A stretch of DNA of 64,000 nt, from assembly GCA_905178155.1 (NCBI GenBank), contig CAJINV010000005.1, positions 5,002,256 to 5,066,255 on the forward strand. Reading direction: 5' to 3'. Every line of letters begins with the position of its first letter. Position 1 is the stretch's first letter. The translations under genes were made by a program, and so were the position numbers. This document shows positions 1 to 64,000 of the stretch, one piece after another. The notes below the pieces were generated by a model. The model did no database searches, was not told the origin of the DNA, and worked only from the letters and a program-made list of their open reading frames with translations. The DNA comes from Amoebophrya sp. A120 (lineage: Eukaryota; Protista; Dinoflagellata).

Positions 1-3
1 TCA

Positions 4-226
4 TATGAGAGTGCACAACTCCCCCTCCTCCTCATTTGTCATGCAAAATCCCAAATCCATATCCAGCTGCTGCCTTGTAGCACTGTTTGCATGACAAATT
101 CTGGAAGCCCAAACAGTACTACACTGGGCACATAGATTTGTCATGCATAGGCTCCATGTGCGCTGGTGTTTGTATTGCTGTTCATGCCATACAAATGGGG
201 GCGAGGGGGAGTTGGGCACTGTCATA
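4..226. mobile_element. Introner 1, family B
   Basis: TIR tatgagagtgcacaactcccc...ggggagttgggcactgtcata; DR (..)tca/cctca, left copy cut by the window edge. Confidence 0.85.
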
Positions 227-3200
227 CCTCACCGGAGCGTCCCACAACGAGATTGGGCGGATCCAGAGTCTGTTCGTCCCGATGGTGGTTATGAAAGTGC
301 ACAACTCCCCCTCCCCCTCATTTGTCATGCAAAATGCCTAAGTTACGCCGGGGTTCTTGGCAATGTTTGCATGACAAGTTCTAGCAGCCCAAATAGCACT
401 ACAATCCTGCCCAAACTTGTCATGCAAAACCGGTAATCTTGCTGATGCTTGTATTGTTGTTCATGCAATACAAATGAGGGGGAGGGGGAGTTGTGCACTT
501 TCATGGTGGTGAAGGGAAAAACGGAAGACGCGGCAAGTGATGGCCTCGCGAAGCAGTTTTTACTGAAGATTGGGGAGAATCTGGCGGATGAGCTGCAGAT
601 CACAGACAGTGCGAAATATCCTCAGACCTTCACCGCTGACTTCGCCGATCCGGTCGCCCAGTCGATCGCGAAGATTGAGTTACAAAACGCTTTACCACCA
701 CCCCCACACGACGCCGAAAAATGCGGCTACGACCCGAACCCCTCGATTCTTCCGGGCAAGTGGTTCCTCTACATGTACAAGCACGGACAGAATAAAGCGG
801 CCAACGGCTGGAATGACATGCGGTTTGGGAAAAACGTTAATGGGTTAAATTCCCTCTGCCCGCACCCGACAAGTGGGAATGCGAAAATGTCGGAAGCGTT
901 ATTCGACGCGTCCTGCTTCACGGAGCTCCTCGCGGTCGGTGGCACCGGCGCGTGGGCGAAAATCTGGCGCAAGGACGGGGCTTGTATCCCCGCGAAAGAC
1001 GCGTTTGGCGAGGGAGAGAAGCGGACGAACGGCTTCTACAGCATTGAGTTTTCCACGGGCTACAAGGGCGACGCGATTGTGAAGAACTTGTACCACGGAC
1101 CCTTGTTCAATGACATCAATACGGGCTCCATGTGGATGTGGCGTTGCAACAGCAAGAACGCCGACGGAAGCAGCTGCGCGCAGTACGACAGTGGCAGTGT
1201 GCTTGGGAGCCAATACGACAACAGCCCGGGTTCCTGGGGCACGCTGTTGACTTCCCTCCCCGGGCGGTATGCCCCGGGGGGCGAAAAGGGGAGAGGGACT
1301 GACGGGTATAGCTGGTCCTGGTACGGAAAGCAAACGACGGTCGCGCAAAGTCTCGATGAACCCACGACGGCCACAACGACCACGACGTTGTTCAAGAAGG
1401 TGAAGAGAGTGCTGGATGGCTGTGTCGCGGCCTATGACTTCGAGGAAGATGCCGCGGCGCATCCGGGAACAGATGCGGCGGTGTACAAGTCGACAGGTAT
1501 TTCCTCCTCCGGCGTCCCGACCGTCGCGCAACCGCTTGTGTGCGCGGGGAACCAGAAGAACAGTAAGGAGACCCTGAAAACGAGGGTGGGCACCGGCGGA
1601 GAGTACAAATCGTTGCTCTTCACCCGGTATTTACAGGAGGGCGGGTACTGCAGCGGCCCGGCCTTTGACATGCCACAGGATGACGAGAGCCGGACCGTGG
1701 TAGTTTGGTTCAAGCCGAAGATCGGGCCCGCGTATCACACCCCGGTTGGGAACGAGGAGTCGGCCACGTCCGGGCCGGTGGCCTACGGGAACGGGATTCC
1801 GGGCCAGGGTTGCAATTCCCACTTCGCGTTGTGGATCAGCGGGTTTGGGGGGAATTTGTACTTTGGACTAAACTGCCAGGACCCGGGTAATGCGAAGGAC
1901 GGGAACACGGGGTTTAACCCGGTGAAAACCAACCTCCCGGAGAGCTGGATCCACGTGGCGTTCAGCTACAATAAGAGCACCAACAAGTTCAAGCACTGGT
2001 ATAATGGCGGTTCTATGAAGGAAAAAACCGCCAGTATGCCCCCGCACACGCGAACGTGGAACTTCGGGAAAAATTGCATCGGTGCGGGCATCCAAACCTG
2101 CTTCACTGACTTGCAACGCGCAGACGGGTCTTTTCTTTCAACCAGCAAGGCCTTTTTCGCCGGCGAGATCGCGTCTTTCCACATCTACGACCGGGAATTG
2201 TCCGAAACCGAAATCAACTGGGTCAAGTCCCACACCGGGCCGGGTGGGGCGCCGGAGTACATCTTCTCGTCCGGGTTGGAAGCAACCAGAGGTCTCGTAT
2301 TGTGAGGAAAAATCCCCCCTCCCCATATCGAAAGCGAAATTTGTGTTGCTGTATTTGAGTACACAAATCGCATTTGTCTTGCTGGAGAGGACTGCGGACC
2401 CATATCAAGCCTGAGTAGAGAGGCTTTGACTTAGGCGCTTAGCATGAAAAGCCTCCGTGATGTTGGCTCAACAGCATGACAAACCGCCTCCATAATGGGG
2501 CGGAAGCTGCTGCCCTTGTCTTCTTGCAACACAAACGTGATTTGTGACCTCAAATCAGCAACACAAATTTTCGAAAACCTACCGCTTCAATATGGGGAGG
2601 GGGGATTTTTCCTTGCGATATCTCGCGGGGTTGGGGAGGTTCCCCATGGAGCAGCTGCTGGGAAATTCCGAGCTGTATGCAATGCAAAAGCATCGTACTA
2701 GTATAAATTGCATTACAAATTGGCCCAGCACTACAAATCGAATTTGTAATGCTGATTTACCTTGAGAAAGAGATTTGTAATGCATAAATGCAATTACTAC
2801 GAGTACGATACTTTTGGACAGGATAAGCTGATCGCTTCGACGATAACGACATCGACGACAGCTGGTACTACAACTTCCGCCACCTCCGGCTACTGCGACT
2901 TCCACGAGAAATGCACGGACGTTAACAGCAAGTTCCACTGCTTTGAACGCGTCCAGCCTATGGGAGACACGAAGCACCCTGGATTTACGAACACCCCGCA
3001 GAACGTTTTGGACTATGAGAGTACTGGTACTATCCCGCCAACCTACGGCTTCGAGATGACGTTTGCAAATTACGGGAAGATGAAAGGAATCTGCGGACAA
3101 TACATCAACGGCGTGGAGAATTATTTGCCCGATCTGAGGGGCAAACTCACGGGGAACAAGTTTGATTGTATGAACATCTGCAGAAACATGGGCGACATCT

Positions 3201-6200
3201 GCCGCGGCACCACCGGCCACAAATACGGGAACGGGAACGACGGGACAGAGTCTGATGGAAAAGTGTTCTGCGAGTTGGAGCTTCAAACCTGCGACGTGCC
3301 GGCGGAAGTACTCGCAAAAGTTCCAGCGGAATTGCACGAATTGAATTGCAATCCGAATGTCCCCGACCGGAAACACGACATCTACCATGTGAGATCCAGT
3401 GGCAACCAGCCGGAGTGCTGGCGGAAGGTAATCTACCAAGCAGGGCCGAATTCCGCTTTGAATTCCTACGAGTTCCCGTTTGAGGATTTCGTGACGAAGA
3501 GCTACAGCACCGACGTAAAGTACTATGCACTGCAAATACGTCTGGGTCTGGAAAGCTGGCCTTTGTAATGCATATCTTGCATTCCTGAAAATAAAATCTG
3601 TGTTGCACGAGCGGCAAAAGAGCAGCTTGCTTTGTCATGCAGAGATGCAATTTGTAATGCGTGCTAGAGATCAGAAAGCGTTCAAAAAACCAGTCATGCT
3701 TGGCTGCCATTGCAATCGTTTCACTCATGCGCGTTTCAGCATCACAGGTTTCCAGACCCAGACGTTTTTGCAGTTGATAAGCACACGCGTGACACCATTC
3801 CGAAATCCAACCCGTCCTGGGCGTGGAAGGACTCGCTGGGGTTCAGCGAAGAGTATAAGAAAATCGCGAAAACCGCACCTATATGCTCTGCAAAAGTATC
3901 GTACTCGTACTAATTGCAATCATGCATGGCAAATCTTGTTTCTTAGCCAAATCAGCATTACAAAGAACTCCATTTTTCCTTCTGAAAAAACTTGTATTGC
4001 AATTTACACTACGTACGATGCTTTTGCAATGCATACACTAAATCCTCCTTCGATTGCACCCGGGACGCGATCTTGGTGTACAGCCAGAACACCGATTTCG
4101 CCAACAGTAAGGTGACGCAAAAGGCCTGTCTGCAGCTCTGCACGGAGTTTGGAAAGGGGCTGTGTGCGGGAGCGGTCCACTTTTATGATGAGACAGCAGA
4201 AAAATCAAAGTGTTTCCTTATAAAACAGTCTAAATCCGATGTTCTTCTCGGCGCGACGCTCCATTCCGTCGGGAAAAGCGCTTTGGGTTCCTACTGCGAG
4301 GACAACGGGACACATCGGTGCTTCTTCCGGGATGTGAACACCGATTTTGCGCTGGATGCGCCCAACGGGATTAGCAACATCTTTCTCCCGATCTTGAACA
4401 GTGAAAGTACTACGGAAGAGCAGTTTTTGACAAAATTGCTCCCAGTAGCGACTGATGCGACTTTACTACAACAATCCTACCCGTCGAACCACGTGGAGTA
4501 CTTCTACCAGCACTTGGGTCACGGGAAATGCGTGTATCAAATGCAAAAATGTCTGGGTCTGGAAAGTTGCAAGATTTGTGATGCATCTCGCGGACCACAC
4601 TCATGGTCTGTAATGCAGACAGAAGCATCACAGACTTTTTGAGACCTTCCTCATGCCTCTTCCGCATGAGAAATTCGCCTTTTGCCTAGCGAGAATTGGG
4701 TAACTGTTGGCGTTCATGCAGCACAGATTTTCTCGCGATCCAGATTTCGCATGACAGGCTTCATTCTTCCAGACCCAGACATATTTGCAATGCATAGCGT
4801 GCACACGCAGAACAAACGGGAAAACTTGTCCAAACTAACGCGAACTTTCGTCGCCGGGAAAGACTCGGTAGATGGGAAAATCACGAAGGAATTAGCGGAG
4901 GATATGACCCGCTCAGACGTTACAATCTCAAACGTTACATCAATAGAATATGGGAATCTGTGATGCAAGAGTGCATGATCTAGCCAACTCTCATACGATT
5001 GCGCATGACAAGTTCCGGAGCCCCAAACCCACCTGAAATCCGGCAAGATTTGTATTGCGAAAAGCCCAATTCTCTCTGCGTTCCTCATGCTCTTCATGCA
5101 AATAGAATTTCCGGATTCTATTGTAACGTTTGAGATTGTAACGTTTGAGCAGGCCATAGAAGAGTGCTTCTATGAACTGCAAAAGTATCGTATTCGTATA
5201 AATGCATGACAAACCTCCTCAGCATGAGAAATGAAATTTGTAATGCGAATCTACCTTAAGAAAAAGATTTGTAATGCGTGACTGCAATACGAGTACGATA
5301 CTTTTGCACAGGATAGCTTCAACTTCTGCGACATTCTCGCGCTGAGGAACAACCTATGCATTGCAAAAGTATCGCAGTCTGGAAAAGTGGAACTTGTGTT
5401 GCATGTCTTGCATTCCTGAAAAATCTGTATTGCACAGCCACGAAGAAAGGCGCCGCTTTTTCGTCCTGCAAAAACGCAGTTTGTCATGCGTGCTACGCAT
5501 CAGACGGCGTCAAGTATACTTGTCATGCTTGGCTGCGCTTGGGAGCGCCAGCAGTCTTTTATCCATACTGTAGCATCACAGGTTTCCAGACATCCAGGGA
5601 TATTTGCATTTGATACAACCCGTTCAAACACACGACTGACGCCACTCTTCACGAGCTCGTCGGGAAGGGGAGTTTATGGAATGCAAAAATGTCTGGGTCT
5701 GGAAGAGTGCAAACTTGTGATGCTGCGTTTGGATTCCAAAAAAATGTGTATTGCATGAGCAGCAATAAAGGGAAGGCAATTTTTGCTATGCGGAGAGGGC
5801 ATTTGTCATGCGGACTAGGCATCAAGAAGCCCTCACAAAATCTGTGATGCTGGGGCATGCATCACTGACGTCATGGCTCACGCAAAACGTGCATGACAAG
5901 CTTCAGAATCTTCCAGACCCAGACATTTTTGCAATGCATACAGTTACATCGGCCACGAGCTGTGCAAGGGCGTGGAATATCAAATGCAAAAATGTCTGGG
6001 TCTGGAAGGACAAGGATGCGAACTTGTGATGCATACTTGGAGGACACAAAAATCTGTCATGCTTGACAGCAAAGGGAGCTCCTTTTCCTGTCGCCGAAAG
6101 AAGGCGTTTGTCATGCCGATTAAGCATTGGAAAGCCGTCTCAAAATAACCTGTGATGCTAGGGCTTGCATGGCACACCTTCTGTGTTACGCAGACACAGC

Positions 6201-9200
6201 ATCACAAACTTCAGCAATCTTCCAGACCCAGACACTTTTGCAATGTATATGGAATTTACAGGGACTTCTTGTAGTTTGATTGTCGATATGGATTGTAAAA
6301 ATATCTGGGTCTGGAAGGTTGGAACTTGTAATGCTAGCTTTCCATACCTAGACAATCTGTATTGCATAACCAACAAAAGTCGCAGCCTCTTTTGTCATGC
6401 AAAAACGCAGTTTGATTGTCATGCGGATTGCCTATGAGAAAGCGTTTTGGGAAGTTGTCATGCTGGGCTGCATTCGGAAGCGTTTTCATCATGGACATAT
6501 TAGCATCACAAGTTTCCAGACCCAGACATTTTTGCATTTGATTGTGGACCGCATGGATTACAAGACGATGCTCAACTACTACTTCAAGCAGGACGACTAT
6601 GGAGGCGTCAGGATTGAAATCGGCAAAGTTGAAATAATTTCTCACGCGTAAATTGCAAGGCATGAAGTGCCTCTCTTGCAGGGGCGGCAGGTGAGGCCGA
6701 CCGTCAGCCTGTTTGGGATCTGCGGCAGAGCTGCTCAAGTAGCATGACAAAAGACGCCTTCTGTCATTAAACAGCATGACAAACTGGATTTAGACGGTGT
6801 CGATATTTGTCATGCGCCGCTTGAAAATTTGGCTTCCAACTGGTATCGATTTTCTGCAGTGCAAGTTACTTCAACTTTGTCGATTGCAAATCTGACACTC
6901 CCATAACGACATTGCGACTTCCACCGTCACAATCACCTCCACGGTACGGCCGAACTACCCACCAGATTTCTACTACGGGGTCTACAGCTTCGGGGACGAT
7001 TTCCAGTACAAGATGGAGTTCGGGTACGATTCGATCGAAGCGCCGAATCAGGCGGACAACGCGCATTTAGCCTCCTGTACCGGAGATGGTTGTAAACAAT
7101 CCTGTTTCGCCAAGCAGTACAAGTCTTCATTCGAGCGCGGCTACACTTCAAAGCATCCGGATTACGTATCAATTGCAAAAATGTCTGGGTCTGGAAGATT
7201 GCAAGTGTGTCATGCTTGTCTGGCATGAGTCGAGAATCTGTGTTGCATAGACACCGAAAGGCCCTCTTACCTGTCATGCAAAAACGCAGGTTGCCATGCG
7301 GAATACGTAAGACATAGGAGCCAAAAAATTTGTCATGCGTAGCTGCGTATAATTGCAGTGCTTCTACCATTCACTTTTAGCATCACAAGTTTCCAGACCC
7401 AGACATATTTGCAATCCATATTGCGGCATGATCCACCACACGTATAACCCGAATGGTATGAAATGCAAAAGCATCGTACTAGTACAAATCGCATTACAAA
7501 TGTGCTCAGCATTAGAAATGGAATTTGTAATGCGTATTTGAATTGATAAAAAAATTTGTGTTGCATGACTGCAATTACTACGAGTACGATGCTTTTGCAC
7601 AGGATAAATGGTGGCAGTCTGCAAGATTATGTGGACATGAACTCGGACCACCGTGTATCCTGAGCAAAAACGTCCCCACCCCAGAGTTGTAATGCAAATC
7701 TGCATGCTCAGAATGTTTCTCATGCGGAGTTCCATGAGAAGCAATTTCTAGTCGTGTTCTGCAATTTGCCATGCTCGAATGTGCATGATATACTAGATCT
7801 GTTACGCTGCTGAGCTAGCTGAAACAGCACTACGCTACGACTCCAAATTTGTCATGCAAAACAGCCAAAACTTGTGGATTTGTCTAGCCGGTTCCCCATC
7901 TTGACTATGGGGTGGGGACGCTTTTACATAGGATACCGCCACTACGACTGGAGTTGGCGGCGCCACCCGAAGGTGGCGGCGCTGTACGACAAGGAGGACG
8001 GCGACAATACCAACGCGAATAATTATGACGCGAATCCATCGTCGGAAGATGATAAGGGGTGCTTACTACCCGCAGGTCGGTTCGACGGGGTCGCGGGGCA
8101 CAAGAACGCACTGCTCGCGGCGGACAACGTGCACTGCCCGGGGGAGAACAAGGTTTCCATGGTGCAACTCGCGAAGGGCTGCACGGTGGATCTTTGCCCC
8201 ACCTCCCCCACCCCGACGGACACGAGTAAATCACATTGCTTCCGCGTCGGCCCCGGGCCGGGCGTGTTTAAGGCGAGTGACGGGCATTTCGATTCGGACA
8301 CCATGTACGAAGCGCATGTGTATTGTCACATTAACAATCCGGAAGGGATATCAAATGCAAAAATGTCTGGGTCTGGAAGATTCCTACATTTGTCATGCGT
8401 GTCTGACATGACTCAATAATCTGTGATGCATGGGCACGAAGCGGTCCTCTTTTCTGTCATGCAAGCGCGCAGTTTGCCATGCGGAACACGCAACACGTAG
8501 GAGCCCAAAAAATTTGTCATGCTTGGCTCCGTATTGCAGTGGAACTCTCGTTCACTTGTAGCATCACAAGTTTCCAGACCCAGACATTTTTACATTTGAT
8601 AAGGGACGATGAGTTCTTTTGCGGACAATGCGGACGGTTCTGGGGCGAAGTGCTCCCTCCCAATTGGGCGGTACGGGAACAGCTGGGTCAGCACGTGCCA
8701 CCCAAACAAAATCCTGACGGGAGACATCCACGTTGGATCAGATCCTCTACACGGACCGTGTCCGGTGAATGATAAAGTTTCCCAAATTATCATGTGTAAA
8801 AACGTCCCCGCACCAGAGTCAAGATGGTAAATCTGCTACACAAATCAGCCAGCTCTGGCTGTTTCGCATGACAAGTTTGTCCTTGTAGCGGAATCCTGTT
8901 TAGGTAGTTCAGCAGCATCACAGACCTAGCTTATCATGCTGGTTATAGCATCACAAATCCCAAGACACGACTAGAAAACGCCTCTCATGGGGCTCAGCAT
9001 GAGAAACTTTTTTGGCATGCAGATTTGCATGACAACTCTGGGGTGGGGGCGTTTTTGCTGAGGATACAGATCGTGGTGAAAGCCGGCTGTGCCGCGCACG
9101 TGTTCCAGCACTGCGACGGGATCTCGGGAAATTCTATCGCGAGGAGAAATCCCCTCTCCCCATATTGACAAGGTACGTTTTCGAAAATTTGTGTTGCTGA

Positions 9201-12200
9201 TTTGTGACCACAAATCGTCTCTGTGTTGCATGAAGACAACCCCACAGACAGAAGACAACCCCACAGACAGCCGCCGCATTCTACAGGCGGTCTGTCATGC
9301 TGTTGCTCCTACAGCGTAGACGTCTGGCATGCTAAGCGCCTAGGCCAAAACCGGTCTACTCAGGCTTGATATGGGCCTGCAGTCCTCGTCGGCAAGACGG
9401 AGCTGATTTGTGTACTACACAAATCCAGCATCAGAAACCTCGTTTTGATATGGGGAGGGGGGATTTTTCATTCTGATAAATTCCAATCCGGCCGTGGACA
9501 ACGCAGCGGTTTGGTACATTAAGGGAAACCAGAACACCCCGGCCACGTTCACCGGGTCCCCCGGGACGGAGAACATTGCGATGCGGGCCTTACGCACTGC
9601 AAATACGTGTCTGTGTCTGGATCTGGAAAGGTGCAAACTTGTGATGCTGCTTTTGGAATCAAAACAAAATCTGTATTCCCCGAGTAGAAACATTAGGCCG
9701 CCTCTTTGCATCAACGCGAAGAGGGCAACATTTGTCATGCGGGATAGGCATCCAGAAGCACTCAGAAAATCTGTGATGCTGGGGCAGGCATCACAGACAT
9801 AGTGGGTCATACAAAATGTGCATGACAAGCACCTACTTTCTTCCAGACCCAGGCATTTTTGCAGTTGATAGGCCTTCCGCGACAACGACGCGTCGGACGT
9901 GATGCTGTTCTGTCCGGATGTGCCCCGCGCAAGTGACGTCACGGACAGCTCGAAGCAGGAAGTCGCTGGTGTTTCCTACCAGTTGAAGGGGTCTTTTTCC
10001 CTCTCCGATTGCGGACGGGCTTGTTTAACGCTTGGGAAGGACTGCTTAGGCTATCACCAACAGGTCTACGACAAGACAAACCGGAGGTACACGAATTACA
10101 AAGCGGATCAATTAGCACCCTGTATTTTACGTTTAACCCAGACTTCTATCGAGCCGGAAACGAAACTGCTATCGACCAAGAAAGTCTTCGGAATGCCGGA
10201 CGCCGTGACTAATAGCTGGATCGACTCCGCGTTCGGCGCTATTGACAACAAACTGCAGGAGGAAACGCCGAAACTGTATCCTGAGGAAAAACGTCCCCAC
10301 CCCAGAGTTGTCATGCAAATCGGCATGCTAAAAATGTTTCTCATGCGGAGGCCCACGAGATGCATTTTCCAGTTGTGTTTTGGAATTTGTCATGCTCCAA
10401 TCAGCATCATATACGTAGATGTGTGATGCTGCTGAGCCAGCTCAAACAGCACTACACTACGACATCAAATTTGTCATGCAAAACAGCCAAAACTTGCGCA
10501 CTTGTCTAGCCGAGGCTCCATCTTCACTATGGGGTGGGGACGTTTTCACACAGGATAAACTGCAAATAAAACACAAGCAAAAAGACGCGTCGATCGGGGG
10601 AAGGAAAGAAGCAGTTGCGTATGGGGGCAGTGATATCCTGAGCAAAAATGTCCTCACCCCATAGTCAAGATGCGAAATCTGCTACACAAATCAAGCACCT
10701 TTGGCTGTTTCGCATGACAAGTTTGTCGTCGTGGTGCAGTGGTGCTGTTTGAGGTAGTTCAGCAGCATGACAGATCTAGCGCATCATGTTGATTGGAGCA
10801 TGACAAATTCCAAAACACGACTAGAAAATGCTTCTCGTGGGGCTTTGCATGAGAAACATTTTCATCATGGTGCGCATCTGCATTACAACTCTGGCGTGGG
10901 GAAGTTTTTACTCAGGATAAGTGAAGCCACGGACTTTTTCGACATGTGCTACACGAAAATGGACGGTGAGACACTGATATCAAATGTAAAAATGTCTGGG
11001 TCTGGAAGATTGCCAGGTTTGTCATGCACGTTTTGCATGACGTGTGAGGTCTGTGATGCATGCCCTAGCATCACAGATTTTGTGAGATCTTTACCATGCC
11101 TTTTCCGCATGAGAAACCGCCTCTCGGCCTTCTCAAAAGTGAACAGCTTTATTGGTAATCATGCAACACAGATATTTATATGATTCAGATTTAGCATGAC
11201 AAGTTGTACTCTTCCAGACCCAGACATTTTTGCATTTGATAACTGTCAGCAGCCGAGCAGAAGGAGATCTATTCGCTGACCGGTACATCTGACTACAGTG
11301 TCTACGAGTCGATCGCGCGAAACGGCCCGTGCAGCTACAGCTCGAATGCAGCTGGAATTTGGAAAGCGCGGTTCACCCCGGCTTTTGCCACCCCGTTCCA
11401 GATCCACAGCGACTTTAAGGAATTCTGCTACGGGACGTGTAATAAATTTTCCTCTTGCGCTGGGATTTCGTTCTCCGAGCGGCCGCCCGATGTGCACGGG
11501 AAGTACGGCTGCGATCTGATCTTCGAGGGCCAGCTCCCCCCGGACAGTGAGTTGCCGGTAAGTGATTTCTTCGCGGTGGTGTGGACGAAAGAAGCGAGTT
11601 TGAACTCTTTGTTAATCGATTCCTCCGCCAGTTCCACAGATTCCGTGATCCGGCCGCAAGTCGCTTCCCCGGTGCCGCCGTTGATGACAAGCGGCCAGTG
11701 GTTCTGTGTGGCGAAGAAGACAACAGGTGCAGCAGCAGGTTCATCTCCGCAATACCTCCGCTCGCGCGGTATGCATGCGTTGGGGGCGACCAGGTTCAAG
11801 AAGATCACTAAAGAACCCGCTTCATCCACCGCCGACGCAAGCACTTGCCTTTCGAAATCTTTATTCCACCCGGATCAACTCCCCTCGTCCCCGAAAGCGA
11901 TTGATGTCATTGAGTTGGAGATTCTCGGCAGCGAAATTTCTTTAGACCGCTGCTTGTACACTTGCGAGCTGAAGAAGCACGAAGATCCAACCGTGGGGAA
12001 TTGCAAGGCTGTCGTCTACCGCTCGAGTGATGAGACCTGCGTGCTCGCGTGGTTGTTGAAGAATGCCGGGACCGTGGCGGTCGAAACCTTCACCAAAGCG
12101 ATGCAACAGGCGATTCGGGATCAAGCACCGTTTTCAGTCGGTTTGTCCGCGTTTGTGCGGAGGGCTCCGGAGTTGTTGGTGTCCTTACCCCAGATGAACA

Positions 12201-15200
12201 GCGACGTGTTACGGCCAAGTTTCAGCGGGTATGACAATTTGTTCAACCAGATCCTAACCGCGACCTTCAACCGGGCGGAAACGGAGCCGTTGTCGTTATT
12301 ACCGCATTTGGACTTCCTGAATCTGCCCGGCGGCAACACCAGTTTCAAATCCATTCGCCTCGTACAGGAAAGGATGCGAATTCGGACGAGGTTTTTACTC
12401 CCCTTGATTCCCGGGACTTTGTCGACGAATCTAGTTGCTACCGCACCGTCGAACTCGCCGCAGTCTTTGGATTATCTCCTCGATTTGATCCGCCCGGCGG
12501 TGCAAAAGGCGGTGGTGATCAATCTTAGAGGAAGTCACGACTCGCTTGGCCCGAACGGGGCGTACTCCGATTTGTTCCAGGATTTATCGCCCGGTAACAT
12601 CACGGTTTCGGTGTATTCCATCCCGGACTTGTATAAAAAGTCGAAGCAGCTCCCGAGTACTGCTATCCCAGCAAATCACGCAGATTCCGTTCTGGTTGAG
12701 ATTTCGGTACCATTAGCCGTTGACTTTACGAATCCGAATCTTGCTAACCTGACCGATGCACAGGAATTATCGGATCTGAAGCAGAACATTGCGGATATGC
12801 TGACGCCGAGTTCCGCGGACTCTGCGTCGACGAATACCACCGGTTCTGGGTCGACTACTACAAGCACGATGTTTACAGAGGTTCTTCCCATCCAACTCTC
12901 TTTCGCGGGCGTCCCGGTTTCTGAACCTTTATTCGCAACGGGGAGTGGTGCCGACGCGGACGAGATGGTTCTGAATAAATACAGCAAAGCGGTGTTGACG
13001 GAGTTAGTAGCGCCGAACGCTGATGGAACAAGCACTTCTCTGGGCTTCACTCTCCCGCCCAACAAAGTTTCCTCCGCCGTCCAGCCGATCGTGTCCTCCA
13101 CGGAAGCCAGCAACGTGAAATTTATCCGGTCCAAACTCCGTTTGAATGTCAGCTTCAGGGGGAAGCAGTTCAAAGACTGGGTGCAGAACGCAATCGCGAC
13201 AAAACTGCAAGAGGAGGTGGATTTCTGCGCTTCTACTACGAACGTGAATTCCGATGATGTTGAGACACAGAAGCAAACCAAAAACTTCTACTTCGCGAAG
13301 AAACTGCAGCAGGAGATTGCAGCCGGGGGGTTGGACAAGTCGGAAATTCCGAAGATCAAGAAGGAAAACGTGATAGTGTTTGAACAAATCTCCTCCGCGG
13401 CAAGGGGGGCTAAAACCTTGGACTTCGAAATCCTCGTGAAAATCGAGGAATCCGAGGCGGTGAACGCGGTGTCGAGTTTGGTTTTATCGCTTTTATCTTC
13501 CAAAGATTCCGAGGAATCTTACACTTTCGGCCCGAATTCGGTTTCGAACTTCGGGAAGGAACTGAAGGACTTTTTAATCTCGACGAAAAACACGTATTTC
13601 TCCCAGTCCTACGGCGGCGCGCTAAAAGGGGTTAGCCTCCCATCGATGGCGCAAGCCAGTCCGACGGCGAAAAATCTCCGGTTCAGCTTCGATTTCTCGT
13701 TGGATGCGACGAACTCCGCGTCTTTATCCGATGCGGAAATCAACGAAAAAGTGACAAATTTGGCGAAAGTATGCTGAGTAAAAACGTACCCACCCCAGAG
13801 TTGTCATGCAGATCTGCATGCCAAAAAAGTTTCTCATGTGGAGCCCCATGCGAAGCATTTTCTAGTCGTGCTTTAGAGTTTGTGATGCTAGAAGGAGCAT
13901 GATGCACTAGATCTGTGATGCTTCTGAACTAGCGAAGCAGGACCACACCATGAGGGCAAACTTTTCGTGCGAAACAGCGAAAGCTGGTTGATTTGTCTAG
14001 CAGATTTGCCATCTTGACTCTGGTGCGTGGGCCCCGTTTTTACTCAGGATAGAAAGCGGCGTTAGCTACTGCGATTTATCGAGGGACCGGGATCTGGCTC
14101 ATGCCGGCGCAGATCTCACTGTATTTCTTGGAGAACTCCATCACGCCTTTCAAATCCCCCGTGTTTCAACTGACGATCCCCGCGACGAAGCCGAAACTGC
14201 AGTGGTTCTTGGCCTTCCAGTTGGAGAAGTTCGTGACGGATTACGTCGCGGTGGAATTGAACGCCCTAACTGCGACTGTTCCGGGAACAACGGCGAGTGT
14301 GGAGAGTTGTGGCATTTTGGCGCAGAGGTTGGGGTACACAGACACTTCCGCTCCAAACAGTAAGCCATTCAGCTGTGACAGTTGGAAGCAGATAGTTTCC
14401 TACACGGCGGTATCAACTGTAAAAATGTCTGGGTCTGGAAGATTGCCAGGTTTGTCATGCACATTTTGCATGGCTCCTGATGTCTGTGATGCATGCCCTA
14501 GCATCACAGATTTTGTGAGGGCTTCCTGATGCCTATACCGCATGACAAATGCTCTCTCCGTGTAGCAAAACTTGGACGCTCTTTGCTGCTCATGCAATAC
14601 AGAGTTTTTTAGAATCCAAAATCAGCATGACAAGTTGGATTCTTCCAGACCCAGACATTTTTACAGTTGATAGGTGGACTCCGCGAAGATCAAGCCGTAC
14701 ACGAAATCCTCCTCTTATGGACGTGTCAGGCTTGAAATCGTCAAAGTTGAAATAATTTGTAATGCATAAAATGCATGGCCCGAGGTACGTGCGTTGCAGA
14801 GCAGGCAAGTGAGGCCGATTGTATGCCTGTTAGGGGTTACAGCTCGAGCTGCTAAAGTAGCATGAGAAAATCACTCTTCTTTGCCTAAACAGCATGACAA
14901 ACTGGATTTAGGGCCCACCAAAATTTGTCATGCGCCACTTGGTAACTGGGTTCCAACTGGCATCCATTTTATGCATGACAAATTATTTCAACTTTGTCGA
15001 TTTCAACTCTGACACATCCATACCTCTTACGTGGCTGCGGATCCTGGTGTGCTGGAAGATGATCCAGTTGTTTCGACCGGGACGGTTACTACAACATTAG
15101 CTGGAAGTGGAACCGCAGCTCCGGTTATTCCCCCAACTACCCGTATCATGCAGCAGGTTGTTGGCTTCACCTTAACTTTGCCGTTAGACGCTCCATCCGC

Positions 15201-18200
15201 CGACGGGAAAGTTCTGCAACCGACGAGCATCCAGGTGTTGCAGAATTGGGTTGAGCACGTTATCAAACAAGAAGCGGGGAGGATTTTAGCTTCCGACACG
15301 GCTGTCGAATCCTCTCTGCAAAAACCTGACGGCTCGAAAGGCGACATTTCCCTCCAAATCCCCACGACTGGGATTACAGTCGCAGTAGAATCCGCTTCAG
15401 AAACGAAGGTAACAACCCCGGCGCCCTGTCAGCTCTACGAGCCGGGGTCTGCGGTGCCGGGGAAGTGGGAACTGTACATGTACAAGCACGGGGAAGTAAT
15501 CGAGAACAACGGGTGGCGCGACATGCGGTACGGGCAAAACCCGAACGGTTTGAATTCCCTCTGCCCCCACCCGACAAGTGGAAATGCGAAGATGGCGGAG
15601 GCGACCTTTGACCAGATCTGCTACAAGGAAGTCTTGGCGGTGGGCGGGACCGGGGCCTGGGTGCGGATCAAGCGGAAGGACAATGGGTGTATTCCCGCGG
15701 CGCACGCGTTTGGACCGGGGGAACACTTATGCATTGCAAATATGTCTGGGTCTGGAAGGATGCAAGTCTGTCATGCGTGTCTTACATGACTCCTAATTCT
15801 GTGATGCATGACCAGGAAACGGGCCTCTTGCCTGTCATGCAAAAACGCAGTTTGTCATGCGCAAACGAAACGCAAGGCAGCTACAAAATTTGTCATGCTC
15901 GGCTGCGTATGTCAGTGTGCTTCACATTCACAGATTTGCATCACAACTTTCCAGACCCAGGCCACACGTTTGCACTTCATAGCACTCTATCAACGGCCAG
16001 TACTCCATGGTGACGTCGAGTGGGTTATCAAATGCAAAAATGTCTGGGTCTGGAAGAATCCGAACTTGTGATGCTGCATTTGGATTCCGAAAAAATCTGT
16101 ATTGCATAAGCAGCAAAGGGAAGGCAATTTTGGCTACGCGGAGAGGGCATCTGTCATGCGGAATAGGCATCGCGAAGCCCTCAAAAAGTCTGTGATGCTA
16201 GGGCATGCATCACAGACATCATGGCCCATGCAAAACGTGCATGACAAGTCTCAGAATCTTCCAGACCCAGACATTTTTGCATTTCATATGGGTTTTCGGG
16301 CGACGCGAAGGTCGGCCCGGTAAACCACGGTCCGCTCTTTTCTGACGCGATGGGGGGTGGCCAGTGGATGTGGCGCTGCAATAAAAAACCGGGAATGCAA
16401 TACGATGCGGAGAATTGCGCGTCATACGATACCGGGGGTGTTTTGGGTAATTCTTTCTCGGATCCTAATACCTGGGGCAATCTGATTTCGATGCCCGGCA
16501 TGTATGACGCGGGGAAAGGGGAGGCAAACTGCTGCAAGAAGGGGTACAGCTGGGCCTGGTACGGAAAAACGACGACGGCGACGGACGTCAGGCCTGCTTT
16601 CTCCGTATCAAATGCAAAAATCTCTGGGTCTGGAAGAATGCCAGACTTGTCATGCAGGTTTTCCATGAGCCATGAGGTCTGGTATGTAGGACATAACATG
16701 ACAGATTCTCTGAGAGTTCTATCCTGCATGAGAAACTGCCTTCCAAATTGGTCGAAAGTGGATGGCTTTTGGCACTCATGCAACACAGATTTTTGCATCA
16801 TTCGGAATTAGCATGACAAGTTGCAATCTTCCAGACATCCAGGGATTTTTGCAATCCATACTCCGGCGTGCTCGGAATGCAGATTATCAACGCGACGTTT
16901 TTAGTCAGCATTCCGGTGGATATGGTCGTGGAAAGCAGTAGTAGTAGTACGAGTGCAGCTGGATCATCCGGCTCTGGCTCTACTGGTGCAGCTTCCTCTA
17001 GTACAACCACCGCTGCGATTTTGGACGTGAAGCAACTAGAGCAGACCTTTTCCGCGGTCGCGAAAGCGATCAAGGAGAAACTGCCCGCCGGGGTGGAAAC
17101 CGCGTTGACAAACACTTACAAACTCGGCTTGAGGAAGGAAGAGATTGAATTTCTCAACGACCCAGTTCCCGCGGGCGACAGTTTTGTCTCAACAGAACCG
17201 GCGGGAAGTTCCATTTCCCCAACTACAGGTCAGTCCGCCGCGAGCCCAACATTTGTGGAGGGGAAGTTGAAGTTTTCCACCCACAGAGGGGTTTACAACA
17301 AGGACATCTCCCCCGAAGCCGCAATGGAATTGGAGGAGAAACTGCTGAAGGAAGCGCTGCAAATCGCCATTCAAAAAGCGGTGAAACGAACCGTCTTGAA
17401 AGAAGAACTCCGGCAGTCGGACCCCTTGGCGATCGAAGAGAGCAACTTCGAGCAACCGGCGGTGCAGATTTCCCCGCCTTCATCTGTGCGCGTAGTGAAG
17501 GAGGAGCGAACGGCGACGGTTTTGTTCCACGGGTACTACAGTTCAGACATTGTGGGCGAGTTGTTAGCTGGGTTCTCTGATTCCCCGAACAGCAACCAGA
17601 CGGCTTTGGTCCAGGCGATTGCGAATGAGTTCGCAAAAGAGGTGCAGAACCCGACGACTCCCACGACCGCGAAGATCGGGGTGAGTAAGATCGGGTTGAA
17701 GGAAAATAGTTCCGCTTCGATTGTGTCGCAGACGAAGTTCTCTTTAAAGGTGAAAGCGCCGCAGAAGACCACAGCTTATTTGTTATCCACCGTCTTTCAA
17801 AATTCGCCCTCAGTTCTACAACTAGAACACGCTGTGGCGAAAGCAGTCGCGAGCTCGTTCCGTTCCGCCGTTGGTGCGTTCGACGAATCGGTCTTGTCCG
17901 CTGAGCATGTTTCCGTGACGCTGAATCCTGATCAAGTACCGGGGATCGATTCGGAAGTGGAATTCACTTGCTCCGTCCCGTTTGGAGATCCGGTGACAAG
18001 TGAAGAAGTGCTCAACGTGGAGTCGAACCACCCGTATTCGGTGAAATTTAAGCAAGATTTGTTGAACAACGTGAAGCAGAATTTCATCACTCTAAAACCA
18101 GTCGACCCGAACCCAAATATCATCGCGGGCGCGGCCAGTCTCTACTCTGAGCAGCAAATCCAATCCAACGTGAAACAAGGCTCGGTGCAGACGACCTCTT

Positions 18201-21200
18201 TTGCTTCCAACCGCATGCATCTGGACGTTTTATCGGAGAAGGCGCAGTTGGACCGATTGTCTTTGACTGCGATTGTGAAAACTTCTGCCGCGAAAGCGAT
18301 GGTGGAGGCGCTGGCGACTGGGGACAGTATCCCAGCTGGGAAATCGAAGTTAGAGTTTGTCGAAGAGAAGTATGGGAGCAAGTACTTACTACCGATCACC
18401 TATGGAACTGTCAGGATTGAAATCGTCAAAGTTGAAATAGTTTGTGATTCATAAAATGGATGCCAGTTGGAACCCAGTTTCTAAGCGGCGCATGACAAAT
18501 TTTGGTGATGCCTAAATCCAGTTTGTCATGCTGTTTAGGCAAAGATGACTAATTTTCTCATGCTACTTTAGCAGCTCGAGCTCTAACCCCAAACAGGTTT
18601 ACAATCGGCCTCCCTTGCCTGCTCTGCAACACACGTATTGCGCGCTATGCATTTCATGCATCACAAATTATTTCAACTTTGGCGATATCAAACCTGACGC
18701 TTCCATATCACCCCGGCTTCCGTCGTGATCCGGTTTTTTGAGCCGGATCAACAGGCAGTTGCGACCAACGCGAACCAGTTTGCGGATCGAGTGCAGAACC
18801 TTGACAGCTCCGTTTTGACGAGTTCCGGCATTGACAAGACGAATACCAAGGCGGACTTCTTCGACTTTTCTGTCTCTTTGCTGATGCCCTCGTGTAAGGA
18901 CCAGTCGAACTGTAGTGACAAAGCGGAACTACAAGCATTGAAGGACAAAACTGTCGCTGCGGTCTCTGCCGACGCGGTGGCGAAGTCAGCTGATGGAACA
19001 ACAGATAAAAACCCGTCTGGGAAGAACTTCTACGAGAAATTCCTTACCGAGTTGAAAACCCTAGGGGTGCCGACTCTCCAGGAGGTCATTATGCCGCACG
19101 CGATAGGAGCTGCGACATCCTCCTCCACTGCGAAATCTTCTGCGCTTCTCTTCTCCCCGACACAATCGACCCAAGTCGCGGCCGTTGCGAAGCCGCAGGT
19201 TAGTGCGATTCTGGACAAGGACGAGCCGCAGCCGGTGGTTTATATCGAAACCAGAGGGGTGTTGCGATCTCTCGCGGAATATGGAATGCAAAAATGTCTG
19301 GGTCTGGAAGAATGCAACTTGTGATGCTAAATCTGAATCATGTAAAAATCTGTGTTGCATGATTACCAAAAGCTGCCCACTGTTGACCTAATCGAGAGGC
19401 AGTTTCTCATGCAGGATAGGCATGATAAAACTCTCACAGAATCTGTTGTGCTATGTCCTACATACCAGACCTCATGGGTCATGGAAAACCTGCATGACAA
19501 GTCTGGCACTCTTCCAGACCCAGACACTTTTACATTTGATACAGAGTCGGCTATTGCAGATCCATCGGAGATTTTGGCTAATACCGGTGACGCAGCGAGT
19601 TCGGCGACGACTCAGAAATCGGAAAGCGAGATATCCTATGTAAAAACGTCCCCACCCCAGAGTCAAGATGGGAAGTCTGCAACACAAATCCCCAAGTTTT
19701 GGGGATTCTGCATGACAAGCTTCCATCTGCAGTGTAGTACTGGCTGACAAGGAAAGCCGCATGACAAAGTCATTTTCTCGTCCTGTTTACAGCATTACAA
19801 ATTCCAAAACACGACTGGAAATGCCTCTCATGGAAGTGCGCATTACAAATCTTCCTGTCATTGCACATTTGCATGACAACTCTGGGGTGGGGATGTTTTT
19901 GCACAGGATATGAGATTTTGAGGGAGATTCTGGAGGAAGTTGGGCAGTCTGCGGCGGAAGAAATTCTCCCGCAGGTAGCTTTGCTTTCTTCCGAAGATGT
20001 TGACGGTGTCGGTGCTGGAAGTTCTGGTTCAACTACATCTGGCGCTTCGACTAGCACCGGCGCCGGCGCAGAGTTCGGAATGAACACCGAGGCTTATTAT
20101 CTCGCGCACCGGACAACCACAATTGCGCCTGACGGGAGTACGATAATTGCCACCACGGCGACGCCGACCACGACAACCGCAGCGAGCACTGCAACCGGAA
20201 ATACGACCGACCCAACAACGACGTCCACTACTTCCACTTCTACCACCACCACTTCTTCCACAACCACCACAACTTTCGTCCGCGACCCAGCGTTGGCGAT
20301 AACAAAAGTGAAGGCGAAACTGTTGCACGCGTCATTGGGAAAATACCCAGTTGGCACCGTCCCTTCCTCCCTAGTCGGAAAAATCTACCGGGAGCAGCAC
20401 TTCGCGCTGACGTTTGACTTGAAGAACGTCACGACCAAGCGGTTAGGCATGATTCAGGAGCAACTTTCTTCCGACTACAGCAAATTTGGCATCAATTTGC
20501 GGGATAAGATCACGACTTACACGAAAAACCCGAGTTTGAACAAGGGGCTGATGACCAAGTACACTTTACACGATATGCGGAACGCGGAGCGGATTTCCAC
20601 GACGACCGCGGTGATTGACATTGAGGAGATTCCGGATGATACGAAATACGAACTGCAAAACGACCGGACGTATTCGTTAGAACCCTCCGCGATTGATATT
20701 GAACTACGCCTTGACGGCGGGGATTTGCACGGGGCGGAAACGTATCAAATGTAAAAATGTCTGGGCCTGGAAATTTCTGAGACTTGTCATGCACGTTTTG
20801 CATGGGCCATGAGCATGATGTCTGTGATGCATGCTCTAGCGTCACAGACTTTTCGAGGGCTTCGCGATGCCTATTCCGCATGACAAATGCCCTCTCCGCG
20901 TAGCCAAAATTGCATTCCGTTTGCTGCTTATGCAATACAGATTTTTTGGAATCCAAATGCAGCATCACAAGTTTGCATTCTTCCAGACCCAGACACTTTT
21001 GCACTTGATAAAACGCTCTTTTCTGCGAGCAAAAGGGTCCGAACAGACGCGATCGCCGCGGGGAAAACGTCTGCGTTCGCAAACCCGGAATCCCCTTCCG
21101 TTTGGACGAGCCGAAAGTGCTTAACGGGCGAATTCTTCTCCCGCGACGCCTACGATCTCGGCGAAGATCGCGTGTTGGTGTTGAAACTCGCTTATGCATG

Positions 21201-24200
21201 GCAAAAGGATTGTACTAGTAGAAAGCGCATCTTCACAAATTTTTCCAGAAGAAAAAATGGAATTTGTAATGCTGAACTAGCTAAGAAACCAGATCTGCGG
21301 TATTGCAATTAGTACGAGTGCGATACTTTTGCACTGGATATCGCTTTGCCCAACCCGAAACACGGCTTTACCGGGGCTCACAAGGATATCAAAAGTAAAA
21401 ATCCCTGGATGTCTGGGAACTTGTGATGCTGGGTGGCGTCTCATGATAAGGCTACAATTGCTGGCTCAGCATGACAAGTTTCTGAGCTTCTAGGTGCTAT
21501 GCCTATTCTGCATGACAAACTGCGTTCCTGCATCACAGAAAAACGGAGCTCTTGGGTAACGTGCATGACAGATTTAAGAATCATGCCAGACAAGCATGAC
21601 AAACATGAATTCTTCCAGACATCCAGGGATTTTTACAGTTGATAAAGGACGGGCAAACACAATTAGCCGCGGACGGGACGGATCATCAGTTGGTGTACGT
21701 GTTTAACAGTGAATACTTATTGAAAGGAAAAATCCCCCCTCCCCACATTGAAAAGGCACGACTTCGAAAATTTGTGTTGCTGATTTGAGGTCACAAATCC
21801 TTTTTGTCTTGCAAGAAGACAAGGGCAGGAGCTTTAGCCCCATTCTGGAAGCGGTTTGTGATGCTGTTGGGCCTAAAGGGGAGCCGTTTGCCATGCTAAA
21901 CAACTAGACACGCCCGCCCCTATCTAGCCTGGAGATCTGTCCGCAATGCCTCTCTGCAATACAAAGCTGATTTGTGTACCCAAATCCAGCATCAGAAACT
22001 TCGTTTTGATATGGGGAGGGGGGGTTTTTCCTTTTGATAATTCTTCTCGGTCAGCAAAAAAGCGCACCAGCAGGGGTTCTTCTTACAAAACGCCACCGCG
22101 AAGGCGATCACTTCTGGGAGTAGTGGCGGAGAGGAATTTTTAACCGTCTCCACCGACGCGGACGTGGCGAATAAGTTGACAAACAACCAGTACTGGGCGA
22201 CCAGGTGGGTGGCGAATGTAGGGGAGCTATCAAATGCAAATATCGATCTGGGTCTGGAAGATTGCATGACTTGTCATGCAGATTTTCCATGACGGCGCAT
22301 GAGGTCTGGAATGCAGGACCTAGCATGACAGATTCTGTGAGAACTCCAACTCTATCATGCCTGTGCTGCATGAGAAATAACTCCTTCGCAACTTGATCAA
22401 AATCGGACAACTTTTGGCGCTCATGCAACACAAATTTTTTCAGGATGCAGACTTGGCATGACAAGTTGCAAACTTCCAGAGGATCCACACATATTTGCGA
22501 TGCATAGGAGCATGGCAACGTGACTTACCACGACACCGCTTATGGTCACCCGGGCAGTCCGCCGGCCTTCGACGGCTTGTTGCCGGCGAGCATGAAGAAG
22601 ATCCGGGACTTTTTCGAGGACACTGCTAACAAGGGGAAAATTGACAAACGGAAAAACAAATTGTTTTTGGGTGTTATCCCACCGGATAGTGTTTTACAGT
22701 CTATGTCGACGAGTAATTACAAGCCGTTCAACGGTTGCATTCTATCGGCGATGGTCTACAATAAGGAGCAGCTGAATAACCCTCCGATGAAGACCGCGCC
22801 GCCGCGAAGTCAAAAAATCGCTCAAGCTTGGTTGGACCAGAATGAGAAGGAGATCGTCAAAAGTGGCGGTGTGTTTCCGGCTTTGATGAAGGTCGGCGAC
22901 TCGGTCGCCTACGGCATGCCGACGACTACGACGACGGCGCCGCCCAACACGGTTACTACGACAACCACGGCTTTTTCTTTCCCGACCATCTCTGTCACAC
23001 GAGAGCCGGACACCGTGGACTGGTACGACGCCATGGCTTTTTTGCCAGACAACGTCGGCGGGTTTTACGGCGGTGTTTGTTCGGACAGCAGCACGGAGGA
23101 CATATCCTGTGTGAAAACGTTCCCACCCCTACAGAGTTGTCATGCAGATTTGCGATGACAGGAAGATTTGTAATGCGCATGTCCATGCTAGGCATGACAT
23201 ACTCATCGTGTTTTGGAATTTGTGATGCTGTAAACAGGATAAGCAGATGGATTTGTGATTCGATTATCTTTGGTAACATGCACTACACTACAGAGTGCAA
23301 CTTGTCATGCGTAGCTCCCAAAACAGTCTGTTTATGTCATGCGTGGCTCCCAAAACTTCTGGATTTGTGTTGCTAAGTTCCCAACTTGACTATGGGGTGG
23401 GGACGTTTTTACATATGAGAGGACAAGGCAACTGTCTACGACAAAATCTGTGACGAGGCGGATACTTCTATTGCGGACTGCGACAGTACTACGCACGACT
23501 GCTGGGAGAAGCCGGATGCGCTGGCAACAGATTTACTCCCCAGGGACGTTTTGAACGAGATTGTACAGAATCCCGACTACACGAACAACGGCCGGGGCAG
23601 TGGGGATAAGTACGAACCGCACCAGTACAAGCGCATGAACCTGGGCAGTCCGGATTTCGTCTACGAATTTGTGCGGCTTGGGATCTGCGGGACAGCAAAC
23701 TACGGCCAGTACAACAGCGGCACTACGATTGTGCCGGATTACCTGTGCAATGAACCAAACGGGGGGCTAGACACAAAGCTAGGCGTGCACAAGTTCAATA
23801 AGGTCCAAAAACGGCAGTACATCTTCCGCCAGTGCGACAAGTTTGTGAAAACGAACAGCTACTGCGCCGGGGTGAGCTGGAACCAGGAACCGGATATGAC
23901 GCACGCGAGCCCCGGGTACGCTAGGCCCTACGGCAGCATGGAGCGCAACATGAACGCCATGGCCATGCCTGGTTGCTTCCCGAGAAGTGGTGGTGGCTGG
24001 AGTGCACCAGTCGGAGATATCAGCGGTGTGCGGAGTAAAGGTACTTCCGGCAACGTCGACGGCGGGGGGAATGTGTGCTGGCGGCACAAACCCGTGCCTT
24101 ATTCCCCGACCTTGTCGAAATTCGGCCACTGGTACAGTAGGTTTGGGACCAACAAAGCCGGTTCTGGATTCTGTACCGCACAGAATGCGAACCCGAACAG

Positions 24201-27200
24201 TGGATCTGTGATCAAAATCGCGGAAAAAATCACGCTGGGCGAGTGTTTCAACTTGTGTGATGCGATGGGCGCGGATTGCCAGGGAATTTCGATGGATAAG
24301 AGGACCAAATACAGCCACACGTACCAGGGACAAACCTGGTCGGCCCGGGAGGATTCGGATGAAAAGCGGGACTGTTTTTTGAAGTTCAATGGGAAGACCT
24401 GTCAGCAGTTGAAACAATCGAACACCGGCCCGAAAAACGAGAAAATCACCTGCGATAACCTCCCGGCCGGAACCCCGCCCATCAATTGCCCGGTCGGGTG
24501 GCATATGAAATGCAAATATGTCCGGGTCTGGAAACTTGTGATGCAAGTCAGTCAATAACAAATGCACTGTAATGCGCCGCCAAGCATGACAAGTTGCTTC
24601 GTGCTTCTGTGCTGCGTATTCCGCATGAGAAACTGCGTTTTTGCATGACAGGCGAGAGAGGCTGTTTGTGGCCACGCAATACAGATTTAAGGGCCATGCC
24701 AGATCAGCATGACAAATCTCGCAATCTTCCAGACCCAGACATTTTTGCATTTGATAGGGCAGAAGCGAAAGCCGGACCCGAACTTTTTGTGCCCAGGCCG
24801 GTACGGGTGCTCCGCGAGTACGTGTTGCGAGGAATCGACCTGTGCGAACAACAACGGGGGAAAAGTCGCGTCTCCTACTGCTTTCGATTGCGCGTTCTAC
24901 GGGGCGACGGCGCTGGAAGGAGTGGATCCGAAGACTATCCGGTGTGGGAGACACGGGGAGGGGTGTACCGTGCAGGACTGCTGTTCTACTGTGACGACGA
25001 CCACCACCGCTTCCTGGCCCCGCCCGCCCTACAGTCTGACAAGCAGAACCGGACTGCAGGACATTGTGGACCACTGGTACAATAAGGATTTGTCCAATTA
25101 CAAAGGTGTCCGCGAAGTGGGCGACGGAAGGGGTATCAACTGTAAATATGTCTGGGTCTGGAAACTTGTAATGCTGCGTTGGGAATAGTGCATGCTCTGT
25201 AATGCACAGCCAAGCATGAGAAATATCTGCGCTTCTTCGTGTTGCGTGTTTCGCATGACAACCTGCGTTTTTGCATGACAGGCAGAAGGCTTTCTTCTTG
25301 GACACGCATCACAAATTTTTTGGTCATGCCAGACAAGCATGACAAGTCTCAGAATCTCCCAGACCCAGACATTTTTGCAGTTGATAAGGGGTATCACCGA
25401 CCGGAACGACCGCAAGTGGAACAAATGCCGGCAGAATGTCGTGCTGAAAGGCGAGCTCACCGTGTTCGAAATCAGCGTGAACCCGCAGGACAGTACCAAA
25501 GCTGTCGTGAAATTAAACGGCAAGTTGATCAAGTCCCAAGTCACCCACCCGCAAAATTCCTTCCGGTGGCTGGGCTTAGCCGCGAGCAACCGGATTTGCA
25601 AGGAATTGTGTGAGAAAGACGTGGTTTGTACGGGTTATCAGTACTTCGATGTCGGCTTCCCGAACTTCGAGTGGCGAGCCTCGTGCTACGCCATTTCGAA
25701 GCAGTTTTTGAAACGAAATTCCATCGCGATTTTGCAGTCTTCCGAGACGGGAATTTGGCGGAAAAAGGTCTATTTGGCGGATTGCAATGGGGAGGAATCG
25801 GTCAAAAATTTAGTTTTCGCGAAGAAGAAACTGTATCAACACGGCAGCTGTGCGAGAGGTGGGGAGGTTTGCAAGCAGATCTTTCCACCAGCATCAACCG
25901 GTACTAGCACGGCCGTGCAGCAGTTCACCTACGGCTCCAAGCCCGATTCCGAAGTGTTCCTGACTCACTCGAAGAGTGTGGAGGAGTTGCAAAAGATTTG
26001 CAAGAGTGGTTCTTTGTCGAACACTTTTATCCACTGCTGGGACAAATACGCGCAGAAAGCGAAAGGGGACGCGAATTTGCTTTCTTCCAGTGATTACATC
26101 GACGGCTTCAAGTCGGTTGCGAAGGGGAAGCTCGCTTGGGGGCAAAATCAAACCCCGCAGAAACTGTATCACAGCTCGCAGCAGCTCGGCAAGTACTACG
26201 AATTCAAGGGCCGCGGTGGGTGCCTGATCGGCGGGAAGTCTCCGCTGCACGCGCGCGGCCGGGTGGAAACCATTGCCGAGTGCGCGGAGGTGTGCGACCT
26301 ACTCGGCGCAGACACCTGCTCCGGGTTTGACACGCAGTACGCGAGATGCGATCCAGGTTCTTTAAAGGAGAACAGCGGTGACACGTGCAAGGTAAACAAC
26401 GTCGGCGGGTTCGCCTGCGCTTCAACCTGCCAATTGATGCAGGTGAACTGCTACCTGCACTTGAGGTCTTCCACCAATTGCGTCCCGCTGAAGGCCCTGC
26501 CATTCGACTTCTACGACCAGTGCGTCCACAGGGTTTCTTCCTCTACAGGTGCCGGAACCGTGGACGGAACCACCACTCCGTCCGTCCCCTACGACCCGGT
26601 TCGGACCTGTTTCGCGTTGAAAGACAGCGTCACCGACACCAACGCTGGGCTGCTGGGCTACACTCCGAATTCGGATAATTCCCAGTTCTTCTGGCCGTAT
26701 CAGCCGGTGGCGGCTGGGATCGAGTCCTTTGTCCGGGACAGCGCCAATTGCGGTTCTGTGAGCAATACAGATTACACCTATCTCCAGATCGCCATCCGGC
26801 GAAACGCGGAGGTCTATCCGAACTGGTGCATGCTTTTGTGCAACCGCATGTCGAAATGCACCAGAATCGTCCAGTTTCTGACCGAGTTCAAGTGTATTTT
26901 GGAATTAGAAGACGCTGATGGATCAACTTGCAGTGCGGAGTTACAAACTCTCGGGCTGCAGGATGCTTCTGGGGGAATCCCTCCCGCGGCTTTGGCTGCG
27001 GATCCAAATGCGAAGTCGTTGGTTTCGAAGGCGAATTTGGAATCTGCGTTCGACGAAATGTTTGGGAAGGGGAAGGTTGAATTCATCAACATCGAGCAGA
27101 TTCTATGCATTTGACAAAAGTATCGCGCTAGTAGAAATTGCATCACAAAAAGCAGAAAAAATTAAAATCCAACTTGTCATGCGCAATCCTGTTAAAGAAT

Positions 27201-30200
27201 GACACATCTGTCATGCAAGTACGAGCTATGTCCGATACTTTTGCAATGCATAGCCTTCCGGTTCGCGGTCCGTCATTTCCATCCCGACAACCGATCCTAG
27301 CTTGTTCGCAGCCTTATCCACCGGAAAGTCGATGAACGAGCAATTCATGGACATGTTGGTCTCGAAAATTGGTACTGCAGCGACCGCCTCGGCTTCCAAT
27401 TCCCTCTTTACCGCTGCTTGTCCAACAGAAGCGTTGGAGCAAAGATTGTTAACCAGCTCGATCGAACTGGAAATTGACGCGAGTAAAACGACTTCCAGGT
27501 CGGAACTCGCGAAGTTCGTCCGGATTGCGCTGTCTTCCGCGCTGTCGGATCCGAATGTGGTTCAGAACAACGCACAGTTAAGGACTATGTTCGAATCGAG
27601 CAACGACGTGACGGTGCAGATCTACGGAGAGGCTGTACCTCAAACCGGGTCGAAGACGATCAAGGTGGAAGTTAGATTCACGGTCCCGTTCTTAGTGGGT
27701 AACACGAAATTATCGGAACTTCCAGTAACCGCGGACGTTGTCGCTGCGGCGGTTGAGGTCCTAGAAGGTGGCGGAGCGGGTGCTGCGAGTAGTGCCGCTG
27801 CCACTGCGGATTACAAGAAAGCTGTGGCGTCGATGACGACGATGAAACAGCTTTTAGATAAGCAATCCACTCTGTTTAGCCAGCAACTCCCGATGCGCCT
27901 CGAATCCCTTGGGGTGGATTTCCCCGCAAACCCGGATCCGCTCTTCGTCCCGGTTGCGGGTGTTTCGGAAACGGTGGAGCTCGCTCCGCTGACTTCGATG
28001 AACGCAGCTTCTGGGGTTGCGGCGAGCGGCGCGGGAAGTGCTGCTCAAGACGCTGCAGGTAGCGCCTCTACAACCTCTTCTGGCGGTCTCGCGACCAAGA
28101 AAACCTTTATCCGATCGAAGATCGAGTTGCAGTTAGAGATGCTGCCGACGATCTTGACCGATTTGGAGTTCAAGCAGATGGTCCAAACCGCTTTGAAAAA
28201 AGCGTTATCCAAAGAAATTACCACCGCGAAACAGGAGCAAGCAAAGGAACTCGTCGCCGAAGCAGCTTCTTCTGGGTCCAAGATGACAACCAGTGAATTA
28301 ACATCCGTTGTTTCCTCGCTCTACACAGAAGACGCGACTGCGAAGCGGGAAACACATTCTGACACGACCTCGGTTAATCAAATCGGGACTGTTGGGTCTG
28401 ATTTGGTAGTGTCGGTAATCTTCGATCCGAAGAAGTCCGGGTTCGCGCGGGATTTCTCCGTGGTCGTGCAAGTTACCGAGCCGGATTTTGAAGGTGCGAC
28501 GAAGCAGGATAGCGAGATCGTCATGAAGATGTTGTCGAAGAACCCGTCTAGGGCGAGCAACTCCGATATGAAAAGAAAAAAACCCCCCTCCCCATATCGA
28601 AAACGAAATTTGTGACGCTGTATTTGAGTACACAAATCGACTTGTAATGCTAGAAGGCCAGGAGCCGCAGTTGTGGCCTCGTTTGCAGGCAGTTTGTCAT
28701 GCTGTTTCCCACTTCCAGCTGCCTCCTGTCATGCTCAAGATGCAAGGCAGTTTCCCATGCCAACCAGCACTACAGTCCGCATCTTTTCCCTTCTAGCATG
28801 ACAAAGCTGCTTTGTGACCACAAATCTGCATCACAGATTTCCGGTTTGATATGGGGAGGGGGGATTTTTCTTCTTGATATCCGAGGCGAATCTGTTCGCG
28901 GAGAATTTTGCGGATGAAATCGACAAGGAGTATGTGGAAAAAGTGAAGGAAAAAACTGGACTCACCCCACTACCAGGTCAGGACAAGATCATGAGCCAGG
29001 ATTTATCCAAATCGCCCGTCTCCCAAAAAGCCCCGGCGCAATTAGCCCCTTCCGTCGCATCGAAGGGATCGTTCGATCTCGGGTCTAGTATCTCCATCAC
29101 GGCGACAAATGTCAACGCTGTGGTGAGTTTGATCCAAAACGCGGTGGTCATCGCGTTGAGGAATGCGGTTGGGGCCGAACTCGAGGCGGATCAAGTCGCG
29201 GTGAACTTGGAGCCAGGATCGGTTTTGCTGTTGAAAGCGCCGGTGTTCACGTTCGAAGTGCCAGTTCTTGCGAAGGAGGTGGTTTACTATTTAACCACCG
29301 ATTCTGTCGCGACTTTTGGCACTTTCATGGACGACGCTTTGTTGACTCTCGCGACGGAGGCCGTGTTCGAAGCAGACAAGATTTCTAGTGGTACTATGCA
29401 ATACAAATTTCCCGTACATGTACAAAATGCATCACAAATATCACCGCCTGAGAAGAAGCAACTTGTCATGCTGAAGAGGTTTGAAGGAAAAGCTTCTCAT
29501 GCGGAAGCCACATTTGTACGCGTATGTGAATTTATTTCCTGTGGATAGGTACCGCCCCCTCGATGGCGACTGATCCGACGAAGACGACCTTGCTAGAGCA
29601 GATCAAAAGCTTAAGTGCCACTGCGGACGGGAAGTTGCTCACCCTGCTGAAGGACATTGCGGTGAAGAAGAATTTAGCGAAAACCCCAGCGGAGCTGGCA
29701 GCTTTTTCGAAACCAGCGGATGGGTCTGGCGTGTTCAAAACGAAGGCGGCGAAGAAGGACACGAAGTCAGCGGCGACGACTGCGAATACGGAGGTTTCCC
29801 CAGTGACCCAATACGTCGGCTTCGAACTGCAGTTGGCACAAAGAGAGTCGAACGTACCGTTAACCGGTAAGACATTAGAGGAGTTTGTCAGGAAGTCCAC
29901 TCTTGCTTCATTGAAAAAACTAATCTCCGTCCCCGCCACCCCCCTCGGCAACACCTTCTCCGCTCCTAGTAAAGAGGTGATCGAGAACTTGAGGGAGTCG
30001 GATATCGTCGTGTCCGTCATTTCCGCGAAGGGGAAGAGTGCCGCTGCTGGGGCATCTGCAACAGAAGTTCCGTTCGTGCTGGATTCGAATCCGGTGCCGA
30101 CGACCACGACGACGACGACAACTGTGAGTACCGCAAGTGGACAACAGCAGACAACTACGGTAACCGCGACCACAACTTCGAAGATCACGGAGTTCGTCAC

Positions 30201-33200
30201 CGTGCAAATCCCGTTTACCGGTTTTTCCACTGGCGTTCCTCAGGATTTGATGACGGTTATGACGGAAAATTCCGGGAAAACGATCGCAAAGCAGGTGGAA
30301 GTGAGACTGAAGCAGGATTACAATATCGAATTTGAGGAAGAAGCGGAAATCCCGGCGGAGAAGTTACCGGCGAAGGGCTTGCCCGCTACTCCGGCCGCGG
30401 AACCGTCGCTCGGCGGCGGGCTGGTGTTCCTCGAGAGCTCCATGCAGTTAACCGTGGAGAATTCTTTGATTAACGTGCAAGCCGCGGATTCAATAACCCC
30501 TTTAACGCCAAAACAACTCCAAGACAACCGCGCGAACCGGGATTTGGTGGAATCCGCTTTACCGACGATGCTGCGGGAGGGAATTCTTACCGGTCTCCAG
30601 GATACAATCGGGTCGACGAGTGAGCCAGATCCGCTTTCCGTGTCGTTAGGTGGGTCGGAACTGACGAAATCCCAAATCGCAATCACGATCTCCCCACCAG
30701 CGGAGCCGCCGCAGAAGGAGGAGAAACGGGAGATCAAGATCGTGATCCACGGCGCCTTCCCCCCGGCAGTTTCCGGTAAAATCCAGAATGCTCTAACCGT
30801 GAAGGATGCATCAAAAGCTACAACCGGGGAGGCAACTAGTGGTTTGGAAGCAGTTTCTGCTGTTGTGCCTGAAGTAGATACTTCCAACGGTGCTGATGCC
30901 GGATCCAGGTTCCGAACTTTGCTCCTAAAATCCGTTGACACGCAAGTGAAGAAGGCGAAGGAGTTTGTGGATAAAGTTTCTGCTACTGGCTACACGGCAA
31001 CACCCGCGGAAGCGGAATTGAAGACAAAACTAGCCCCCCTCGTTCAACTCACAACCCCCGCAATTGCAACCAAGGGGACAGCGAAGCCGGTGTCCACGAC
31101 CAGGACCTCGCTCAAATTCGAGTTCGACTTCTCTTCCGATAGTTCCTCAGCTATAATTTCGCAAGAACAGCAGAACCAGGAGGCGCAGCGAATCTTACTC
31201 GAGGCGAAGTCCGAGGGAAAGATCGTGATGGAGGCGTTGGTGCAAGCTGCTGTGGCGAAATCACTGAAGAAAACCGCCGGTCTGGAAATCACGGGGAGTC
31301 ACATTGCGGTGACATTGGATAAGTCGAAATCTTCTTCGGACCCAACGAAGGGTATCCTGAGTAAAAACGTCCCCACACCAGAGTCAAGATGGTAAATCTG
31401 CTAGAGAAATCAACCAGCTTTGGTTGTTTGGCATGACAAGTTTGTCCCTGAAGTGTAGTCCTGTCTTAGGTAGGTCAGCAGCATTACAGACCTAGCATAG
31501 CATTCTGATTCTAGCATCACAAAGTCCAAAACACGACTAGACAATGCTTCTCATGGTGCTCCGCATGAGAAACTTATTTGGCATGCAGAATTGCGTGACA
31601 GCTCTGGGGTCGGGATGTTGTTACACGGGATAAAGGGCGCGATGGAGTTCATTGTCGACGTGCCGTATTCCACTACCGCGGTCACGAAAATGTTGAGCAA
31701 CAGCGGCGGCTACCGGAAGAAGCAGTTTTTCGACGATTTTTCTCAATCGTTGACTAATGAGATTTCCACGAACTTGAACAGTGGAATCGGCTCCGCAAAC
31801 CCGAACAACACGGACCCGGTGACCGGTGCGGTGTTGTTCACGCCTTTGACAGTGGACGACGTTTTGGCGACTTCTGCAGCCTCCAGGAAATCCTACAGTT
31901 CCACTGGATCCGGCGAGCCGATTGTGAACAGCAAAGCGGCTTTAAACTTCAAACTGAAGGAAAACACCGCGGGGATGACGACGGAATCCGCAAAAGCGAC
32001 GAAGATGGCGACCACGTCTTTGAAGTTCAAGATGATCGCGGATCCGAGTGGAGCCAAAGGGAAGATCCCGGACACCGACACCATCATCGCTTTGTCCCGC
32101 GCAGCGGTCGCTTCGTCTATTCTGAAACAGCTCGGTATCACCATCGCACCGTCGCAAATCCAGGCGAAAATCCCGACGAATCTGCTGAATATGGACCCAG
32201 CAGTCACGACCGATGTGGAAGTTTCGCTTTCTGTCGTTCTACCGGCGACGAGATACAGTGCTGCAGAGCAGGATAAGGTCTTAACAGCCTTCTCTTCCTC
32301 CTCCACCGTCAACGCGGACACAATTACTGACGCCAACGGAGCTGTTGTCGTGTCTGAAACCCAGGCCCAGAAGTTCGCGAAGAACTTTTTCACGGAGATG
32401 AAAAACTACGGTGTAAAGAACTTCGAGGACCCGGACCCAAATAACCCGTCTGCCACCCCAGCTGTCTCTGTCCAAACTGCGACCGCGGAGGAATCCGCTG
32501 CGGAGCCGGTCACCGACGCGGAAAAGCTCATTCCGGAAGAAAAGGTGCCGGGCAACGTCGCGTTCTTCGAAACGACGTTTTCCATCGTCACCGCCGATGC
32601 GACTACCTACACGCAAACCGCCTTGGAGCAGATGCTGCGCCCGGCGATTGCGAATGCGACGACGAAAACGCTTTTTACCGACACAATCACCGGAGCCGTG
32701 ACGAAAACCGTGAAGCCGGAGGAAGTAGCATTGTCCTTCCTGTACAATTCCCCGGTGATTTCCGGGTCATCAGCCCAGGCCAGGAACTTCCAGGTGACAC
32801 TGCAGATCACCGATGTTGATACGAAGAAAACCGGAGAGATTCTTGGTACGATGTCGGCGGGTAGGAAAGAGATCTTCAATGAGATGGTTTCCGCTTTACC
32901 GGAGGATATCCAGAACAAGGGAGTTTCTGGAACGCCGGCTGCTGGCTCTGTTGAGGAGAAACTGCTAAATCTAGATTTGATGCAGTTCACCAACCCGAAG
33001 GCGCACTACGCCTCGCAAACCCAAGCGACGCTGGAGTTGACGACAGTAGACACTTCGGCAACTTCTATGACGGACGAGATCAAAGCTTCTCTAGCGGAGG
33101 CGGTGAAGGAGGCGCTGAAAGATACCGGTGGCCCGGCATTGCAGAAGGAGCACATCTACACCCACGTGGTTACTTCAACTTCCACCGGGAAACATTTGAT

Positions 33201-36200
33201 CGAATTTTCCTTCCCGGGGGTTTCGAAGACGGGGGTTACACCTTTGGTTTCGAATTCTGGGGGTAGTAGCAATGACATTTTCACAACTATTCTCAAGGGG
33301 AAAGTCAACCAATTGGTGAAAACCGCGACTGGTTCGACGGATGACGTGATTTCCGGCGTCGTTTCTCCAACTAACGCGGAGGAAAGAAGCTACTTAGAAT
33401 CCGCCATCACCATCGAGCAATCCGCTGCTGGTACTGGCGCTTCTACCGTCGACCAAGCCGCGTTGATTCCCTTGCTGAAAAAATCCGTGGCTTCGGCGGT
33501 AAATGAAGCGATTTCCGACCCAAGTCAACCGCCAATCCGCGCCGCCAACGTGACAATCACGTTTCCAGAATCCTCTACCGATACGAAGAAAGCGGTGATT
33601 GTGATTCCGATTGTCGCCGGGCCGGATTTCAACCAGGAGCAGGTGACGAAGTTGAGCACGAAGGTTCTGGAAACGTTGGATCCGCAGTCTTCTACCTTTG
33701 GGGCATTATTGCCCTTGAGGTTGGACCATTTAGGCGTCGCTTTAAAAGGTTCGGAGGACGATAACTCTTCTGGCCCGCCGCCGCCGAAAGTCACGGAAGA
33801 GCCGGTGGCGAGTGAATCTGCTTTGACGGAATCTCCGTTGAAATCGAAGACGACTTTCGTCAAATCTGTTGTGAAATTTACAACCGCTGGGGTCTCGGTG
33901 TTACCAAACGCAGCGGACGTGACAAAAGAATCTTCATCCGAGAAGGTGTTTCGGAAACTGGTGCAAAATTCTGTCGCGAAAGCAGTGTCCGCCACCCCCG
34001 CGGTTCAAGCCGCGAGCGGAAAGCCGTTGAACACGGTGACGGCGAATGACGTGGCGGTCGTGATTACAAGCGATCACCTATCCTGAGTAAAAACGTCCCC
34101 ACCCCATGGTTGTCATGCAGATTTGCAGTCACAGGAAGATTTGTAATGCGCATCCCCATGAGAGGCCTTTCCATTCGTTTTTTGGACTTTGTAATGCTGT
34201 AAACAGGATGAGTAGATGCATTTGTGTTGCGGCTGTACTTGCTAAACTGCGCTACAATACAGAGACGAACTTGTCATGCTTGACTCCCAAAACTTCTCGA
34301 TTTGTGTTGCGCGATCCCCATCTTGACTCTGGGGTGGGGACGTTTTTGCCCAGGATATCACCCCGGCTCCGCGACGAAAAAAGCGTTGGTCACGATCAAA
34401 CTAGCGGAACGGGAGACGCAGTCGCTTATCACAAGAAAAAACTGTTTCACTGTGAACTTGTGATGCAGAAAGTGCATCACTGAAGTGTTTGTATTGCTAC
34501 ACATGCGAGACAAATGATTTTTAGCGGTGTTTTCCCTTAGGATCCTTGCATGGCAAGTTTTCTTTGTGATGTGTAGCGAACTTGTAATGCAAAACTTGCA
34601 AAATCCTTACAGTGAAACAGTTTTTTCTTACGATATCGCTGTTATCTTCTACAATCATGGCGGCCATGAGTTCCAACGGTGGGGCCGACAAAAACGCGGT
34701 GTTTGTCAATGAGTTCAAGAAGGAGCTGACGAAGGAAATTATCGAGAAGGTCGCAACCAAGGAATTAAAAGCGCAAAGCCAGAAGAAGTTCGACGGTACC
34801 ACTGGTAAAGTAATCGAAAACAGCAAGGAGACTCTCACAGTCGACGTTTCCGGGGTGAAATCTATCGGTTCCTCTCAACCAGCAAGTACCTTCCGCGGGA
34901 AGATGGACTTTTCTCTCCCAGAAAAATCGTCCGCGACTGCCACAACGGATTGGCAGAATTTGATTTTAGACTCCGTTACGAACCAACCAACAGTTGCCGG
35001 GGAGGAAAAACTCGCGAAGATTGTCCAGAAGGGGATTGCGAACGGGTTAAGCGAGGCAACCGGGATGGAAATTGCGCACGAGCAGGTGTCGGTTTTGTTC
35101 TCTCCGGGTAGCATTTCGTTGTACGCGCCGTCGGTGACATATGACATTCCGGTGACGATTATGCAATGTAAATTTCCTGTACATGTACAAAATGCATGAC
35201 AAATTTCGCTAACTTGCAGTGTCCAACTTGTCATGCTAGACTAGGACTGAAGGCAAGTTTTGTCATGCAGAGATTGCATTTGTACGTAACGTGTACGGTA
35301 CATTTACTGTGGATAACGATTCCGAAGGCGCAGTGGTTTTTGAAGGATTCGATTGACAGCTTTACCCCCTACTTGACGAAGAACATGCAGAATGCTGTGG
35401 AAGAAGATCTGAGTGAAATCGACGTTACCACGCAAAACGCCGATGGCACATCCACTACGACGAAAGTCGCGATTTCCAACAAACCGGACATGACAAACCC
35501 AAGCACCAGCAACTTGAAGACGTTTAAGGCCGCGCAGAAGTCCGCTCTGTCGTTCGCTCTGGAACTAGAACTCAAAGACGGAACTTCGTCCTGGCTCCCG
35601 TCTAGCGATGGTATGTTAACCCTCTGGATCCAAGCAGCAACAAAAACCGCGGTTGGGGCAGATCTCGGGTTGACGAAACCAACAGCCAGCAACGGCGCGA
35701 CCATCCCGGATGCGCCGGAAGTGAAGAATTCGGAGATTCAGATCGCGTATTTAGGGAAGGGGTTGTCGGAAACCCAAGCGGCGCAGTCTGATCCGAACGC
35801 GAAATTGGAAAAGGCGAAATTAGCTGTTTTGATAACCGTTCCGATCTCCGAAGAGCAGACGTATGATAAGAAATTCTCCCAAGTCGCGGCTTCGTTTGCG
35901 GCTAATAATGCTGCGGACATTGTTTCGAAAGTGAAGCAATCGCTTGTTTCAACTTACAATTTGGAATTCGAATCCAAAACGGATGCTGGTGGGAATGTCG
36001 TCGCGGGGGAACCGAAACTATTGCCAGTGATTCCCCAGTCTGATGACCCGGCGTATTTGGATTTGGTCACGACGACGGACAGTTCGAGTAAAACGGAAGA
36101 CAATTTGCCGGTGAAAAAATTGTTAGCCGGGATTTCCTCCGCTCTGGATTCTTCTTCCACAGTGTCCATGAAGTCCATGACGAAGCGAGGTAGTAGCTTT

Positions 36201-39200
36201 ATCGAGTCTGGGTCGATCGAAATCAATTTGAACCAGCAGCCGGCGAAGAATTTAACCACCGATGCGGTTCTCCCCGGTCGAGTCGCTGTCGGGCCGGATG
36301 ATAAAGAGTACTTATCATCTTCCCAAATCCTCTCCGATGCGCAGGTGACCCGGATTTTCAAGCGGACCGTGACGGAGGCGCTGAAACTCACTCTGTACAA
36401 AGAGGTGATAACCAAAGCAGAAGAAAATAACGAGAAGGTGGACCCTACCGCGGTGTTCGCAGGATCTAGTTCTGGTACAATCACCGAAGACCAAATCGCG
36501 ATCACTTGCTCTCCGGGCCGAGGTGGGGCGACGGAGAAAAGGGAGTTCAAGGTATTAGTTTCTTCGAAGTTATCCGCGGAGGTGAACACGATTGTTACCA
36601 ACGCTTTGACGAAAACGACGGCTACTGCGGCGACGAACACTGTGTTTAAAGAGAAGTTGGAAGAGCAGTTGACGTTAGTGGCGGAAGCGGCGAAATCCAT
36701 CAACGCTTTTGTCCCTGCGGCCAAAGCTGTTGGAAGCACATTAGATGCGGACGGAATTTCGTTGAACAACGTGGTGGATGAAACCAATTCTGCTGCCGCT
36801 GCGTTCGTGAAGGAAATCTTCGGGACTGGTGAGGGGAGTACGAAATCCTTCGCTTTTTCCTCCACTACCTTCGAGGACAACAAACCCGCAAAGCAAATGT
36901 CCGCGACAGTGTCAGAGATGAAACTCGCGAAAGTTGCGGTGGATTCGGCGGTGACAACAGTGGATGATTCCAACGGAAATACCGTGACGAAGCAGACCGG
37001 GCAACAGTCCTTCACGCCAGAACAGTACTCGGCTGCGGTGCAGAAGGCGGTTGCGGCCTCTCTCAAAGACGCAGCTGGCTTCGACCTCCAACCGGAGCAT
37101 GTGGTTGTGGACTTGTTGACCGATGTGTTTGCCGATTCGGAGGCAACGGGGGATAGTACTGAAGAAACCGGCATCGCGATTTCCGTCCCGTTCGCCACGA
37201 CCCAAGTGCAGCAGATGTTATCGAACAAACCCACTCCTGCCAGGGAAGCGTTCCTGAAAGTATCAAATGTAAAAATGTCTGGGTCTGGAAGAATGCATGT
37301 TTGTCATGCTTGTCTGGCATGACTCTTAAATCTGTCAAGCACGTTACCCAAGAGCTCCATTTTTCTGTGATGCAGAAGCGCAGTTTGTCATGCGGAATTG
37401 GCAACACCTAGAAGCTCAGAAACTTGTCATGCTGAGCCAGCACTTGTGGCCTCATCATGAGACGCCACACAGCATCACAAGTTTCCAGACCCAGACATTT
37501 TTACACTTGATAGAAAGCCGTGAAGAACAACTTGAACACAGTGCTTTCTACTCGCTTGTTATGCAAGAAAAAAACTGTGTAAGTGTAAATCTGTGATGCA
37601 GAAAATGCAAAACTGTTACATTTGTCATGCTTGACATGCATGAGCGGCTCCCTTCCTAGGTGTTTTCCCTTCCTATCTGCGCATGGCAAGTTTTTCCTGT
37701 CATGGCAGACAAACTTGTGATGCAGTTTTCCCAAAAGAGTTACACTAACACAGTTTTTTTCTTGGATACTTGTCTGGCGGCAAAGCGGTGCCGGAAACAG
37801 CACAAGGGCTTGCAGATGAATCCGCGTTGTTCAAGTTAGAAACAAGTGAAGTGGAAGTGGCGAAAACGGTGGAATCTACCGTCTCCGTCGAGTTGCCGAA
37901 GGCTTATGCAAGAAAAAAACTGTGTAACTTTGTAATGCAGAACATGCAACAGAGTTACGTCTGTCATGCCAGACAACCATGAAGTCCTGTTTTCATGTGT
38001 GTTTTCCCTTACAAGCCACGCATGACAGGTTTTCGCTGTCATGTAGAGCAAATTTGTCATGCTGTCAGCCAAGGAAAGAGAAAGTTACACTAACGCAGCT
38101 TTTTTCTTGGATAAGGCTTTGACCGTGAGTTCCACTGCGGCGGATGGGACGGTTACGACCTCCCAGGAGAACATTGTCATGACGGTGAAGGCGATTGAAG
38201 CGCTGGTGCAGGATTCTACTGCGAAATCCATCGCGAAGAATCTGCTCGCTTCTGCTGGTATTACTTCTCCCACCGCGGAACAGATAGCGGAGAAAATGCC
38301 GGCGTCGGATGTGCAGGTTAAACTGGTTTTAACCGCAGCGGACGGGTCGTCGATTCTGACCACTTCTGATCAGGTTTCGAGCAATTTGGAGGACGCGTAC
38401 AAGCCGGGGTTTGAAGTCGTAAATCTCGATCCAGCAAAAATGCCACTGCAGTTTGTCGTGTCTGTCCCGACTAGCTCGAAGAAACTGACAACTTCCGAGA
38501 TGGATAAGATCACGAAATCTTTGTCCAAAACCGACACCACCGGGGAAAACTTGAAATTTCAAACTGAATTCCAGAAATCGCTGCAGCCATTAGTCACCGG
38601 CGAGGACCCAAAACTTATCGATCAAGCAACCCCTCTGATCACCCCGAAAGTGGAGCAGGACACGCCGGTGGCTTCGCCTGCAAGCGGGCCGAAAACGGAT
38701 TTGAGCAAATTGGAAATTGTGCCTGGCGGAGTGACGTTCGTGGAGTCGACGATTTCGTTCGAAACAGCAACCCCCGGGCAGTACACGGCGGACGACATTA
38801 TCGCGAGTCTGAAGCCGCTGTTCGTACAAGGGACGAATAAAAGGCTGAAATCCTACGCAGAGGATCAGATCGCGGCTGCTACCGTTGTGGACACGGCGTT
38901 GTTGAAAGGTGAAGAGAAACCCGACGAGGAGAATTTTCTCAAATCCGAGGACGTCGCTTTCACGTACCTGTACAACACCCCAACCAGCTCTGATCCATCT
39001 GTCACATCCGTCGACCGGCATTTCCGGATCACCATGCAGTTAAAATCCGCCACGACCGCGACAATCGGCCGGGCCATGGCTTTGGTTTCTCCGGACAGAA
39101 CCGCAGTTGCCGGGAAGAAGGAAATTTTGGAAATGATGAAGGATTTGGCGGAAGCTGGGACGGACCAAGCGGTGAAGGATAAGGTTTTACCCATGATCAA

Positions 39201-42200
39201 TTCCGGGAAAGTGAAATCCAAACCATCCCAGCCCGCGCAAACCCAGGGGAAAATCAAACTGGAATTCTCCAACGCGAACTCAGCGACTGTGCCGACTGAT
39301 TTAGCGACCGTGAAGATTTTTGATTCTACGAAGATCCCGGTGAAAAAAGCGATCGCTGTTGCTTTGAAGAATTCTGGCGCAGCTAGCGTCAAAGAGGAGC
39401 AGATCTTCTTCGACGTCTATTCTGTCGTTGCCGGTGGGGACAGCACGAAACAAGAAATCGTCTTGAACGTCGCGGTTCCCGCTGTCGGCCCGGAGGTCGC
39501 GAAAGTTTTGTCCGTGTCGACGGATCAGGTGACTGTGGATGACTCCATCGCGAGCAACCCGGAGGAAGTGGAAAAGGAGTTGCTGAAAAGAATCGACTCC
39601 GCGCAGGGGGTGACGGATTCAAGTCGTTCTTTGGACTCTCAGATTTTCTCCAAGCTGTTGAAGGACACTTTGAATTCGGAATTACAAATAATCGCTACCT
39701 ATGAAACGCAAAAATGTCTGGGTCTGGAAACTTGTGATGCTAAAATGTTCATGATGAAAACACTTCCGACTGCAGTCCGGCATGACAACTTCCCAAAACG
39801 CTTTCTCATAGGCAATCCCAAAACGCTTTCCGCATGACAAAAGAGGCTGCGACTTTTGTTGGTTTTGCAATACAGATTTTCTAGGTATGGAAAGCTAGCA
39901 TTACAAGTTCCAACCTTCCAGACCCAGACATTTTTACAATCCATACTACCGCAGCGTCCGCAGCCAACCCCGAGTTCAATATCGCGAAGACCCAACCGGA
40001 GGGCAACGTGGTGGAGAGGAAATACTTGGAAACAACTTTGAAAATCGCTCAGAATGCACAGGGAACACAGTTAACCCAGGCGGATTTGTTGCCTATTATG
40101 CAAAACGCGATATCCTCTGCTTTGACCACCGCGGTGGCGGAATCTGATTTGGTTCAGAACACCGCAGCGGTGAAGGCTGTGCTCGAGAAGGAAAAATCTG
40201 GTGCGAGTTCTTTGTCCGCGTTTGACGAGAAGTTGAAATCGCTTCTGAGCTTTTCAAACAGCAACGTGACCGTTTCCTTCCCGAAATCAGCGGAGGACGT
40301 GAATGAGGTGAAAATTTCCGTCCCGATTGTTTCCGGTCCGGACGTGGACGTGAAATTGTCTGAAAACGTGCAAAAAGCGATGGAGAACGTGTTAGATCCG
40401 ACCTCGAAGGAATTCAAGGACTTACTCCCGTTGAGATTAGAGGTTTTGGGTGTGCAACTACCACCCCCAGACCCGTCGAATCCAACACAACCGGCGGCTT
40501 CGTCCTTTGTCGTGACGGAAAAAGCGGTGGAAACGCCGACGAAAGCGACGGTTTCGTCCCCAGTGAAAGCGGAGGTGGCGTTTGTCCAGGCGGAATTGAA
40601 GTTTGATTTGGATTTGGCGCAGTCTGCTGCTTCTTCCATCGAGACAACGGAGAAGTTGGAAGAAGCGGTGAAAAAGGCGATTGAGAAATCAATAAAATCC
40701 GTCGTCGAATCCGCAGTCGCGAAAGAGAAACAATCAGCGATCGCCGCGAAAGAGCCCGGTGCGGAGACGAAAACCATCCCTGGCGCGGATTTGGTTTTGG
40801 GGGATGCAGCTACTGGCTCAGGTAAGCCGAAAATCACTGCTGTGGTTTCCAAATCTTCCTTCGGGAAAACCGAGAAGAAGGTGTTCTTGACCATTCAGGT
40901 GGAAGAATCCCAAGTCGCGACGGAAAAGTCGGATGGAACGGCTTTGGTGCAGCAGTTATTCACAGCAAACGCCGAGCCGTTCAACACGGATTTGGTTCAA
41001 ACCTTCAAGGAAAAAATCCAAGAGGAGTCACAAGTTGTCGTCTCCACTCCAAAATCCGTTGGCTTCGCGAAACCAAGCAGTCAGATTCGCGGGGTTGCGA
41101 GCTTCGCTACGCCGAGTGGTACTGCTGCTTTGACCGCCACCCAAGTCGAGGAATTAGCCGCGAAGTCGATCGCTAAGGCTTTAACAACCGCAACGGGCAC
41201 GGTTTTGAACGAAAACCAGGTGAACATTTTAGTTTATCCAGGTACAGCGGAGTTGAAACAGCCAAAATTCAGCTACGACGTTCCGGTCACGGACAGCAAG
41301 GTCGAGTGGTTTGTCCAGGATGCGGCAACTTCCTTCGCCCCCTACGTGAAAACTGCGGTCGATGACGTTTTGGTGGAAGCGAGTTCTTCTTCCGATCCAA
41401 TCGTGAAAGCGAAATTCAACGGAATTACTGCGATTGAAGAGTCGTCGATTAAAACAGTGGAGCGGAAGGAGGTGGAAGCGGATTCGAGCAAATTAGTTTC
41501 TTCCAACTCCGAAGATGTTCTCGGGGAGAACGTTCTCGGTACGAAGATTCTTTCTTTGGTTTTGAATCTCCCGCTGAAATCTGACGGTGCCTCGTCCTGG
41601 CTGCCGGATAGTGATGACATGATGAAGACGTGGATGCAGGAATCGACCAGGTCCGCGATCAAGGCGGTCTTGGCTTCTAACTTCAATGAAGACTTGGTTA
41701 ACAGTGAGGACATCTCCGTCGCTCTTACGAAAAAACTGCCCAAGAAGAACGACCCGAACATCACGGCGGTTGTGGATCTACCAGTAATGGTCTCGATCCC
41801 GATCCAGAAACGGGCAGCAACTTCCGCCACAACCTTCACGGTATCCACAGTAAATTTCCTGTACACGTACAATGCAGTCGCTGGATGACAAAACTTGCCT
41901 TCAGTCCTAGTCTAGCATGACAAGTTGGACACTGCAAGTTAGCGAAATTTGTCATGCATTTTGTAAATGTGCGGGAGATTTGTATTGCATACACGGCGTC
42001 GCAAGTCTTCACTGCTTTGTCTGCTTCTGGTTCTGCTTCTCTCGTTATGACAGTGCACAACTCCCCCTTGCCCTCATTTGTCATGCAAAAATCCAAATCC
42101 AGTTGCTGCCTTGTGGCACTGTTTGCATGACAAATTTCGAAAGCCCAAACAGTACTGAGGAAGGTACATAAGTTTGTCATGCACAGGGTCCACCTGTGCT

Positions 42201-45200
42201 GGTGTTTGTAATGCTGTTGATGCCATACGAACGAGGGGGGGGGAGTTGTGCACTCTCATACTCGTCACCAACATCAAACAATCGTTGACCACGGATTACA
42301 ATTTGGAATTCGACACAACCAATAATGCTGCTGGGGTAACTGTCGAAATACCCGCTGAGGAGTCGAAGGATACGAAAATCGCGCCGGAGAAATCCTTGAT
42401 CGAGGGCGGCAAAGCGGTCTTCATCGAAGCTTTGATGGACGCTGAAGTGTCTTTCGACGTCGATAGTTTCGTCCAGAAATATTTGAAGGAGAAAATGAAT
42501 AAAGACATCACGCAGACCGGGGTGAAGAAAACGCCAACAGATGTTTCCGCAGCATTAGCAGCCCATGACACCCTTATCGCGGAGAAGATCATGAAGAAAT
42601 CAGTTTTCTCCGCGATCAAAAAAGCCTGCCCGCTTTTGGCTTCTGGCGATGACGTGATCTTTACCGAGGAGAACGTCGCGACGACCGTTTCTCCTTCTTC
42701 CGGGTCGAAAAAAGCGGATGGTAGTGGGGCGAAAGAGACCAGGACCGTTTCGATTGTTCTTCATGGTGATTTCTCCGCTGCGGCGATGAAGGAGGTCTTA
42801 CAGGCGTTTGAGAAGCCGGGGGAGACTACAAGCTCCGCTGGTTCTACTTTTACTACCGAGTTCAACACGCAGATGCAGTCGATTTCTTCTTCCACAAACG
42901 TGACTGAAGAGCTGAAGATGTCCACCATTGAGTACAAGGAGAACGCGAACCGCGAGCCGCCGAAGCAGATCGCGCAGACAGAATCGGAGATTTCCTTCAC
43001 GATGTCGGAAGCCGCTTCTAACACTGAAGTGCAGAACTGGGTGCAGACCGCAGTAGCAAACGCGATGAACGAGGCGGCGGGGTTAGAGATGACGAAGACG
43101 CACGTGTCGGTGCAGGTGAAGACCGACACGAGTAAACAACCAGTCGTGAAGATTTCCGTCCCGTTTGCGAGCAAAGTGGTCTCGGAAATGTTTTCCTCAA
43201 CTTCGAAGTCCAAAGCGAAGGACAGATTTATGACATTAGTGAACGCGGAATTAACGAAAGCGGCTCAAACGAAAAAAGACGGCACAGCATCTAATATCAA
43301 CATCTCCCCATCTGGTGTCGCGATTCAAACATCGGACGCGAAAGCAACGAGATTCCTCGAAACGGAAGTCGAACTGGCGGTAGATCGGTCCGGTGGCGCA
43401 GCTACGGCGAACAAAGTGCCTAATGAAGAAGCTTTGTTCGCGTTAGCTCAAACTGCTGTCGCCAGATCCTTGAAGAAAGCGGGTGTTACCGTTGATCCGA
43501 AACAGGTTTCCATCCGGTTCATCTCCAAAGCGGCGGACGCGGCTGATGCCACTGCAACCACTCCATTGACCTACAGCTTCAAGATCACCACCGCCGTTGA
43601 TGATTTCACCTACACGGAACAACAGCAGAAGATCATTGAGGACCAGTTCAGCAAGTCCAAAGCGGTGGAGTCCGCCGCTTTCGTCGCGGAATTTGCTTCG
43701 AATCTGAAGACTCTTGGTGTCGCGGACTTCGCGACGACCCCGGAGGTGAAGAAGGAAGTGAAAAAAGCGGCAACAAGTGCTGAGACGGATTTAACCCCGA
43801 TAGCGGACACATTGCCTGGGGGGATTGCGTTTGTGGAAACTAGCTTCTCGGTGGAGACGACGGATTCCACGACTTACAGTGCTGACCAGCTGATCGAAAA
43901 ATTGATTCCCGCGATGGCGAAAGCTTCCAGCAAAACTTTACGGAAGTTCGTTGCCGATTCCGACCCGGTGAAATATCCGAATGGGGTTTCCGACGTCCCT
44001 GCGGCGGTGACAGTGCCGGAAACGGCGGTTGGGCTGGTGTTTTTGTACGACACGCCGGTTGCAGCCGGTTCTGCAGCGAGAAACCGGAACTTCAGACTAA
44101 CAGTCCAGTTGATCGAGGTCCCGGCGGGGGTTGCGGGGAACATGATGGGGGTGACCAGTTTGAACCGGAATGAGCTGTGGACAGAGGTGACACAGCTCGC
44201 GACCGATGGTGACGCAGCAGCTCTCCCGTCTGACATTACTTCTCCAAAGTTCATCGCGGACGCGAAGCAAGCATCCCAAACCCAGGCGAAGATCAAACTC
44301 ACTTTCGACAACGCAGCGACGCCAGCAGACTTAGCCGCGCCAGGCGTCCAAGCTTCCATCAAGGAGGGCTTCGCCCAGGCGTTCAAGGAGGCTGGTGGGG
44401 CGCCGTTGAAGAAGGAGCACGTGTTCATCTCCATTCACGAGAAAAATGCTGCTGGAACCGAGTACACGTTCAACTTCGCGGTGCCGACAGTTTCCCAAGC
44501 TGGGACGGCTTTGGTGAGTCCCTCAGGAGGTACCGACGGCGAGATTTTCGGCTCGATTTTGAAACAGAAGACCAACACGCTTTTAACTAACGCTGGGGTT
44601 AGTTCGTTTGCCGTCACGACGATTGCGAATACGGAAGAAGCGGTGGAAAGGACCTATTTGACCACGAAATTATCCTTACTCCCGCAGGCTGGGGGGAGTG
44701 CGATGAAACAAGCAGATTTATTACCGATTCTGCAGAAGGGGATTGGGAATGCGTTGTCGACGACCACGACGGATTACGTGCCTTTTACCAGATCCAATAT
44801 CACCGTTTCCTTCCCGCAGGACCCGAGTGATGCAACTACTGGTGGCGGCACTTCTGAAGTCATCATCTCCGTCCCGTTCGTCTCCGGTACGGAATACGAT
44901 ACGACCCAAATCGAGAACGCAAAGAACCAAGTGAAATCGGTTTTAGACCCCACTTCCGCAGACTTCGCGTCGAAACTCCCAACGAGATTGGAGGCGCAGG
45001 GAGTCGCTTTTTCCGCTCCATCCGATACGGATTTAGCGGAGCTGACCAAGGTTTCCGAACCCGCGGCGCCGTCGAAACCCGCAGCGACGGTTTCGACGTT
45101 GAAGTCCCGAACTGCGTTCGTCCGCGCGGCGATTTCCATTCCATTCGCCGATGGTGCGAACGAATTCTCGACGGTGAAGATGGAGGAAATTCTAGAGCAG

Positions 45201-48200
45201 GCAATTGCAAAAACCATCGCGGAAGATAAGAATGTGTTAGAGGCCGGGTTCGGTGAGGCAGATCTCGTCAAGCCAGATCAGGTCACTTTGGTGATGTCCC
45301 AAGCTTCCGAGGGGAGGAAAACGAAGGATTTCGAGATCACGGTTCAAATACCGGAGACAGAAACTTCTTCCCGCGTGTCCGCGCAGATTGTGTCGATTTT
45401 GAGCAAGAACAACGCGAAAAACACGGAATTTGCGAAGTCCTTCGCAGTTAAAGCGGAGGAGAAATTGGAGGAGGAGTTACTCGCAAGTGACACGACGGGG
45501 ACGCTGACGAAAGAACTAGTCAAACAAAAAATCAACTTCAGCAAAGACGCAACCACTGGCGTACCACTCGTCGCGTCGAAAACCGTCGCGGCGCCGGCGT
45601 CGCAACTCAAGGGTGACATCGGGTTCGCGATAAATGCTGGGGAAGTGTTAACCGATGAGCAAGTCACCACTGTCGGAAAGAAGGCGATCGCGGCCGCTTT
45701 GACGAAAGCGACCGGGACGCCGATTTCCCCCGAGCAGGTGTCCATCATGGTGCAACCAGGTTCCGTATGAGAGTGCACAACTCCCTCTCCCCCTCCCCCT
45801 CATTTGTGTTGCATGAGCAGCATGACAAGAGCTCGCAAAGATGCAGCTTTTGCATGACAAATTTCGTAGAGGATTGTAGTGCTGCTTAGGATTCCCATTC
45901 CGGAATCTGTCATGCAAACAGTGCTAACAGGCAAACGGTGGATTTGGAATTTTGCATGACAAATGAGGGGGAGGGGGAGTTGTGCACTGTCATACTCCGC
46001 TGCATTACAAGTTCCGGGCTTTACCTACGACGTGCCGATAACCGATTCCAAAGCGAAGTGGTTCTTGCAGGACGCGCCGGAGACGTTTAAACCGTATTTG
46101 GAAGCGGAATTGAAACAACTAGCAGCGAGCGAATTAACTCCGGCGAGGACAGTAAATGACAACAGCCTGACGGTTGCGAAAGCGCTGAATAAAGCAGCGG
46201 TGTCGTTTGAAATGGAGCTGAAATTGGTCGACGGCGCGAACTCGTGGCTACCATCAAGCGAACAGATGCTGAACATGTGGATCCAGTCCGCGGCGAAATC
46301 GGCGGTGGAAAAAGTCGCCGGGGTGACGCAGGGATTGAAGACAACACAGATTTCCGTCGCGTTTCTCGGTGCGACATCGATCCAGCCAGGCGCGACTTCC
46401 GCAACTGTGCCAGTGCAGGTGTCTGTGCCTCTGACTGAGGGTGCGATGGCTAGTGACAGTTCTGTCACGTTTGAATCCATCACGACAGCTTTGAAGGAGA
46501 ATTCCGCTGCGGCTTTAGTTTCAGAAGTGAAATCGGTTTTGGAAACCACCTACAGCCTAGAATTCTCCGCACCCCCAACAGTTACTGCGGATGAAATCGA
46601 CACGAGCAAGGATTCCGCGACGAAGCCACCACCTTCTCTCAACAGCAAAGTCTCATCTGACGGAACGGTTGTTACTGCTGCTGGTGCATCCGCTCCAACT
46701 TACGTCCGCGGTGATTTCGAAATGGAACTAACCCTGTCCAACGACGTGATCGACACAGATTCCTCTGACGGCTCTACCAGTTTGAAACCATCTGCAACAG
46801 TCGATCCAGACCGGGAGGTGAAGGAAGTGTTACGAACTGCGGCGTTCAATGCTTTGAAAACCCAGGTTTCTGCGTTTAAGGATCCGAAATCGATTTTGAA
46901 GTTTGAAAAATCCAATGTCGCGGTCATCGTCTCCCCTGCTTCGGGCGTGAAGACGGAGAAGAGGACTCTATCCGTCACCGTCCACGGCGACTACCCGGCG
47001 GAAGTAATCAGGGAAATCAACGACGCATTTTCCGCCACTTCCGTCACCCCGGATGCGAGTTCTGAAATGGCGAAGATCACGGGGTCGACGACCCCCGTCG
47101 CCGATCGGTTCAGAACCGCGTTGGTGGCGGAAGCGGGAAGCACCGCGACGAGTGAATCGAAGAAATTTTCCTTCGGGTCTTCTGCTACTGTCGTTGGGGA
47201 TGGGCCGAAGCCGGTTTCCACTACGCAAACCACAATTTCCTTCCCGGAAGCACTGGTGTACCAAAACCAAACAAGTGGTGCCCAACCCGACCCGAATGCC
47301 GCGCCACCGAGCAACGATTTGGTCGAGTCCTGGGTGAAGGAAGCGGTCGCCGCGGCGGTGAGTGATGCGGCGGGGCTGGATTTGCTCCCCGAGCACGTTT
47401 CGGTCGTCGTCACGACCGATAACAGCAACAAGCCGTCGGTGAAGATTTCTGTTCCGTTCGCAAATCAAGCGGTGAGCGAGATGTTTTCTGCGGCGCCAAG
47501 TGCGAATAAGGAGATTTTCCTGAATGCTTTTGAGCCGACGTTGAAGAAGGTGGCGGAAAAATCCGATTTCGTCCTTCCGGTGGATCTATCAAATGTAAAA
47601 ATGTCTGGGTCTGGAAACTTGTGATGCTGGGCGGCGTCTCATGATGAGGCTACAAATGCTGGCTCAGCATGACAAGTTTCCGAGCTTCTAGGTGTTGCCT
47701 ATTCTGCATGACAAACTGCGCTTCTGCATCACAGAAAAACGGAGCTCTTGGGTAACGCGCATGACAGATTTAAGAGTCATGACAGACAAGCATGACAAAC
47801 ATGAATTCTTCCAGACCCAGACATTTTTACATTTGATAGGATCCCACTACCGGGAAGAGCAAAATGACTTTCGCTTCCGCGGAGTCCACCTCCTACGTGA
47901 AAACGACGATCCAATTGAAGGTCGACACGAGTAGTGGGACCCAACCGTTACCAGATCAAGATGCTCTGTTCATTCTCGCGCAGACCGCGGCGAGCAAATC
48001 GATGGAGAAACTCGGGTTGAGTCAGAAGATCTCCTCGAATCAGTTCGTGATTCAATACACTCCAATACGACAGTGCACAACTACTCCCCCTCCCCCTCAT
48101 TTGTCATGCAAAATCTCAAATCCAGTCGCTGCCTTGTGGCACTATTTGCATGACAAGTTGTGGTAGCCCAAATCGCACTACACTCCAGCGTAAATTTGTC

Positions 48201-51200
48201 ATGCAAAACCCACACTCTTGCTGATGCTTGTGTTGCCGTTCATGCTATACAAATGAGGGGGAGGGGGAGTTGTGCAATCTCATATCCAACCACCAACACG
48301 GCGACCGGCCCGACCGGTGGGGAGCAGACGTATGATTTCGGAATTTCCGTCGCGTTACCCTCCACCGTTTACTCCGACGCCGATGTCGCGACAGTGACCA
48401 AGGCGTTCAACAAGGACGACAGTAAAGCAGTAGAATTCAACACCGGCTTCACTGATTCGTTGAAGACCCTCGGTATCACGCAGTTCGCGGCGGAGCCAGC
48501 TGTGAAGGAAGTTGCGGTGAAATCGGTCGACAAAATCGAGACGGATTTAACCCCCATGGAAATCGTCCCCGGTGGTGTTTCCTTCGTCGAATCAGAATTC
48601 CACGTGGAGACCGTCGATACGAGCTTGTCTGGGGATGATTTGATCGCCATTTTGAAATCCAAAATCGCTTCGGGCACTGGAGCTTTGTTGACGGATATCG
48701 TTGGTTCGGCTACGACAGTTGCGGAGTCCGCGATTGGATTGGTTTATTTATACGATACGCCAGTGTCCGCGACAAGTACAGCTTCGCAGAGGAATTTCCG
48801 CATGACAGTCCAGCTCGCGGCGGTGCAAACGTCTGTGGTTGGCTCTGCTCTTGCTGTTTTGTCAGATTCCCGAGAAGATTTGTGGAAGAAAATCTCTTCC
48901 TCTGGTAGTCCTTTACCAGCGACTGTTTCCAAGCCGAAATTCACTAGTGATGCGAAGCAAGCGTCGCAAACACAAACGAAAATCACGATCACGCCGAAAG
49001 ATGCTTCTGACGCTGGAGTGGATAAAGCAGTAATTCAATCCGCGGAATTCCAAAAAGCGTTCAATAAGGGGTTTACATCGGCTCTTCGCGAATCCGGTGG
49101 CCCGGGATTGACGGAAAGCCACGTGGTCACGACGATTCACAACTACGATAGCGCGACGAAAGCGTATACTTTGAACGTCGCGTATGCTTCGATGCAATCT
49201 GCAGCTTCCAACATGCTGTCGAAGTCCAAGGGCGGAACTGATTCGGAAATCTTTTTGTCACTCTTCCGCACGAAGTTCAACCAGGAAGTAACCGCTACAC
49301 CAATCACCGGTCTGGCGAATGTTGCGGCGACACCGTTGGCCGTTGCGGCGGACGCGATTGAAAGATCGTACGTCGAGTCGAAGATCAGCTTGAAGCAGTC
49401 TGTTGCTGCTTCCGACACGTCGAACTTCAAGCAGAAGCAGGATTTGATCCCGATCTTGCAGAAGGCGGTGTCCTCCGCGTTGACTTTATCGGTGGATCCT
49501 GCAGCGTCTGCCACTGGCGCCGCTGGTGCTGCTGCTGGGACAATCCCGCGGAGCTATTCTGATAGTAAAGTGCCGAACAGCTTCTTCAGCAAATCAAACA
49601 TCACAATCTCCTTCCCGGTGGACTCCACAACAGACGCAACCAACGCAGGTACTGGGACTGTTATCATCTCCGTCCCGGTCGTTTCCGGTCCGGGGGTTGA
49701 GTCGAAAGTAGATGCCGCTGCCGCGCAGAAGGCGAAGGACCAGATTTTGTCGGTGTTGGATCCCACAACCACCACTTTCGCGGAGAAACTACCGACAAGA
49801 TTGAACGTGCTGGGAGTTAGTGTAACAGTCCCACCTCCACCAAAGCAAGGTGATCCGCCACCGGACCCGGCGAACTTGCCGTTCGCGGTTGCGGAGAAGC
49901 CGGAACCTTCCGCGCCGGTTGTGACGGAATCGACCGTGAAATCGAAAATCACTTTCGTCTATGGATTGCAAACATGTCTGGGTCTGGAAACTTGTGATGC
50001 AAGGAGGGGAATAGTGAGCACACTGTAATGCGCTGCCAAGCATGGCAAGTTTCTCCGTGACCGTGGTTCATCTGAGTTGCGTACTCCGCATGAGAAGCTC
50101 CACTTTTGCATGACAGACAAGAAGAGCTCTTCGCGGCCACGCAATACAGAGCTGAGAGTCATGCCAGACTAGCATGACAAGTCTCTGAATCTTCTAGACC
50201 CAGAGATATTTGCATTTGATATCGTCCAGGCGAAGTTGAAATTCACGGTGGAGGAGCTGAAGCGGATTGTGCAGGAGCCTGTGGTTGATTCCACCACTGG
50301 GCAACAAATCATCGACCCGGTAACCAACCAGCCGAAAACAAAAGCGAAGGAATCGTCTATCGTCTTCACGGACGAGGAGTTGGAACAACTTTGCGCAAAA
50401 GCGATTGCCAAAGCTTTATCCAACGACCCGGGCGTACTTGACGCGGGTTTCGGGCAAGTTGATATCATCGACAGTAAAACCGACGTTGCGGTTATCGTGT
50501 CCGAGTCTTCCTTCGGGAAAAGCGAAAAGGAGATCGATTTCACGGTTGGGGTGAAGGAAACGAAATCCCAATCCGCTTTGTCGACACAAGTTTTGTCGCT
50601 TTTGTCCACCGGAAACAGCAAAAACGCACCTTTCTTATCGAACGTTTTGGAAACGAAATTGGTGGAAGAAATGACAAAAACTGCGGAGACGAAAGTTGTT
50701 GCGAGTGGAGGGAGCAAAGAGGAAGTGAAACTCACTCTGAAACAAAACTCCATCAACTCGGGGAACAAAATCGCCGAGCCCGCAACCTCGCTCGAGTCCA
50801 AATTTTCCTTCGACGTCACACCCATCGAGCCGGTTTTGTCGGATAACGAAGCGACAATTCTCGCACAGCAGATGATCGCGAAGGCGGTGAAGGAAGCGAC
50901 GGGGAGACAGGTGAAGCCCGAGCAAATCGCGGTGACGGTTGGACCTGGTTCAGCTGCGGTGGGTAAACCGGATATTAAATTCGTGTTACCCGTGGCGGAT
51001 GAGAGGGTCAGGTGGTTCTTGACGGACAGTGCAAAATCCTTCGAGGAAAACTACTTGAAGCAAGCTGCAGAGACGACACTAGCGGCTGCCGACACGTTGC
51101 TCCCTGTTGATCCATCCACTGGCGCTGCCGCGCCGAAGAGAACAACATCCACCGTCGGGTTGCAGGCCGGCACAGACGCGAAGCAGAACACATTAGTTAC

Positions 51201-54200
51201 GATGCGGTTGAGTTTACCTTTGACCAAAGGCGCTTCTTCTTGGCTGCCGGAATCGGAAGCGATGCTCTCCTCCTGGCTCCAGGGCACCACGAAACAAGCG
51301 GTGCAGAAGTTGACCGGGATTACAGATTTCGATTCTTCTGCCATCACTGTGGTTTTAGGCTCTTCTATCGACGCTTCTTCCGGGTCAGCAACAGTCCCCA
51401 TCCAGGTTTCCATCCCGATTTCCGAATCCCAGCTCTCCGTCGCCGCCGACGCCTCGACCGCCGCGACCAAAGCGGCTTTTGAGGCGGCGGTCAATGCGAT
51501 CAGCGCCAACGCGGCCGCGGATCTGAAGGCGGAAGTGAAGAATGTGTTGGAAACAACCTACAATCTAGAGTTCTCCGGCCCGCCGGAAGTGACGGAAGAG
51601 CCGAAAGCGGTGGAGGAATCGGTGGTTTTGAAGAAAGAGTATCAACTGCAAATATGTCTGGTTCTGGAAACAGGAAACTTGTGATGCAGAATTGTGGATG
51701 ACTGAATATTTGCCAATGCAGCCAAGCATGACAAATTTGCAAAACGCTCTCTCATGCTCAGTCCGCATGAGAAACTGCGCTTTTGTATGACCAAAGAGGG
51801 CGTCTTTTTTGTTAGTCATGCAATACAGATTTTACGGGAGTGTAGGAGTAGCATTACTTCTACGAGTTCCATGCTTCCAGACCCAGACGTTTTTGCATTT
51901 GATAAAGAGCCATCCATTGCGAAGACCGCATCGTATGTGGAGGGTTCGTTCGCGATCAACGTGCCACAGACGATCGACACGAAGAAATTACAAACAGTTT
52001 TGAAAAACGCCGTGATTTCCTCCTTGGATAAAACCGTCGATGCTTTAAACGGGGAAACTTCCACTCTCACCCAGGTTGCGGTTTCCGTCTCCCCTGGGCC
52101 AGATACCAGGAACGAGGACGCGGTGAAACAACTCGCAGCAACGACTACGAACGAGGATAGAGATGTGAAAATCACTTTATCAGGTGAGTTAACCGCGGAC
52201 CAGGTGGCGCAGATCGTGGAGGCATTGAGTTCGTTATCCGATGAAGCGAAGCAAGCGACAGATTCCACTACGGATAGCAAGGCTTTGAAGAAAGCAAGGA
52301 CGTTCGCAAGCACTTGGGTGGCGGATTTGACAGCGTTGGACACGGCGGATGATGACATCAAACTCAACACAGCAGTAACTTCCTCCGATGGTTCCACTTC
52401 TATCGTGAAACAAACGTCCACCGCGAAGCAAGTTTCGCAGACCGAGTCGAGCCTGAAACTGGTTCTGAAACCATCCACTGGGGTGAAAGACGCGACAACT
52501 GGAATTGCGCCGGTGAAAGACGGCGAGCCATTGACGGATGTCGCTGCTATTCCGAGCAATGATGTGATGGAAGACATCACGCAGGAAGCGATTGCGGCGA
52601 CAATTAACCAATTAACCGGGTTGGATTTGACACCGGAGCATGTGTTTGTGGATTTGAAAACGGATCACTCTGCTGAGCCGGAGTTGTCCTTCACAGTCCC
52701 ATCCGGGGACGACACGGTGGCGAAGTTCTTGTCCAAGCAGGATAAGAGTGGGAGGAAGGAGCAGTTTCAGCAGTTACTGCAGCAGAAGATTGCGGAAGTC
52801 ATGGCGGTGAAAACGAGCACAAATATCACCATCTCCACCGCTCCGGAGGATGTGGCGAAAATGGTGACGAAGGAATCCGCAGGGTCCACTTCGTATTTGA
52901 AAACCACCATGGACTTCGCTTTACCAGCGGGTTCGGAAGCCTTGTCGCAAGAAGCGCTGTTCGCGCTTGCGCAAACCGCAGCGGCGAAGGCTGTGAAAGA
53001 GGCGGCAGGAACAGCGACTGTCGTTGAAATCCCGGCGAACCAATTTTTCGTCAGGTACACACCAGGTAGTACCAACACGAACTTCGGGTTGGAGATTTCG
53101 GTCGCCATGGATTCGGCGGATTATTCGTCTGCGCAGAAACTGAAAGTGGAGAAGGCTTTTTCGAAACTCGTTTCGAAGAAAACAGTGAATTTGACCACCG
53201 GAGAAGAAACAGTCACCACCGAGTCTTCCGCGGAAGCGAACACTTTCGCCTCTGCGTTCACGACGCAATTGACGAATCTAGGTGTTTCTACCTTCGAAAC
53301 AGCCCCTGCAGTCACAACGGAAAAAGCGGAAGTTTCGGTCAAACAAGCAACAACCGATCTAGTTCCGGACGACACGGAATCGCCCGCGCCAGGTGGGCTG
53401 ATTTACGTCGAGTCGGAAATCTCCATCGAAACGCCATCAGCGTCTGTGCCGTTTTCTTCCGATGCGGCCGGGGCGGATGAGCTCGCCGTACATTTACAAT
53501 CCGCAGTCTCAGAAGCGGTGAACACGAAATTTTTATCCGGCTTCACCAATGAAACTGGTAGTAACCCCGCGGTGAAGAAAGAGCAGGTCGGCTTGACTTA
53601 TTTGTACATGGCACCAGTCGAAGTCGGGTCGGATAAACGTGTTCGGGTGTATAGAGCAACAGTGCAGGCACACAGTCTCACCACCGCGCAGATCGGGACT
53701 TTAACAACTGCCATGTCCGAGCCAAAGAAGGAGAAATTTTCCGAAACTCTGGGCACGATTTTGACCGAAAAATCCCATCCAGCGACTGGTGGGGATGCAA
53801 AGCTACAGCAGGTCTCGAACCCGAAACCGACGAAATTGGCTTCGCAGTCGTCGCAGACGCACTTCCGCTTGGAGCTGCAATTGGAGAATGCCATGACAAA
53901 ATCCGAAGCGGAAGCGGCTGTAATCTCCGGTTTGCAGACTTCGCTAAAGGACACGTTGTCTGAAGTCGGTGTAGCCCGGTTGTCCAAAGAGCACATCCAC
54001 ATCAAGTGCGAGCCGGAGTCGACGTTTATCAACGAGCCGAGCAAAATCGGAGATGCAACCGCGACTACGAAAAAGTGGACCTTTTTCGTCGCTTTACCAA
54101 CCTCTGGTAAGACGATAACCACCATGGTGGAGGAATTCCAAACAGATTCCGCTAACAGCAACAAGAAGACGAAGCCGCCAAACCCGGACGCGGAAATCTT

Positions 54201-57200
54201 CACGACAATTTTGACGAACAAGCTGAAGACGAATCTTGCTGCGGACACTTTGTCCACAGACGCTTCTCTGGCGAAGGAGTTGTTGACCGTGCCGGTCACG
54301 AGTAAGGAAAGAGTTTATCTCCAAACGGAGATGGCTTTGTCCATCGACGTGACGCCGAGTGAATCGCTTGATGACGCATTGAATGTGAAGAACACTGGGG
54401 ATTTATCCCCCGCTTTGCAGGCTGCGGTGGCTTCCGCTTTGAAATCTGCGATGCCGGAGGGCGAGGATTTGACACTTCGGTCCGGCGACGTCGCGGTGCA
54501 GTTATTCCCGGAATTGCCGATCAGACAGGATACTTCTACCACGCCTCCGACTCTAACCCAGTCGGTTCGGGTCGCGGTTTCCATCCCGTTAGCTGTTGCT
54601 GGCGGATCGGAGAAGGCGGCGAACCGGTTGCAGCTGTTGATGTCCAAAACCGCAGCGGAATCGACGGATTTCCTGACGAAACTGGCACCGAGGTTGGAGG
54701 TTCGGGGTGTCAACTTCGAGCAAACCGCTGTTGCTGACAGTGGAAGCACAGGCTCTGGTGCTGGCGCAGGAGCCGCAACAGTGCCCGGCCTTGCGGTCAC
54801 GACGGAAAACGCAGCCAGGTCCGAAGTCGCTTCCACCGAAACCACTACGAAGGATAACGTCAACTTTGTCCAATCCGCTCTCCAAATCTCCATCGGCAAC
54901 GCTGGGGTTCCAGCCAAGGAGATGCAGCTGATTCTCTCCAAAGCAATCGCCGAAGCGGTTTCTTCCAATTCCGCAATTCAGGAGGCGGCGGGCGGCGATT
55001 CGTCCGCGATCACGATGAAGGATGTTGGGGTCGTCGTTTCCGCGAAATCGAAACTCACCGACCAGAAGGAAATCTTCGTCACCATCGCTTCCCGGGAGAC
55101 GCAGTCCTCGACCAAGATTCAAGCAGCAATTGCTTCCCTGTTCTCCTCCTCTTCTGAAAAGTCTTACCAGCTCGCGCAGTCGTTCGAGGAGAACGTGAAG
55201 CGGATTATCACGGTTAACGGCGGAATTACCAACCCAGAAGCGAACAAGCAGAAATACGCTTTGGCGGAAATCCGCGGCGGCGCGGTGCAGTCAGTAGCGG
55301 CGATCCCGGCTTCGATGACGAGCGGCAGAGCGCAGTTCAGCTTCAACTCGGAACCAAATATCGACGACAGCATGACAAACGAGCAGCAGGAAGAAGCGAT
55401 CATTAAGTTGATCCAGCAAGGGTTTGCAAACGCTTTGGAAGAAGCTTCTGGTATGGGAATCCAGCCCGAGCAGGTGTCGATTGTTCTCGATCCGGAATCG
55501 GTGAAACTACGACAGCCGACTTTTTCGTATTCTGTGCCTTTATCGGAATCTCAAGTCTCCTGGTTTCTAGATGAGGACACGAACAAGGACAAAACGAAGG
55601 GGTTCACGCCCTATTTGACGGCGGAAATCGACAAGTTAGCGAAACAGGAGACGGATAGTTCTGTCCCCGGAGTAGAGAAACCCGCCTGGGAACAGTTGAC
55701 AGCGAAGGCTACTGATGTCGGCATGGACACGACGGCGGAGACGAAGACGAAAACTTACTTGTCGACAACTTTGGAGTTGGATTTGATTGATTCTGGGGAT
55801 TCAACCTGGCTCCCCAGATCCGAGACGATGCTGCAGCTCTGGGTCCAGTCCGCAGTGCAAAAATCGGTGAAATCCATCGCAAATGTGGATATCAAGTCCG
55901 ACCACGTGTCTGTGTTGTTGGCGGAGGAGCTGCCGAAAACCGGTAATACCGCGAAAGCGAAGATGTCGATCTCGATCCCCTTTGAGTCAACCGATTCTGC
56001 GCCCGTGGATTTACCCGCGGTTTTGTCCGCCTTAGGGGCGAACAACGCAGCGCAATTCATGGCGAACACGAAGACGGAATTGGAGTCTTTTGGTTTAGGC
56101 TTCCAATCCGATGTGAAAATCATCACACCGGAGAAGACCGAGAAGCTCCCGGAAGGGTTGACAACGACCACGACTACAACAACCACTACTGTTGTTGGCG
56201 CGACGCCGAAAACCGCCAGAGAGGCGGCGGCGAGCACCTACGGGACGAAGACTGTAGTCGAGCAGTTGGCGGAGAGGGAAGAAGCAGAAGCTGGCGCTTC
56301 CGCCACTCCACCTCCATTGTTCGCGCCGTCTGCAGAAGCGGTGGTTGCGGCGGAGCCGGGAATTCCTGGCGGCAGTACGTATCTTGAGGGTAAGTTCGAC
56401 ATGAAGGTGACGAACCGGATTTCCACAGAAAGGTTGTCGAACTTGCTGAAGGCAGCAGTTCGTGACTCCCTCCCCTTCGCCGCGCCCGCGACCATGGACT
56501 TGGACTTCACGGTTGCGGTTTCTGTTGCACCGCTATCCCGTTAAAAAGTATCGTAGTTGTACTAGTAATTGCAGTCATGCATGACTAATGCGCGTCTTCA
56601 GGGAAATCACCATGACAAATTCCAACTTTCCTCCTGAAAAAATCTGTGTTGTAATTTCTACCAACGACGATACTTTTGTAATGCATAACCACCATCACAG
56701 GAGCTGATGTTTGGTGAGGTGATTGAGGACCGGCAGACTTCGATCATCATCCACGGTGCAGGTCTGAACACCAAAGCGGTTTCGCAAATCCTAGACGCGT
56801 TGGACAAGATCGAGGAGGGGATGGTGACAGAGGCGAAATCCCCGATTGCAACTTCGTCTACTACGCAGGACGGAACGGTCAGGCAGAATCCGGCTTTGAA
56901 ATTCCAACAACTCGTGAAGCAGTCGGTGGATCAGAAGTTATTAGCTTCCCCCTACAACACAACCACCGGTGGTTTCGCCGTGAAGGAAACTGCGAAGCCG
57001 ATTACCAGGACGGAATCCGAGATCAGCTACTCCTTCGGGGGAGCGGTGAGCCCGCCTCCGAACACCGACACGGTGTTCATTACGAAAAGAGCGATTGCGA
57101 ACGCGCTGAACGAAATCGCCGGGCTGGAGTTGACGCCAGACCACGTCGCCGTGGATTTGAAGACGGATTTCTCGCTCTCACCGGAGATGTCGTACTCCGT

Positions 57201-60200
57201 CCCCTTCGCGAACCCGGCGCTTTCAGCCTATTTGTCCGGGGAGAAAACGGCGAAGCGGGATATGTTTTTGACAAAACTAACCCAGACTTTGAAAACCGAA
57301 ATCGTTTCCTACAAACAGTCTCTCGATCCAGCAACAGCGGGCACTGTGGCGGAAAAAGCTCTAGCGGAATCGAATCTCGATCTCGCTTTGTCGCCCCCGA
57401 CGGGCACAGCAGAGCAGGTTGCAGGCTCGTCGTTGACAATTCCACCGACTGCGAAGGTTGCGAAGACTTCTGCTTTCGCTGAAACCAAGTTGTCGATCGA
57501 TTTAGGAACGAACGACCCGACGAAGCGGCCGGATAAAGACACGGTGAGGTCTATGGTACAGAAGGCGGCGGCAGAGTCGCTGCAGGCGAAATTCCCGGAT
57601 ATCACGATCACGCCGGAGATGGTCATGGTTCGATTCCCGCCCAAGGCGGAGTCCGATACTGCGGTTACTTCGACGGAAGAGTTTTCGGTGTCCTTAGCGC
57701 TGCCGAACGTGAACACCATCCCGGCGGCAGAGCAGACGAAATTGCTGGATAGTCTGTCCTCTACATCTTCCGAAGCGTCTTCCTTAACATCTGCCATGGC
57801 GAGTACGGTGCAATCTTTAGGTGTGGAGAACGTCGCGACCGAGATCAAAGAACTTCCCCCGCAGCCGGACGGCACGCCGACGAAACCGCAGTTAACTGGG
57901 ACGGACGGCGGTTCTGTGGACTTATCCCCAACTGAGCCGCCGCCCGGCGCTCCGAGCTTGAACTTCATCGAAGTCCCAGCTTCCATCGTCACCGCGACGA
58001 AAACGGGGATTTCTGATACCCAGATGCAGGGCTTATTGAAGAAAGCGTTGGAGAAAACCGCACTGAAAGAATTGTTCGAGAAGATCGGCGCCGTCCCTTC
58101 TGGCCCGAATAAGACCGAAACAGTGACCGATGTTACTACTGGACAAACGAAAGAAGTGCAGAAACTCGACGCGAGTAAGATCTTCGGAATTGTCATGGAG
58201 CCTTCTACACCAGTAGCTGCCGGTTCCACCGCGACGAAGAGGAATTTCAAAATGACCATTCAGACCCAGGGCTTGACTGCAACACAACTTGGGTTAGTGA
58301 TGGCGGCTTTAGCCGACGCGGCGGACGATTCTGTCTCTACAAAAGCGGATGAATTCGCTTCTGCGATTAAGGAGGAAGTAGTGAAGGAATTGCAGGCGAA
58401 TCCGATTTCTTCTGTCGGCGATCCGGTGAGCGAGATCACAGCCGGGAAGATGGAAACAGCAAATAAAAGACCACAACTTTCCTCTCAAGTCGAAACGAAG
58501 ATCAGGCTGGAGATCAAGAACCAAATTTCCGGCGCACCGCTCAAAGAGGACATCGTGAAGAAGATGCCGATTCAGCTGGCTTTCGCGAAAGCGCTGGAAA
58601 AGGTAACCGGGACGAAGTTGCTGCCAGAACAGGTCGCAGTTCTAGATGTGGCGGACGCGGTGACGATCGGCGCCGACGGCTCAGTGGATATCAACGTTGG
58701 CGTTGCTTCTTCTTCTCCTTCAATTCTGTCCGCGTTGACCGAGGGGGATGGGAACAAGGTGTTCGCGAACGTGTTGCAGGAGATGATTGGCACCGCGATT
58801 ACCGAAGCGGCGAGTAACAACGAGCTGGACCCGTCTGTACCATTATTAGTAACAACCGACACTTCTGCTGGCGTTGTCGCCCCGACGGTGAATACCCAGT
58901 ATGTCGCGACGCAGGTCGGTTTGCCGGCGGTTGCGGCGGCGGCGAAGAATTCTGGGGAGTTAGCGCCGACAATGAGAACAGCCGCGGCGTCGACCGCGGA
59001 GGCGGTTGTCGGTACTACTGGCCCATTACAGGTCGACAGATCCAACGTCGTTGTCGGGTACACGCCGGGAGACGGTTCTGACGCTAGTGGTTTTTCTGCT
59101 ATGGTCTCTGTCCCGGTGAAGTCGATTGTTTCTACCTCAAAGGCGCCGGTGGATCCGCTTGCGGCAACAGCTGCAGCAGCAGCTCCTGCAACACCACCTG
59201 CGAGTGGAGGTACAACAACACCGCCAACAACCACTCCCAGCACTGGCGCGACGACACCAACCGTCGGCGAAACGGCAGTGACTTCCGTCGCTCAAACCGC
59301 GGGATCACTCCTAGACGCACTGAAATCTGCGATGGCCCAGGACTCTCCTGATTTCGCCGCGCCACTTGCGCAGAAGTTGGAAGTCCTTGGCGTGAAGATG
59401 CAGGAGAACGTCGCGGCGGACACACCACCGTTACCAGTCGAGCAGCCGCCAGTGGAGTCCGTTCCGGCCGTTGCAGCTTCTACGGAGAAATCGCAACTGA
59501 CTTATCTCGAAACCTCCATGTCTTTCGTCGACTACATTGAGGAGCCGCCAAAGACAATCACGAAACCGGACGGGACGGTGGAGCAAGTCGATGTTTCGCC
59601 TTCCACAAGCAATAAAAACTTCCTGCAGAAAGAGATCAAGCAGAAGCTTTCCTCAACGACTGAACTGACGAAACTTGCGAAGGAAGCGATTGCGGAAGTT
59701 TTGGTCGAGTCAAGAACAGACCCGGTCACTGGGGAGAAGATCGAAACCGCGGCGCCATTGTTGATTGAAACTTCTGATGGCAGTTTTGAAGTCAAGCCGT
59801 CGGACATAGCGGTGGTTATCCGCGAAGTCCCCGCGACGGTTACGAGGACATTCTCCAACGGCACAACAGTTGAAGTGCAAGTCATGAAGAAGGAGATGTC
59901 ACTGTCTGTGCAGGTGCGGGAAACGGAAGACTCGTCTGAAGCACAAAGACAACTCCTCGCGTTGTTTTCGAAATTGAACCCGAAGGCAAACTCGTTTCAG
60001 GATGCTGTGCAAACCAGGGTGATGGAACTCGCAGTGGAGAAGACGGTTGAGGAGAAGTTGGTGGATACTTCATTACCTCCAGCAGAACAGGCGAAGATCA
60101 AGCAGCAATTCACACAAGAATCGTTAGCGACAATCCAAGCGCCGGAGAACAGAGACAGCTTCCAAACCGCGGCGAAAGTCGAGAAGGAAATTGCATCTGC

Positions 60201-63200
60201 AGCAAGTACCGTCGGTGGGCAAGCGGCGTTTGAGACACCGGGGCTCTTGCCTGCGACGACGGAAAAGGCGAAGGAGGCGACGACGAACGCCTTGAAACGG
60301 GCGGTGAAGGAGACACTGAAGGAAATCGCGGGTCTGGAATTCGTATGCATTGCAAAAGTATCGTACTCGTGCTGATTGCAATCGTGCATGACAAACTGCG
60401 GTCTTAAGCGAAATCAGCATGACAAGCCCCATTTTTCCTTTTGAAAAAATTTGTATTGCAATTTCCACTACTCCTACTGCGATACTTTTGCAATGCATAA
60501 TCCGAACTGGAGCACGTTTCTGTCAAACTCGACCCGGGCACTGCGGAGATCGGCGCACCGTCGTTCTCCTTCTCCATCCCCTCGCAGGGCAACGTCGCGA
60601 CAGCGCTCTTCTCTGAAGGAAGTACGAAAACCGCTAGTTTTACTGATTTGCTAAAGAAAAAGATCAGCAAGCAGTACTTCCAGGCAGCTTCTGATGAAAC
60701 CTCAGATTCCGCCGTTGAGGGGCTGCCGAAGGTGGATGTTTCAAATGTTGACACGACCCTACCCATCGAGGAGCAGGAAGCGTCTTTGATCACGAAACCG
60801 GTGCAGATGACCGGCACGGCGAAACAATCGAGATTTACAGAATCGACTCTGTCCATCGGCCTGGCTTCTCCCGAGCAGGGTGGGCTATTGCCGAAATCGG
60901 AGGACATGCTGAGATCTCTAATCGTGTCCGCGACGATTGATAGCGTGAAAGCACAGGCGAACTTCGACTTAACGCCATCCGATGTGACAGTAGTTTTCGC
61001 CGGGGATGTTGCCGCGATTCTGGAAATGGTTTCCAAGAACGCAACTTTAGCGACCAATTTGGACGCTACCGTGATTGTGGAAGTCGCTGACTCCCCGACG
61101 CCGGATCCGACGACCAAAACGGTCGAAAATTCCGGTGCGAAGGTGCAGCAGATTGTGGATCAATTGACGACACAAGTCACCGGCGAGGACGGAAAGCCGA
61201 AAACGGTTCCTTCAACCGCTTTTGTCACGAAGATCCAGACGGAATTAGAGTCCTTTGGGTTAAAAGTTCCGAACCCACCAGACCCGGACCCGAAGAAGGG
61301 AATGGAGCAATCCGCACCAGCCACAACCGAAGATTCTTGGGTGCCACCGGTGCCGGAGAAACCTCTGTCGTTAGGTGGGGAGAATCCAAACATCGAGCCC
61401 ACGCCTTTGATTGAAACGAACATCAACGTGAATCTCGGTTCGTCCTCCAAGGGTTTGACAGACAACACCGTGCAGGAAATGATAAGAAACGCAGTTGCGG
61501 AATCTTTGGTCGCAGAATCGACCGTCGGAGAACAAGCCGGACAGCCGGCGCAACCAGTGGTTCCCGGATTCCTCGATTTAGTCCTGGAATCCGCTGGGTT
61601 TTCAAAGCAGGAACAACAAGCGATGACAAAGGTTGAGAAAGCAAAAAATGCGGAGAAGTTCATGGAAAGTCAAATTTCCGTGTTTTTCACCGACAAAAAA
61701 CCGAAAGACAAAGCTGGTGGCGAGCAGCGCGCTTGCTCCGTTGTGATCTCCGCGAAGTTGGCGAATTCCACTGTCGTGCTGGATTTGCTGCAGGCTTTAT
61801 CCAAGGAATCTTCCTCCACTAACGATGAGAAGTTCGAAGAAACGTTCACGGCCGCGCTGAAGCAAACCGCATTGCAGACACATTCTATTCCACCTTCCGA
61901 CATTGTCACCGACGTCACCCAGAAATCAGCGAAACCGGTGGAGCAGATTTCCACGAACATCCAGTTCGACTTCGATATTGTCCCCAAAGACCCGACAACC
62001 ACGCCAGTGAACATGATTTCCGACAATACTATCGCCGAAGCGAAGGTTTCGGTCGAGGAAATGAACATGATGTTGCAGGAGTCTGTCGCGTTTGCGTTGA
62101 ACGGTACAAGGGGGATGTCGCTGCAGGCTTCCCAAGTCGCGGTCAACATTTTGGATGACCTCAGTTCCATCATGACGACCGACCCAGCTGATCCGAGTAA
62201 GAAACTCCTACCGTTGGTGCAGAAGTTGAACAAGGGGCAGCCAAATGAATCGTTGAACAGCTTGCTTTCCAACTTGAATTTCACGATCTCCATCCCAGTG
62301 GCGTCTGACACGAACGAGATGATGCATTTGGCGGACGAAACGGCTGGGAACAAGATGTTTTTGAAAGCGGTCCAGAATTCGATGGCGTCGCAGATTCAGA
62401 CATCGAATTTTATCCCAGAAGTGGTAAAACAGGATTTGAAAGTCGAGACGAAAGAGTTGAAAACCACGAGTTCTGTCCCATTAGCCCAGTCGTTCACCGA
62501 AGCGTTTATGGAGATTGACTCGCCGATTTCCGATGAGGAATTGATCGCGACGATCAAGTATCAAATGTAAAAATGTCTGGGTCTGGAAGAATGCACGTTT
62601 GTCATGCTTGTCTGGCATGACTCTTAAATCTGTCATGCGCGTTACGCTAGAGCTCCGTTTTTCTGTGATGCAGAAGCGCAGTTTGTCATGCAGAATAGGC
62701 AACACCTAGGAGCTCAGAAACTTGTCATGCTGAGCCAGCATTTGTAGCCTCATCATGAGACGCCACCCAGCATCACAAGTTTCCAGACCCAGACACTTTT
62801 GCACTTGATATCAAAGGCGCTGCGGCGGATGCGGTGGACACTTTGGTTCCGAACATGCCGAAGGGGGTGGAGCCGAAGGACATCACGGTGTTGATTTTGA
62901 AAACCGAGGGAAACAAGAGGGAGATTGTCGTGCAGACACCAGTGCAGAAAACGTTACCAATTCAAACGGTGGAAGTGGTTGAAGAGGTGACGGTGACGAA
63001 TCCTGATGGCAGTACCACAGTCACACAAGTGACGAAACAAGTAACTTCGGTGAATGTCACTGCGGTTGCGACTGCGGCAGCCGAGGCGGAGTACAAGGGT
63101 TCTGCGAACGAGGTTGCGAACAAAATGTCCGCGGCTAGCTTCATGGTCCCGTTTTCGACGCGTATGGAGGTGAACTTAGATTCTATGTTCACTTTAGACG

Positions 63201-64000
63201 CTCTTCCGGAGGAAACGCAACCACCGGCAGTCACCGAACCCGCGAAAACCGAACAGCCGGAGGAATTGCCAATAGTGACGGTTGAGGGCGAGATGTCTGT
63301 GGAAATCAAACCCGCGGATCCGAGCAAAACCTTGACTGACAACCAGCTCACCGATCTGGTGAAGGCGGCGGTGGCGAGCACATTAGGTGCGACGACGTTT
63401 GATCCGAAAACCGGGAAGAACACCAAGCCGATGTTCCAGTTGTCGGGCGGGTCGGTTATCAGGTCGGATCAGATCGCGGTGACGAAGTTGGACGGTGGGT
63501 TGCTAGATCCGGACAAGCACACATTCAAAATCGCGGTCCACGGAAACCAGTTGTCCGCCGCGGAGGTTTCGGAAGCGCTGGCGCTGTTGACGAAGCCGCA
63601 GGAAGAGGAGAAACCAGCTGCGCCCGCTGCAGGTCCAGGTGCACCAACAACCGGTATCAAATGTAAAAATGTCTGGGTCTGGAAGAGTTGGAACTTGTGA
63701 TGCAAACTCTGGAACAGACAAAAATTTGTGTTGCATGAGCGCCAAAAGCTGCCCACTTCTTGGCACGCATGTGGCAAGTTTCTCATGCGGGACAGGCATC
63801 ATGAGGCGTGCTCAAAACCTGTGATGCTTTTGCCTGCATCAGACACCATTTGCGTGATCCGAAATATGCATGACAAATCTACAAATCTTCCAGACCCAGA
63901 CACTTTTGCATTTGATAACCGGCACCGGCACTGCAACTGCAGCCCCGCCGAGAAAGGACGTTGTGACAGAGAGGCAGCTGAACTTCCAATCGTTAGTCCA
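227..64000 (+). CDS. Partial giant multi-exon gene (>~16,000 aa in window), putative surface/adhesin/mucin-like protein, open at both ends
   Basis: All long + ORFs join in frame after removing each TIR element plus one 5-bp DR. Examples: ...VPMVV|KGKTED; TRGL|AGLGRFPMEQLLGNSEL|IASTITT; LAEE|CF|NFCDILALRNN|PFKH. No exonic stop codon was found. Confidence 0.85.
290..505. mobile_element. Introner 2, family B
   Basis: TIR tatgaaagtgcacaactcccc; right end reads atg; DR gtggt. Confidence 0.9.
506..2297 (+). CDS. Exon: Trp/Cys/Gly-rich domain copy 1, Thr linker, LamG-like domain
   Basis: ORF 449..2305 trimmed to the flanking elements. Confidence 0.85.
1418..2230 (+). other. LamG / concanavalin A-like (pentraxin-like) domain
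   Basis: Motifs AAYDFEE, RTVVVWFKP, WIHVAFSY...KHWYNG, IGA and FAGEIASFHIYDRELSETEI follow the Laminin_G_3 pattern. Confidence 0.8.
2298..2620. mobile_element. Introner 3, family D
   Basis: TIR tattgtgaggaaaaatcccccctccccatat; DR tctcg. Confidence 0.9.
2676..2825. mobile_element. Introner 4, family E
   Basis: TIR tatgcaatgcaaaagcatcgtact; DR agctg. Confidence 0.9.
2826..3523 (+). CDS. Exon: Thr linker plus Cys-rich (PAN/Apple-like) module
   Basis: ORF 2762..3568; CMNICRNMGDICRG...FCEL. Confidence 0.8.
3524..3779. mobile_element. Introner 5, family A
   Basis: TIR tat..tgcaaa..gtctgggtctggaa; DR agtac/agcac. Confidence 0.9.
3882..4035. mobile_element. Introner 6, family E
   Basis: E-type TIR; DR accta/cacta. 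Confidence 0.85.
4036..4534 (+). CDS. Exon: PAN/Apple-like module
   Basis: ORF 3992..4642; ACLQLCTEFGKGLCAGAVHF...KCFL. Confidence 0.8.
4535..4796. mobile_element. Introner 7, family A
   Basis: TIR tatcaaatgcaaaaatgtctgggtctggaa; DR gcgtg. Confidence 0.9.
4903..5158. mobile_element. Introner 8, family G (single copy in window)
   Basis: TIR tatgacccgctcagacgttacaatctcaaacgttaca; DR gagga/gaaga. Confidence 0.85.
5159..5170 (+). CDS. Micro-exon (12 nt including both DRs; 7 nt net)
   Basis: gaagagtgcttc between two elements; required for the in-frame LAEECFNFC. Confidence 0.75.
5171..5315. mobile_element. Introner 9, family E
   Basis: E-type TIR; DR gcttc. Confidence 0.9.
5355..5615. mobile_element. 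Introner 10, family A with E-like left end
   Basis: Left end tatgcattgcaaaagtatcgcagtctggaa; right end ttccagacatccagggatatttgcatttgata; DR caacc. Confidence 0.9.
5675..5940. mobile_element. Introner 11, family A
   Basis: A-type TIR; DR gagtt/cagtt. Confidence 0.9.
5978..6249. mobile_element. Introner 12, family A
   Basis: A-type TIR; DR tggaa. Confidence 0.9.
6287..6543. mobile_element. Introner 13, family A
   Basis: A-type TIR, right end reads att; DR gtcga/gtgga. Confidence 0.9.
6598..6905. mobile_element. Introner 14, family F
   Basis: TIR tatggaggcgtcaggattgaaatcggcaaagttgaa; DR acgac. Confidence 0.9.
7167..7420. mobile_element. Introner 15, family A
   Basis: A-type TIR; DR ttacg/ttgcg. 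Confidence 0.9.
7457..7606. mobile_element. Introner 16, family E
   Basis: E-type TIR; DR aatgg. Confidence 0.9.
7656..7935. mobile_element. Introner 17, family C
   Basis: TIR tatcctgagcaaaaacgtccccacccc; DR ccgtg/ccgcc. Confidence 0.9.
7936..8348 (+). CDS. Exon with beta/gamma-crystallin-like motif
   Basis: ORF 7874..8419; ENKVSMVQLAKGCTVDLC. Confidence 0.75.
8349..8601. mobile_element. Introner 18, family A
   Basis: A-type TIR; DR aggga. Confidence 0.9.
8788..9066. mobile_element. Introner 19, family C
   Basis: C-type TIR; DR caaat/cagat. Confidence 0.9.
9135..9478. mobile_element. Introner 20, family D
   Basis: D-type TIR; DR aattc. Confidence 0.9.
9591..9870. mobile_element. Introner 21, family A
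   Basis: Degenerate left TIR (starts tac); DR ggcct. Confidence 0.85.
9871..10276 (+). CDS. Exon: PAN/Apple-like module
   Basis: ORF 9899..10426; SDCGRACLTLGKDCLGY...PCIL. Confidence 0.75.
10277..10557. mobile_element. Introner 22, family C
   Basis: C-type TIR; DR aactg. Confidence 0.9.
10634..10919. mobile_element. Introner 23, family C
   Basis: C-type TIR; DR agtga. Confidence 0.9.
10978..11241. mobile_element. Introner 24, family A
   Basis: A-type TIR; DR actga/actgt. Confidence 0.9.
11242..13769 (+). CDS. Exon: two PAN/Apple-like modules plus a degenerate super-repeat segment
   Basis: Frame is open from 11242 into ORF 11492..13777; FCYGTCNKFSSCAGISF and RCLYTCELK...CKAVVYRSSDETCVL. 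Confidence 0.85.
13770..14051. mobile_element. Introner 25, family C
   Basis: C-type TIR; DR gaaag. Confidence 0.9.
14411..14672. mobile_element. Introner 26, family A
   Basis: A-type TIR; DR ggcgg/ggtgg. Confidence 0.9.
14716..15022. mobile_element. Introner 27, family F
   Basis: F-type TIR; DR cctct. Confidence 0.9.
15023..15727 (+). CDS. Exon including the start of Trp/Cys/Gly-rich domain copy 2
   Basis: ORF 15031..15789; PGKWELYMYKHG...LNSLCPHPTSGNAKM. Confidence 0.85.
15728..15981. mobile_element. Introner 28, family A
   Basis: A-type TIR; DR acact/gcact. Confidence 0.9.
16026..16288. mobile_element. Introner 29, family A
   Basis: A-type TIR; DR tgggt. Confidence 0.9.
16606..16860. 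mobile_element. Introner 30, family A
   Basis: A-type TIR with variant right end; DR ctccg. Confidence 0.9.
16861..18400 (+). CDS. Exon, Ser/Thr/Ala-rich repeat region
   Basis: ORF 16868..18454 trimmed. Confidence 0.85.
18401..18707. mobile_element. Introner 31, family F (inverted relative to 14 and 27)
   Basis: F-type TIR; DR tcacc. Confidence 0.9.
18708..19279 (+). CDS. Exon
   Basis: ORF 18725..19324; in-frame join LPIT|PASVVIR. Confidence 0.8.
19280..19541. mobile_element. Introner 32, family A
   Basis: A-type TIR; DR cggaa/cagag. Confidence 0.9.
19632..19910. mobile_element. Introner 33, family C
   Basis: C-type TIR; DR cgaga/tgaga. Confidence 0.9.
19911..20742 (+). CDS. Exon with mucin-like Thr-rich tract
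   Basis: ORF 19861..20754; TTATPTTTT...TTSTTSTSTTTTSSTTTTT. Confidence 0.85.
20743..21010. mobile_element. Introner 34, family A
   Basis: A-type TIR; DR aaacg. Confidence 0.9.
21193..21340. mobile_element. Introner 35, family E
   Basis: E-type TIR; DR tcgct. Confidence 0.9.
21387..21644. mobile_element. Introner 36, family A (variant TIR at both ends)
   Basis: TIR tatcaaaagtaaaaatccctggatgtctgg; DR aagga. Confidence 0.9.
21718..22039. mobile_element. Introner 37, family D
   Basis: D-type TIR; DR atact/attct. Confidence 0.9.
22228..22506. mobile_element. Introner 38, family A
   Basis: Degenerate A-type TIR; DR ggagc. Confidence 0.9.
22507..23102 (+). CDS. Exon with Thr-rich linker
   Basis: ORF 22520..23158 trimmed. 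Confidence 0.8.
23103..23420. mobile_element. Introner 39, family C
   Basis: C-type TIR, right end reads aga; DR ggaca. Confidence 0.9.
23421..24503 (+). CDS. Exon: Cys-rich, PAN/Apple-like modules
   Basis: ORF 23551..24558; GECFNLCDAMGADCQGISM...DCFLK. Confidence 0.85.
24504..24756. mobile_element. Introner 40, family A
   Basis: A-type TIR; DR tggca/gggca. Confidence 0.9.
25134..25386. mobile_element. Introner 41, family A
   Basis: A-type TIR; DR agggg. Confidence 0.9.
25387..27103 (+). CDS. Exon: three PAN/Apple-like modules
   Basis: ORF 25339..27114; CKELCEKDVVCTGYQY, ECAEVCDLLGADTCSGFD, WCMLLCNRMSKCTRI. Confidence 0.85.
27104..27252. mobile_element. Introner 42, family E (degenerate)
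   Basis: E-type TIR; DR eroded (gattc/gcctt), but removing 5 nt still restores the frame. Confidence 0.8.
27253..28566 (+). CDS. Exon, super-repeat region
   Basis: ORF 27302..28615; LPMRLESLGV landmark. Confidence 0.85.
28567..28879. mobile_element. Introner 43, family D
   Basis: D-type TIR; DR tccga. Confidence 0.9.
28880..29394 (+). CDS. Exon, super-repeat region
   Basis: ORF 28874..29548 trimmed. Confidence 0.8.
29395..29547. mobile_element. Introner 44, family H
   Basis: TIR tatgcaatacaaatttcccgtacatgtacaaa; DR ggtac (the only element readable as GT-AG). Confidence 0.85.
29548..31352 (+). CDS. Exon, super-repeat region
   Basis: ORF 29563..31395 trimmed. Confidence 0.85.
31353..31632. 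mobile_element. Introner 45, family C
   Basis: C-type TIR; DR aaggg. Confidence 0.9.
31633..34078 (+). CDS. Exon, super-repeat region
   Basis: ORF 31591..34086 trimmed. Confidence 0.85.
34079..34357. mobile_element. Introner 46, family C
   Basis: C-type TIR; DR tcacc. Confidence 0.9.
34427..34635. mobile_element. Introner 47, family I
   Basis: TIR tatcacaagaaaaaactgtttcactgt; DR tcgct. Confidence 0.9.
34636..35159 (+). CDS. Exon, super-repeat region
   Basis: ORF 34612..35199 trimmed. Confidence 0.8.
35160..35315. mobile_element. Introner 48, family H
   Basis: H-type TIR; DR acgat. Confidence 0.9.
35316..37260 (+). CDS. Exon, super-repeat region
   Basis: ORF 35196..37322 trimmed; SSWLP landmark. 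Confidence 0.85.
37261..37512. mobile_element. Introner 49, family A
   Basis: A-type TIR; DR gaaag. Confidence 0.9.
37560..37768. mobile_element. Introner 50, family I
   Basis: TIR tatgcaagaaaaaaactgtgt; DR cttgt. Confidence 0.9.
37905..38113. mobile_element. Introner 51, family I
   Basis: I-type TIR; DR aggct. Confidence 0.9.
38114..39699 (+). CDS. Exon, super-repeat region
   Basis: ORF 38059..39837 trimmed. Confidence 0.85.
39700..39945. mobile_element. Introner 52, family A (inverted sibling of 13)
   Basis: A-type TIR; DR ctacc. Confidence 0.9.
39946..41841 (+). CDS. Exon, super-repeat region
   Basis: ORF 40008..41888, open upstream to the element. Confidence 0.85.
41842..41991. mobile_element. 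Introner 53, family H (inverted sibling of 48)
   Basis: H-type TIR; DR cacgg. Confidence 0.9.
42046..42260. mobile_element. Introner 54, family B
   Basis: B-type TIR; DR ctcgt. Confidence 0.9.
42261..45765 (+). CDS. Exon, super-repeat region
   Basis: ORF 42174..45770 trimmed. Confidence 0.85.
45766..45994. mobile_element. Introner 55, family B
   Basis: B-type TIR; DR ttccg/ctccg. Confidence 0.9.
45995..47586 (+). CDS. Exon, super-repeat region
   Basis: ORF 45963..47624 trimmed. Confidence 0.85.
47587..47838. mobile_element. Introner 56, family A
   Basis: A-type TIR; DR ggatc. Confidence 0.9.
48066..48284. mobile_element. Introner 57, family B
   Basis: B-type TIR (left end starts tac); DR tccaa. 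Confidence 0.9.
48285..49959 (+). CDS. Exon, super-repeat region
   Basis: ORF 48160..50028 trimmed. Confidence 0.85.
49960..50221. mobile_element. Introner 58, family A
   Basis: A-type TIR; DR tcgtc. Confidence 0.9.
50222..51639 (+). CDS. Exon, super-repeat region
   Basis: ORF 50236..51684 trimmed. Confidence 0.85.
51640..51904. mobile_element. Introner 59, family A
   Basis: A-type TIR; DR aagag. Confidence 0.9.
51905..56533 (+). CDS. Largest exon (4.6 kb), about one full super-repeat
   Basis: ORF 51754..56544 trimmed. Confidence 0.85.
56534..56687. mobile_element. Introner 60, family E
   Basis: E-type TIR; DR accgc/accac. Confidence 0.85.
56688..60343 (+). CDS. Exon, super-repeat region
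   Basis: ORF 56707..60375 trimmed. Confidence 0.85.
60344..60499. mobile_element. Introner 61, family E
   Basis: E-type TIR; DR attcg/atccg. Confidence 0.9.
60500..62558 (+). CDS. Exon, super-repeat region
   Basis: Open frame from the element into ORF 60648..62570. Confidence 0.85.
62559..62810. mobile_element. Introner 62, family A
   Basis: A-type TIR; DR tcaag/tcaaa. Confidence 0.9.
62811..63654 (+). CDS. Exon, super-repeat region
   Basis: ORF 62834..63700 trimmed. Confidence 0.8.
63655..63917. mobile_element. Introner 63, family A
   Basis: A-type TIR; DR accgg. Confidence 0.9.

Follow-up and report, generated by a model that had tools for sequence, protein, structure and literature searches.

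The introner elements of Amoebophrya sp. A120 are described as repeated families with non-canonical splice sites. Their inverted repeat (IR) consists of TAT, seven variable bases and then at least three A, and their direct repeats (DRs) of 3-5 nt lie across the exon/intron boundary, with 5 bp shown in a legend of the supplement (PMC7789003). The same account detected no transposase and left the removal mechanism open (PMC7789003). A120 genes are reported to contain tens of introns each, and the supplement of that study lists introner family 38 as a Ginger element of ~808 bp with a 5-bp target site duplication (TSD), TA/TA termini and homology to an integrase-like open reading frame (PMC12130899). 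Among the transposon groups that come into question, IS3EU and GingerRoot have TA..TA termini and a 6-bp TSD, and Ginger2 has a TSD of 4-5 bp (PMC10045372). Finally, the nonconventional introns of Euglena require the pattern N3CDG...CH'GN5-6|R, for which a distinct machinery has been proposed (PMC12501133), and they form circles, which points away from the spliceosome (cited in PMC12621601).

We searched the window, i.e. the whole stretch of 64,000 nt that was analysed, for terminal inverted repeats (TIRs) flanked by DRs and combined the scan with a check of the reading frame. The scan returned 63 calls. Two of them (49662-49950 and 55528-55657) were rejected since both lie inside an open exon, and two elements that the ungapped scan had overlooked (27104-27252 and 29395-29547) were located in two segments without an open frame, giving a final set of 63 elements, the first of which starts at 4 and the last of which ends at 63917. 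They are 145-344 bp long and sum to 15,462 bp or, with one DR each, to 15,777 bp (24.7% of the window). Scan and frames thus confirm what the first-pass annotation had claimed from the letters, namely 63 TIR elements of this size range at 4-63917 with 5-bp DRs, occupying about 25% of the window. A strict detector finds 53 elements in the window, compared to 0-3 per shuffle in ten shuffles.

The termini are exactly TAT...ATA in 58 of the 63 elements; the exceptions are two that start with TAC and three that end with ATG, ATT or AGA. All 63 start with TA and 60 end with TA. At a DR length of 5 bp the two copies at the 62 checkable junctions have a mean identity of 0.92, compared to 0.25-0.29 at lengths 2-4 and 6-8 (0.29 at length 6), and the DRs are perfect at 42 of the 62 junctions. 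The elements are non-coding, their longest stop-free stretch being 93 codons, and there were no Rfam matches. Being short, with TIRs and a TSD, without coding capacity and present in many copies, they are MITEs. All 63 elements contain the subterminal motif GCA(T/A)NACA or its complement, with 265 occurrences in total compared to six in the exons; the motif is likely a transposase binding site. In sequencing run X5 the summed contig depth of element bins is far above that of exon-only bins (~45), a value that does not represent copy number.

The elements, numbered e1 to e63 along the window, form eight groups and one singleton. In the following, coordinates are given with the DR, or with both copies where they differ. 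G1 comprises e1 (4-226, left DR cut by the window edge), e2 (290-505, GTGGT, ending with ATG), e54 (42046-42260, CTCGT), e55 (45766-45994, TTCCG/CTCCG) and e57 (48066-48284, TCCAA, starting with TAC). G3 contains e3 (2298-2620, TCTCG), e20 (9135-9478, AATTC), e37 (21718-22039, ATACT/ATTCT) and e43 (28567-28879, TCCGA). Members of G4 are e4 (2676-2825, AGCTG), e6 (3882-4035, ACCTA/CACTA), e9 (5171-5315, GCTTC), e16 (7457-7606, AATGG), e35 (21193-21340, TCGCT), e42 (27104-27252, GATTC/GCCTT), e60 (56534-56687, ACCGC/ACCAC) and e61 (60344-60499, ATTCG/ATCCG). The largest group, G5, consists of e5 (3524-3779, AGTAC/AGCAC), e7 (4535-4796, GCGTG), e10 (5355-5615, CAACC), e11 (5675-5940, GAGTT/CAGTT), e12 (5978-6249, TGGAA), e13 (6287-6543, GTCGA/GTGGA, ending with ATT), e15 (7167-7420, TTACG/TTGCG), e18 (8349-8601, AGGGA), e21 (9591-9870, GGCCT, starting with TAC), e24 (10978-11241, ACTGA/ACTGT), e26 (14411-14672, GGCGG/GGTGG), e28 (15728-15981, ACACT/GCACT), e29 (16026-16288, TGGGT), e30 (16606-16860, CTCCG), e32 (19280-19541, CGGAA/CAGAG), e34 (20743-21010, AAACG), e36 (21387-21644, AAGGA), e38 (22228-22506, GGAGC), e40 (24504-24756, TGGCA/GGGCA), e41 (25134-25386, AGGGG), e49 (37261-37512, GAAAG), e52 (39700-39945, CTACC), e56 (47587-47838, GGATC), e58 (49960-50221, TCGTC), e59 (51640-51904, AAGAG), e62 (62559-62810, TCAAG/TCAAA) and e63 (63655-63917, ACCGG). 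To G14 belong e14 (6598-6905, ACGAC), e27 (14716-15022, CCTCT) and e31 (18401-18707, TCACC), and to G17 e17 (7656-7935, CCGTG/CCGCC), e19 (8788-9066, CAAAT/CAGAT), e22 (10277-10557, AACTG), e23 (10634-10919, AGTGA), e25 (13770-14051, GAAAG), e33 (19632-19910, CGAGA/TGAGA), e39 (23103-23420, GGACA, ending with AGA), e45 (31353-31632, AAGGG) and e46 (34079-34357, TCACC). Finally, G44 contains e44 (29395-29547, GGTAC), e48 (35160-35315, ACGAT) and e53 (41842-41991, CACGG), G47 contains e47 (34427-34635, TCGCT), e50 (37560-37768, CTTGT) and e51 (37905-38113, AGGCT), and the singleton is e8 (4903-5158, GAGGA/GAAGA).

Elements of both orientations are present in seven of the eight groups, and the largest is split 14 versus 13. 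Among the pairs that are at least 85% identical, 11 of 16 are opposite in orientation, among them e56/e62 (96%), e49/e56 (95%) and e29/e34 (92%). BLASTN detects relatives of 62 of the 63 elements in other loci, at 74-96%. There, 136 elements could be oriented by the frame of their host; 95 of these are assignable to groups (56 versus 39), and all seven groups seen occur in both orientations. Clearly, both orientations are tolerated, and a mild orientation bias is possible.

When each element is removed together with 5 nt, 48,220 nt are left that form a single frame on the plus strand with 16,072 codons and no stops. The host gene (234-63998, plus strand) is thus one frame across 62 junctions and open at both ends. 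In silico excision followed by translation bears out the earlier claim that the exons are stop-free and that the frame is restored at all 62 checkable junctions. Removal of 0, 1, 3, 4, 6 or 7 extra nt results in about 280-307 stops. The frame does not distinguish between removal of 2, 5 and 8 extra nt, and 5 is fixed by the DR length and the public gene models. Retention of an element introduces an in-frame stop in 62 out of 62 checkable cases. The insertions are distributed over the codon phases as 17/17/28, a bias that a hand calculation found not to be significant.

A Pfam search with 20 of the 63 exons gave a single family above the cut-off, the laminin G-like/ConA lectin domain PF13385 (1658-2218, plus strand, E 4e-7). 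Upstream of it lies an N-terminal domain (amino acids 40-295; 572-1339, plus strand), a second copy of which (amino acids 2756-3013; window 15277-16577) is 49% identical. A Cys-poor, Ser/Thr-rich region (27350-61016, plus strand) contains long internal repeats with 20-38% identity between copies. A micro-exon lies between e8 and e9 (5159-5170, plus strand); it is 12 nt long including both DR copies and contributes 7 nt net.

When single exons were used as queries in protein searches, four proteins were obtained, all from Amoebophrya sp. A120 and 99.9-100% identical to stretches of the spliced frame, to which they align without gaps and with three residue differences. All are encoded on the plus strand: P0004 (1670-5164; amino acids 406-1093, junctions 3-7), P0001 or GSA120T00010155001 (6553-18316; amino acids 1148-3506, junctions 14-30, gapless), P0003 or GSA120T00010154001 (18299-26235; amino acids 3501-5145, junctions 31-41, 100%) and P0002 (26200-33297; amino acids 5134-7194, junctions 42-45). 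Apparently, the four models are pieces of a single protein that exceeds 16,000 residues. They reproduce the removal of element plus 5 nt at 38 of the 62 junctions, 37 of them in frame and junction 10 in the shifted frame of P0004. This model departs from the frame by loss of the micro-exon at 5159-5170, which is probably an aligner artefact. The models derive from transcript alignments (BLAT/est2genome, Gmove), as described in PMC7789003. The first-pass annotation had called the elements the only introns of the gene; this holds across the stretches that the models cover without gaps (amino acids 406-1093 and 1148-7194), whereas elsewhere in the frame a short, in-frame and stop-free intron could still be present.

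The IR motif published for A120 is found in 50 of the 63 left arms and in 50 of the 63 right arms, and most arms that lack it come from groups in which positions 11-13 read CAC or TCA. Window elements and A120 introners thus share the organism, as judged by protein identity, the IR, the DR and the division into families, with no difference in kind. The elements are almost certainly A120 introners, as the first-pass annotation had guessed from the letters. Because of the protein identity and the introner description in PMC7789003, the window represents a published phenomenon in a published strain, and not a new system. Compared to what PMC7789003 describes, our additions are that the elements are tolerated in either orientation, that the cut probably has a fixed place within the DR and that arm positions 1-3 and 11-13 are constrained after insertion; figures 3 and S19-S25 of that paper may already show the cut offset. 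The literature searched, to which most subscription papers did not belong, states neither both orientations nor a cut rule for Amoebophrya.

With a perfect DR the junction register is six-fold ambiguous. Mismatched DRs, in contrast, reveal which copy the public proteins keep. The base of the left copy is kept at position 1 in one case (e40), at position 2 in two (e6 and e42) and at position 3 in five (e5, e15, e26, e37 and e42), and the base of the right copy is kept at position 5 in three (e17, e24 and e42). Read via the gene models, all 11 informative bases at nine junctions therefore point to a cut that lies after DR base 3 and before DR base 5, and e42 is a single junction that brackets it from both sides. 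The chance that some single register fits all nine junctions at random is 0.017. The boundary of e17 in the model may have been pulled by a GT, which is impossible for e24 and e42. Mismatches at DR position 4 are uninformative: neither of the two in the window changes the amino acid, and the seven in other loci that do change it do not fall on callable conserved residues. Offsets of 1/4 and 2/3 are therefore not separable in this data. As read through the gene models, we infer that the intron is N-TAT...ATA-NNNN or NN-TAT...ATA-NNN, i.e. N1-2-TAT...ATA-N4-3. The pattern of kept bases contradicts cuts at either edge of the element. It was claimed earlier that an element is removed with one DR; the length is correct, whereas the position is not, the junction lying inside the DR instead of at the element edge. 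Uniform cuts 1-2 nt into the left arm, or at least 2 nt into the right arm, produce stops at 2-15 junctions. Finally, the cases in which left base 3 is kept span both orientations of one group (e5 and e15 versus e26). Since the same offset is seen in both orientations, it follows transcription and not the element.

There is no GT-AG rule for the window elements: GT/GC-AG ends are present at 0 and 1 of the 62 junctions in the two supported registers, and at four in any register. The first exon base is a purine in 33 or 32 of 63 cases. Cryptic GT-AG sites were considered as well. In a loose, upper-bound count, in-frame and stop-free pairs within 30 nt exist at 53 of the 62 junctions; their use would alter the protein, and they were rejected for the 38 covered junctions, where the models match the product of removing 5 extra nt.

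DR copies are identical at insertion, and we used their mismatches as a clock, which mismatches that arise at insertion would inflate. There are 12 mismatches in 203 bases at codon positions 1-2 and 13 in 107 at position 3 (p 0.08 for the difference), a pattern as expected for one free intronic and one coding copy. The DRs drift at ~6% per site, about the neutral rate, and that of e42 matches at two of five bases, which shows that DR identity is dispensable. TAT/ATA, by comparison, has 5 changes in 378 bases (p 0.003 by Fisher's test versus 12/203; p 0.0002 when compared with A/T sites only, 9/91). Deviation from the group consensus is 0.8-2.4% at arm positions 1-3 and 11-13, whereas it is 8-39% at the other positions up to 30. 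This suggests selection after insertion on two blocks that lie ten bases apart, in both arms.

The arms are paired in the minimum free energy fold of 57 of the 63 elements, and the z-scores for the folds of 15 sampled elements range from -1.2 to -13.5. G.U is not in excess over A.C among the arm mismatches (158 versus 158 in 198 elements; 33 versus 31 in the first 14 pairs), and selection that would favour an RNA duplex over a DNA duplex is thus not apparent. No excess of exon-exon pairing across the junction was seen at positions 1-5. A bias towards G at position +5 of the 5' site (17 versus 7 in the window, p 0.06) is reversed in other loci (20 versus 28) and was rejected.

A TIR-motif scan of 15 of the 64 parts of a metagenome collection yielded 152 stretches (149 loci on file, full flanks for 80) with 408 TIR pairs. 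A DR peak at 5 bp is seen again, with perfect DRs in 265 of the 408 pairs. Seven elements in other loci are enlarged to 457-1,031 bp by cargo without a long open reading frame; one 6.2-kb TIR pair is likely due to chance. In a gene for the RNA polymerase II subunit Rpb1 from another assembly (locus L070), a single 972-bp element and a further 5 nt lie between two exons whose translations join directly at yeast residues 1068 and 1069. As far as can be read from sequence, an essential gene can thus tolerate a cargo-enlarged insertion, and the interior length varies about fourfold. In this locus an ordinary stretch starting with GT lies 63 nt after the 972-bp element. Viral contigs gave no matches.

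Sequencing runs X1 and X5 contain the window DNA with the elements in place; their unitigs span element-exon-element without other letters, e.g. at 11216-13803. X1, which had been guessed to be RNA, behaves as DNA, and X5 is possibly the source of the window. In the RNA runs X9 and X10 no exon reads were found, only element-like pieces with loose ends, a result that is silent on expression. The earlier proposal of clean excision from coding sequence is supported at the RNA level by the transcript-based models; at the DNA level there is no sign of it, and the two runs that look like DNA both contain the elements at their sites.

The explanation we favour, at a probability of about 0.5, is that A120 introners are removed from pre-mRNA by cuts that are measured from the hairpin, most likely made by a non-spliceosomal nuclease and sealed by a ligase. 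A DDE integrase-like transposase (Ginger/IS3EU/GingerRoot-like) would insert the element in either orientation with a 5-nt stagger. Irrespective of the strand that is transcribed, the arms are predicted to form a duplex in the RNA, and an enzyme would then cut the transcript 1-2 nt before TAT and 4-3 nt after ATA, the position being that read from the models, after which the exons would be ligated. The signal read would probably be the terminal TAT/ATA pairs together with positions 11-13, about one helical turn up, and neither the duplication nor GT-AG. The two offsets sum to five; therefore, exactly one duplication would be lost and the original coding sequence restored. That removal happens at the RNA level, by cuts measured from the hairpin base, is the firmest part of this proposal and quite probable. 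The assignment to a nuclease and a ligase is put slightly below even chances overall, somewhat ahead of a U1-less spliceosome. It is slightly favoured because neither the first nor the last bases of the intron are constrained, orientation plays no role and Euglena provides a tested parallel with paired trinucleotides and fixed spacers. No nuclease, ligase or transposase for the window elements was identified.

A modified, U1-less U2 spliceosome making the same cut stays a real rival, since with a 1-nt offset the intron would begin with N-UAU(G/C); we regard it as a serious though less probable possibility. In this case the hairpin would join the intron ends, and an A within the 3' ATA would act as the branch point near a sequence-free 3' site. 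A120 has nearly all spliceosomal proteins and U2, U4, U5 and U6, with no detected U1, according to PMC7789003, and the MITE-derived introns of Fritillaria are reported in a review to be spliceosomal. The 1-nt offset fits the junction data and yields an invariant +2U, +3A and +4U that resembles a spliceosomal 5' site, and in the Rpb1 locus a canonical-looking intron start coexists with an element. However, the first intron base and the last three to four bases are unconstrained, and there is no 5' versus 3' asymmetry at arm position 4 (G/C 37 versus 35 over 198 elements). Positions 4-8, where U2 would be expected to pair at the branch site, are among the least constrained, and removal is blind to orientation.

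In ciliates, internal eliminated sequences (IESs) undergo programmed excision from DNA by a domesticated transposase. Similarly, such an enzyme might eliminate the elements at the DNA level in whichever life stage transcribes the gene, a possibility that we consider improbable. The constrained blocks at 1-3 and 11-13 on both arms do resemble transposase contacts, and a lack of G.U and orientation bias suits a DNA duplex. X1 and X5, however, retain the elements, although the window may itself derive from X5, a run that may not represent the transcribing stage. Moreover, reversed integration or annealing of whole DRs predicts that bases are kept either all from the left or all from the right copy, not left 1-3 plus right 5, and the offset tracks the direction of transcription.

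Template skipping, either a hairpin jump by reverse transcriptase, and hence an artefact, or a hop of RNA polymerase or the ribosome between DRs, is more improbable still: template jumps typically happen where a strong hairpin is bounded by short direct repeats, as it is in the window elements, and the 5-nt repeat always holds one whole in-frame codon, yet skipping by reverse transcriptase predicts right-copy bases whereas positions 1-3 are left in eight of eight cases, skipping by polymerase predicts left-copy bases whereas position 5 is right in three of three, the DRs decay at about the neutral rate down to the two matching bases of e42, a non-wobble mismatch lies inside the in-frame codon at eight junctions, and every one of the 62 elements would bring in a stop if retained, although all 16,072 codons of the frame are open.

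Returning to removal by a nuclease and a ligase, a bolder version would be a second, non-spliceosomal and orientation-blind mRNA splicing system that reads the end code recognised by the transposase, namely the TAT/ATA pairs and the block one helical turn further in, perhaps by means of a domesticated protein of transposase origin, with cutting offsets adding up to the 5-bp stagger, and that evolved independently of the Euglena system. We put this forward tentatively and consider it rather doubtful. If it were true, any insertion of the family would be erased from the message, even one in RNA polymerase II that carries 1 kb of cargo. More generally, our results sharpen the open question of how tens of thousands of introns without GT-AG are removed without a detected U1. 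They also supply a testable code, N1-2-TAT...ATA-N4-3 in either orientation, with constraint at 1-3 and 11-13 and no need for DR identity. As to method, junctions with differing DR copies expose cut sites that aligners leave ambiguous.

Regarding the mobiliser, none of the 132 long open reading frames scanned (of 165) in neighbouring loci belongs to a transposase family, and no autonomous element sharing the TIRs was found in the neighbourhoods searched in 149 loci. The TA..TA ends match those described for IS3EU/GingerRoot, whereas the TSD is 5 bp here and 6 bp there; it falls within the 4-5 bp range given for Ginger2. A120 family 38, compared by its description alone, has the same TSD and TA ends, whereas the window elements encode nothing. 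The mobiliser is likely a Ginger/IS3EU-like integrase. The first-pass annotation had called the mobilising enzyme unresolved, which is still largely the case, except that PMC12130899 already lists one A120 family as Ginger-like, with a TSD of 5 bp and TA/TA termini.

Among known introns, those of the U2 type have GT/GC...AG ends and one orientation, and the window elements have neither. The MITE-derived introns of Fritillaria borealis, as summarised in a review, are new, species-specific introns with TIRs and a TSD like the window elements; they differ in their AG-AC/AG-AT preferences, whereas the window elements have no dinucleotide preference. The nonconventional introns of Euglena, as described in PMC12501133 and PMC11282704, share with the window elements flanking DRs and the lack of GT-AG and, likewise, a suspected transposon origin and an unknown machinery. 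Paired trinucleotides at fixed short spacings from both cuts may be another shared trait, a layout that agrees with all 11 informative bases at the nine junctions in the window. The Euglena introns differ in the trinucleotides and spacers, which are CDG/CH'G with 3 and 5-6 nt in Euglena and TAT/ATA with 1-2 and 4-3 nt, as read at nine junctions, in the window. Moreover, the purine preference of Euglena for the first exon base is absent in the window elements, where about half have a purine. The lineages are unrelated and the likeness is likely convergent. Should removal in Amoebophrya prove to be non-spliceosomal, it would be the second case after the euglenozoans, in the form of a compact, sequence-independent 'traceless intron'.

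Removal of each element together with 5 nt leaves a single reading frame (window 234-63998, plus strand) that is open at both ends, and the encoded host protein exceeds 16,072 amino acids. It comprises a LamG/ConA domain, a duplicated N-terminal domain and Cys-rich modules, after which comes an extended repeat region that is poor in Cys and rich in Ser/Thr. The part encoded within the window contains no strongly hydrophobic segment, and searches of longer proteins recovered no relatives beyond A120. This giant protein is probably located at the cell surface or secreted, and at least four public A120 gene models appear to be pieces of it. One of these public models, P0004, lacks the two unique bases of a micro-exon (5159-5170, plus strand; 7 nt net) situated between the adjacent elements e8 and e9, and shifts out of frame there.

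The terminal TAT/ATA triplets are changed in five places, namely in e2 (505), e13 (6543), e39 (23419), e21 (9593) and e57 (48068). In four of these cases, the altered base is identical to the exon base that would extend the direct repeat, a pattern noted post hoc and in few elements; it could reflect repair or conversion between the two junction copies. The elements number 17, 11 and 11 per 8 kb over positions 1-24000 of the window, compared to 3-4 over 40000-64000, the latter being the repeat-rich 3' part.

In the RNA sequencing runs X9 and X10, hundreds of reads fit short internal parts of the elements (16774-16836, 18649-18680, 7850-7906 and 10803-10836) at 90-99% and then continue into other sequence. 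Thus, related element families are present in these libraries, and their source is other loci or another strain.

Loci from another assembly contain a C-5 cytosine DNA methylase domain close to elements (PF00145, E 2e-37; L013:584-2083) and a distinct, GC-rich inverted-repeat element of 834 bp (L019:10539-11372). The arms of the latter are perfect (25/25) and no 5-bp direct repeat is found at its inverted-repeat ends; it is apparently another transposon type. Finally, seven loci of that assembly harbor enlarged elements of 457-1,031 bp, which combine normal ends and perfect 5-bp direct repeats with unrelated internal cargo: L070:7017-7988, which lies within Rpb1, L021:632-1465, L045:571-1051, L046:3862-4492, L063:5994-7024, L071:10896-11391 and L023:6307-6763.

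What the first reader, a model, noticed from the sequence alone, without database searches (positions are those of the whole stretch)
30..63880. All nine families share a reiterated internal motif, TGT(C/G/A)ATGC and its reverse complement
Seen: although TIRs and interiors differ, every family is studded with ttgtcatgc, tgtgatgc, tgtaatgc, tgtattgc and the complements gcatgacaa and gcatcaca, roughly every 20-40 nt. For example, element 49 has copies near 37302, 37317, 37366, 37386, 37425 and 37472. The motif tends to point inward from each end and is rare in exons. It persists where the flanking interior sequence has diverged. Inference: an array of binding sites for one shared factor, either a transposase (like subterminal repeats) or a protein that marks the element for excision. 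This is the best clue here to the missing machinery.
Basis: partly seen in the sequence, partly recalled or inferred. Interest (0 to 1): 0.8.

Follow-up and report, generated by a model that had tools for sequence, protein, structure and literature searches.

The report
Helix-spaced docking code in jumping introns
Sixty-three small transposon-like inserts that interrupt one giant gene, likely of the plankton parasite Amoebophrya, all carry the same short DNA word on either strand at fixed, helix-like spacings, which likely marks where the still-unidentified enzyme that moves them grips the DNA rather than how they are spliced out.

Summary
The motif is real: TGT(A/C/G)ATGC occurs 221 times in 63 TAT...ATA, 5-bp-duplication elements (63 of 63; all nine families) and 4 times in 48.5 kb of exon. 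The elements match the published Amoebrophrya A120 introners. Removing each plus 5 nt opens one 16,073-codon frame, and likely-RNA contigs skip 9 of 9 tested. I found the internal motif in none of the papers searched; this scan noted it before on other DNA of this genome. 'Inward-pointing' holds mainly for the outermost sites. The real grammar is same-strand pairs 31-33 bp apart (11 of 15 families) and first sites 33, 43, 54-57 or 64 bp from the tip. Family C has sites on one strand only and sits in both orientations. Motif changes are rarely propagated (0.10-0.23 of expectation) but appear to decay neutrally after insertion, unlike the TAT tip. Best reading: double-stranded DNA sites for the transposase, working like hAT subterminal repeats (0.62). 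The main rival is a host DNA-binding factor (0.22): sites, including 32-33-bp pairs, are about 6-fold enriched in single-copy predicted GT-AG introns. No transposase was found or tested here.

The parts
1..64000 (+). Part of one giant gene; a stop-free frame of 16,073 codons once the 63 elements plus 5 nt each are removed
   Evidence: retaining any of the 63 gives a stop; one LamG domain in 9 exon ORFs scanned
37261..37512 (.). Element 49 (family A, 27 members): TAT...ATA, GAAAG duplication; sites at 37302>, 37333>, 37366>, 37386>, 37425>, 37472<; weak inverted half-site at 37317
34079..34357 (.). Element 46 (family C, 9 members): all sites one way (33> 64> 112> 145> 194> 225>); 4 sister copies carry them only on the other strand
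31353..31632 (.). Element 45 (family C, reverse orientation): sites only as GCA..ACA on the transcript strand
56534..56687 (.). Element 60 (family B, 8 members): one strict site, yet skipped (159 nt) in likely-RNA contigs; its imperfect duplication brackets the cut
29395..29547 (.). Element 44 (family B2, 3 members): a motif copy lies inside the terminal repeat at position 4, the next 31 bp further in
45766..45994 (.). Element 55 (family D, 5 members); skipped (234 nt) in likely-RNA contigs
28567..28879 (.). Element 43 (family F, 4 members): three 32-bp pairs (45>77>, 129>161>, 230<262<)
14716..15022 (.). Element 27 (family G, 3 members): 43> 145< 177< 211> 258<
37560..37768 (.). Element 50 (family H, 3 members): 33> 64> 122< 157>
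4903..5158 (.). Element 8 (family I, single in the window): 57> 101< 149>
30..63880 (.). 314 matrix-defined sites (consensus about AAYTTGT[CGA][AT]TGC) inside the 63 elements; 9 hits in exons at the same threshold

Best explanation
The conserved word, about AAYTTGT(C/G/A)(A/T)TGC, sits in every element at fixed spacings on either strand and is likely a double-stranded DNA binding site for the transposase that copies these introners, working like the subterminal repeats of hAT transposons. Shown: shared motif, 31-33-bp same-strand pairs, first sites about 33, 43, 54-57 and 64 bp from the tip, strand independence, strong loss of propagated motif variants. Inferred: a multimeric enzyme would load on sites facing one side of the helix and cut at the invariant TAT/ATA tip, leaving a 5-bp duplication, so families with unrelated terminal repeats could share one enzyme or one closely related enzyme group. 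Splicing would use a second code, the tip plus the terminal RNA hairpin, and would not need the motif.
For: Spacing: direct pairs at 30-33 bp in 11 of 15 families; 10 of 15 representatives against a null mean of 2.2, reached by 0 of 20,000 permutations. Tip phasing: 23 family peaks, Rayleigh p about 9e-4 at 10.5 bp. Strand: family C sits 5 times one way and 4 times the other with sites on one strand only; 43 homologous sites score alike either way, p 0.92. Selection: shared motif variants 0.10-0.23 of expectation, private 0.50-0.61, tip private 0-0.16. The private motif rate (1.7-2.0%) is near the post-insertion rate implied by duplication mismatches (2.8-4.3% per pair of copies), while the tip is 0.4-0.7%. 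Precedent: asymmetric subterminal repeats, one inside the terminal repeat, in Hermes (PMC10368747, passages); hAT5 makes 5-bp duplications (PMC12730594, passage).
Against: No transposase-coding element in the window or in 144 related loci: 0 of 74 long ORFs hit a transposase family and no long gene-bearing element was found. So the link to an enzyme is untested. The published search found no transposase in A120 (PMC7789003, passage). The site is about 11 bp, longer than the 4-bp Hermes repeat. Sites are enriched in single-copy predicted GT-AG introns without terminal repeats: 26 against 4.3 expected, in 16 of 72 introns, with 3 pairs at 32-33 bp against 0 expected. The best phasing period is loose (10-12.5 bp) and the families may share ancestry. 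The neutral-rate estimate is rough.
Confidence: 0.62

Rival explanations
1. A host DNA-binding protein reads the motif on double-stranded DNA, either as an accessory for transposition of many different transposases or as a chromatin mark that helps co-transcriptional removal of the intron.
For: It explains every DNA-level feature equally and sharing across unrelated terminal repeats. In DNA with no recognisable element, 7 of 21 direct pairs fall at 31-34 bp. There is 6-fold enrichment in predicted GT-AG introns. Private motif changes are half the spacer rate.
Against: 56 of 72 predicted GT-AG introns have no strong site. Exons are not depleted. Private motif decay is close to the neutral estimate. 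Phasing is anchored on the transposon tip. Decayed introners could leave such relics by chance.
Confidence: 0.22
2. An RNA signal: a single-strand site, a branch point (GCAU-n-AC resembles U-n-A-y; consensus recalled), or motif-to-motif pairing that extends the hairpin.
For: Motif bases are predicted paired 75% of the time against 59% for spacers, and 32% pair with an opposite copy (no shuffle control). In predicted GT-AG introns 18 sites read UGU..UGC against 8 the other way.
Against: 4 of 63 elements lack one strand's form and 5 of 63 lack the other. TGTTATGC, which would give the best branch word, occurs 0 times against 221. Outer inverted copies are identical less often than chance: 36 against 71 of 163. 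Element 60 with one strict site is spliced.
Confidence: 0.07
3. A relic of common ancestry: all families descend from an old 31-bp tandem unit and the word has no present function.
For: A weak inverted half-site at +15 and recurring 35- and 47-bp offsets suggest a shared module.
Against: Spacers inside the pairs differ between families (by eye) while the word is kept. Propagated variants are depleted 4- to 10-fold.
Confidence: 0.04

Closest known systems
Amoebophrya sp. A120 introner elements (Farhat et al. 2021, PMC7789003: abstract, passages, section 10, text searches of the supplement; Gozashti et al. 2025, PMC12130899: passages, 41 of 58 A120 rows of supplement file 8)
   Same: TAT start, mostly seven variable bases then an A-run, short direct repeats, about 250 nt, many families, non-GT-AG ends. 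Gozashti's family 38 is noted '5-bp TSD, TA/TA termini'.
   Different: No internal motif, spacing rule or strand symmetry in what I read. Farhat calls cut sites variable; three informative junctions here fit one cut after the fourth duplicated base.
hAT subterminal repeats: Hermes, Ac, Tol2 (PMC10368747, passages); hAT5 (PMC12730594, passage)
   Same: Several short sites inside the ends, asymmetric and in mixed orientation, one within the terminal repeat; a 5-bp duplication occurs in hAT5.
   Different: About 11-bp site, strict 31-33-bp pairs, shared by families with unrelated terminal repeats; no transposase seen here.
IS3EU/GingerRoot (PMC10045372, passages)
   Same: TA..TA termini.
   Different: Usually 6-bp duplications; no subterminal array in the passages read.
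Euglenid nonconventional introns (PMC11282704, passages)
   Same: Hairpin-defined non-canonical introns of likely MITE origin.
   Different: Different end code; no internal array in the passages read.

Membership tests
Amoebophrya A120 introner elements | Terminal inverted repeats | tested here: met
   63 elements; terminal stems fold, z -7.1 and -5.0 for two examples
Amoebophrya A120 introner elements | 3-5-nt direct repeat at the borders | tested here: met
   5 nt exact in 42 of 62; per position 53-60 of 62
Amoebophrya A120 introner elements | TAT + 7 nt + A-run | tested here: met
   TAT/TAC in all; A-run in most families, absent in D, G, I
Amoebophrya A120 introner elements | Removed from RNA without GT-AG | tested here: met
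   9 of 9 skipped in X1-X3 (one sample, RNA status a guess); under the inferred cut, GT in 20 and AG in 3 of 63
hAT (subterminal-repeat system) | Multiple asymmetric subterminal sites | tested here: met
hAT (subterminal-repeat system) | 8-bp duplication (5 bp in hAT5) | tested here: inconclusive
   5 bp: fails typical hAT, fits hAT5
hAT (subterminal-repeat system) | Cognate hAT transposase with BED domain | tested here: inconclusive
   none in 74 long ORFs of 144 loci; no whole genome held
hAT (subterminal-repeat system) | Sites bound by the transposase and needed for excision | not testable with these tools
   needs binding and excision assays
IS3EU/GingerRoot | TA..TA termini | tested here: met
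IS3EU/GingerRoot | 6-bp duplication | tested here: not met
   0 of 62 at 6 bp
Spliceosomal branch point | Sense-strand site near the 3' end of every intron | tested here: not met
   5 of 63 have no such site at all; the best-fitting variant is absent

The most novel reading that the evidence does not exclude
Two separable codes drive this intron invasion. A DNA code (invariant tip plus helix-phased 11-bp sites) lets one factor mobilise any element whatever its terminal repeat, and an RNA hairpin code makes each insertion spliceable. In the boldest form, the factor is a host protein that also marks a subset of ordinary GT-AG introns, and those introns are the fossil end-stage of introners.
Probability: 0.2. 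Interest if true: 0.85.

Novelty: new variant of a known kind. Interest (0 to 1): 0.6.

Why it matters
The published work leaves open what moves the tens of thousands of Amoebophrya introners and how they are removed. A defined site with a spacing rule is a bait for binding assays and a filter for picking the true master element among long candidates. The contrast between motif and tip points splicing work to the tip and hairpin. Relic sites in GT-AG introns may trace how transposons become ordinary introns.

Tried and rejected
No whole genome was held, and the loci could not be searched as whole records. The first read lay was swamped by the DNA run and showed no usable joints; raw-read runs X10 and X11 matched only short element pieces. 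Viral contigs had 0 hits for the family A end. The motif-pair pattern gave 9 viral and 37 prokaryote hits; 44 of these 46 held at most 3 sites in 300 bp and the two denser ones are unrelated tandem repeats. Rfam: 0 matches. The 972-bp element in L065 is a short element with a later insertion, not a master copy. The idea that the terminal TAT-N7-AAA is itself a worn motif holds only for families B and B2 and one small family. A G-U over A-C excess in the terminal stem was 47 against 21 in the window but 79 against 66 in the loci: weak. PMC6004678 (passages) was not relevant. Not-in-print claim: paper searches; supplement text searches. Supplement figures, files 13-14 of PMC12130899 and Roy et al. 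2023 (Curr Biol) were not seen and could bear on it.

Full report
What the elements are. A search for inverted ends with flanking duplications gave 63 candidates. I dropped 2 (43572 and 59016: weak ends, 3 of 5 duplication, no relatives checked) and added 2 found through their motif clusters (27104 and 29395). The final set is checked independently of the motif. Removing each element plus 5 nt gives one stop-free frame of 16,073 codons; plus 2 or plus 8 nt also stay open, the other offsets give 282 stops or more. Retaining any one element gives a stop. Contigs of runs X1-X3 (one sample; RNA status is the tool's guess) skip exactly element plus 5 nt at 9 of 9 elements in 44001-64000. Imperfect duplications at elements 60, 61 and 62 fit one cut after the fourth duplicated base (inference from three junctions). 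These features match the A120 introners of PMC7789003, so the organism is likely of that type.

The observation. TGTVATGC occurs 221 times in elements and 4 times in exons; shuffles give 4.5. A matrix gives about AAYTTGT[CGA][AT]TGC, with 314 sites in elements and 9 in exons. With motif columns defined from a third copy, identity is 0.71-0.94 against 0.58-0.78 in spacers. 'Inward' holds for 189 of 314 sites.

Replication. A metagenome scan with the family A end returned 144 loci, all from one other assembly. Family A is therefore over-sampled, and the assembly may be the same species; the one window exon tested was not among the loci. Of 525 unique candidates (window included), 467 were repeated and kept, and 58 singletons were dropped. 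They form 15 families, all with the motif; 455 of 467 copies have a strict site.

Grammar. Same-strand pairs peak at 31, 32 and 33 bp, present in 11 of 15 families, with 0-1 families at 9-12, 19-22 or 40-43 bp and 3 at 51-54 bp. No permutation of 20,000 reached the observed 10 of 15. Inward sites start at 33-34, 43-44, 53-58, 64-65 and 75 bp from the tip. The Rayleigh p is about 9e-4 at 10.5 bp, but the best period is 11.5 and families are not independent. I ran that test after reading note e1-10626161.

DNA or RNA. Elements lie in both orientations. Four family C copies have no sense UGU..UGC site and five have no sense GCA..ACA site. Across 43 homologous sites the score does not depend on strand (p 0.92). 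No family C copy was among the RNA-checked nine, so its splicing rests on the frame test. The outer inverted copies are identical less often than chance. The variant best suited to a branch point is absent in the window and occurs 8 times against 911 in the loci. Against this, folding predicts motif bases paired more often than spacers.

Level of selection. In tight clusters (40-180 copies), shared motif variants are 0.10-0.23 of expectation, private ones 0.50-0.61, and private tip changes 0-0.16. Duplication mismatches, which arise only after insertion, are 2.8-4.3% per pair of copies. Private rates are 1.7-2.0% for the motif, 1.7-2.1% for the inner terminal repeat, 3.4-3.7% for spacers and 0.4-0.7% for the tip. 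The simplest reading is that the motif is needed to spread and the tip is needed by the host. It is rough, because one duplicated copy is partly coding.

Evidence against. No master element or transposase turned up. After masking all recognisable elements, 190 sites remained in 376 kb and 7 of 21 direct pairs fell at 31-34 bp. In 72 predicted single-copy GT-AG introns (my own segmentation; no RNA check), 16 carry 26 sites against 4.3 expected, with three pairs at 32-33 bp; 56 carry none. These may be decayed introners or maintained host sites.

Comparison. The motif works like hAT subterminal repeats (PMC10368747), and 5-bp duplications exist in hAT5. Membership in hAT is unproven here. IS3EU shares the termini but fails on duplication length. 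Unreviewed scan notes describe long TAT...ATA elements with predicted hAT-like genes elsewhere in this genome, and one note finds such a candidate unproven. I could not test these and do not count them as support.

Verdict. The elements are known. The shared, phased motif is real, was not found in the papers searched, and was noted before by this scan on other DNA of the genome. It is most likely a DNA-level transposition code (0.62); a host factor is the live rival (0.22). Interest 0.6; new variant of a known kind.

Noticed in passing
L005 370-500 and 2216-2315; L020 3347-3494 (-); L052 2367-2479 (-); L042 about 4570-4743: Predicted single-copy GT-AG introns without terminal repeats that still carry a motif pair 32-33 bp apart; the L042 flanks read like acyl-CoA oxidase (recalled motif).
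   Followed up: partly
window 1-64000: The host gene exceeds 16,000 codons, is rich in Ala, Ser, Thr and Val, and has one LamG domain; an RNA-like contig of 25,372 nt covers its 3' part.
   Followed up: partly
element positions 4-10, all families: The bases right after TAT vary as much as or more than spacers, with shared variants 2-4 times expectation, while positions 1-3 are nearly invariant.
   Followed up: no
L065 11024-11995: A family A element holds a roughly 700-bp insert with an A-rich tail and a 19-bp duplication that includes a motif copy, like a non-LTR insertion.
   Followed up: partly
L015 505-1608: A 1.1-kb element with family G ends, five sites in the first 220 bp and a GC-rich repetitive interior without sites.
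   Followed up: partly
L012 2635-6090: Cytosine methyltransferase domain split across two predicted exons.
   Followed up: no
predicted GT-AG introns in L-loci: Donors are mostly GTAT or GTAC (42 of 72; the picker favoured GTA), often with T-rich 5' and A-rich 3' parts.
   Followed up: no

Follow-up and report, generated by a model that had tools for sequence, protein, structure and literature searches.

Introner elements of the dinoflagellate Amoebophrya sp. A120, a parasite of algae, were described by Farhat et al. in 2021 (PMC7789003), and the removal of such elements from the message is thus a phenomenon already published for this strain. That report describes non-canonical introns of about 240 nt with direct repeats (DRs) of 3–5 nt, terminal inverted repeats (TIRs) of 8–20 nt, and an inverted-repeat motif of TAT, 7 nt, and at least three A; it also proposes a hairpin that joins the exon ends. 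It lists 83 of 89 spliceosomal proteins as retained in A120, along with U2, U4, U5, and U6, and reports no U1 detected in either A120 or A25. GT-AG introns and U1 are both present in strain Kv (PMC12005148). The removal of tens of thousands of non-GT-AG Amoebophrya introns has been an open question since 2021, with a published cut position that is variable or unknown. In the non-conventional introns of Euglena, both the motif and the spacer lengths are required (Nomura et al. 2025, PMC12501133).

This analysis concerns a 64,000-nt stretch of A120 DNA, referred to here as the window. What is new is that imperfect DRs fix the position of the cut, which was not found in print: a literature search, with most subscription journals outside it, returned no published fixed register or mechanism, and Figs. 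S19–S25 of Farhat et al. may show part of it.

Introner elements and their host gene

The window contains 63 elements between positions 4 and 63917, ranging from 145 to 344 nt with a mean of 245 nt (Table 1); 58 come from a first scan, 4 from a relaxed scan, and 1 was added by hand. The elements have TAT...ATA inverted ends and 5-nt DRs, and they form eight multi-copy families and one singleton. TAT is found at 121 of 126 element ends, and the longer motif (TAT, 7 nt, AAA) at 50 of 63 left ends and 50 of 63 right ends. By genome location, inverted-repeat motif (100 of 126 ends), DRs, repetition, and non-GT-AG removal, these are the A120 introners: the same elements in the same strain, with a matching mean length, although their DRs are 5 nt throughout and their TIRs extend to 25–30 nt or more. 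In run X4, depth in bins with elements exceeds that in exon-only bins by a factor of hundreds to thousands. Because the first element has no left DR at the window edge, 62 junctions are scored. DRs are perfect at 42 of these and carry one to three mismatches at 20 (6, 3, 9, 2, and 5 mismatches at DR positions 1 to 5). The repeat is 5 nt long; the match extends to a sixth base in 21 and 12 of 62 cases, near chance.

Removing all 63 elements, each with one DR, leaves 16,073 codons with no stop, against 463 and 787 stops in the other frames. The product is rich in A, S, T, and V, and self-BLAST in pieces detects repeats of about 1,400 residues in the later two thirds of the gene; Pfam names 1 of 15 exons above its cut-off. 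Five annotated A120 proteins (P0001, P0002, P0003, P0036, and P0037) map onto the spliced frame, which is identical to them except for three DR-mismatch residues and the tail of one model. The host gene is split among at least five annotated models, with one break at a 12-nt micro-exon, after which P0002 crosses element #10 exactly in its own shifted frame. For exon 42267–45764, a protein of 2,042–5,000 residues was sought and none was found.

Table 1. Introner elements and other features of the window (DR, direct repeat, left/right copy where the two differ; cut, number of nucleotides into the DR)
Feature	Family	DR	Coordinates	Strand	Remarks
Host gene			1..64000	+	single frame, at least 16,073 codons; 64 exon pieces; both window ends open
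Micro-exon, 12 nt			5159..5170	+	between #8 and #9; annotated model short by 2 nt, early stop
#1	E		4..226	+	relaxed scan; left DR lost to window edge, unscored
#2	E	GTGGT	290..505	+	first scan; P0001 spans
#3	B	TCTCG	2298..2620	+	first scan; P0002
#4	D	AGCTG	2676..2825	+	first scan; P0002
#5	A	AGTAC/AGCAC	3524..3779	+	informative: cut ≥3
#6	D	ACCTA/CACTA	3882..4035	+	informative: cut ≥2
#7	A	GCGTG	4535..4796	+	first scan; P0002
#8	H (singleton)	GAGGA/GAAGA	4903..5158	+	first scan
#9	D	GCTTC	5171..5315	+	first scan
#10	A	CAACC	5355..5615	+	relaxed scan; P0002 in shifted frame
#11	A	GAGTT/CAGTT	5675..5940	+	first scan
#12	A	TGGAA	5978..6249	+	first scan
#13	A	GTCGA/GTGGA	6287..6543	+	first scan; right end ATT
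#14	F	ACGAC	6598..6905	+	first scan; P0003
#15	A	TTACG/TTGCG	7167..7420	+	informative: cut ≥3
#16	D	AATGG	7457..7606	+	first scan; P0003
#17	C	CCGTG/CCGCC	7656..7935	+	informative: cut ≤4; position-4 mismatch silent
#18	A	AGGGA	8349..8601	+	first scan; P0003
#19	C	CAAAT/CAGAT (silent)	8788..9066	+	first scan; P0003
#20	B	AATTC	9135..9478	+	first scan; P0003
#21	A	GGCCT	9591..9870	+	first scan; P0003; left end TAC
#22	C	AACTG	10277..10557	+	286-nt skip in X1, X2, X3; P0003
#23	C	AGTGA	10634..10919	+	opposite orientation to #22; 291-nt skip in X1, X2; P0003
#24	A	ACTGA/ACTGT	10978..11241	+	269-nt skip in X1, X3; cut ≤4
#25	C	GAAAG	13770..14051	+	287-nt skip in X1, X2; P0003
#26	A	GGCGG/GGTGG	14411..14672	+	267-nt skip in X1; cut ≥3
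#27	F	CCTCT	14716..15022	+	312-nt skip in X1; P0003
#28	A	ACACT/GCACT (silent)	15728..15981	+	first scan; P0003
#29	A	TGGGT	16026..16288	+	first scan; P0003
#30	A	CTCCG	16606..16860	+	first scan; P0003
#31	F	TCACC	18401..18707	+	first scan; P0037
#32	A	CGGAA/CAGAG (silent)	19280..19541	+	first scan; P0037
#33	C	CGAGA/TGAGA (silent)	19632..19910	+	first scan; P0037
#34	A	AAACG	20743..21010	+	first scan; P0037
#35	D	TCGCT	21193..21340	+	first scan; P0037
#36	A	AAGGA	21387..21644	+	P0037; only GA-AG at register 3
#37	B	ATACT/ATTCT	21718..22039	+	informative: cut ≥3, predicted beforehand
#38	A	GGAGC	22228..22506	+	relaxed scan; P0037
#39	C	GGACA	23103..23420	+	first scan; P0037; right end AGA
#40	A	TGGCA/GGGCA	24504..24756	+	informative: cut ≥1, predicted beforehand
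#41	A	AGGGG	25134..25386	+	first scan; P0037
#42	D	GATTC/GCCTT	27104..27252	+	alone restricts cut to 3 or 4; predicted beforehand
#43	B	TCCGA	28567..28879	+	first scan; P0036
#44	D2	GGTAC	29395..29547	+	by hand; P0036; GT-AG only at register 1
#45	C	AAGGG	31353..31632	+	first scan; P0036
#46	C	TCACC	34079..34357	+	first scan
#47	G	TCGCT	34427..34635	+	first scan
#48	D2	ACGAT	35160..35315	+	first scan
#49	A	GAAAG	37261..37512	+	first scan
#50	G	CTTGT	37560..37768	+	first scan
#51	G	AGGCT	37905..38113	+	first scan
#52	A	CTACC	39700..39945	+	first scan
#53	D2	CACGG	41842..41991	+	relaxed scan
#54	E	CTCGT	42046..42260	+	first scan
#55	E	TTCCG/CTCCG (silent)	45766..45994	+	first scan
#56	A	GGATC	47587..47838	+	first scan
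#57	E	TCCAA	48066..48284	+	first scan; left end TAC
#58	A	TCGTC	49960..50221	+	first scan
#59	A	AAGAG	51640..51904	+	first scan
#60	D	ACCGC/ACCAC	56534..56687	+	first scan; position-4 mismatch silent
#61	D	ATTCG/ATCCG	60344..60499	+	informative; outside all five annotated proteins
#62	A	TCAAG/TCAAA (silent)	62559..62810	+	first scan
#63	A	ACCGG	63655..63917	+	first scan

Exact removal and the position of the cut

The elements are removed exactly from the message without GT-AG junctions. Contigs X1–X3, whose RNA status is a guess (they have no record as RNA), skip exactly one element plus 5 nt at all six elements within 9872–15726; they derive from one sample at low depth (2.6–5.5), and the skip of #26 is seen in one contig. 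Two of their eight joints, 10820–14409 and 11081–14583, were set aside: these link different repeats, with sides of 24 and 21 nt, in one contig each. The annotated proteins agree with removal of element plus DR at all 38 junctions they span in frame, although the gene models may stem from related RNA and are not independent. Elements in both orientations are removed, the neighbors #22 and #23 are taken out separately in the contigs, and retention of an element keeps the frame open in 0 of 62 cases. The raw RNA run X7 yielded 634 reads, every one lying only partly on the stretch, and run X9 yielded none.

Three explanations would account for the joints without any unusual splicing. If the elements were lost from DNA, through excision like that of ciliate internal eliminated sequences or through an empty-site allele or strain, the empty site would look like a spliced junction and the joined contigs, given their guessed RNA status, would be DNA. 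This is very improbable: contigs of X4 (even exon depth of 42–53) run from exon into element at 2787–3552, 9841–10305, 11216–13803, and 14996–15530 (filled sites, alongside which joined DNA copies may exist), whereas X1–X3 are patchy, with all six elements missing and no letter differences in the listed exon pieces. Still less credible are reverse-transcription slips across DR-flanked hairpins (falsitrons), even though a hairpin with a short DR is their classic setting (PMC8240250) and all present evidence is cDNA-based. Any element kept would break the frame, which full removal opens from end to end, and a polymerase that slipped at the base of the stem would be expected to retain the downstream DR copy, whereas it is the upstream copy that is kept at positions 1–3. 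The least probable is a normal spliceosome acting on nearby GT-AG or GC-AG pairs with small in-frame gains or losses. In-frame pairs do lie within 30 nt at 56 of 62 elements, among them five of the six skipped in contigs, yet they are unused at all six contig joints and all 38 protein junctions (24 junctions lie outside this coverage), and the DRs show no AG enrichment.

The initial annotation had surveyed the dinucleotides reachable by sliding the cut through the DR, and the 63-element list, in which its numbering matches, reproduces that survey: GT-AG is reachable at #44 only (1 of 62 junctions, 2.3 by chance), GC-AG at #21, #26, and #51, and GA-AG at #36, #38, #39, and #56, and at 35 of 62 junctions no register offers an AG acceptor. 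With random exonic 5-mers as the chance expectation, an AG acceptor is reachable at 27 of 62 junctions (28.4 expected) and a GT or GC donor at 38 (37.7 expected); over the 62 junctions, no enrichment of AG or GY was found in the DRs. All three codon phases occur, as had been noted (17, 17, and 28; chi-square p = 0.14). Neither the first nor the last intron base is constrained at the scored junctions, and a purine preference sought there at the first exon base was not found.

An imperfect DR is informative where its mismatch shows which copy is kept. The cut falls 3 or 4 nt into the DR (register 3 or 4) at every testable junction, that is, at nine of nine informative junctions (chance of fitting any one register, P = 0.017), three of which (#37, #40, and #42) were predicted before the proteins were compared. 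Registers 0, 1, 2, and 5 are each ruled out at one junction or more, and the upstream DR copy is retained at positions 1–3. The proteins fit registers 3 and 4 equally because both position-4 mismatches (#17 and #60) are silent; codon likelihood is flat across registers (−222.1 to −224.1), and the contigs and models reveal just the majority form, in which a minor second register would go unseen. At register 3 or 4, GT-AG and GC-AG each occur at 0 of 62 junctions and AT-AC at 0 or 1 of 62, a stronger case than the initial annotation had made; the GC-AG option of #26 is unused because the cut there lies at 3 or later.

DR identity is dispensable for removal: #42 is removed exactly though its two copies differ at 3 of 5 nt. 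Since exact DR matches are unnecessary (20 of 62 DRs are imperfect), the DR marks the footprint of the target site, and what sets the cut is a fixed distance from the TAT/ATA ends. Imperfect DRs thereby confine to 3–4 nt a cut whose position is variable and whose border is unknown in the Fig. 3 legend of Farhat et al. (PMC7789003). The earlier proposal that TIR plus DR geometry sets the splice sites stands insofar as removal is exact and all elements have a predicted terminal stem; DR matching, however, is unneeded, and the fold alone is insufficient. Junctions set at GT-AG only by sliding within the DR would be miscalled as canonical, and re-annotation is suggested. BLAT prefers GT/AG-like bases when breaking ties. 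The gene models of Farhat et al. were built with BLAT, and all nine top A120 classes in their Table S4 have T second (PMC7789003), as register 4 predicts; this pattern is not counted here, since the majority of DRs are perfect, which leaves ties for the aligner to break.

Predicted terminal stems and the candidate machinery

Predicted folds bear out the claim that the TIRs fold each element into a stem: 62 of 62 have at least 10 bp between the termini, and 60 of 63 elements reach a folding z ≤ −2, against 4 of 30 exon controls. Outer TIR positions 4–7 are often mismatched, with 30–49 of 63 paired per position. The C-tract/G-tract stems are indeed very stable (−40 to −51 kcal/mol), but such stability is not required, as short families are removed at −18 and −27 kcal/mol. 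Elements #22 and #23 fold better with each other (−383.5 versus −226.2 kcal/mol), and in 4 of 28 close pairs folding between the two elements is the more favorable. Because #22 and #23 are removed separately, equilibrium structure alone does not choose the ends. It is improbable, then, that removal is purely structure-guided, with the most stable TIR stem juxtaposing matching DRs and the cut sliding anywhere within them. Such a process would suit the universal terminal folds, the z scores, and the 42 perfect DRs; against it, registers 3–4 fit all nine junctions and the others are excluded, #42 is exact with 2 of 5 DR matches, and the better cross-element folds did not prevent separate removal of #22 and #23 (a co-skipped product would lose the reading frame and perhaps be degraded).

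Mispairing affects 5 of 189 sites at TIR positions 1–3 and 6 of 189 at positions 11–13, as against mismatches at 25 of 310 DR sites (Fisher p = 0.018 for positions 1–3 versus DRs; p = 0.003 with both TIR blocks combined), a test that takes DR mismatches as a measure of time since insertion. Elements whose DRs carry mismatches do not have more TIR mismatches than the others. From these sequence comparisons, the terminal TAT/ATA triplets seem to have been conserved since insertion. Left T1, left A2, and right A3 never vary (62 of 62), a sparing spotted after the fact among only five deviations. TAT/ATA symmetry is also expected of transposon ends. Covariation was sought in family A at TIR positions 4–7 (66 versus 65.5 in shuffles) and 8–10 (69 versus 66.2), and none was found; as family A shows no compensation at positions 4–10, TIR pairing is a prediction only.

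Our preferred reading, held tentatively, is that in these MITE-like elements a modified U2-type spliceosome without U1 measures the cut from the UAU/AUA ends of the predicted stem. Insertion would create the 5-bp target duplication. The inner TIR (positions 8–30) would pair as the 3' end is transcribed, joining the intron ends in place of U1/U2AF bridging, while the outer 7 nt, loosely paired, would stay readable. The stem would tether the ends, and the cuts would be measured from UAU/AUA, as in Euglena. At register 4 the donor would read N-U-A-U-(G/C), resembling GUAU with the first base free, and the invariant A 7 nt before the 3' cut could serve as branch point, the 3' cut then being set by distance. 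This A, at −6 or −7, is a candidate branch point only; Yarrowia introns often have their branch A 6 nt from the 3' end (PMC13309789). Together the two spacers equal the 5-nt duplication, so that every insertion, whichever its orientation, would leave no scar on removal. Against a spliceosome, at register 3 the donor has no GU-like look, and the free end bases contrast with the restricted ends reported in Fritillaria (PMC7789003). If a spliceosome does act, it can do without both terminal dinucleotides once the geometry comes from a stem.

More doubtful is a second splicing code, N-UAU...AUA-NNNN, in which the U1-less spliceosome would take the 5' site and branch point from the inverted ends, ignore the junction bases, and measure spacers totaling five bases, the length of the target duplication. 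If true, each such transposon insertion becomes a scarless intron wherever it lands and whatever its orientation, and Euglena arrived at the same ruler logic independently (spacers of 3 and 5).

The same ruler might instead be used by a dedicated endonuclease and ligase acting on the stem base and palindromic triplets, with staggered cuts in single-stranded flanks and release of circles; enzymes of this kind are suspected to act on the non-conventional introns of euglenids. This is a real possibility, if a less probable one than the modified spliceosome. The layout parallels that of Euglena (N3-CDG...CH'G-N5-6 versus N1-2-TAT...ATA-N3-4, the longer spacer 3' in both), free junction bases suit a measuring enzyme, and euglenid introns leave as circles (PMC11282704, PMC12621601). 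With a separate machine, however, the 35% of introns that are GT-AG would still need U1, which is reported as not found in A120 and A25, and the first exon base lacks the purine preference of Euglena. A fixed register allows sharp tests of the 5' end of the excised RNA, of the A that would branch, and of the spacer changes that would abolish splicing.

Comparison with known introns and transposons

The likeness to euglenid non-conventional introns drawn in the initial annotation is apt, given the free junction bases, triplets at set distances, and terminal pairing. Euglenid introns likewise have no fixed junction dinucleotides and carry palindromic triplets at set distances, a 3' spacer longer than the 5' spacer, terminal pairing, and a suspected MITE origin (PMC12501133; reviewed in PMC11282704). 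Their triplets are CDG/CH'G with spacers of 3 and 5–6, whereas those of A120 are TAT/ATA with spacers of 1–2 and 3–4; Euglena, an unrelated lineage, prefers a purine at the exon start and has reported circles, whereas A120 shows no such preference. The A120 elements match euglenid-type introns in layout but are not members of that class, from which they differ in motif, spacers, and purine use.

At register 3 or 4, the elements lack the GT/GC-AG or AT-AC ends of U2 and U12 introns, with AT-AC at no more than 1 of 62 junctions. In Fritillaria, a U2 spliceosome is reported to process mostly non-GT/AG introns (PMC13326754), but with ends that remain restricted and with a conserved U1, whereas in A120 the junction bases are free and U1 was reported as not found. 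The introners of Polarella, Symbiodinium, and Aureococcus (bioRxiv 10.1101/2020.10.14.339549) are also TIR transposons removed with one target-site duplication (TSD), some in both orientations. These introners take their GT/GC/GA and AG dinucleotides from the TSD or the element and therefore need permissive sites; the A120 TSDs are not enriched for AG or GY and do not supply the splice dinucleotides (AG 27 versus 28.4, GT/GC 38 versus 37.7).

Among DNA transposons, IS3EU/GingerRoot elements (PMC10045372) share TA..TA termini with the elements in the window. Their TSD is usually 6 bp, compared with 5 in A120, where the elements contain no transposase. TIR elements bearing LTR-integrase-like ORFs have been noted in A120 (PMC12130899), in line with the integrase-like transposases of IS3EU/GingerRoot.

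Introner elements and their host reading frame

Throughout the window, the coding sequence on one strand is split by 63 inserts, which range from 145 to 344 nt in length (mean 245, 44% G+C). These TAT...ATA-ended introner elements are numbered #1-#63 from 5' to 3', and each lies between two copies of a 5-nt direct repeat (DR). Scanning for inverted-repeat similarity at TAT...ATA ends identified 58 elements, a relaxed gap scan added 4, and 1 was placed by hand. Removal of all 63 with one DR each leaves 48,223 nt, in which frame 3 contains 0 stops in 16,073 codons; the remaining plus frames contain 463 and 787, and each minus frame has between 241 and 605. This stop-free frame argues against overlooked elements with decayed ends, and retention of any single element breaks it (0/62 tolerated). 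Eight multi-copy families and one singleton are present (family letters may differ from those of the initial annotation), and seven of the eight occur in both orientations (14 and 13 copies in family A).

The frame exceeds 16,073 codons, has neither start nor stop within the window and needs no GT-AG introns. Its product is rich in A/S/T/V/K/E, contains repeats of about 1,400 residues (25-38% identity) from about residue 5,600 onward, and probably serves as a very large protein at the surface or in a structural role. It includes two copies of a Cys/Trp/Gly-rich module, each about 200-300 residues long and 58-68% identical to the other; since elements interrupt only one copy, they were either inserted after the duplication or lost from the other copy. 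The protein model P0004, also from A120, carries a related copy, and about 30 remoter relatives exist. Element density falls at roughly the point at which the long repeats take over from the Cys-rich part.

Features of the window and their positions
Feature	Position (nt)	Description
Exon with recognizable domain	512-2296	Exon residues 383-569 match a laminin G-like / concanavalin A domain (PF13385, E 4e-7)
Cys/Trp/Gly-rich module, first copy	~700-1320	No elements
Cys/Trp/Gly-rich module, second copy	15420-16570	Contains #28 and #29
Tandem duplication in #8	5113-5150	Small; spotted by eye
Micro-exon between #8 and #9	5159-5170	12 nt, just 2 nt outside both flanking DRs
Tandem duplication in #20	9228-9270	Small; spotted by eye
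Region aligned to contigs X1-X3	9872-15726	Six elements
Element-dense part	1-25400	41 elements, ~1.6 per kb
Element-poor part	25400-64000	22 elements, ~0.6 per kb

A protein search with one exon returned 100% identical matches (GSA120T00010157, 10156 and 10155), all from Amoebophrya sp. A120; a further search brought in GSA120T00010154 together with another model from A120. Public annotation cuts the giant frame into at least five partial models. In A120, 65% of introns are reported as non-canonical, and introner elements are described as having inverted repeats that begin with TAT + 7 nt + AAA, DRs of 3-5 nt and a proposed hairpin that brings exon ends together (Farhat et al. 2021, PMC7789003; summarised also in PMC11453091). 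The same motif occurs at 100 of the 126 element ends in the window. The elements are therefore members of this published class, in the strain where it was described, and both they and the hairpin idea are already in print. The Fig. 3 legend of Farhat et al. gives the border as unknown. A search of largely open-access literature for a fixed 3-4 register or terminal-triplet conservation found neither; the supplementary figures of Farhat et al. and further journals may bear on both points. The phenomenon itself is not new; the contribution is to make an open mechanistic question directly testable.

Exactness of removal and position of the cut

Removal was followed in contigs of a single sample sequenced in three runs (X1-X3), tentatively taken as RNA, with an exon depth of about 3-5. 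At 6/6 elements the contigs skip precisely the element plus 5 nt, and at 5 of these a GT/GC-AG pair that lies in frame no more than 30 nt away is left unused. Two more contig joints, which link different repeats, were set aside. A further run (X4) includes contigs running from exon into element. For hairpins between repeats, slippage of reverse transcriptase is the usual concern (PMC8240250); it is, however, unable to account for a frame open over 63 inserts. Exact removal also matches 38/38 junctions crossed in frame by five annotated proteins, a coverage that excludes #1, #8-13 and #46-63. GSA120T00010156 lacks the 2 micro-exon nt, leaves the frame and ends early; deleting these 2 nt and then removing #10 exactly recovers its tail, so the shift looks like an aligner overlooking the micro-exon.

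A perfect DR leaves the cut position ambiguous. Imperfect DRs occur at 20/62 junctions; the copy kept alters a residue at 10, of which 9 are covered. Contigs and proteins concur that #26 keeps the upstream copy at position 3 and #24 the downstream copy at position 5. Counting the register as nucleotides into the DR, the proteins place the cut at 3 or later (#5, #15), 2 or later (#6) and 4 or earlier (#17). Registers for #37, #40, #42 and #61 were predicted in advance; the three covered (#37, #40, #42) were all correct, and #42 by itself limits the cut to 3 or 4. The nine junctions intersect at {3,4} (P=0.017 for sharing any register, assuming independent uniform registers). Registers 3 and 4 are inseparable because both position-4 mismatches are silent. 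The protein models derive from transcript alignments and may share RNA with X1-X3, and both sources reflect majority forms only.

Sliding the cut through the DRs reproduced the dinucleotides listed by the initial annotation: GT-AG at #44, GC-AG at #21, #26 and #51, and GA-AG at #36, #38, #39 and #56. Its statements that many DRs allow no AG acceptor (35/62) and that all three codon phases occur (17/17/28, p=0.14) also held. A cut at register 3 or 4 gives neither GT-AG nor GC-AG at any junction. With every exonic 5-mer treated as a DR, counts at the 62 junctions match chance (GT-AG, 1 versus 2.3; any AG, 27 versus 28.4; GT/GC donor, 38 versus 37.7), which indicates that insertion sites are unfiltered for splice signals. 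Outside the DR there is a weak palindromic target preference: G lies two bases 5' in 28/62 sites (about 17 expected) and C directly 3' in 29/62 (about 16 expected), uncorrected for multiple positions.

Stems, repeats and terminal triplets

The initial annotation attributed the splice sites to terminal inverted repeat (TIR) and DR geometry. Folding predicts terminal pairing in 62/62 elements. Identity of the DR copies does not set the cut, since #42 is removed exactly with copies agreeing at 2/5 positions. Nor do the junction bases, as all four occur at every DR position. Fold z-scores (20 shuffles each) are at or below -2 in 60/63 elements versus 4/30 exon stretches, and predicted 30-nt terminal duplexes range from -18 (family D2) to -51 kcal/mol (family E).

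TIR mismatches are frequent at positions 4-7, where family A shows no compensation (66 vs 65.5 +/- 4.7 in shuffles), and rare at positions 1-3 (5/189) and 11-13 (6/189). DR copies, identical when inserted, now differ at 25/310 sites. This exceeds the rate at positions 1-3 (Fisher p=0.018; 0.003 with 11-13 added), and the terminal triplets thus appear to have been conserved since insertion. Counting against this, elements with mismatched DRs show no excess of TIR mismatches, making DR mismatch an imperfect clock. Positions 11-13 form a second near-invariant pairing box, AAA in most families, ten bases inward of TAT and about one helical turn from the element ends; it might act as a splicing signal, as a site for the transposase, or in both roles.

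The lowest-energy fold joins neighbouring elements in 4/28 close pairs. Cross-pairing of #22 and #23 gains 157 kcal/mol over separate folding; the two are nonetheless removed separately and the 76-nt exon between them is retained, which suggests that folding and removal take place during transcription and are not governed by equilibrium structure. A transcript that skipped both together, however, would lose the reading frame and might be degraded.

Candidate machinery and comparison with known systems

The data describe a ruler-like cut rule, N1-2, UAU ... AUA, N3-4, whose spacers sum to the 5-nt duplication. At register 4 the donor would read N-U-A-U-(G/C), in which +2 U and +3 A never vary, and would resemble the yeast donor GUAUGU. 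An invariant A would lie at -7, comparable to the branch-to-3' spacing usual in Yarrowia (PMC13309789). This donor-like and branch-A reading may support a spliceosome, for which the fully free terminal intron bases are a real difficulty. Removal by a dedicated nuclease/ligase apart from the spliceosome is a lesser but serious possibility. It would leave the apparent lack of U1 unexplained: A120 is reported to keep 83/89 spliceosomal proteins and U2/U4/U5/U6 with U1 undetected (PMC7789003), whereas strain Kv has U1 and GT-AG introns (PMC12005148). We therefore tentatively favour a modified spliceosome. A reported precedent is Fritillaria, whose U2 spliceosome handles non-canonical intron ends (PMC13326754).

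The TA..TA ends recall IS3EU/GingerRoot elements, whose duplications are 6 bp rather than 5 nt (PMC10045372); A120 also holds TIR introners bearing integrase-like ORFs (PMC12130899). Introners of Polarella and Symbiodinium draw splice signals from the target-site duplication (bioRxiv 10.1101/2020.10.14.339549), whereas the sites in A120 show no such filter. Euglenid non-conventional introns are reported to be excised as circles (PMC11282704, PMC12621601), and those of Euglena require both motif and spacer lengths (PMC12501133). Both systems are ruler-like, with N3-CDG...CH'G-N5-6 in Euglena and N1-2-UAU...AUA-N3-4 in A120.

Follow-up and report, generated by a model that had tools for sequence, protein, structure and literature searches.

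The 64,000-nt stretch of Amoebophrya sp. A120 DNA analysed here (the window) carries 63 short elements that lie in both orientations within one host reading frame, and members of both orientations are removed from the RNA. In our preferred reading, to which we give a probability of about 0.6, a DNA transposase spread these two-way elements, and a relaxed but still one-directional spliceosome removes them by reading signals in their inverted repeats. The 63 elements are introner elements of Amoebophrya sp. A120, a class already known (Farhat et al., 2021, PMC7789003).

The elements span 4..63917; independent delimitation reproduced the numbering 1-63 of an earlier sequence-only reading, and all coordinates agree. 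They have TAT...ATA inverted ends with repeats of about 30 nt, measure 145-344 nt (mean 245) and make up 24% of the window. TAT followed by seven variable bases and at least three A stands at the 5' end of 50/63 elements and at either end of 53/63. A 5-nt target duplication flanks the elements: its two copies agree at 285 of 310 letters, against a mean of 81.5 and a maximum of 119 in shuffles, and are identical in 42 of 62 elements. Other duplication lengths are at chance level (92% agreement for 5 nt, 29% for 6 nt). The elements are non-coding, with a stop-free stretch of at most 93 codons, and had no match among viral contigs or in Rfam. Nine families take in 58 of the 63. The elements share an 8-base motif, with 262 occurrences in them and six in exons, and 344 of 791 motif spacings are 31-33 bp, or three helical turns. 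In one family (elements 17, 22 and 25 versus 19 and 23), the interior motifs are confined to one strand. Elements not located individually below start at 4, 290, 2298, 2676, 3524, 3882, 4535, 4903, 5171, 5355, 5978, 6598, 7167, 7457, 8349, 9135, 9591, 10277, 10634, 15728, 16606, 19280, 19632, 21193, 22228, 23103, 25134, 27104, 28567, 29395, 34079, 34427, 37560, 37905 and 42046.

The sequence-only reading placed its sets of opposed elements inside one + strand frame, and this was borne out. Excising each of the 63 elements with 5 nt leaves 16,073 stop-free codons across 1..64000, open at both window ends, and canonical introns are unnecessary. If retained, each of the 63 would bring an in-frame stop into the host frame. 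The frame encodes a LamG domain at 509-2290 and includes an exon of 7 nt between elements 8 and 9; a search for a longer protein with the exon at 42264-45758 gave none. Two NCBI gene models, P0001 (6553-18316) and P0002 (18299-26235), coincide with the host frame at 100% identity to two Amoebophrya sp. A120 entries; the current annotation breaks the frame up into partial gene models.

Eight of the nine families contain both orientations, with no orientation conflict in 149 pairwise links. Pair identities were computed on interiors after cutting 35 nt from each end, which excludes the inverted repeats. Across 13 opposite-orientation pairs named in the sequence-only reading, reverse-complement identity is 0.83-0.96 versus 0.59-0.67 forward; five same-orientation pairs have forward identities of 0.82-0.93, and shuffled interiors fall far below. 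All 13 pairs are thus reverse complements as claimed, but 'near-identical' suits only the best (0.93-0.96), most being 83-91% identical. Element 13 (6287..6543, +) is the reverse complement of 52 (39700..39945, -; 0.89), 48 (35160..35315, +) of 53 (41842..41991, -; 0.91) and 27 (14716..15022, +) of 31 (18401..18707, -; 0.89). Element 56 (47587..47838, -) is that of 62 (62559..62810, +; 0.96) and of 49 (37261..37512, +; 0.94), and shares its orientation with 36 (21387..21644, -). Element 29 (16026..16288, -) is that of 34 (20743..21010, +; 0.93) and 26 (14411..14672, +; 0.84); element 11 (5675..5940, -) belongs to the same set. Element 19 (8788..9066, -), from the family with one-strand interior motifs, is the reverse complement of 25 (13770..14051, +; 0.83) and is grouped with 45 (31353..31632, -).

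Orientations in the window number 33:25. A further 339 copies with well-defined bounds came from 134 related loci (chosen by the repeat); 189 of them received a host-strand call, and the 150 without a call were excluded. Three strand callers were used, with accuracies on the window of 54/57, 45/51 and 59/59, the last without training on the window. The first gave orientations of 74:65, with no bias. The weakest gave two family biases, 29:10 (p = 0.003) and 15:5 (p = 0.04), which became 20:10 (p = 0.10) and 10:4 (p = 0.18) with the best caller (across families, chi-square 16.1, 11 df, p = 0.14). No significant orientation bias was found in the 189 strand-called copies or in the window; a strong genome-wide bias would have contradicted the sequence-only reading. 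A bias of up to about 2:1 may exist in some families.

Removal from RNA was seen most directly in assembled contigs. All nine elements tested (55-63) are missing from contigs of X1, X2 and X3, three runs of one sample classed as RNA only by a tool's guess, and the missing length is exactly the element plus 5 nt. The nine are 55 (45766..45994, -), 56, 57 (48066..48284, +, with TAC as its first bases), 58 (49960..50221, -), 59 (51640..51904, -), 60 (56534..56687, -), 61 (60344..60499, -), 62 and 63 (63655..63917, -). They include the 96% identical opposite pair 56/62, each a 257-nt skip in all three runs, and the opposed family members 55 and 57. The exon pieces listed for these skips have no differing letters, and contig depth varies 8- to 226-fold along the gene. 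In X5, a DNA-like run, reads extend into elements, depth is even near 43 and none of the four exact skips listed appears. Other runs hold little data (X9, 6 reads; X10, 0 reads; X4, 8 contigs without any junction).

The gene models P0001 and P0002 together equal the splice product across 28 further elements, among them 19, 25, 27 and 29 (P0001) and 31, 34 and 36 (P0002). A120 gene models take their introns from BLAT-aligned transcripts (PMC7789003) and may derive from the same data as X1-X3. For elements 11, 13, 45, 48, 49 and 53, removal is inferred from the frame only; for 52, likewise judged by the frame, one X1 contig piece stops at 39694, at the left duplication. The frame by itself is preserved by excising the element with -1, +2, +5 or +8 nt, and the contigs settle +5. 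In these contigs and gene models, neither orientation was left unspliced. Both orientations of the family with one-strand motifs are removed (17, 22 and 25 versus 19 and 23), so the signal does not lie in the interior.

Where the two duplication copies differ, the junction tells which letters are kept. All 10 informative junctions (four from contigs, six from gene models) fit a single register that keeps four left letters. In the contigs, the left copy supplies position 1 at element 55, position 3 at 61 and position 4 at 60, the sole junction testing position 4, and the right copy supplies position 5 at 62. In the gene models, the left copy supplies position 3 at elements 26 and 37 (21718..22039, -) and position 1 at 40 (24504..24756, -), and the right copy supplies position 5 at 17 (7656..7935, +) and 24 (10978..11241, +). 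No family is represented in both orientations among these junctions. Assuming one shared register, we infer one cut 1 nt ahead of the first inverted repeat and another 4 nt beyond the second (-1/+4). At this register, the 5' pair is GT in 20 elements and TT, CT and AT in 14 each (n = 62), so that all four bases are nearly equal at +1. There are 16 different final pairs, with AG in 3/62, and GT..AG is attainable at any register in only 1/62. The nine leading non-canonical A120 pairs in Table S4 of PMC7789003 all start NT. In strain A25, whose repeat starts TTA, all nine leading pairs start TT; such ends would likewise give U+2, A+3.

The two ends appear to be constrained differently. Terminal substitutions in the window suggested a polar pattern (5/5). 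Among the 189 strand-called copies, taken as a test set with their splicing assumed, 16 of 19 terminal substitutions follow it (p = 0.004); this count applies a fixed filter to copies, an earlier tally having set aside four mis-bounded rows. Position -7, counted back from the 3' cut, is A in 62/62 window elements with both flanks and in 187/189 related copies. The two exceptions are well-supported copies with G (L001:2873-3123 and L036:3398-3669, the latter with its strand confirmed by Pfam), and the -7 position by itself gives 8 versus 2 in the test set (p = 0.11). Bases upstream of this A differ among families, with no clear U2-pairing consensus. The putative -1/+4 register and polar end constraint did not turn up in our literature searches.

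Together these results suggest how a polar machine could read a two-way element. The intron would start at the final base of the left duplication and end at the fourth of the right one (N-TAT...ATA-NNNN), and such a cut restores the message exactly, whatever the target sequence. The repeat transcribed first would supply U+2 and A+3, which match an ordinary 5' splice site, lacking only its G+1. The A at -7, from the other repeat, would be a candidate branch point, with distance rather than AG placing the 3' cut. Orientation would be irrelevant because every repeat carries both signals, one per strand. The sequence-only reading had proposed a strand-symmetric removal signal. What stands of this is that both orientations are removed, in the nine contig cases and the 28 from gene models; the cut itself is asymmetric and the ends are constrained differently at 5' and 3'. 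Since inverted repeats present identical ends either way, the symmetry is no argument against a polar spliceosome.

Repeat pairing could hold both intron ends close to each other in place of U1. A120 is reported to have 83 of 89 spliceosomal proteins and U2, U4, U5 and U6, while U1 was not detected (PMC7789003). The terminal repeats are predicted to pair with mean probability 0.83 on the transcribed strand and 0.80 on the opposite strand (above 0.6 in 59/62 and 56/62 elements). Repeat mismatches gave no sign of selection for RNA pairing (148 G-U versus 162 A-C, p = 0.46). A fuller version, which we hold tentatively and at somewhat less than even odds, is that a U1-less spliceosome requires nothing more than N-U-A at the 5' end and, seven bases ahead of a 3' cut set by a ruler, an A. 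Both ends of a transposon would then serve as two-way splice signals, 5' site or branch site by strand, with both cuts inside the host-derived duplication, and insertions at any sequence or in any direction would be removed tracelessly.

The alternatives differ in what they would have cut the elements out. A non-spliceosomal, structure-guided cut-and-ligate process, as proposed for euglenid nonconventional introns, would place its cuts by their distance from the base of a terminal hairpin, 1 nt away at the 5' end and 4 nt away at the 3' end. We think this unlikely but worth serious attention: pairing of the repeats is predicted for both strands, neither GT nor AG is required, a staggered cut next to a stem suits an endonuclease, and the 7-nt exon separating elements 8 and 9 and the report of undetected U1 (PMC7789003) point the same way. 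The polar constraint is no exclusion, as an endonuclease could be polar too. Against it, G-U mismatches are not in excess of A-C on the transcribed strand, the test set has eight pair-breaking changes at 5' position 3 and two wobble-keeping changes at the facing A, and U+2, A+3 resemble an ordinary 5' splice site. Improbable in our view is a protein, perhaps a domesticated transposase, that sits on the repeats or on the array of subterminal motifs, in DNA or in nascent RNA, marking both ends and bringing in the splicing machinery, so that pairing of the RNA is incidental. The enrichment and helical spacing of the motif, the null wobble test and the suggestion of a new protein subunit in PMC7789003 itself would fit. 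However, the array is equally explained as transposase-binding sites for mobility, removal is indifferent to interior motif polarity and no candidate protein was identified.

Two further readings concern the DNA. Elimination at the DNA level, as in ciliates, or X1-X3 being DNA of a strain with empty sites, would also leave the element plus one duplication copy missing, and the RNA status of these runs is a guess. We nevertheless judge it very improbable: such introns were validated by RNA-seq (PMC7789003), nine of nine old, diverged insertions are missing between identical exons, contig depth is uneven along the gene, the DNA-like X5 keeps the elements at even depth with none of four exact skips, and the end constraints track transcript direction. 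Hardly credible, finally, is spread by reverse splicing or another polar route followed by flipping of the interiors, even though recombination between the repeats, about 30 bp long, might in principle turn an interior round in place. Where the ends are unequal, they are inverted together with the interior as far as repeat position 4 (TATG...GATA in 48, TATC...CATA in 53, with whole-element reverse identity 0.88), and a 5-nt duplication, not a product of reverse splicing, is present at every site.

Spread of the 63 elements by a DNA transposase is likely: DNA transposition fits the inverted repeats, the fixed 5-nt duplication and the subterminal motif arrays. This agrees with the sequence-only reading, whose argument from orientation was too broad, in that the presence of both orientations by itself rules out reverse splicing and leaves other RNA-mediated routes available. 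No autonomous partner with a transposase was found among eight long repeat-bounded stretches in 557 kb; one 4.2-kb candidate (L048:5001-9208) was rejected, as it comprises separate elements around a host frame. Searches of the related loci found no host-exon orthologues and hence gave no empty-site comparison. PMC7789003 found no transposase for A120 introners either.

A single -1/+4 register and a predicted branch point at -7 make the splicing route of A120 introner introns testable. If the spliceosomal reading is right, it would show the least a spliceosome needs to recognize an intron, explain why these transposons are harmless to exons and provide a register rule to correct gene models in the A120 genome. 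U1-less two-way reading, if true, would explain how the elements, some 30,000 in A120, reached 17% of the genome.

The window elements resemble MITEs, or non-autonomous TIR DNA transposons, in being short and non-coding with inverted ends and a constant-length duplication. Canonical U2 introns start with GT and end with AG; at the inferred register, 20/62 and 3/62 window elements do. Two-way insertion is already known from other introners, so finding it here is not in itself new. Introners of Micromonas pusilla and Aureococcus anophagefferens were reportedly described by Huff et al. in 2016. These too are non-autonomous, intron-creating DNA transposons in both orientations, but they keep canonical splice motifs and co-opt target splice sites (PMC10228655 and PMC7789003). 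The window elements need neither G at +1 nor AG and therefore fit any target. Fritillaria non-canonical introns are likewise MITE-derived, with inverted repeats and duplications, and are handled by a modified U2 spliceosome; PMC11282704 and PMC13326754 give preferred borders AG-AC and AG-AT with U1 kept, whereas the window elements fix only +2 and +3 and leave the 3' pair unconstrained. Euglenid nonconventional introns share paired ends, junction repeats, non-canonical borders and a likely MITE origin, but differ in having a pyrimidine|purine consensus at their junctions and in being excised as circles (PMC11282704); the window elements have no junction consensus. IS3EU/GingerRoot has the TA..TA termini of the window elements, with a duplication usually of 6 bp instead of 5 bp (PMC10045372), and the integrase-like ORFs reported in some A120 introners would be in keeping with its transposase, which is integrase-like too.

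Closest are the published A120 introners (PMC7789003; Gozashti et al., 2025, PMC12130899), a class that the sequence-only reading did not identify and whose repeats also start with TAT, seven variable bases and AAA. Their length is given as about 240 nt (mean 245 in the window) and their border direct repeats as 3-5 nt, compared with a fixed 5 nt here. Tens of introns within one A120 gene are already on record. The text of PMC7789003 at hand does not mention element orientation, and its legends to Fig. 3 and Fig. S23 call the border position unknown and variable. That paper proposes a mechanism distinct from ordinary splicing; the ends in the window instead fit one register and a polar constraint.

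Comparing the window with itself gave 603 matches, of which 311 are minus-strand and 292 plus-strand. The element set was built stepwise: 52 came from scanning for inverted ends, and refinement of 11 other repeat regions, together with the one frame break still left, completed the 63. These 63 elements reproduce the numbering of the sequence-only reading, are 145–344 nt long and make up 24% of the window. That reading named 13 pairs lying in opposite orientations in one transcript as close reverse complements. All 13 are: across interiors scored with 35 nt cut off both ends, identity is 0.83–0.96 reverse-complemented versus 0.59–0.67 forward. Nine families take in 58 of the 63 elements, with no conflict among 149 orientation links. 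Orientation in the window is 33:25, and eight of the nine families occur in both.

A repeat pattern search of metagenome contigs returned 134 related loci (557,161 nt), whose element copies are up to 97% identical; no orthologue of a window exon was found in them. There are 339 well-bounded copies, and we counted only the 189 with a host-strand call. The caller was correct at 59/59 called window junctions, with the window excluded from training. All families among the 189 copies are compatible with a 1:1 split, the lowest p for a single family being 0.10 and the p for all together 0.14; no significant orientation bias is seen. Some families may have a modest bias, since a weaker strand caller gave two biased families.

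Taking out each element plus 5 nt at the 63 sites leaves a stop-free frame of 16,073 codons, and every element (63/63) introduces an in-frame stop when retained. Three sequencing runs, X1–X3, derive from one sample and are represented by contigs only; their RNA status is the tool's guess. Between 45000 and 64000, their contigs skip 9/9 elements by exactly the element plus 5 nt, and the listed exon pieces contain no other letters. The skipped elements include the opposite pair 56/62, with 96% identity, and the pair 55/57. Contigs of X5, a DNA-like run (depth ~43), run into elements, and none of four listed exact skips is present there. Window exons have 100% matches in two NCBI proteins of Amoebophrya sp. 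A120, and these equal the predicted splice product across elements 14–30 and 31–41. In the source paper (PMC7789003), introns were taken from BLAT-aligned transcripts, with GT-AG not presupposed. The nine contig skips and the proteins from transcript-built models therefore provide transcript-based support for removal of 37 of the 63 elements; for the other 26 the support is the frame alone. The 37 include the opposite pairs 27/31, 26/29, 29/34, 19/25 and 56/62. The sequence-only reading is right that elements are removed in either orientation.

The host frame (window 1–64000, + strand) stays open over more than 16,073 codons and has no canonical intron in 64 kb; its NCBI entries are separate partial models. 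The first third has cysteine-rich stretches and a LamG domain, and the remainder is S/T/A-rich and nearly without cysteine. The frame may encode a giant adhesion or surface protein. A 7-nt exon (5163–5169) separates elements 8 and 9; the second-shortest exon is 31 nt. Outside the elements, a coding repeat (752–1008 versus 15457–15713) is 74% identical, and shorter coding repeats lie at 43100/47393, 46524/51532 and 52587/57090.

The elements end in TAT...ATA, with five single-base exceptions. A 5-nt direct repeat flanks each, with 285/310 letters identical (shuffle mean 81.5, maximum 119 in 2000 shuffles); at lengths of 3, 4 and 6–9, agreement was at chance level. Element 42 (27104–27252), missed by repeat scans and required for the frame, has the most decayed duplication, matching at 2/5 letters. 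The longest open stretch inside any of the 63 elements is at most 93 codons. An interior motif of 8 bases has 262 copies in elements versus 6 in exons. In unrelated families, TGT[C/G/A]ATGC and a variant recur every 31–33 bp, and the first copy lies 32–33 or 40–42 bp from the element end. Of 791 spacings, 344 are 31–33 bp, which points to a possible DNA-binding array, with candidate sites for a mobilizing protein. Insertions are clustered, with gaps of 71 nt or less in 20/62 cases, against an expectation of 5.4 and no more than 13 in any of 5000 simulations, and element density per 16 kb falls 5' to 3' (28, 17, 11, 7). Longer elements in the related loci (457–972 nt; L042:5001–5972, L027:3862–4492, L026:571–1051, L015:5314–5770, L043:8961–9456) have extra interior sequence, possibly nested insertions, with no long frame within. 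Spread by DNA transposition, as the sequence-only reading proposed, is likely.

We located the cut by asking which letter survives where the two duplication copies differ. Contig junctions retain the left letter at positions 1 (element 55), 3 (61) and 4 (60), whereas at position 5 (62) it is the right letter that survives. Gene models retain the left letter at positions 1 (element 40) and 3 (15, 26, 37) and the right at position 5 (17, 24). Assuming a shared register, one is compatible with 10/10 junctions: the intron would begin 1 nt upstream of the left inverted repeat and end 4 nt beyond the right one, with position 4 represented by one junction. Window introns would then start GT (20), TT (14), CT (14) or AT (14), with AG ends in 3/62; the 189 related copies would have 60 GT and 18 AG.

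The sequence-only reading also held that the removal signal is strand-symmetric. Symmetry is present and arises from the repeats, which likely mask a polar reading of the ends. Terminal substitutions in the window fall at position 3 of the 5'-end repeat (2) and positions 1–2 of the 3'-end repeat (3), never the reverse. This pattern is followed by 16/19 terminal substitutions in related copies (p = 0.004; positions 1–2, 8 versus 1; position 3, 8 versus 2). Of the three that depart from it, two are A-to-G changes at -7, seven bases before the 3' cut, one of them in a copy whose strand is confirmed by Pfam; the third is in a weakly strand-called copy. A single strand-biased mutation process is an unlikely source because neighbouring positions change in opposite directions. 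The bases conserved are U+2, A+3 and A at -7. The first two also occur in ordinary 5' splice sites, and an A at -7 is spaced as in organisms whose branch and 3' sites are fused. Terminal hairpins fold alike on both strands (-95.6 versus -94.7 kcal/mol, p = 0.37). A requirement for repeat pairing is unproven, since G-U pairs on the transcribed strand are no commoner than A-C (148 versus 162, p = 0.46).

The opposite-orientation elements are real and belong to a known class, the introner elements of Farhat et al. 2021 (PMC7789003). The text of that paper describes these A120 elements, leaves their border undetermined and reports no A120 transposase found. To this class we would add the proposed register and polarity, based on 10 junctions and 24 substitutions. 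Within the texts covered by our literature search, orientation, register and branch point of Amoebophrya elements were unreported; sources beyond that scope that may be relevant here are Roy et al. 2023, Henriet et al. 2019, the Gozashti datasets and the sequence logos of Farhat et al. (Figs 3, S21 and S23). Other papers describe single A120 genes with tens of such introns (PMC12130899), a method permitting insertion in opposite orientation (PMC9860276) and both-orientation insertion, credited to Huff et al. 2016 (PMC10228655). Further comparison systems were drawn from PMC11282704, PMC13326754, PMC10045372, PMC12005148 and PMC8469720. In Table S4 of PMC7789003, the nine leading A120 splice pairs all start NT, consistent with the inferred register. 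In strain A25, according to the same paper, repeats start TTA and the nine leading splice pairs start TT, an arrangement that would give A25, like A120, U+2 and A+3 despite a different repeat consensus.
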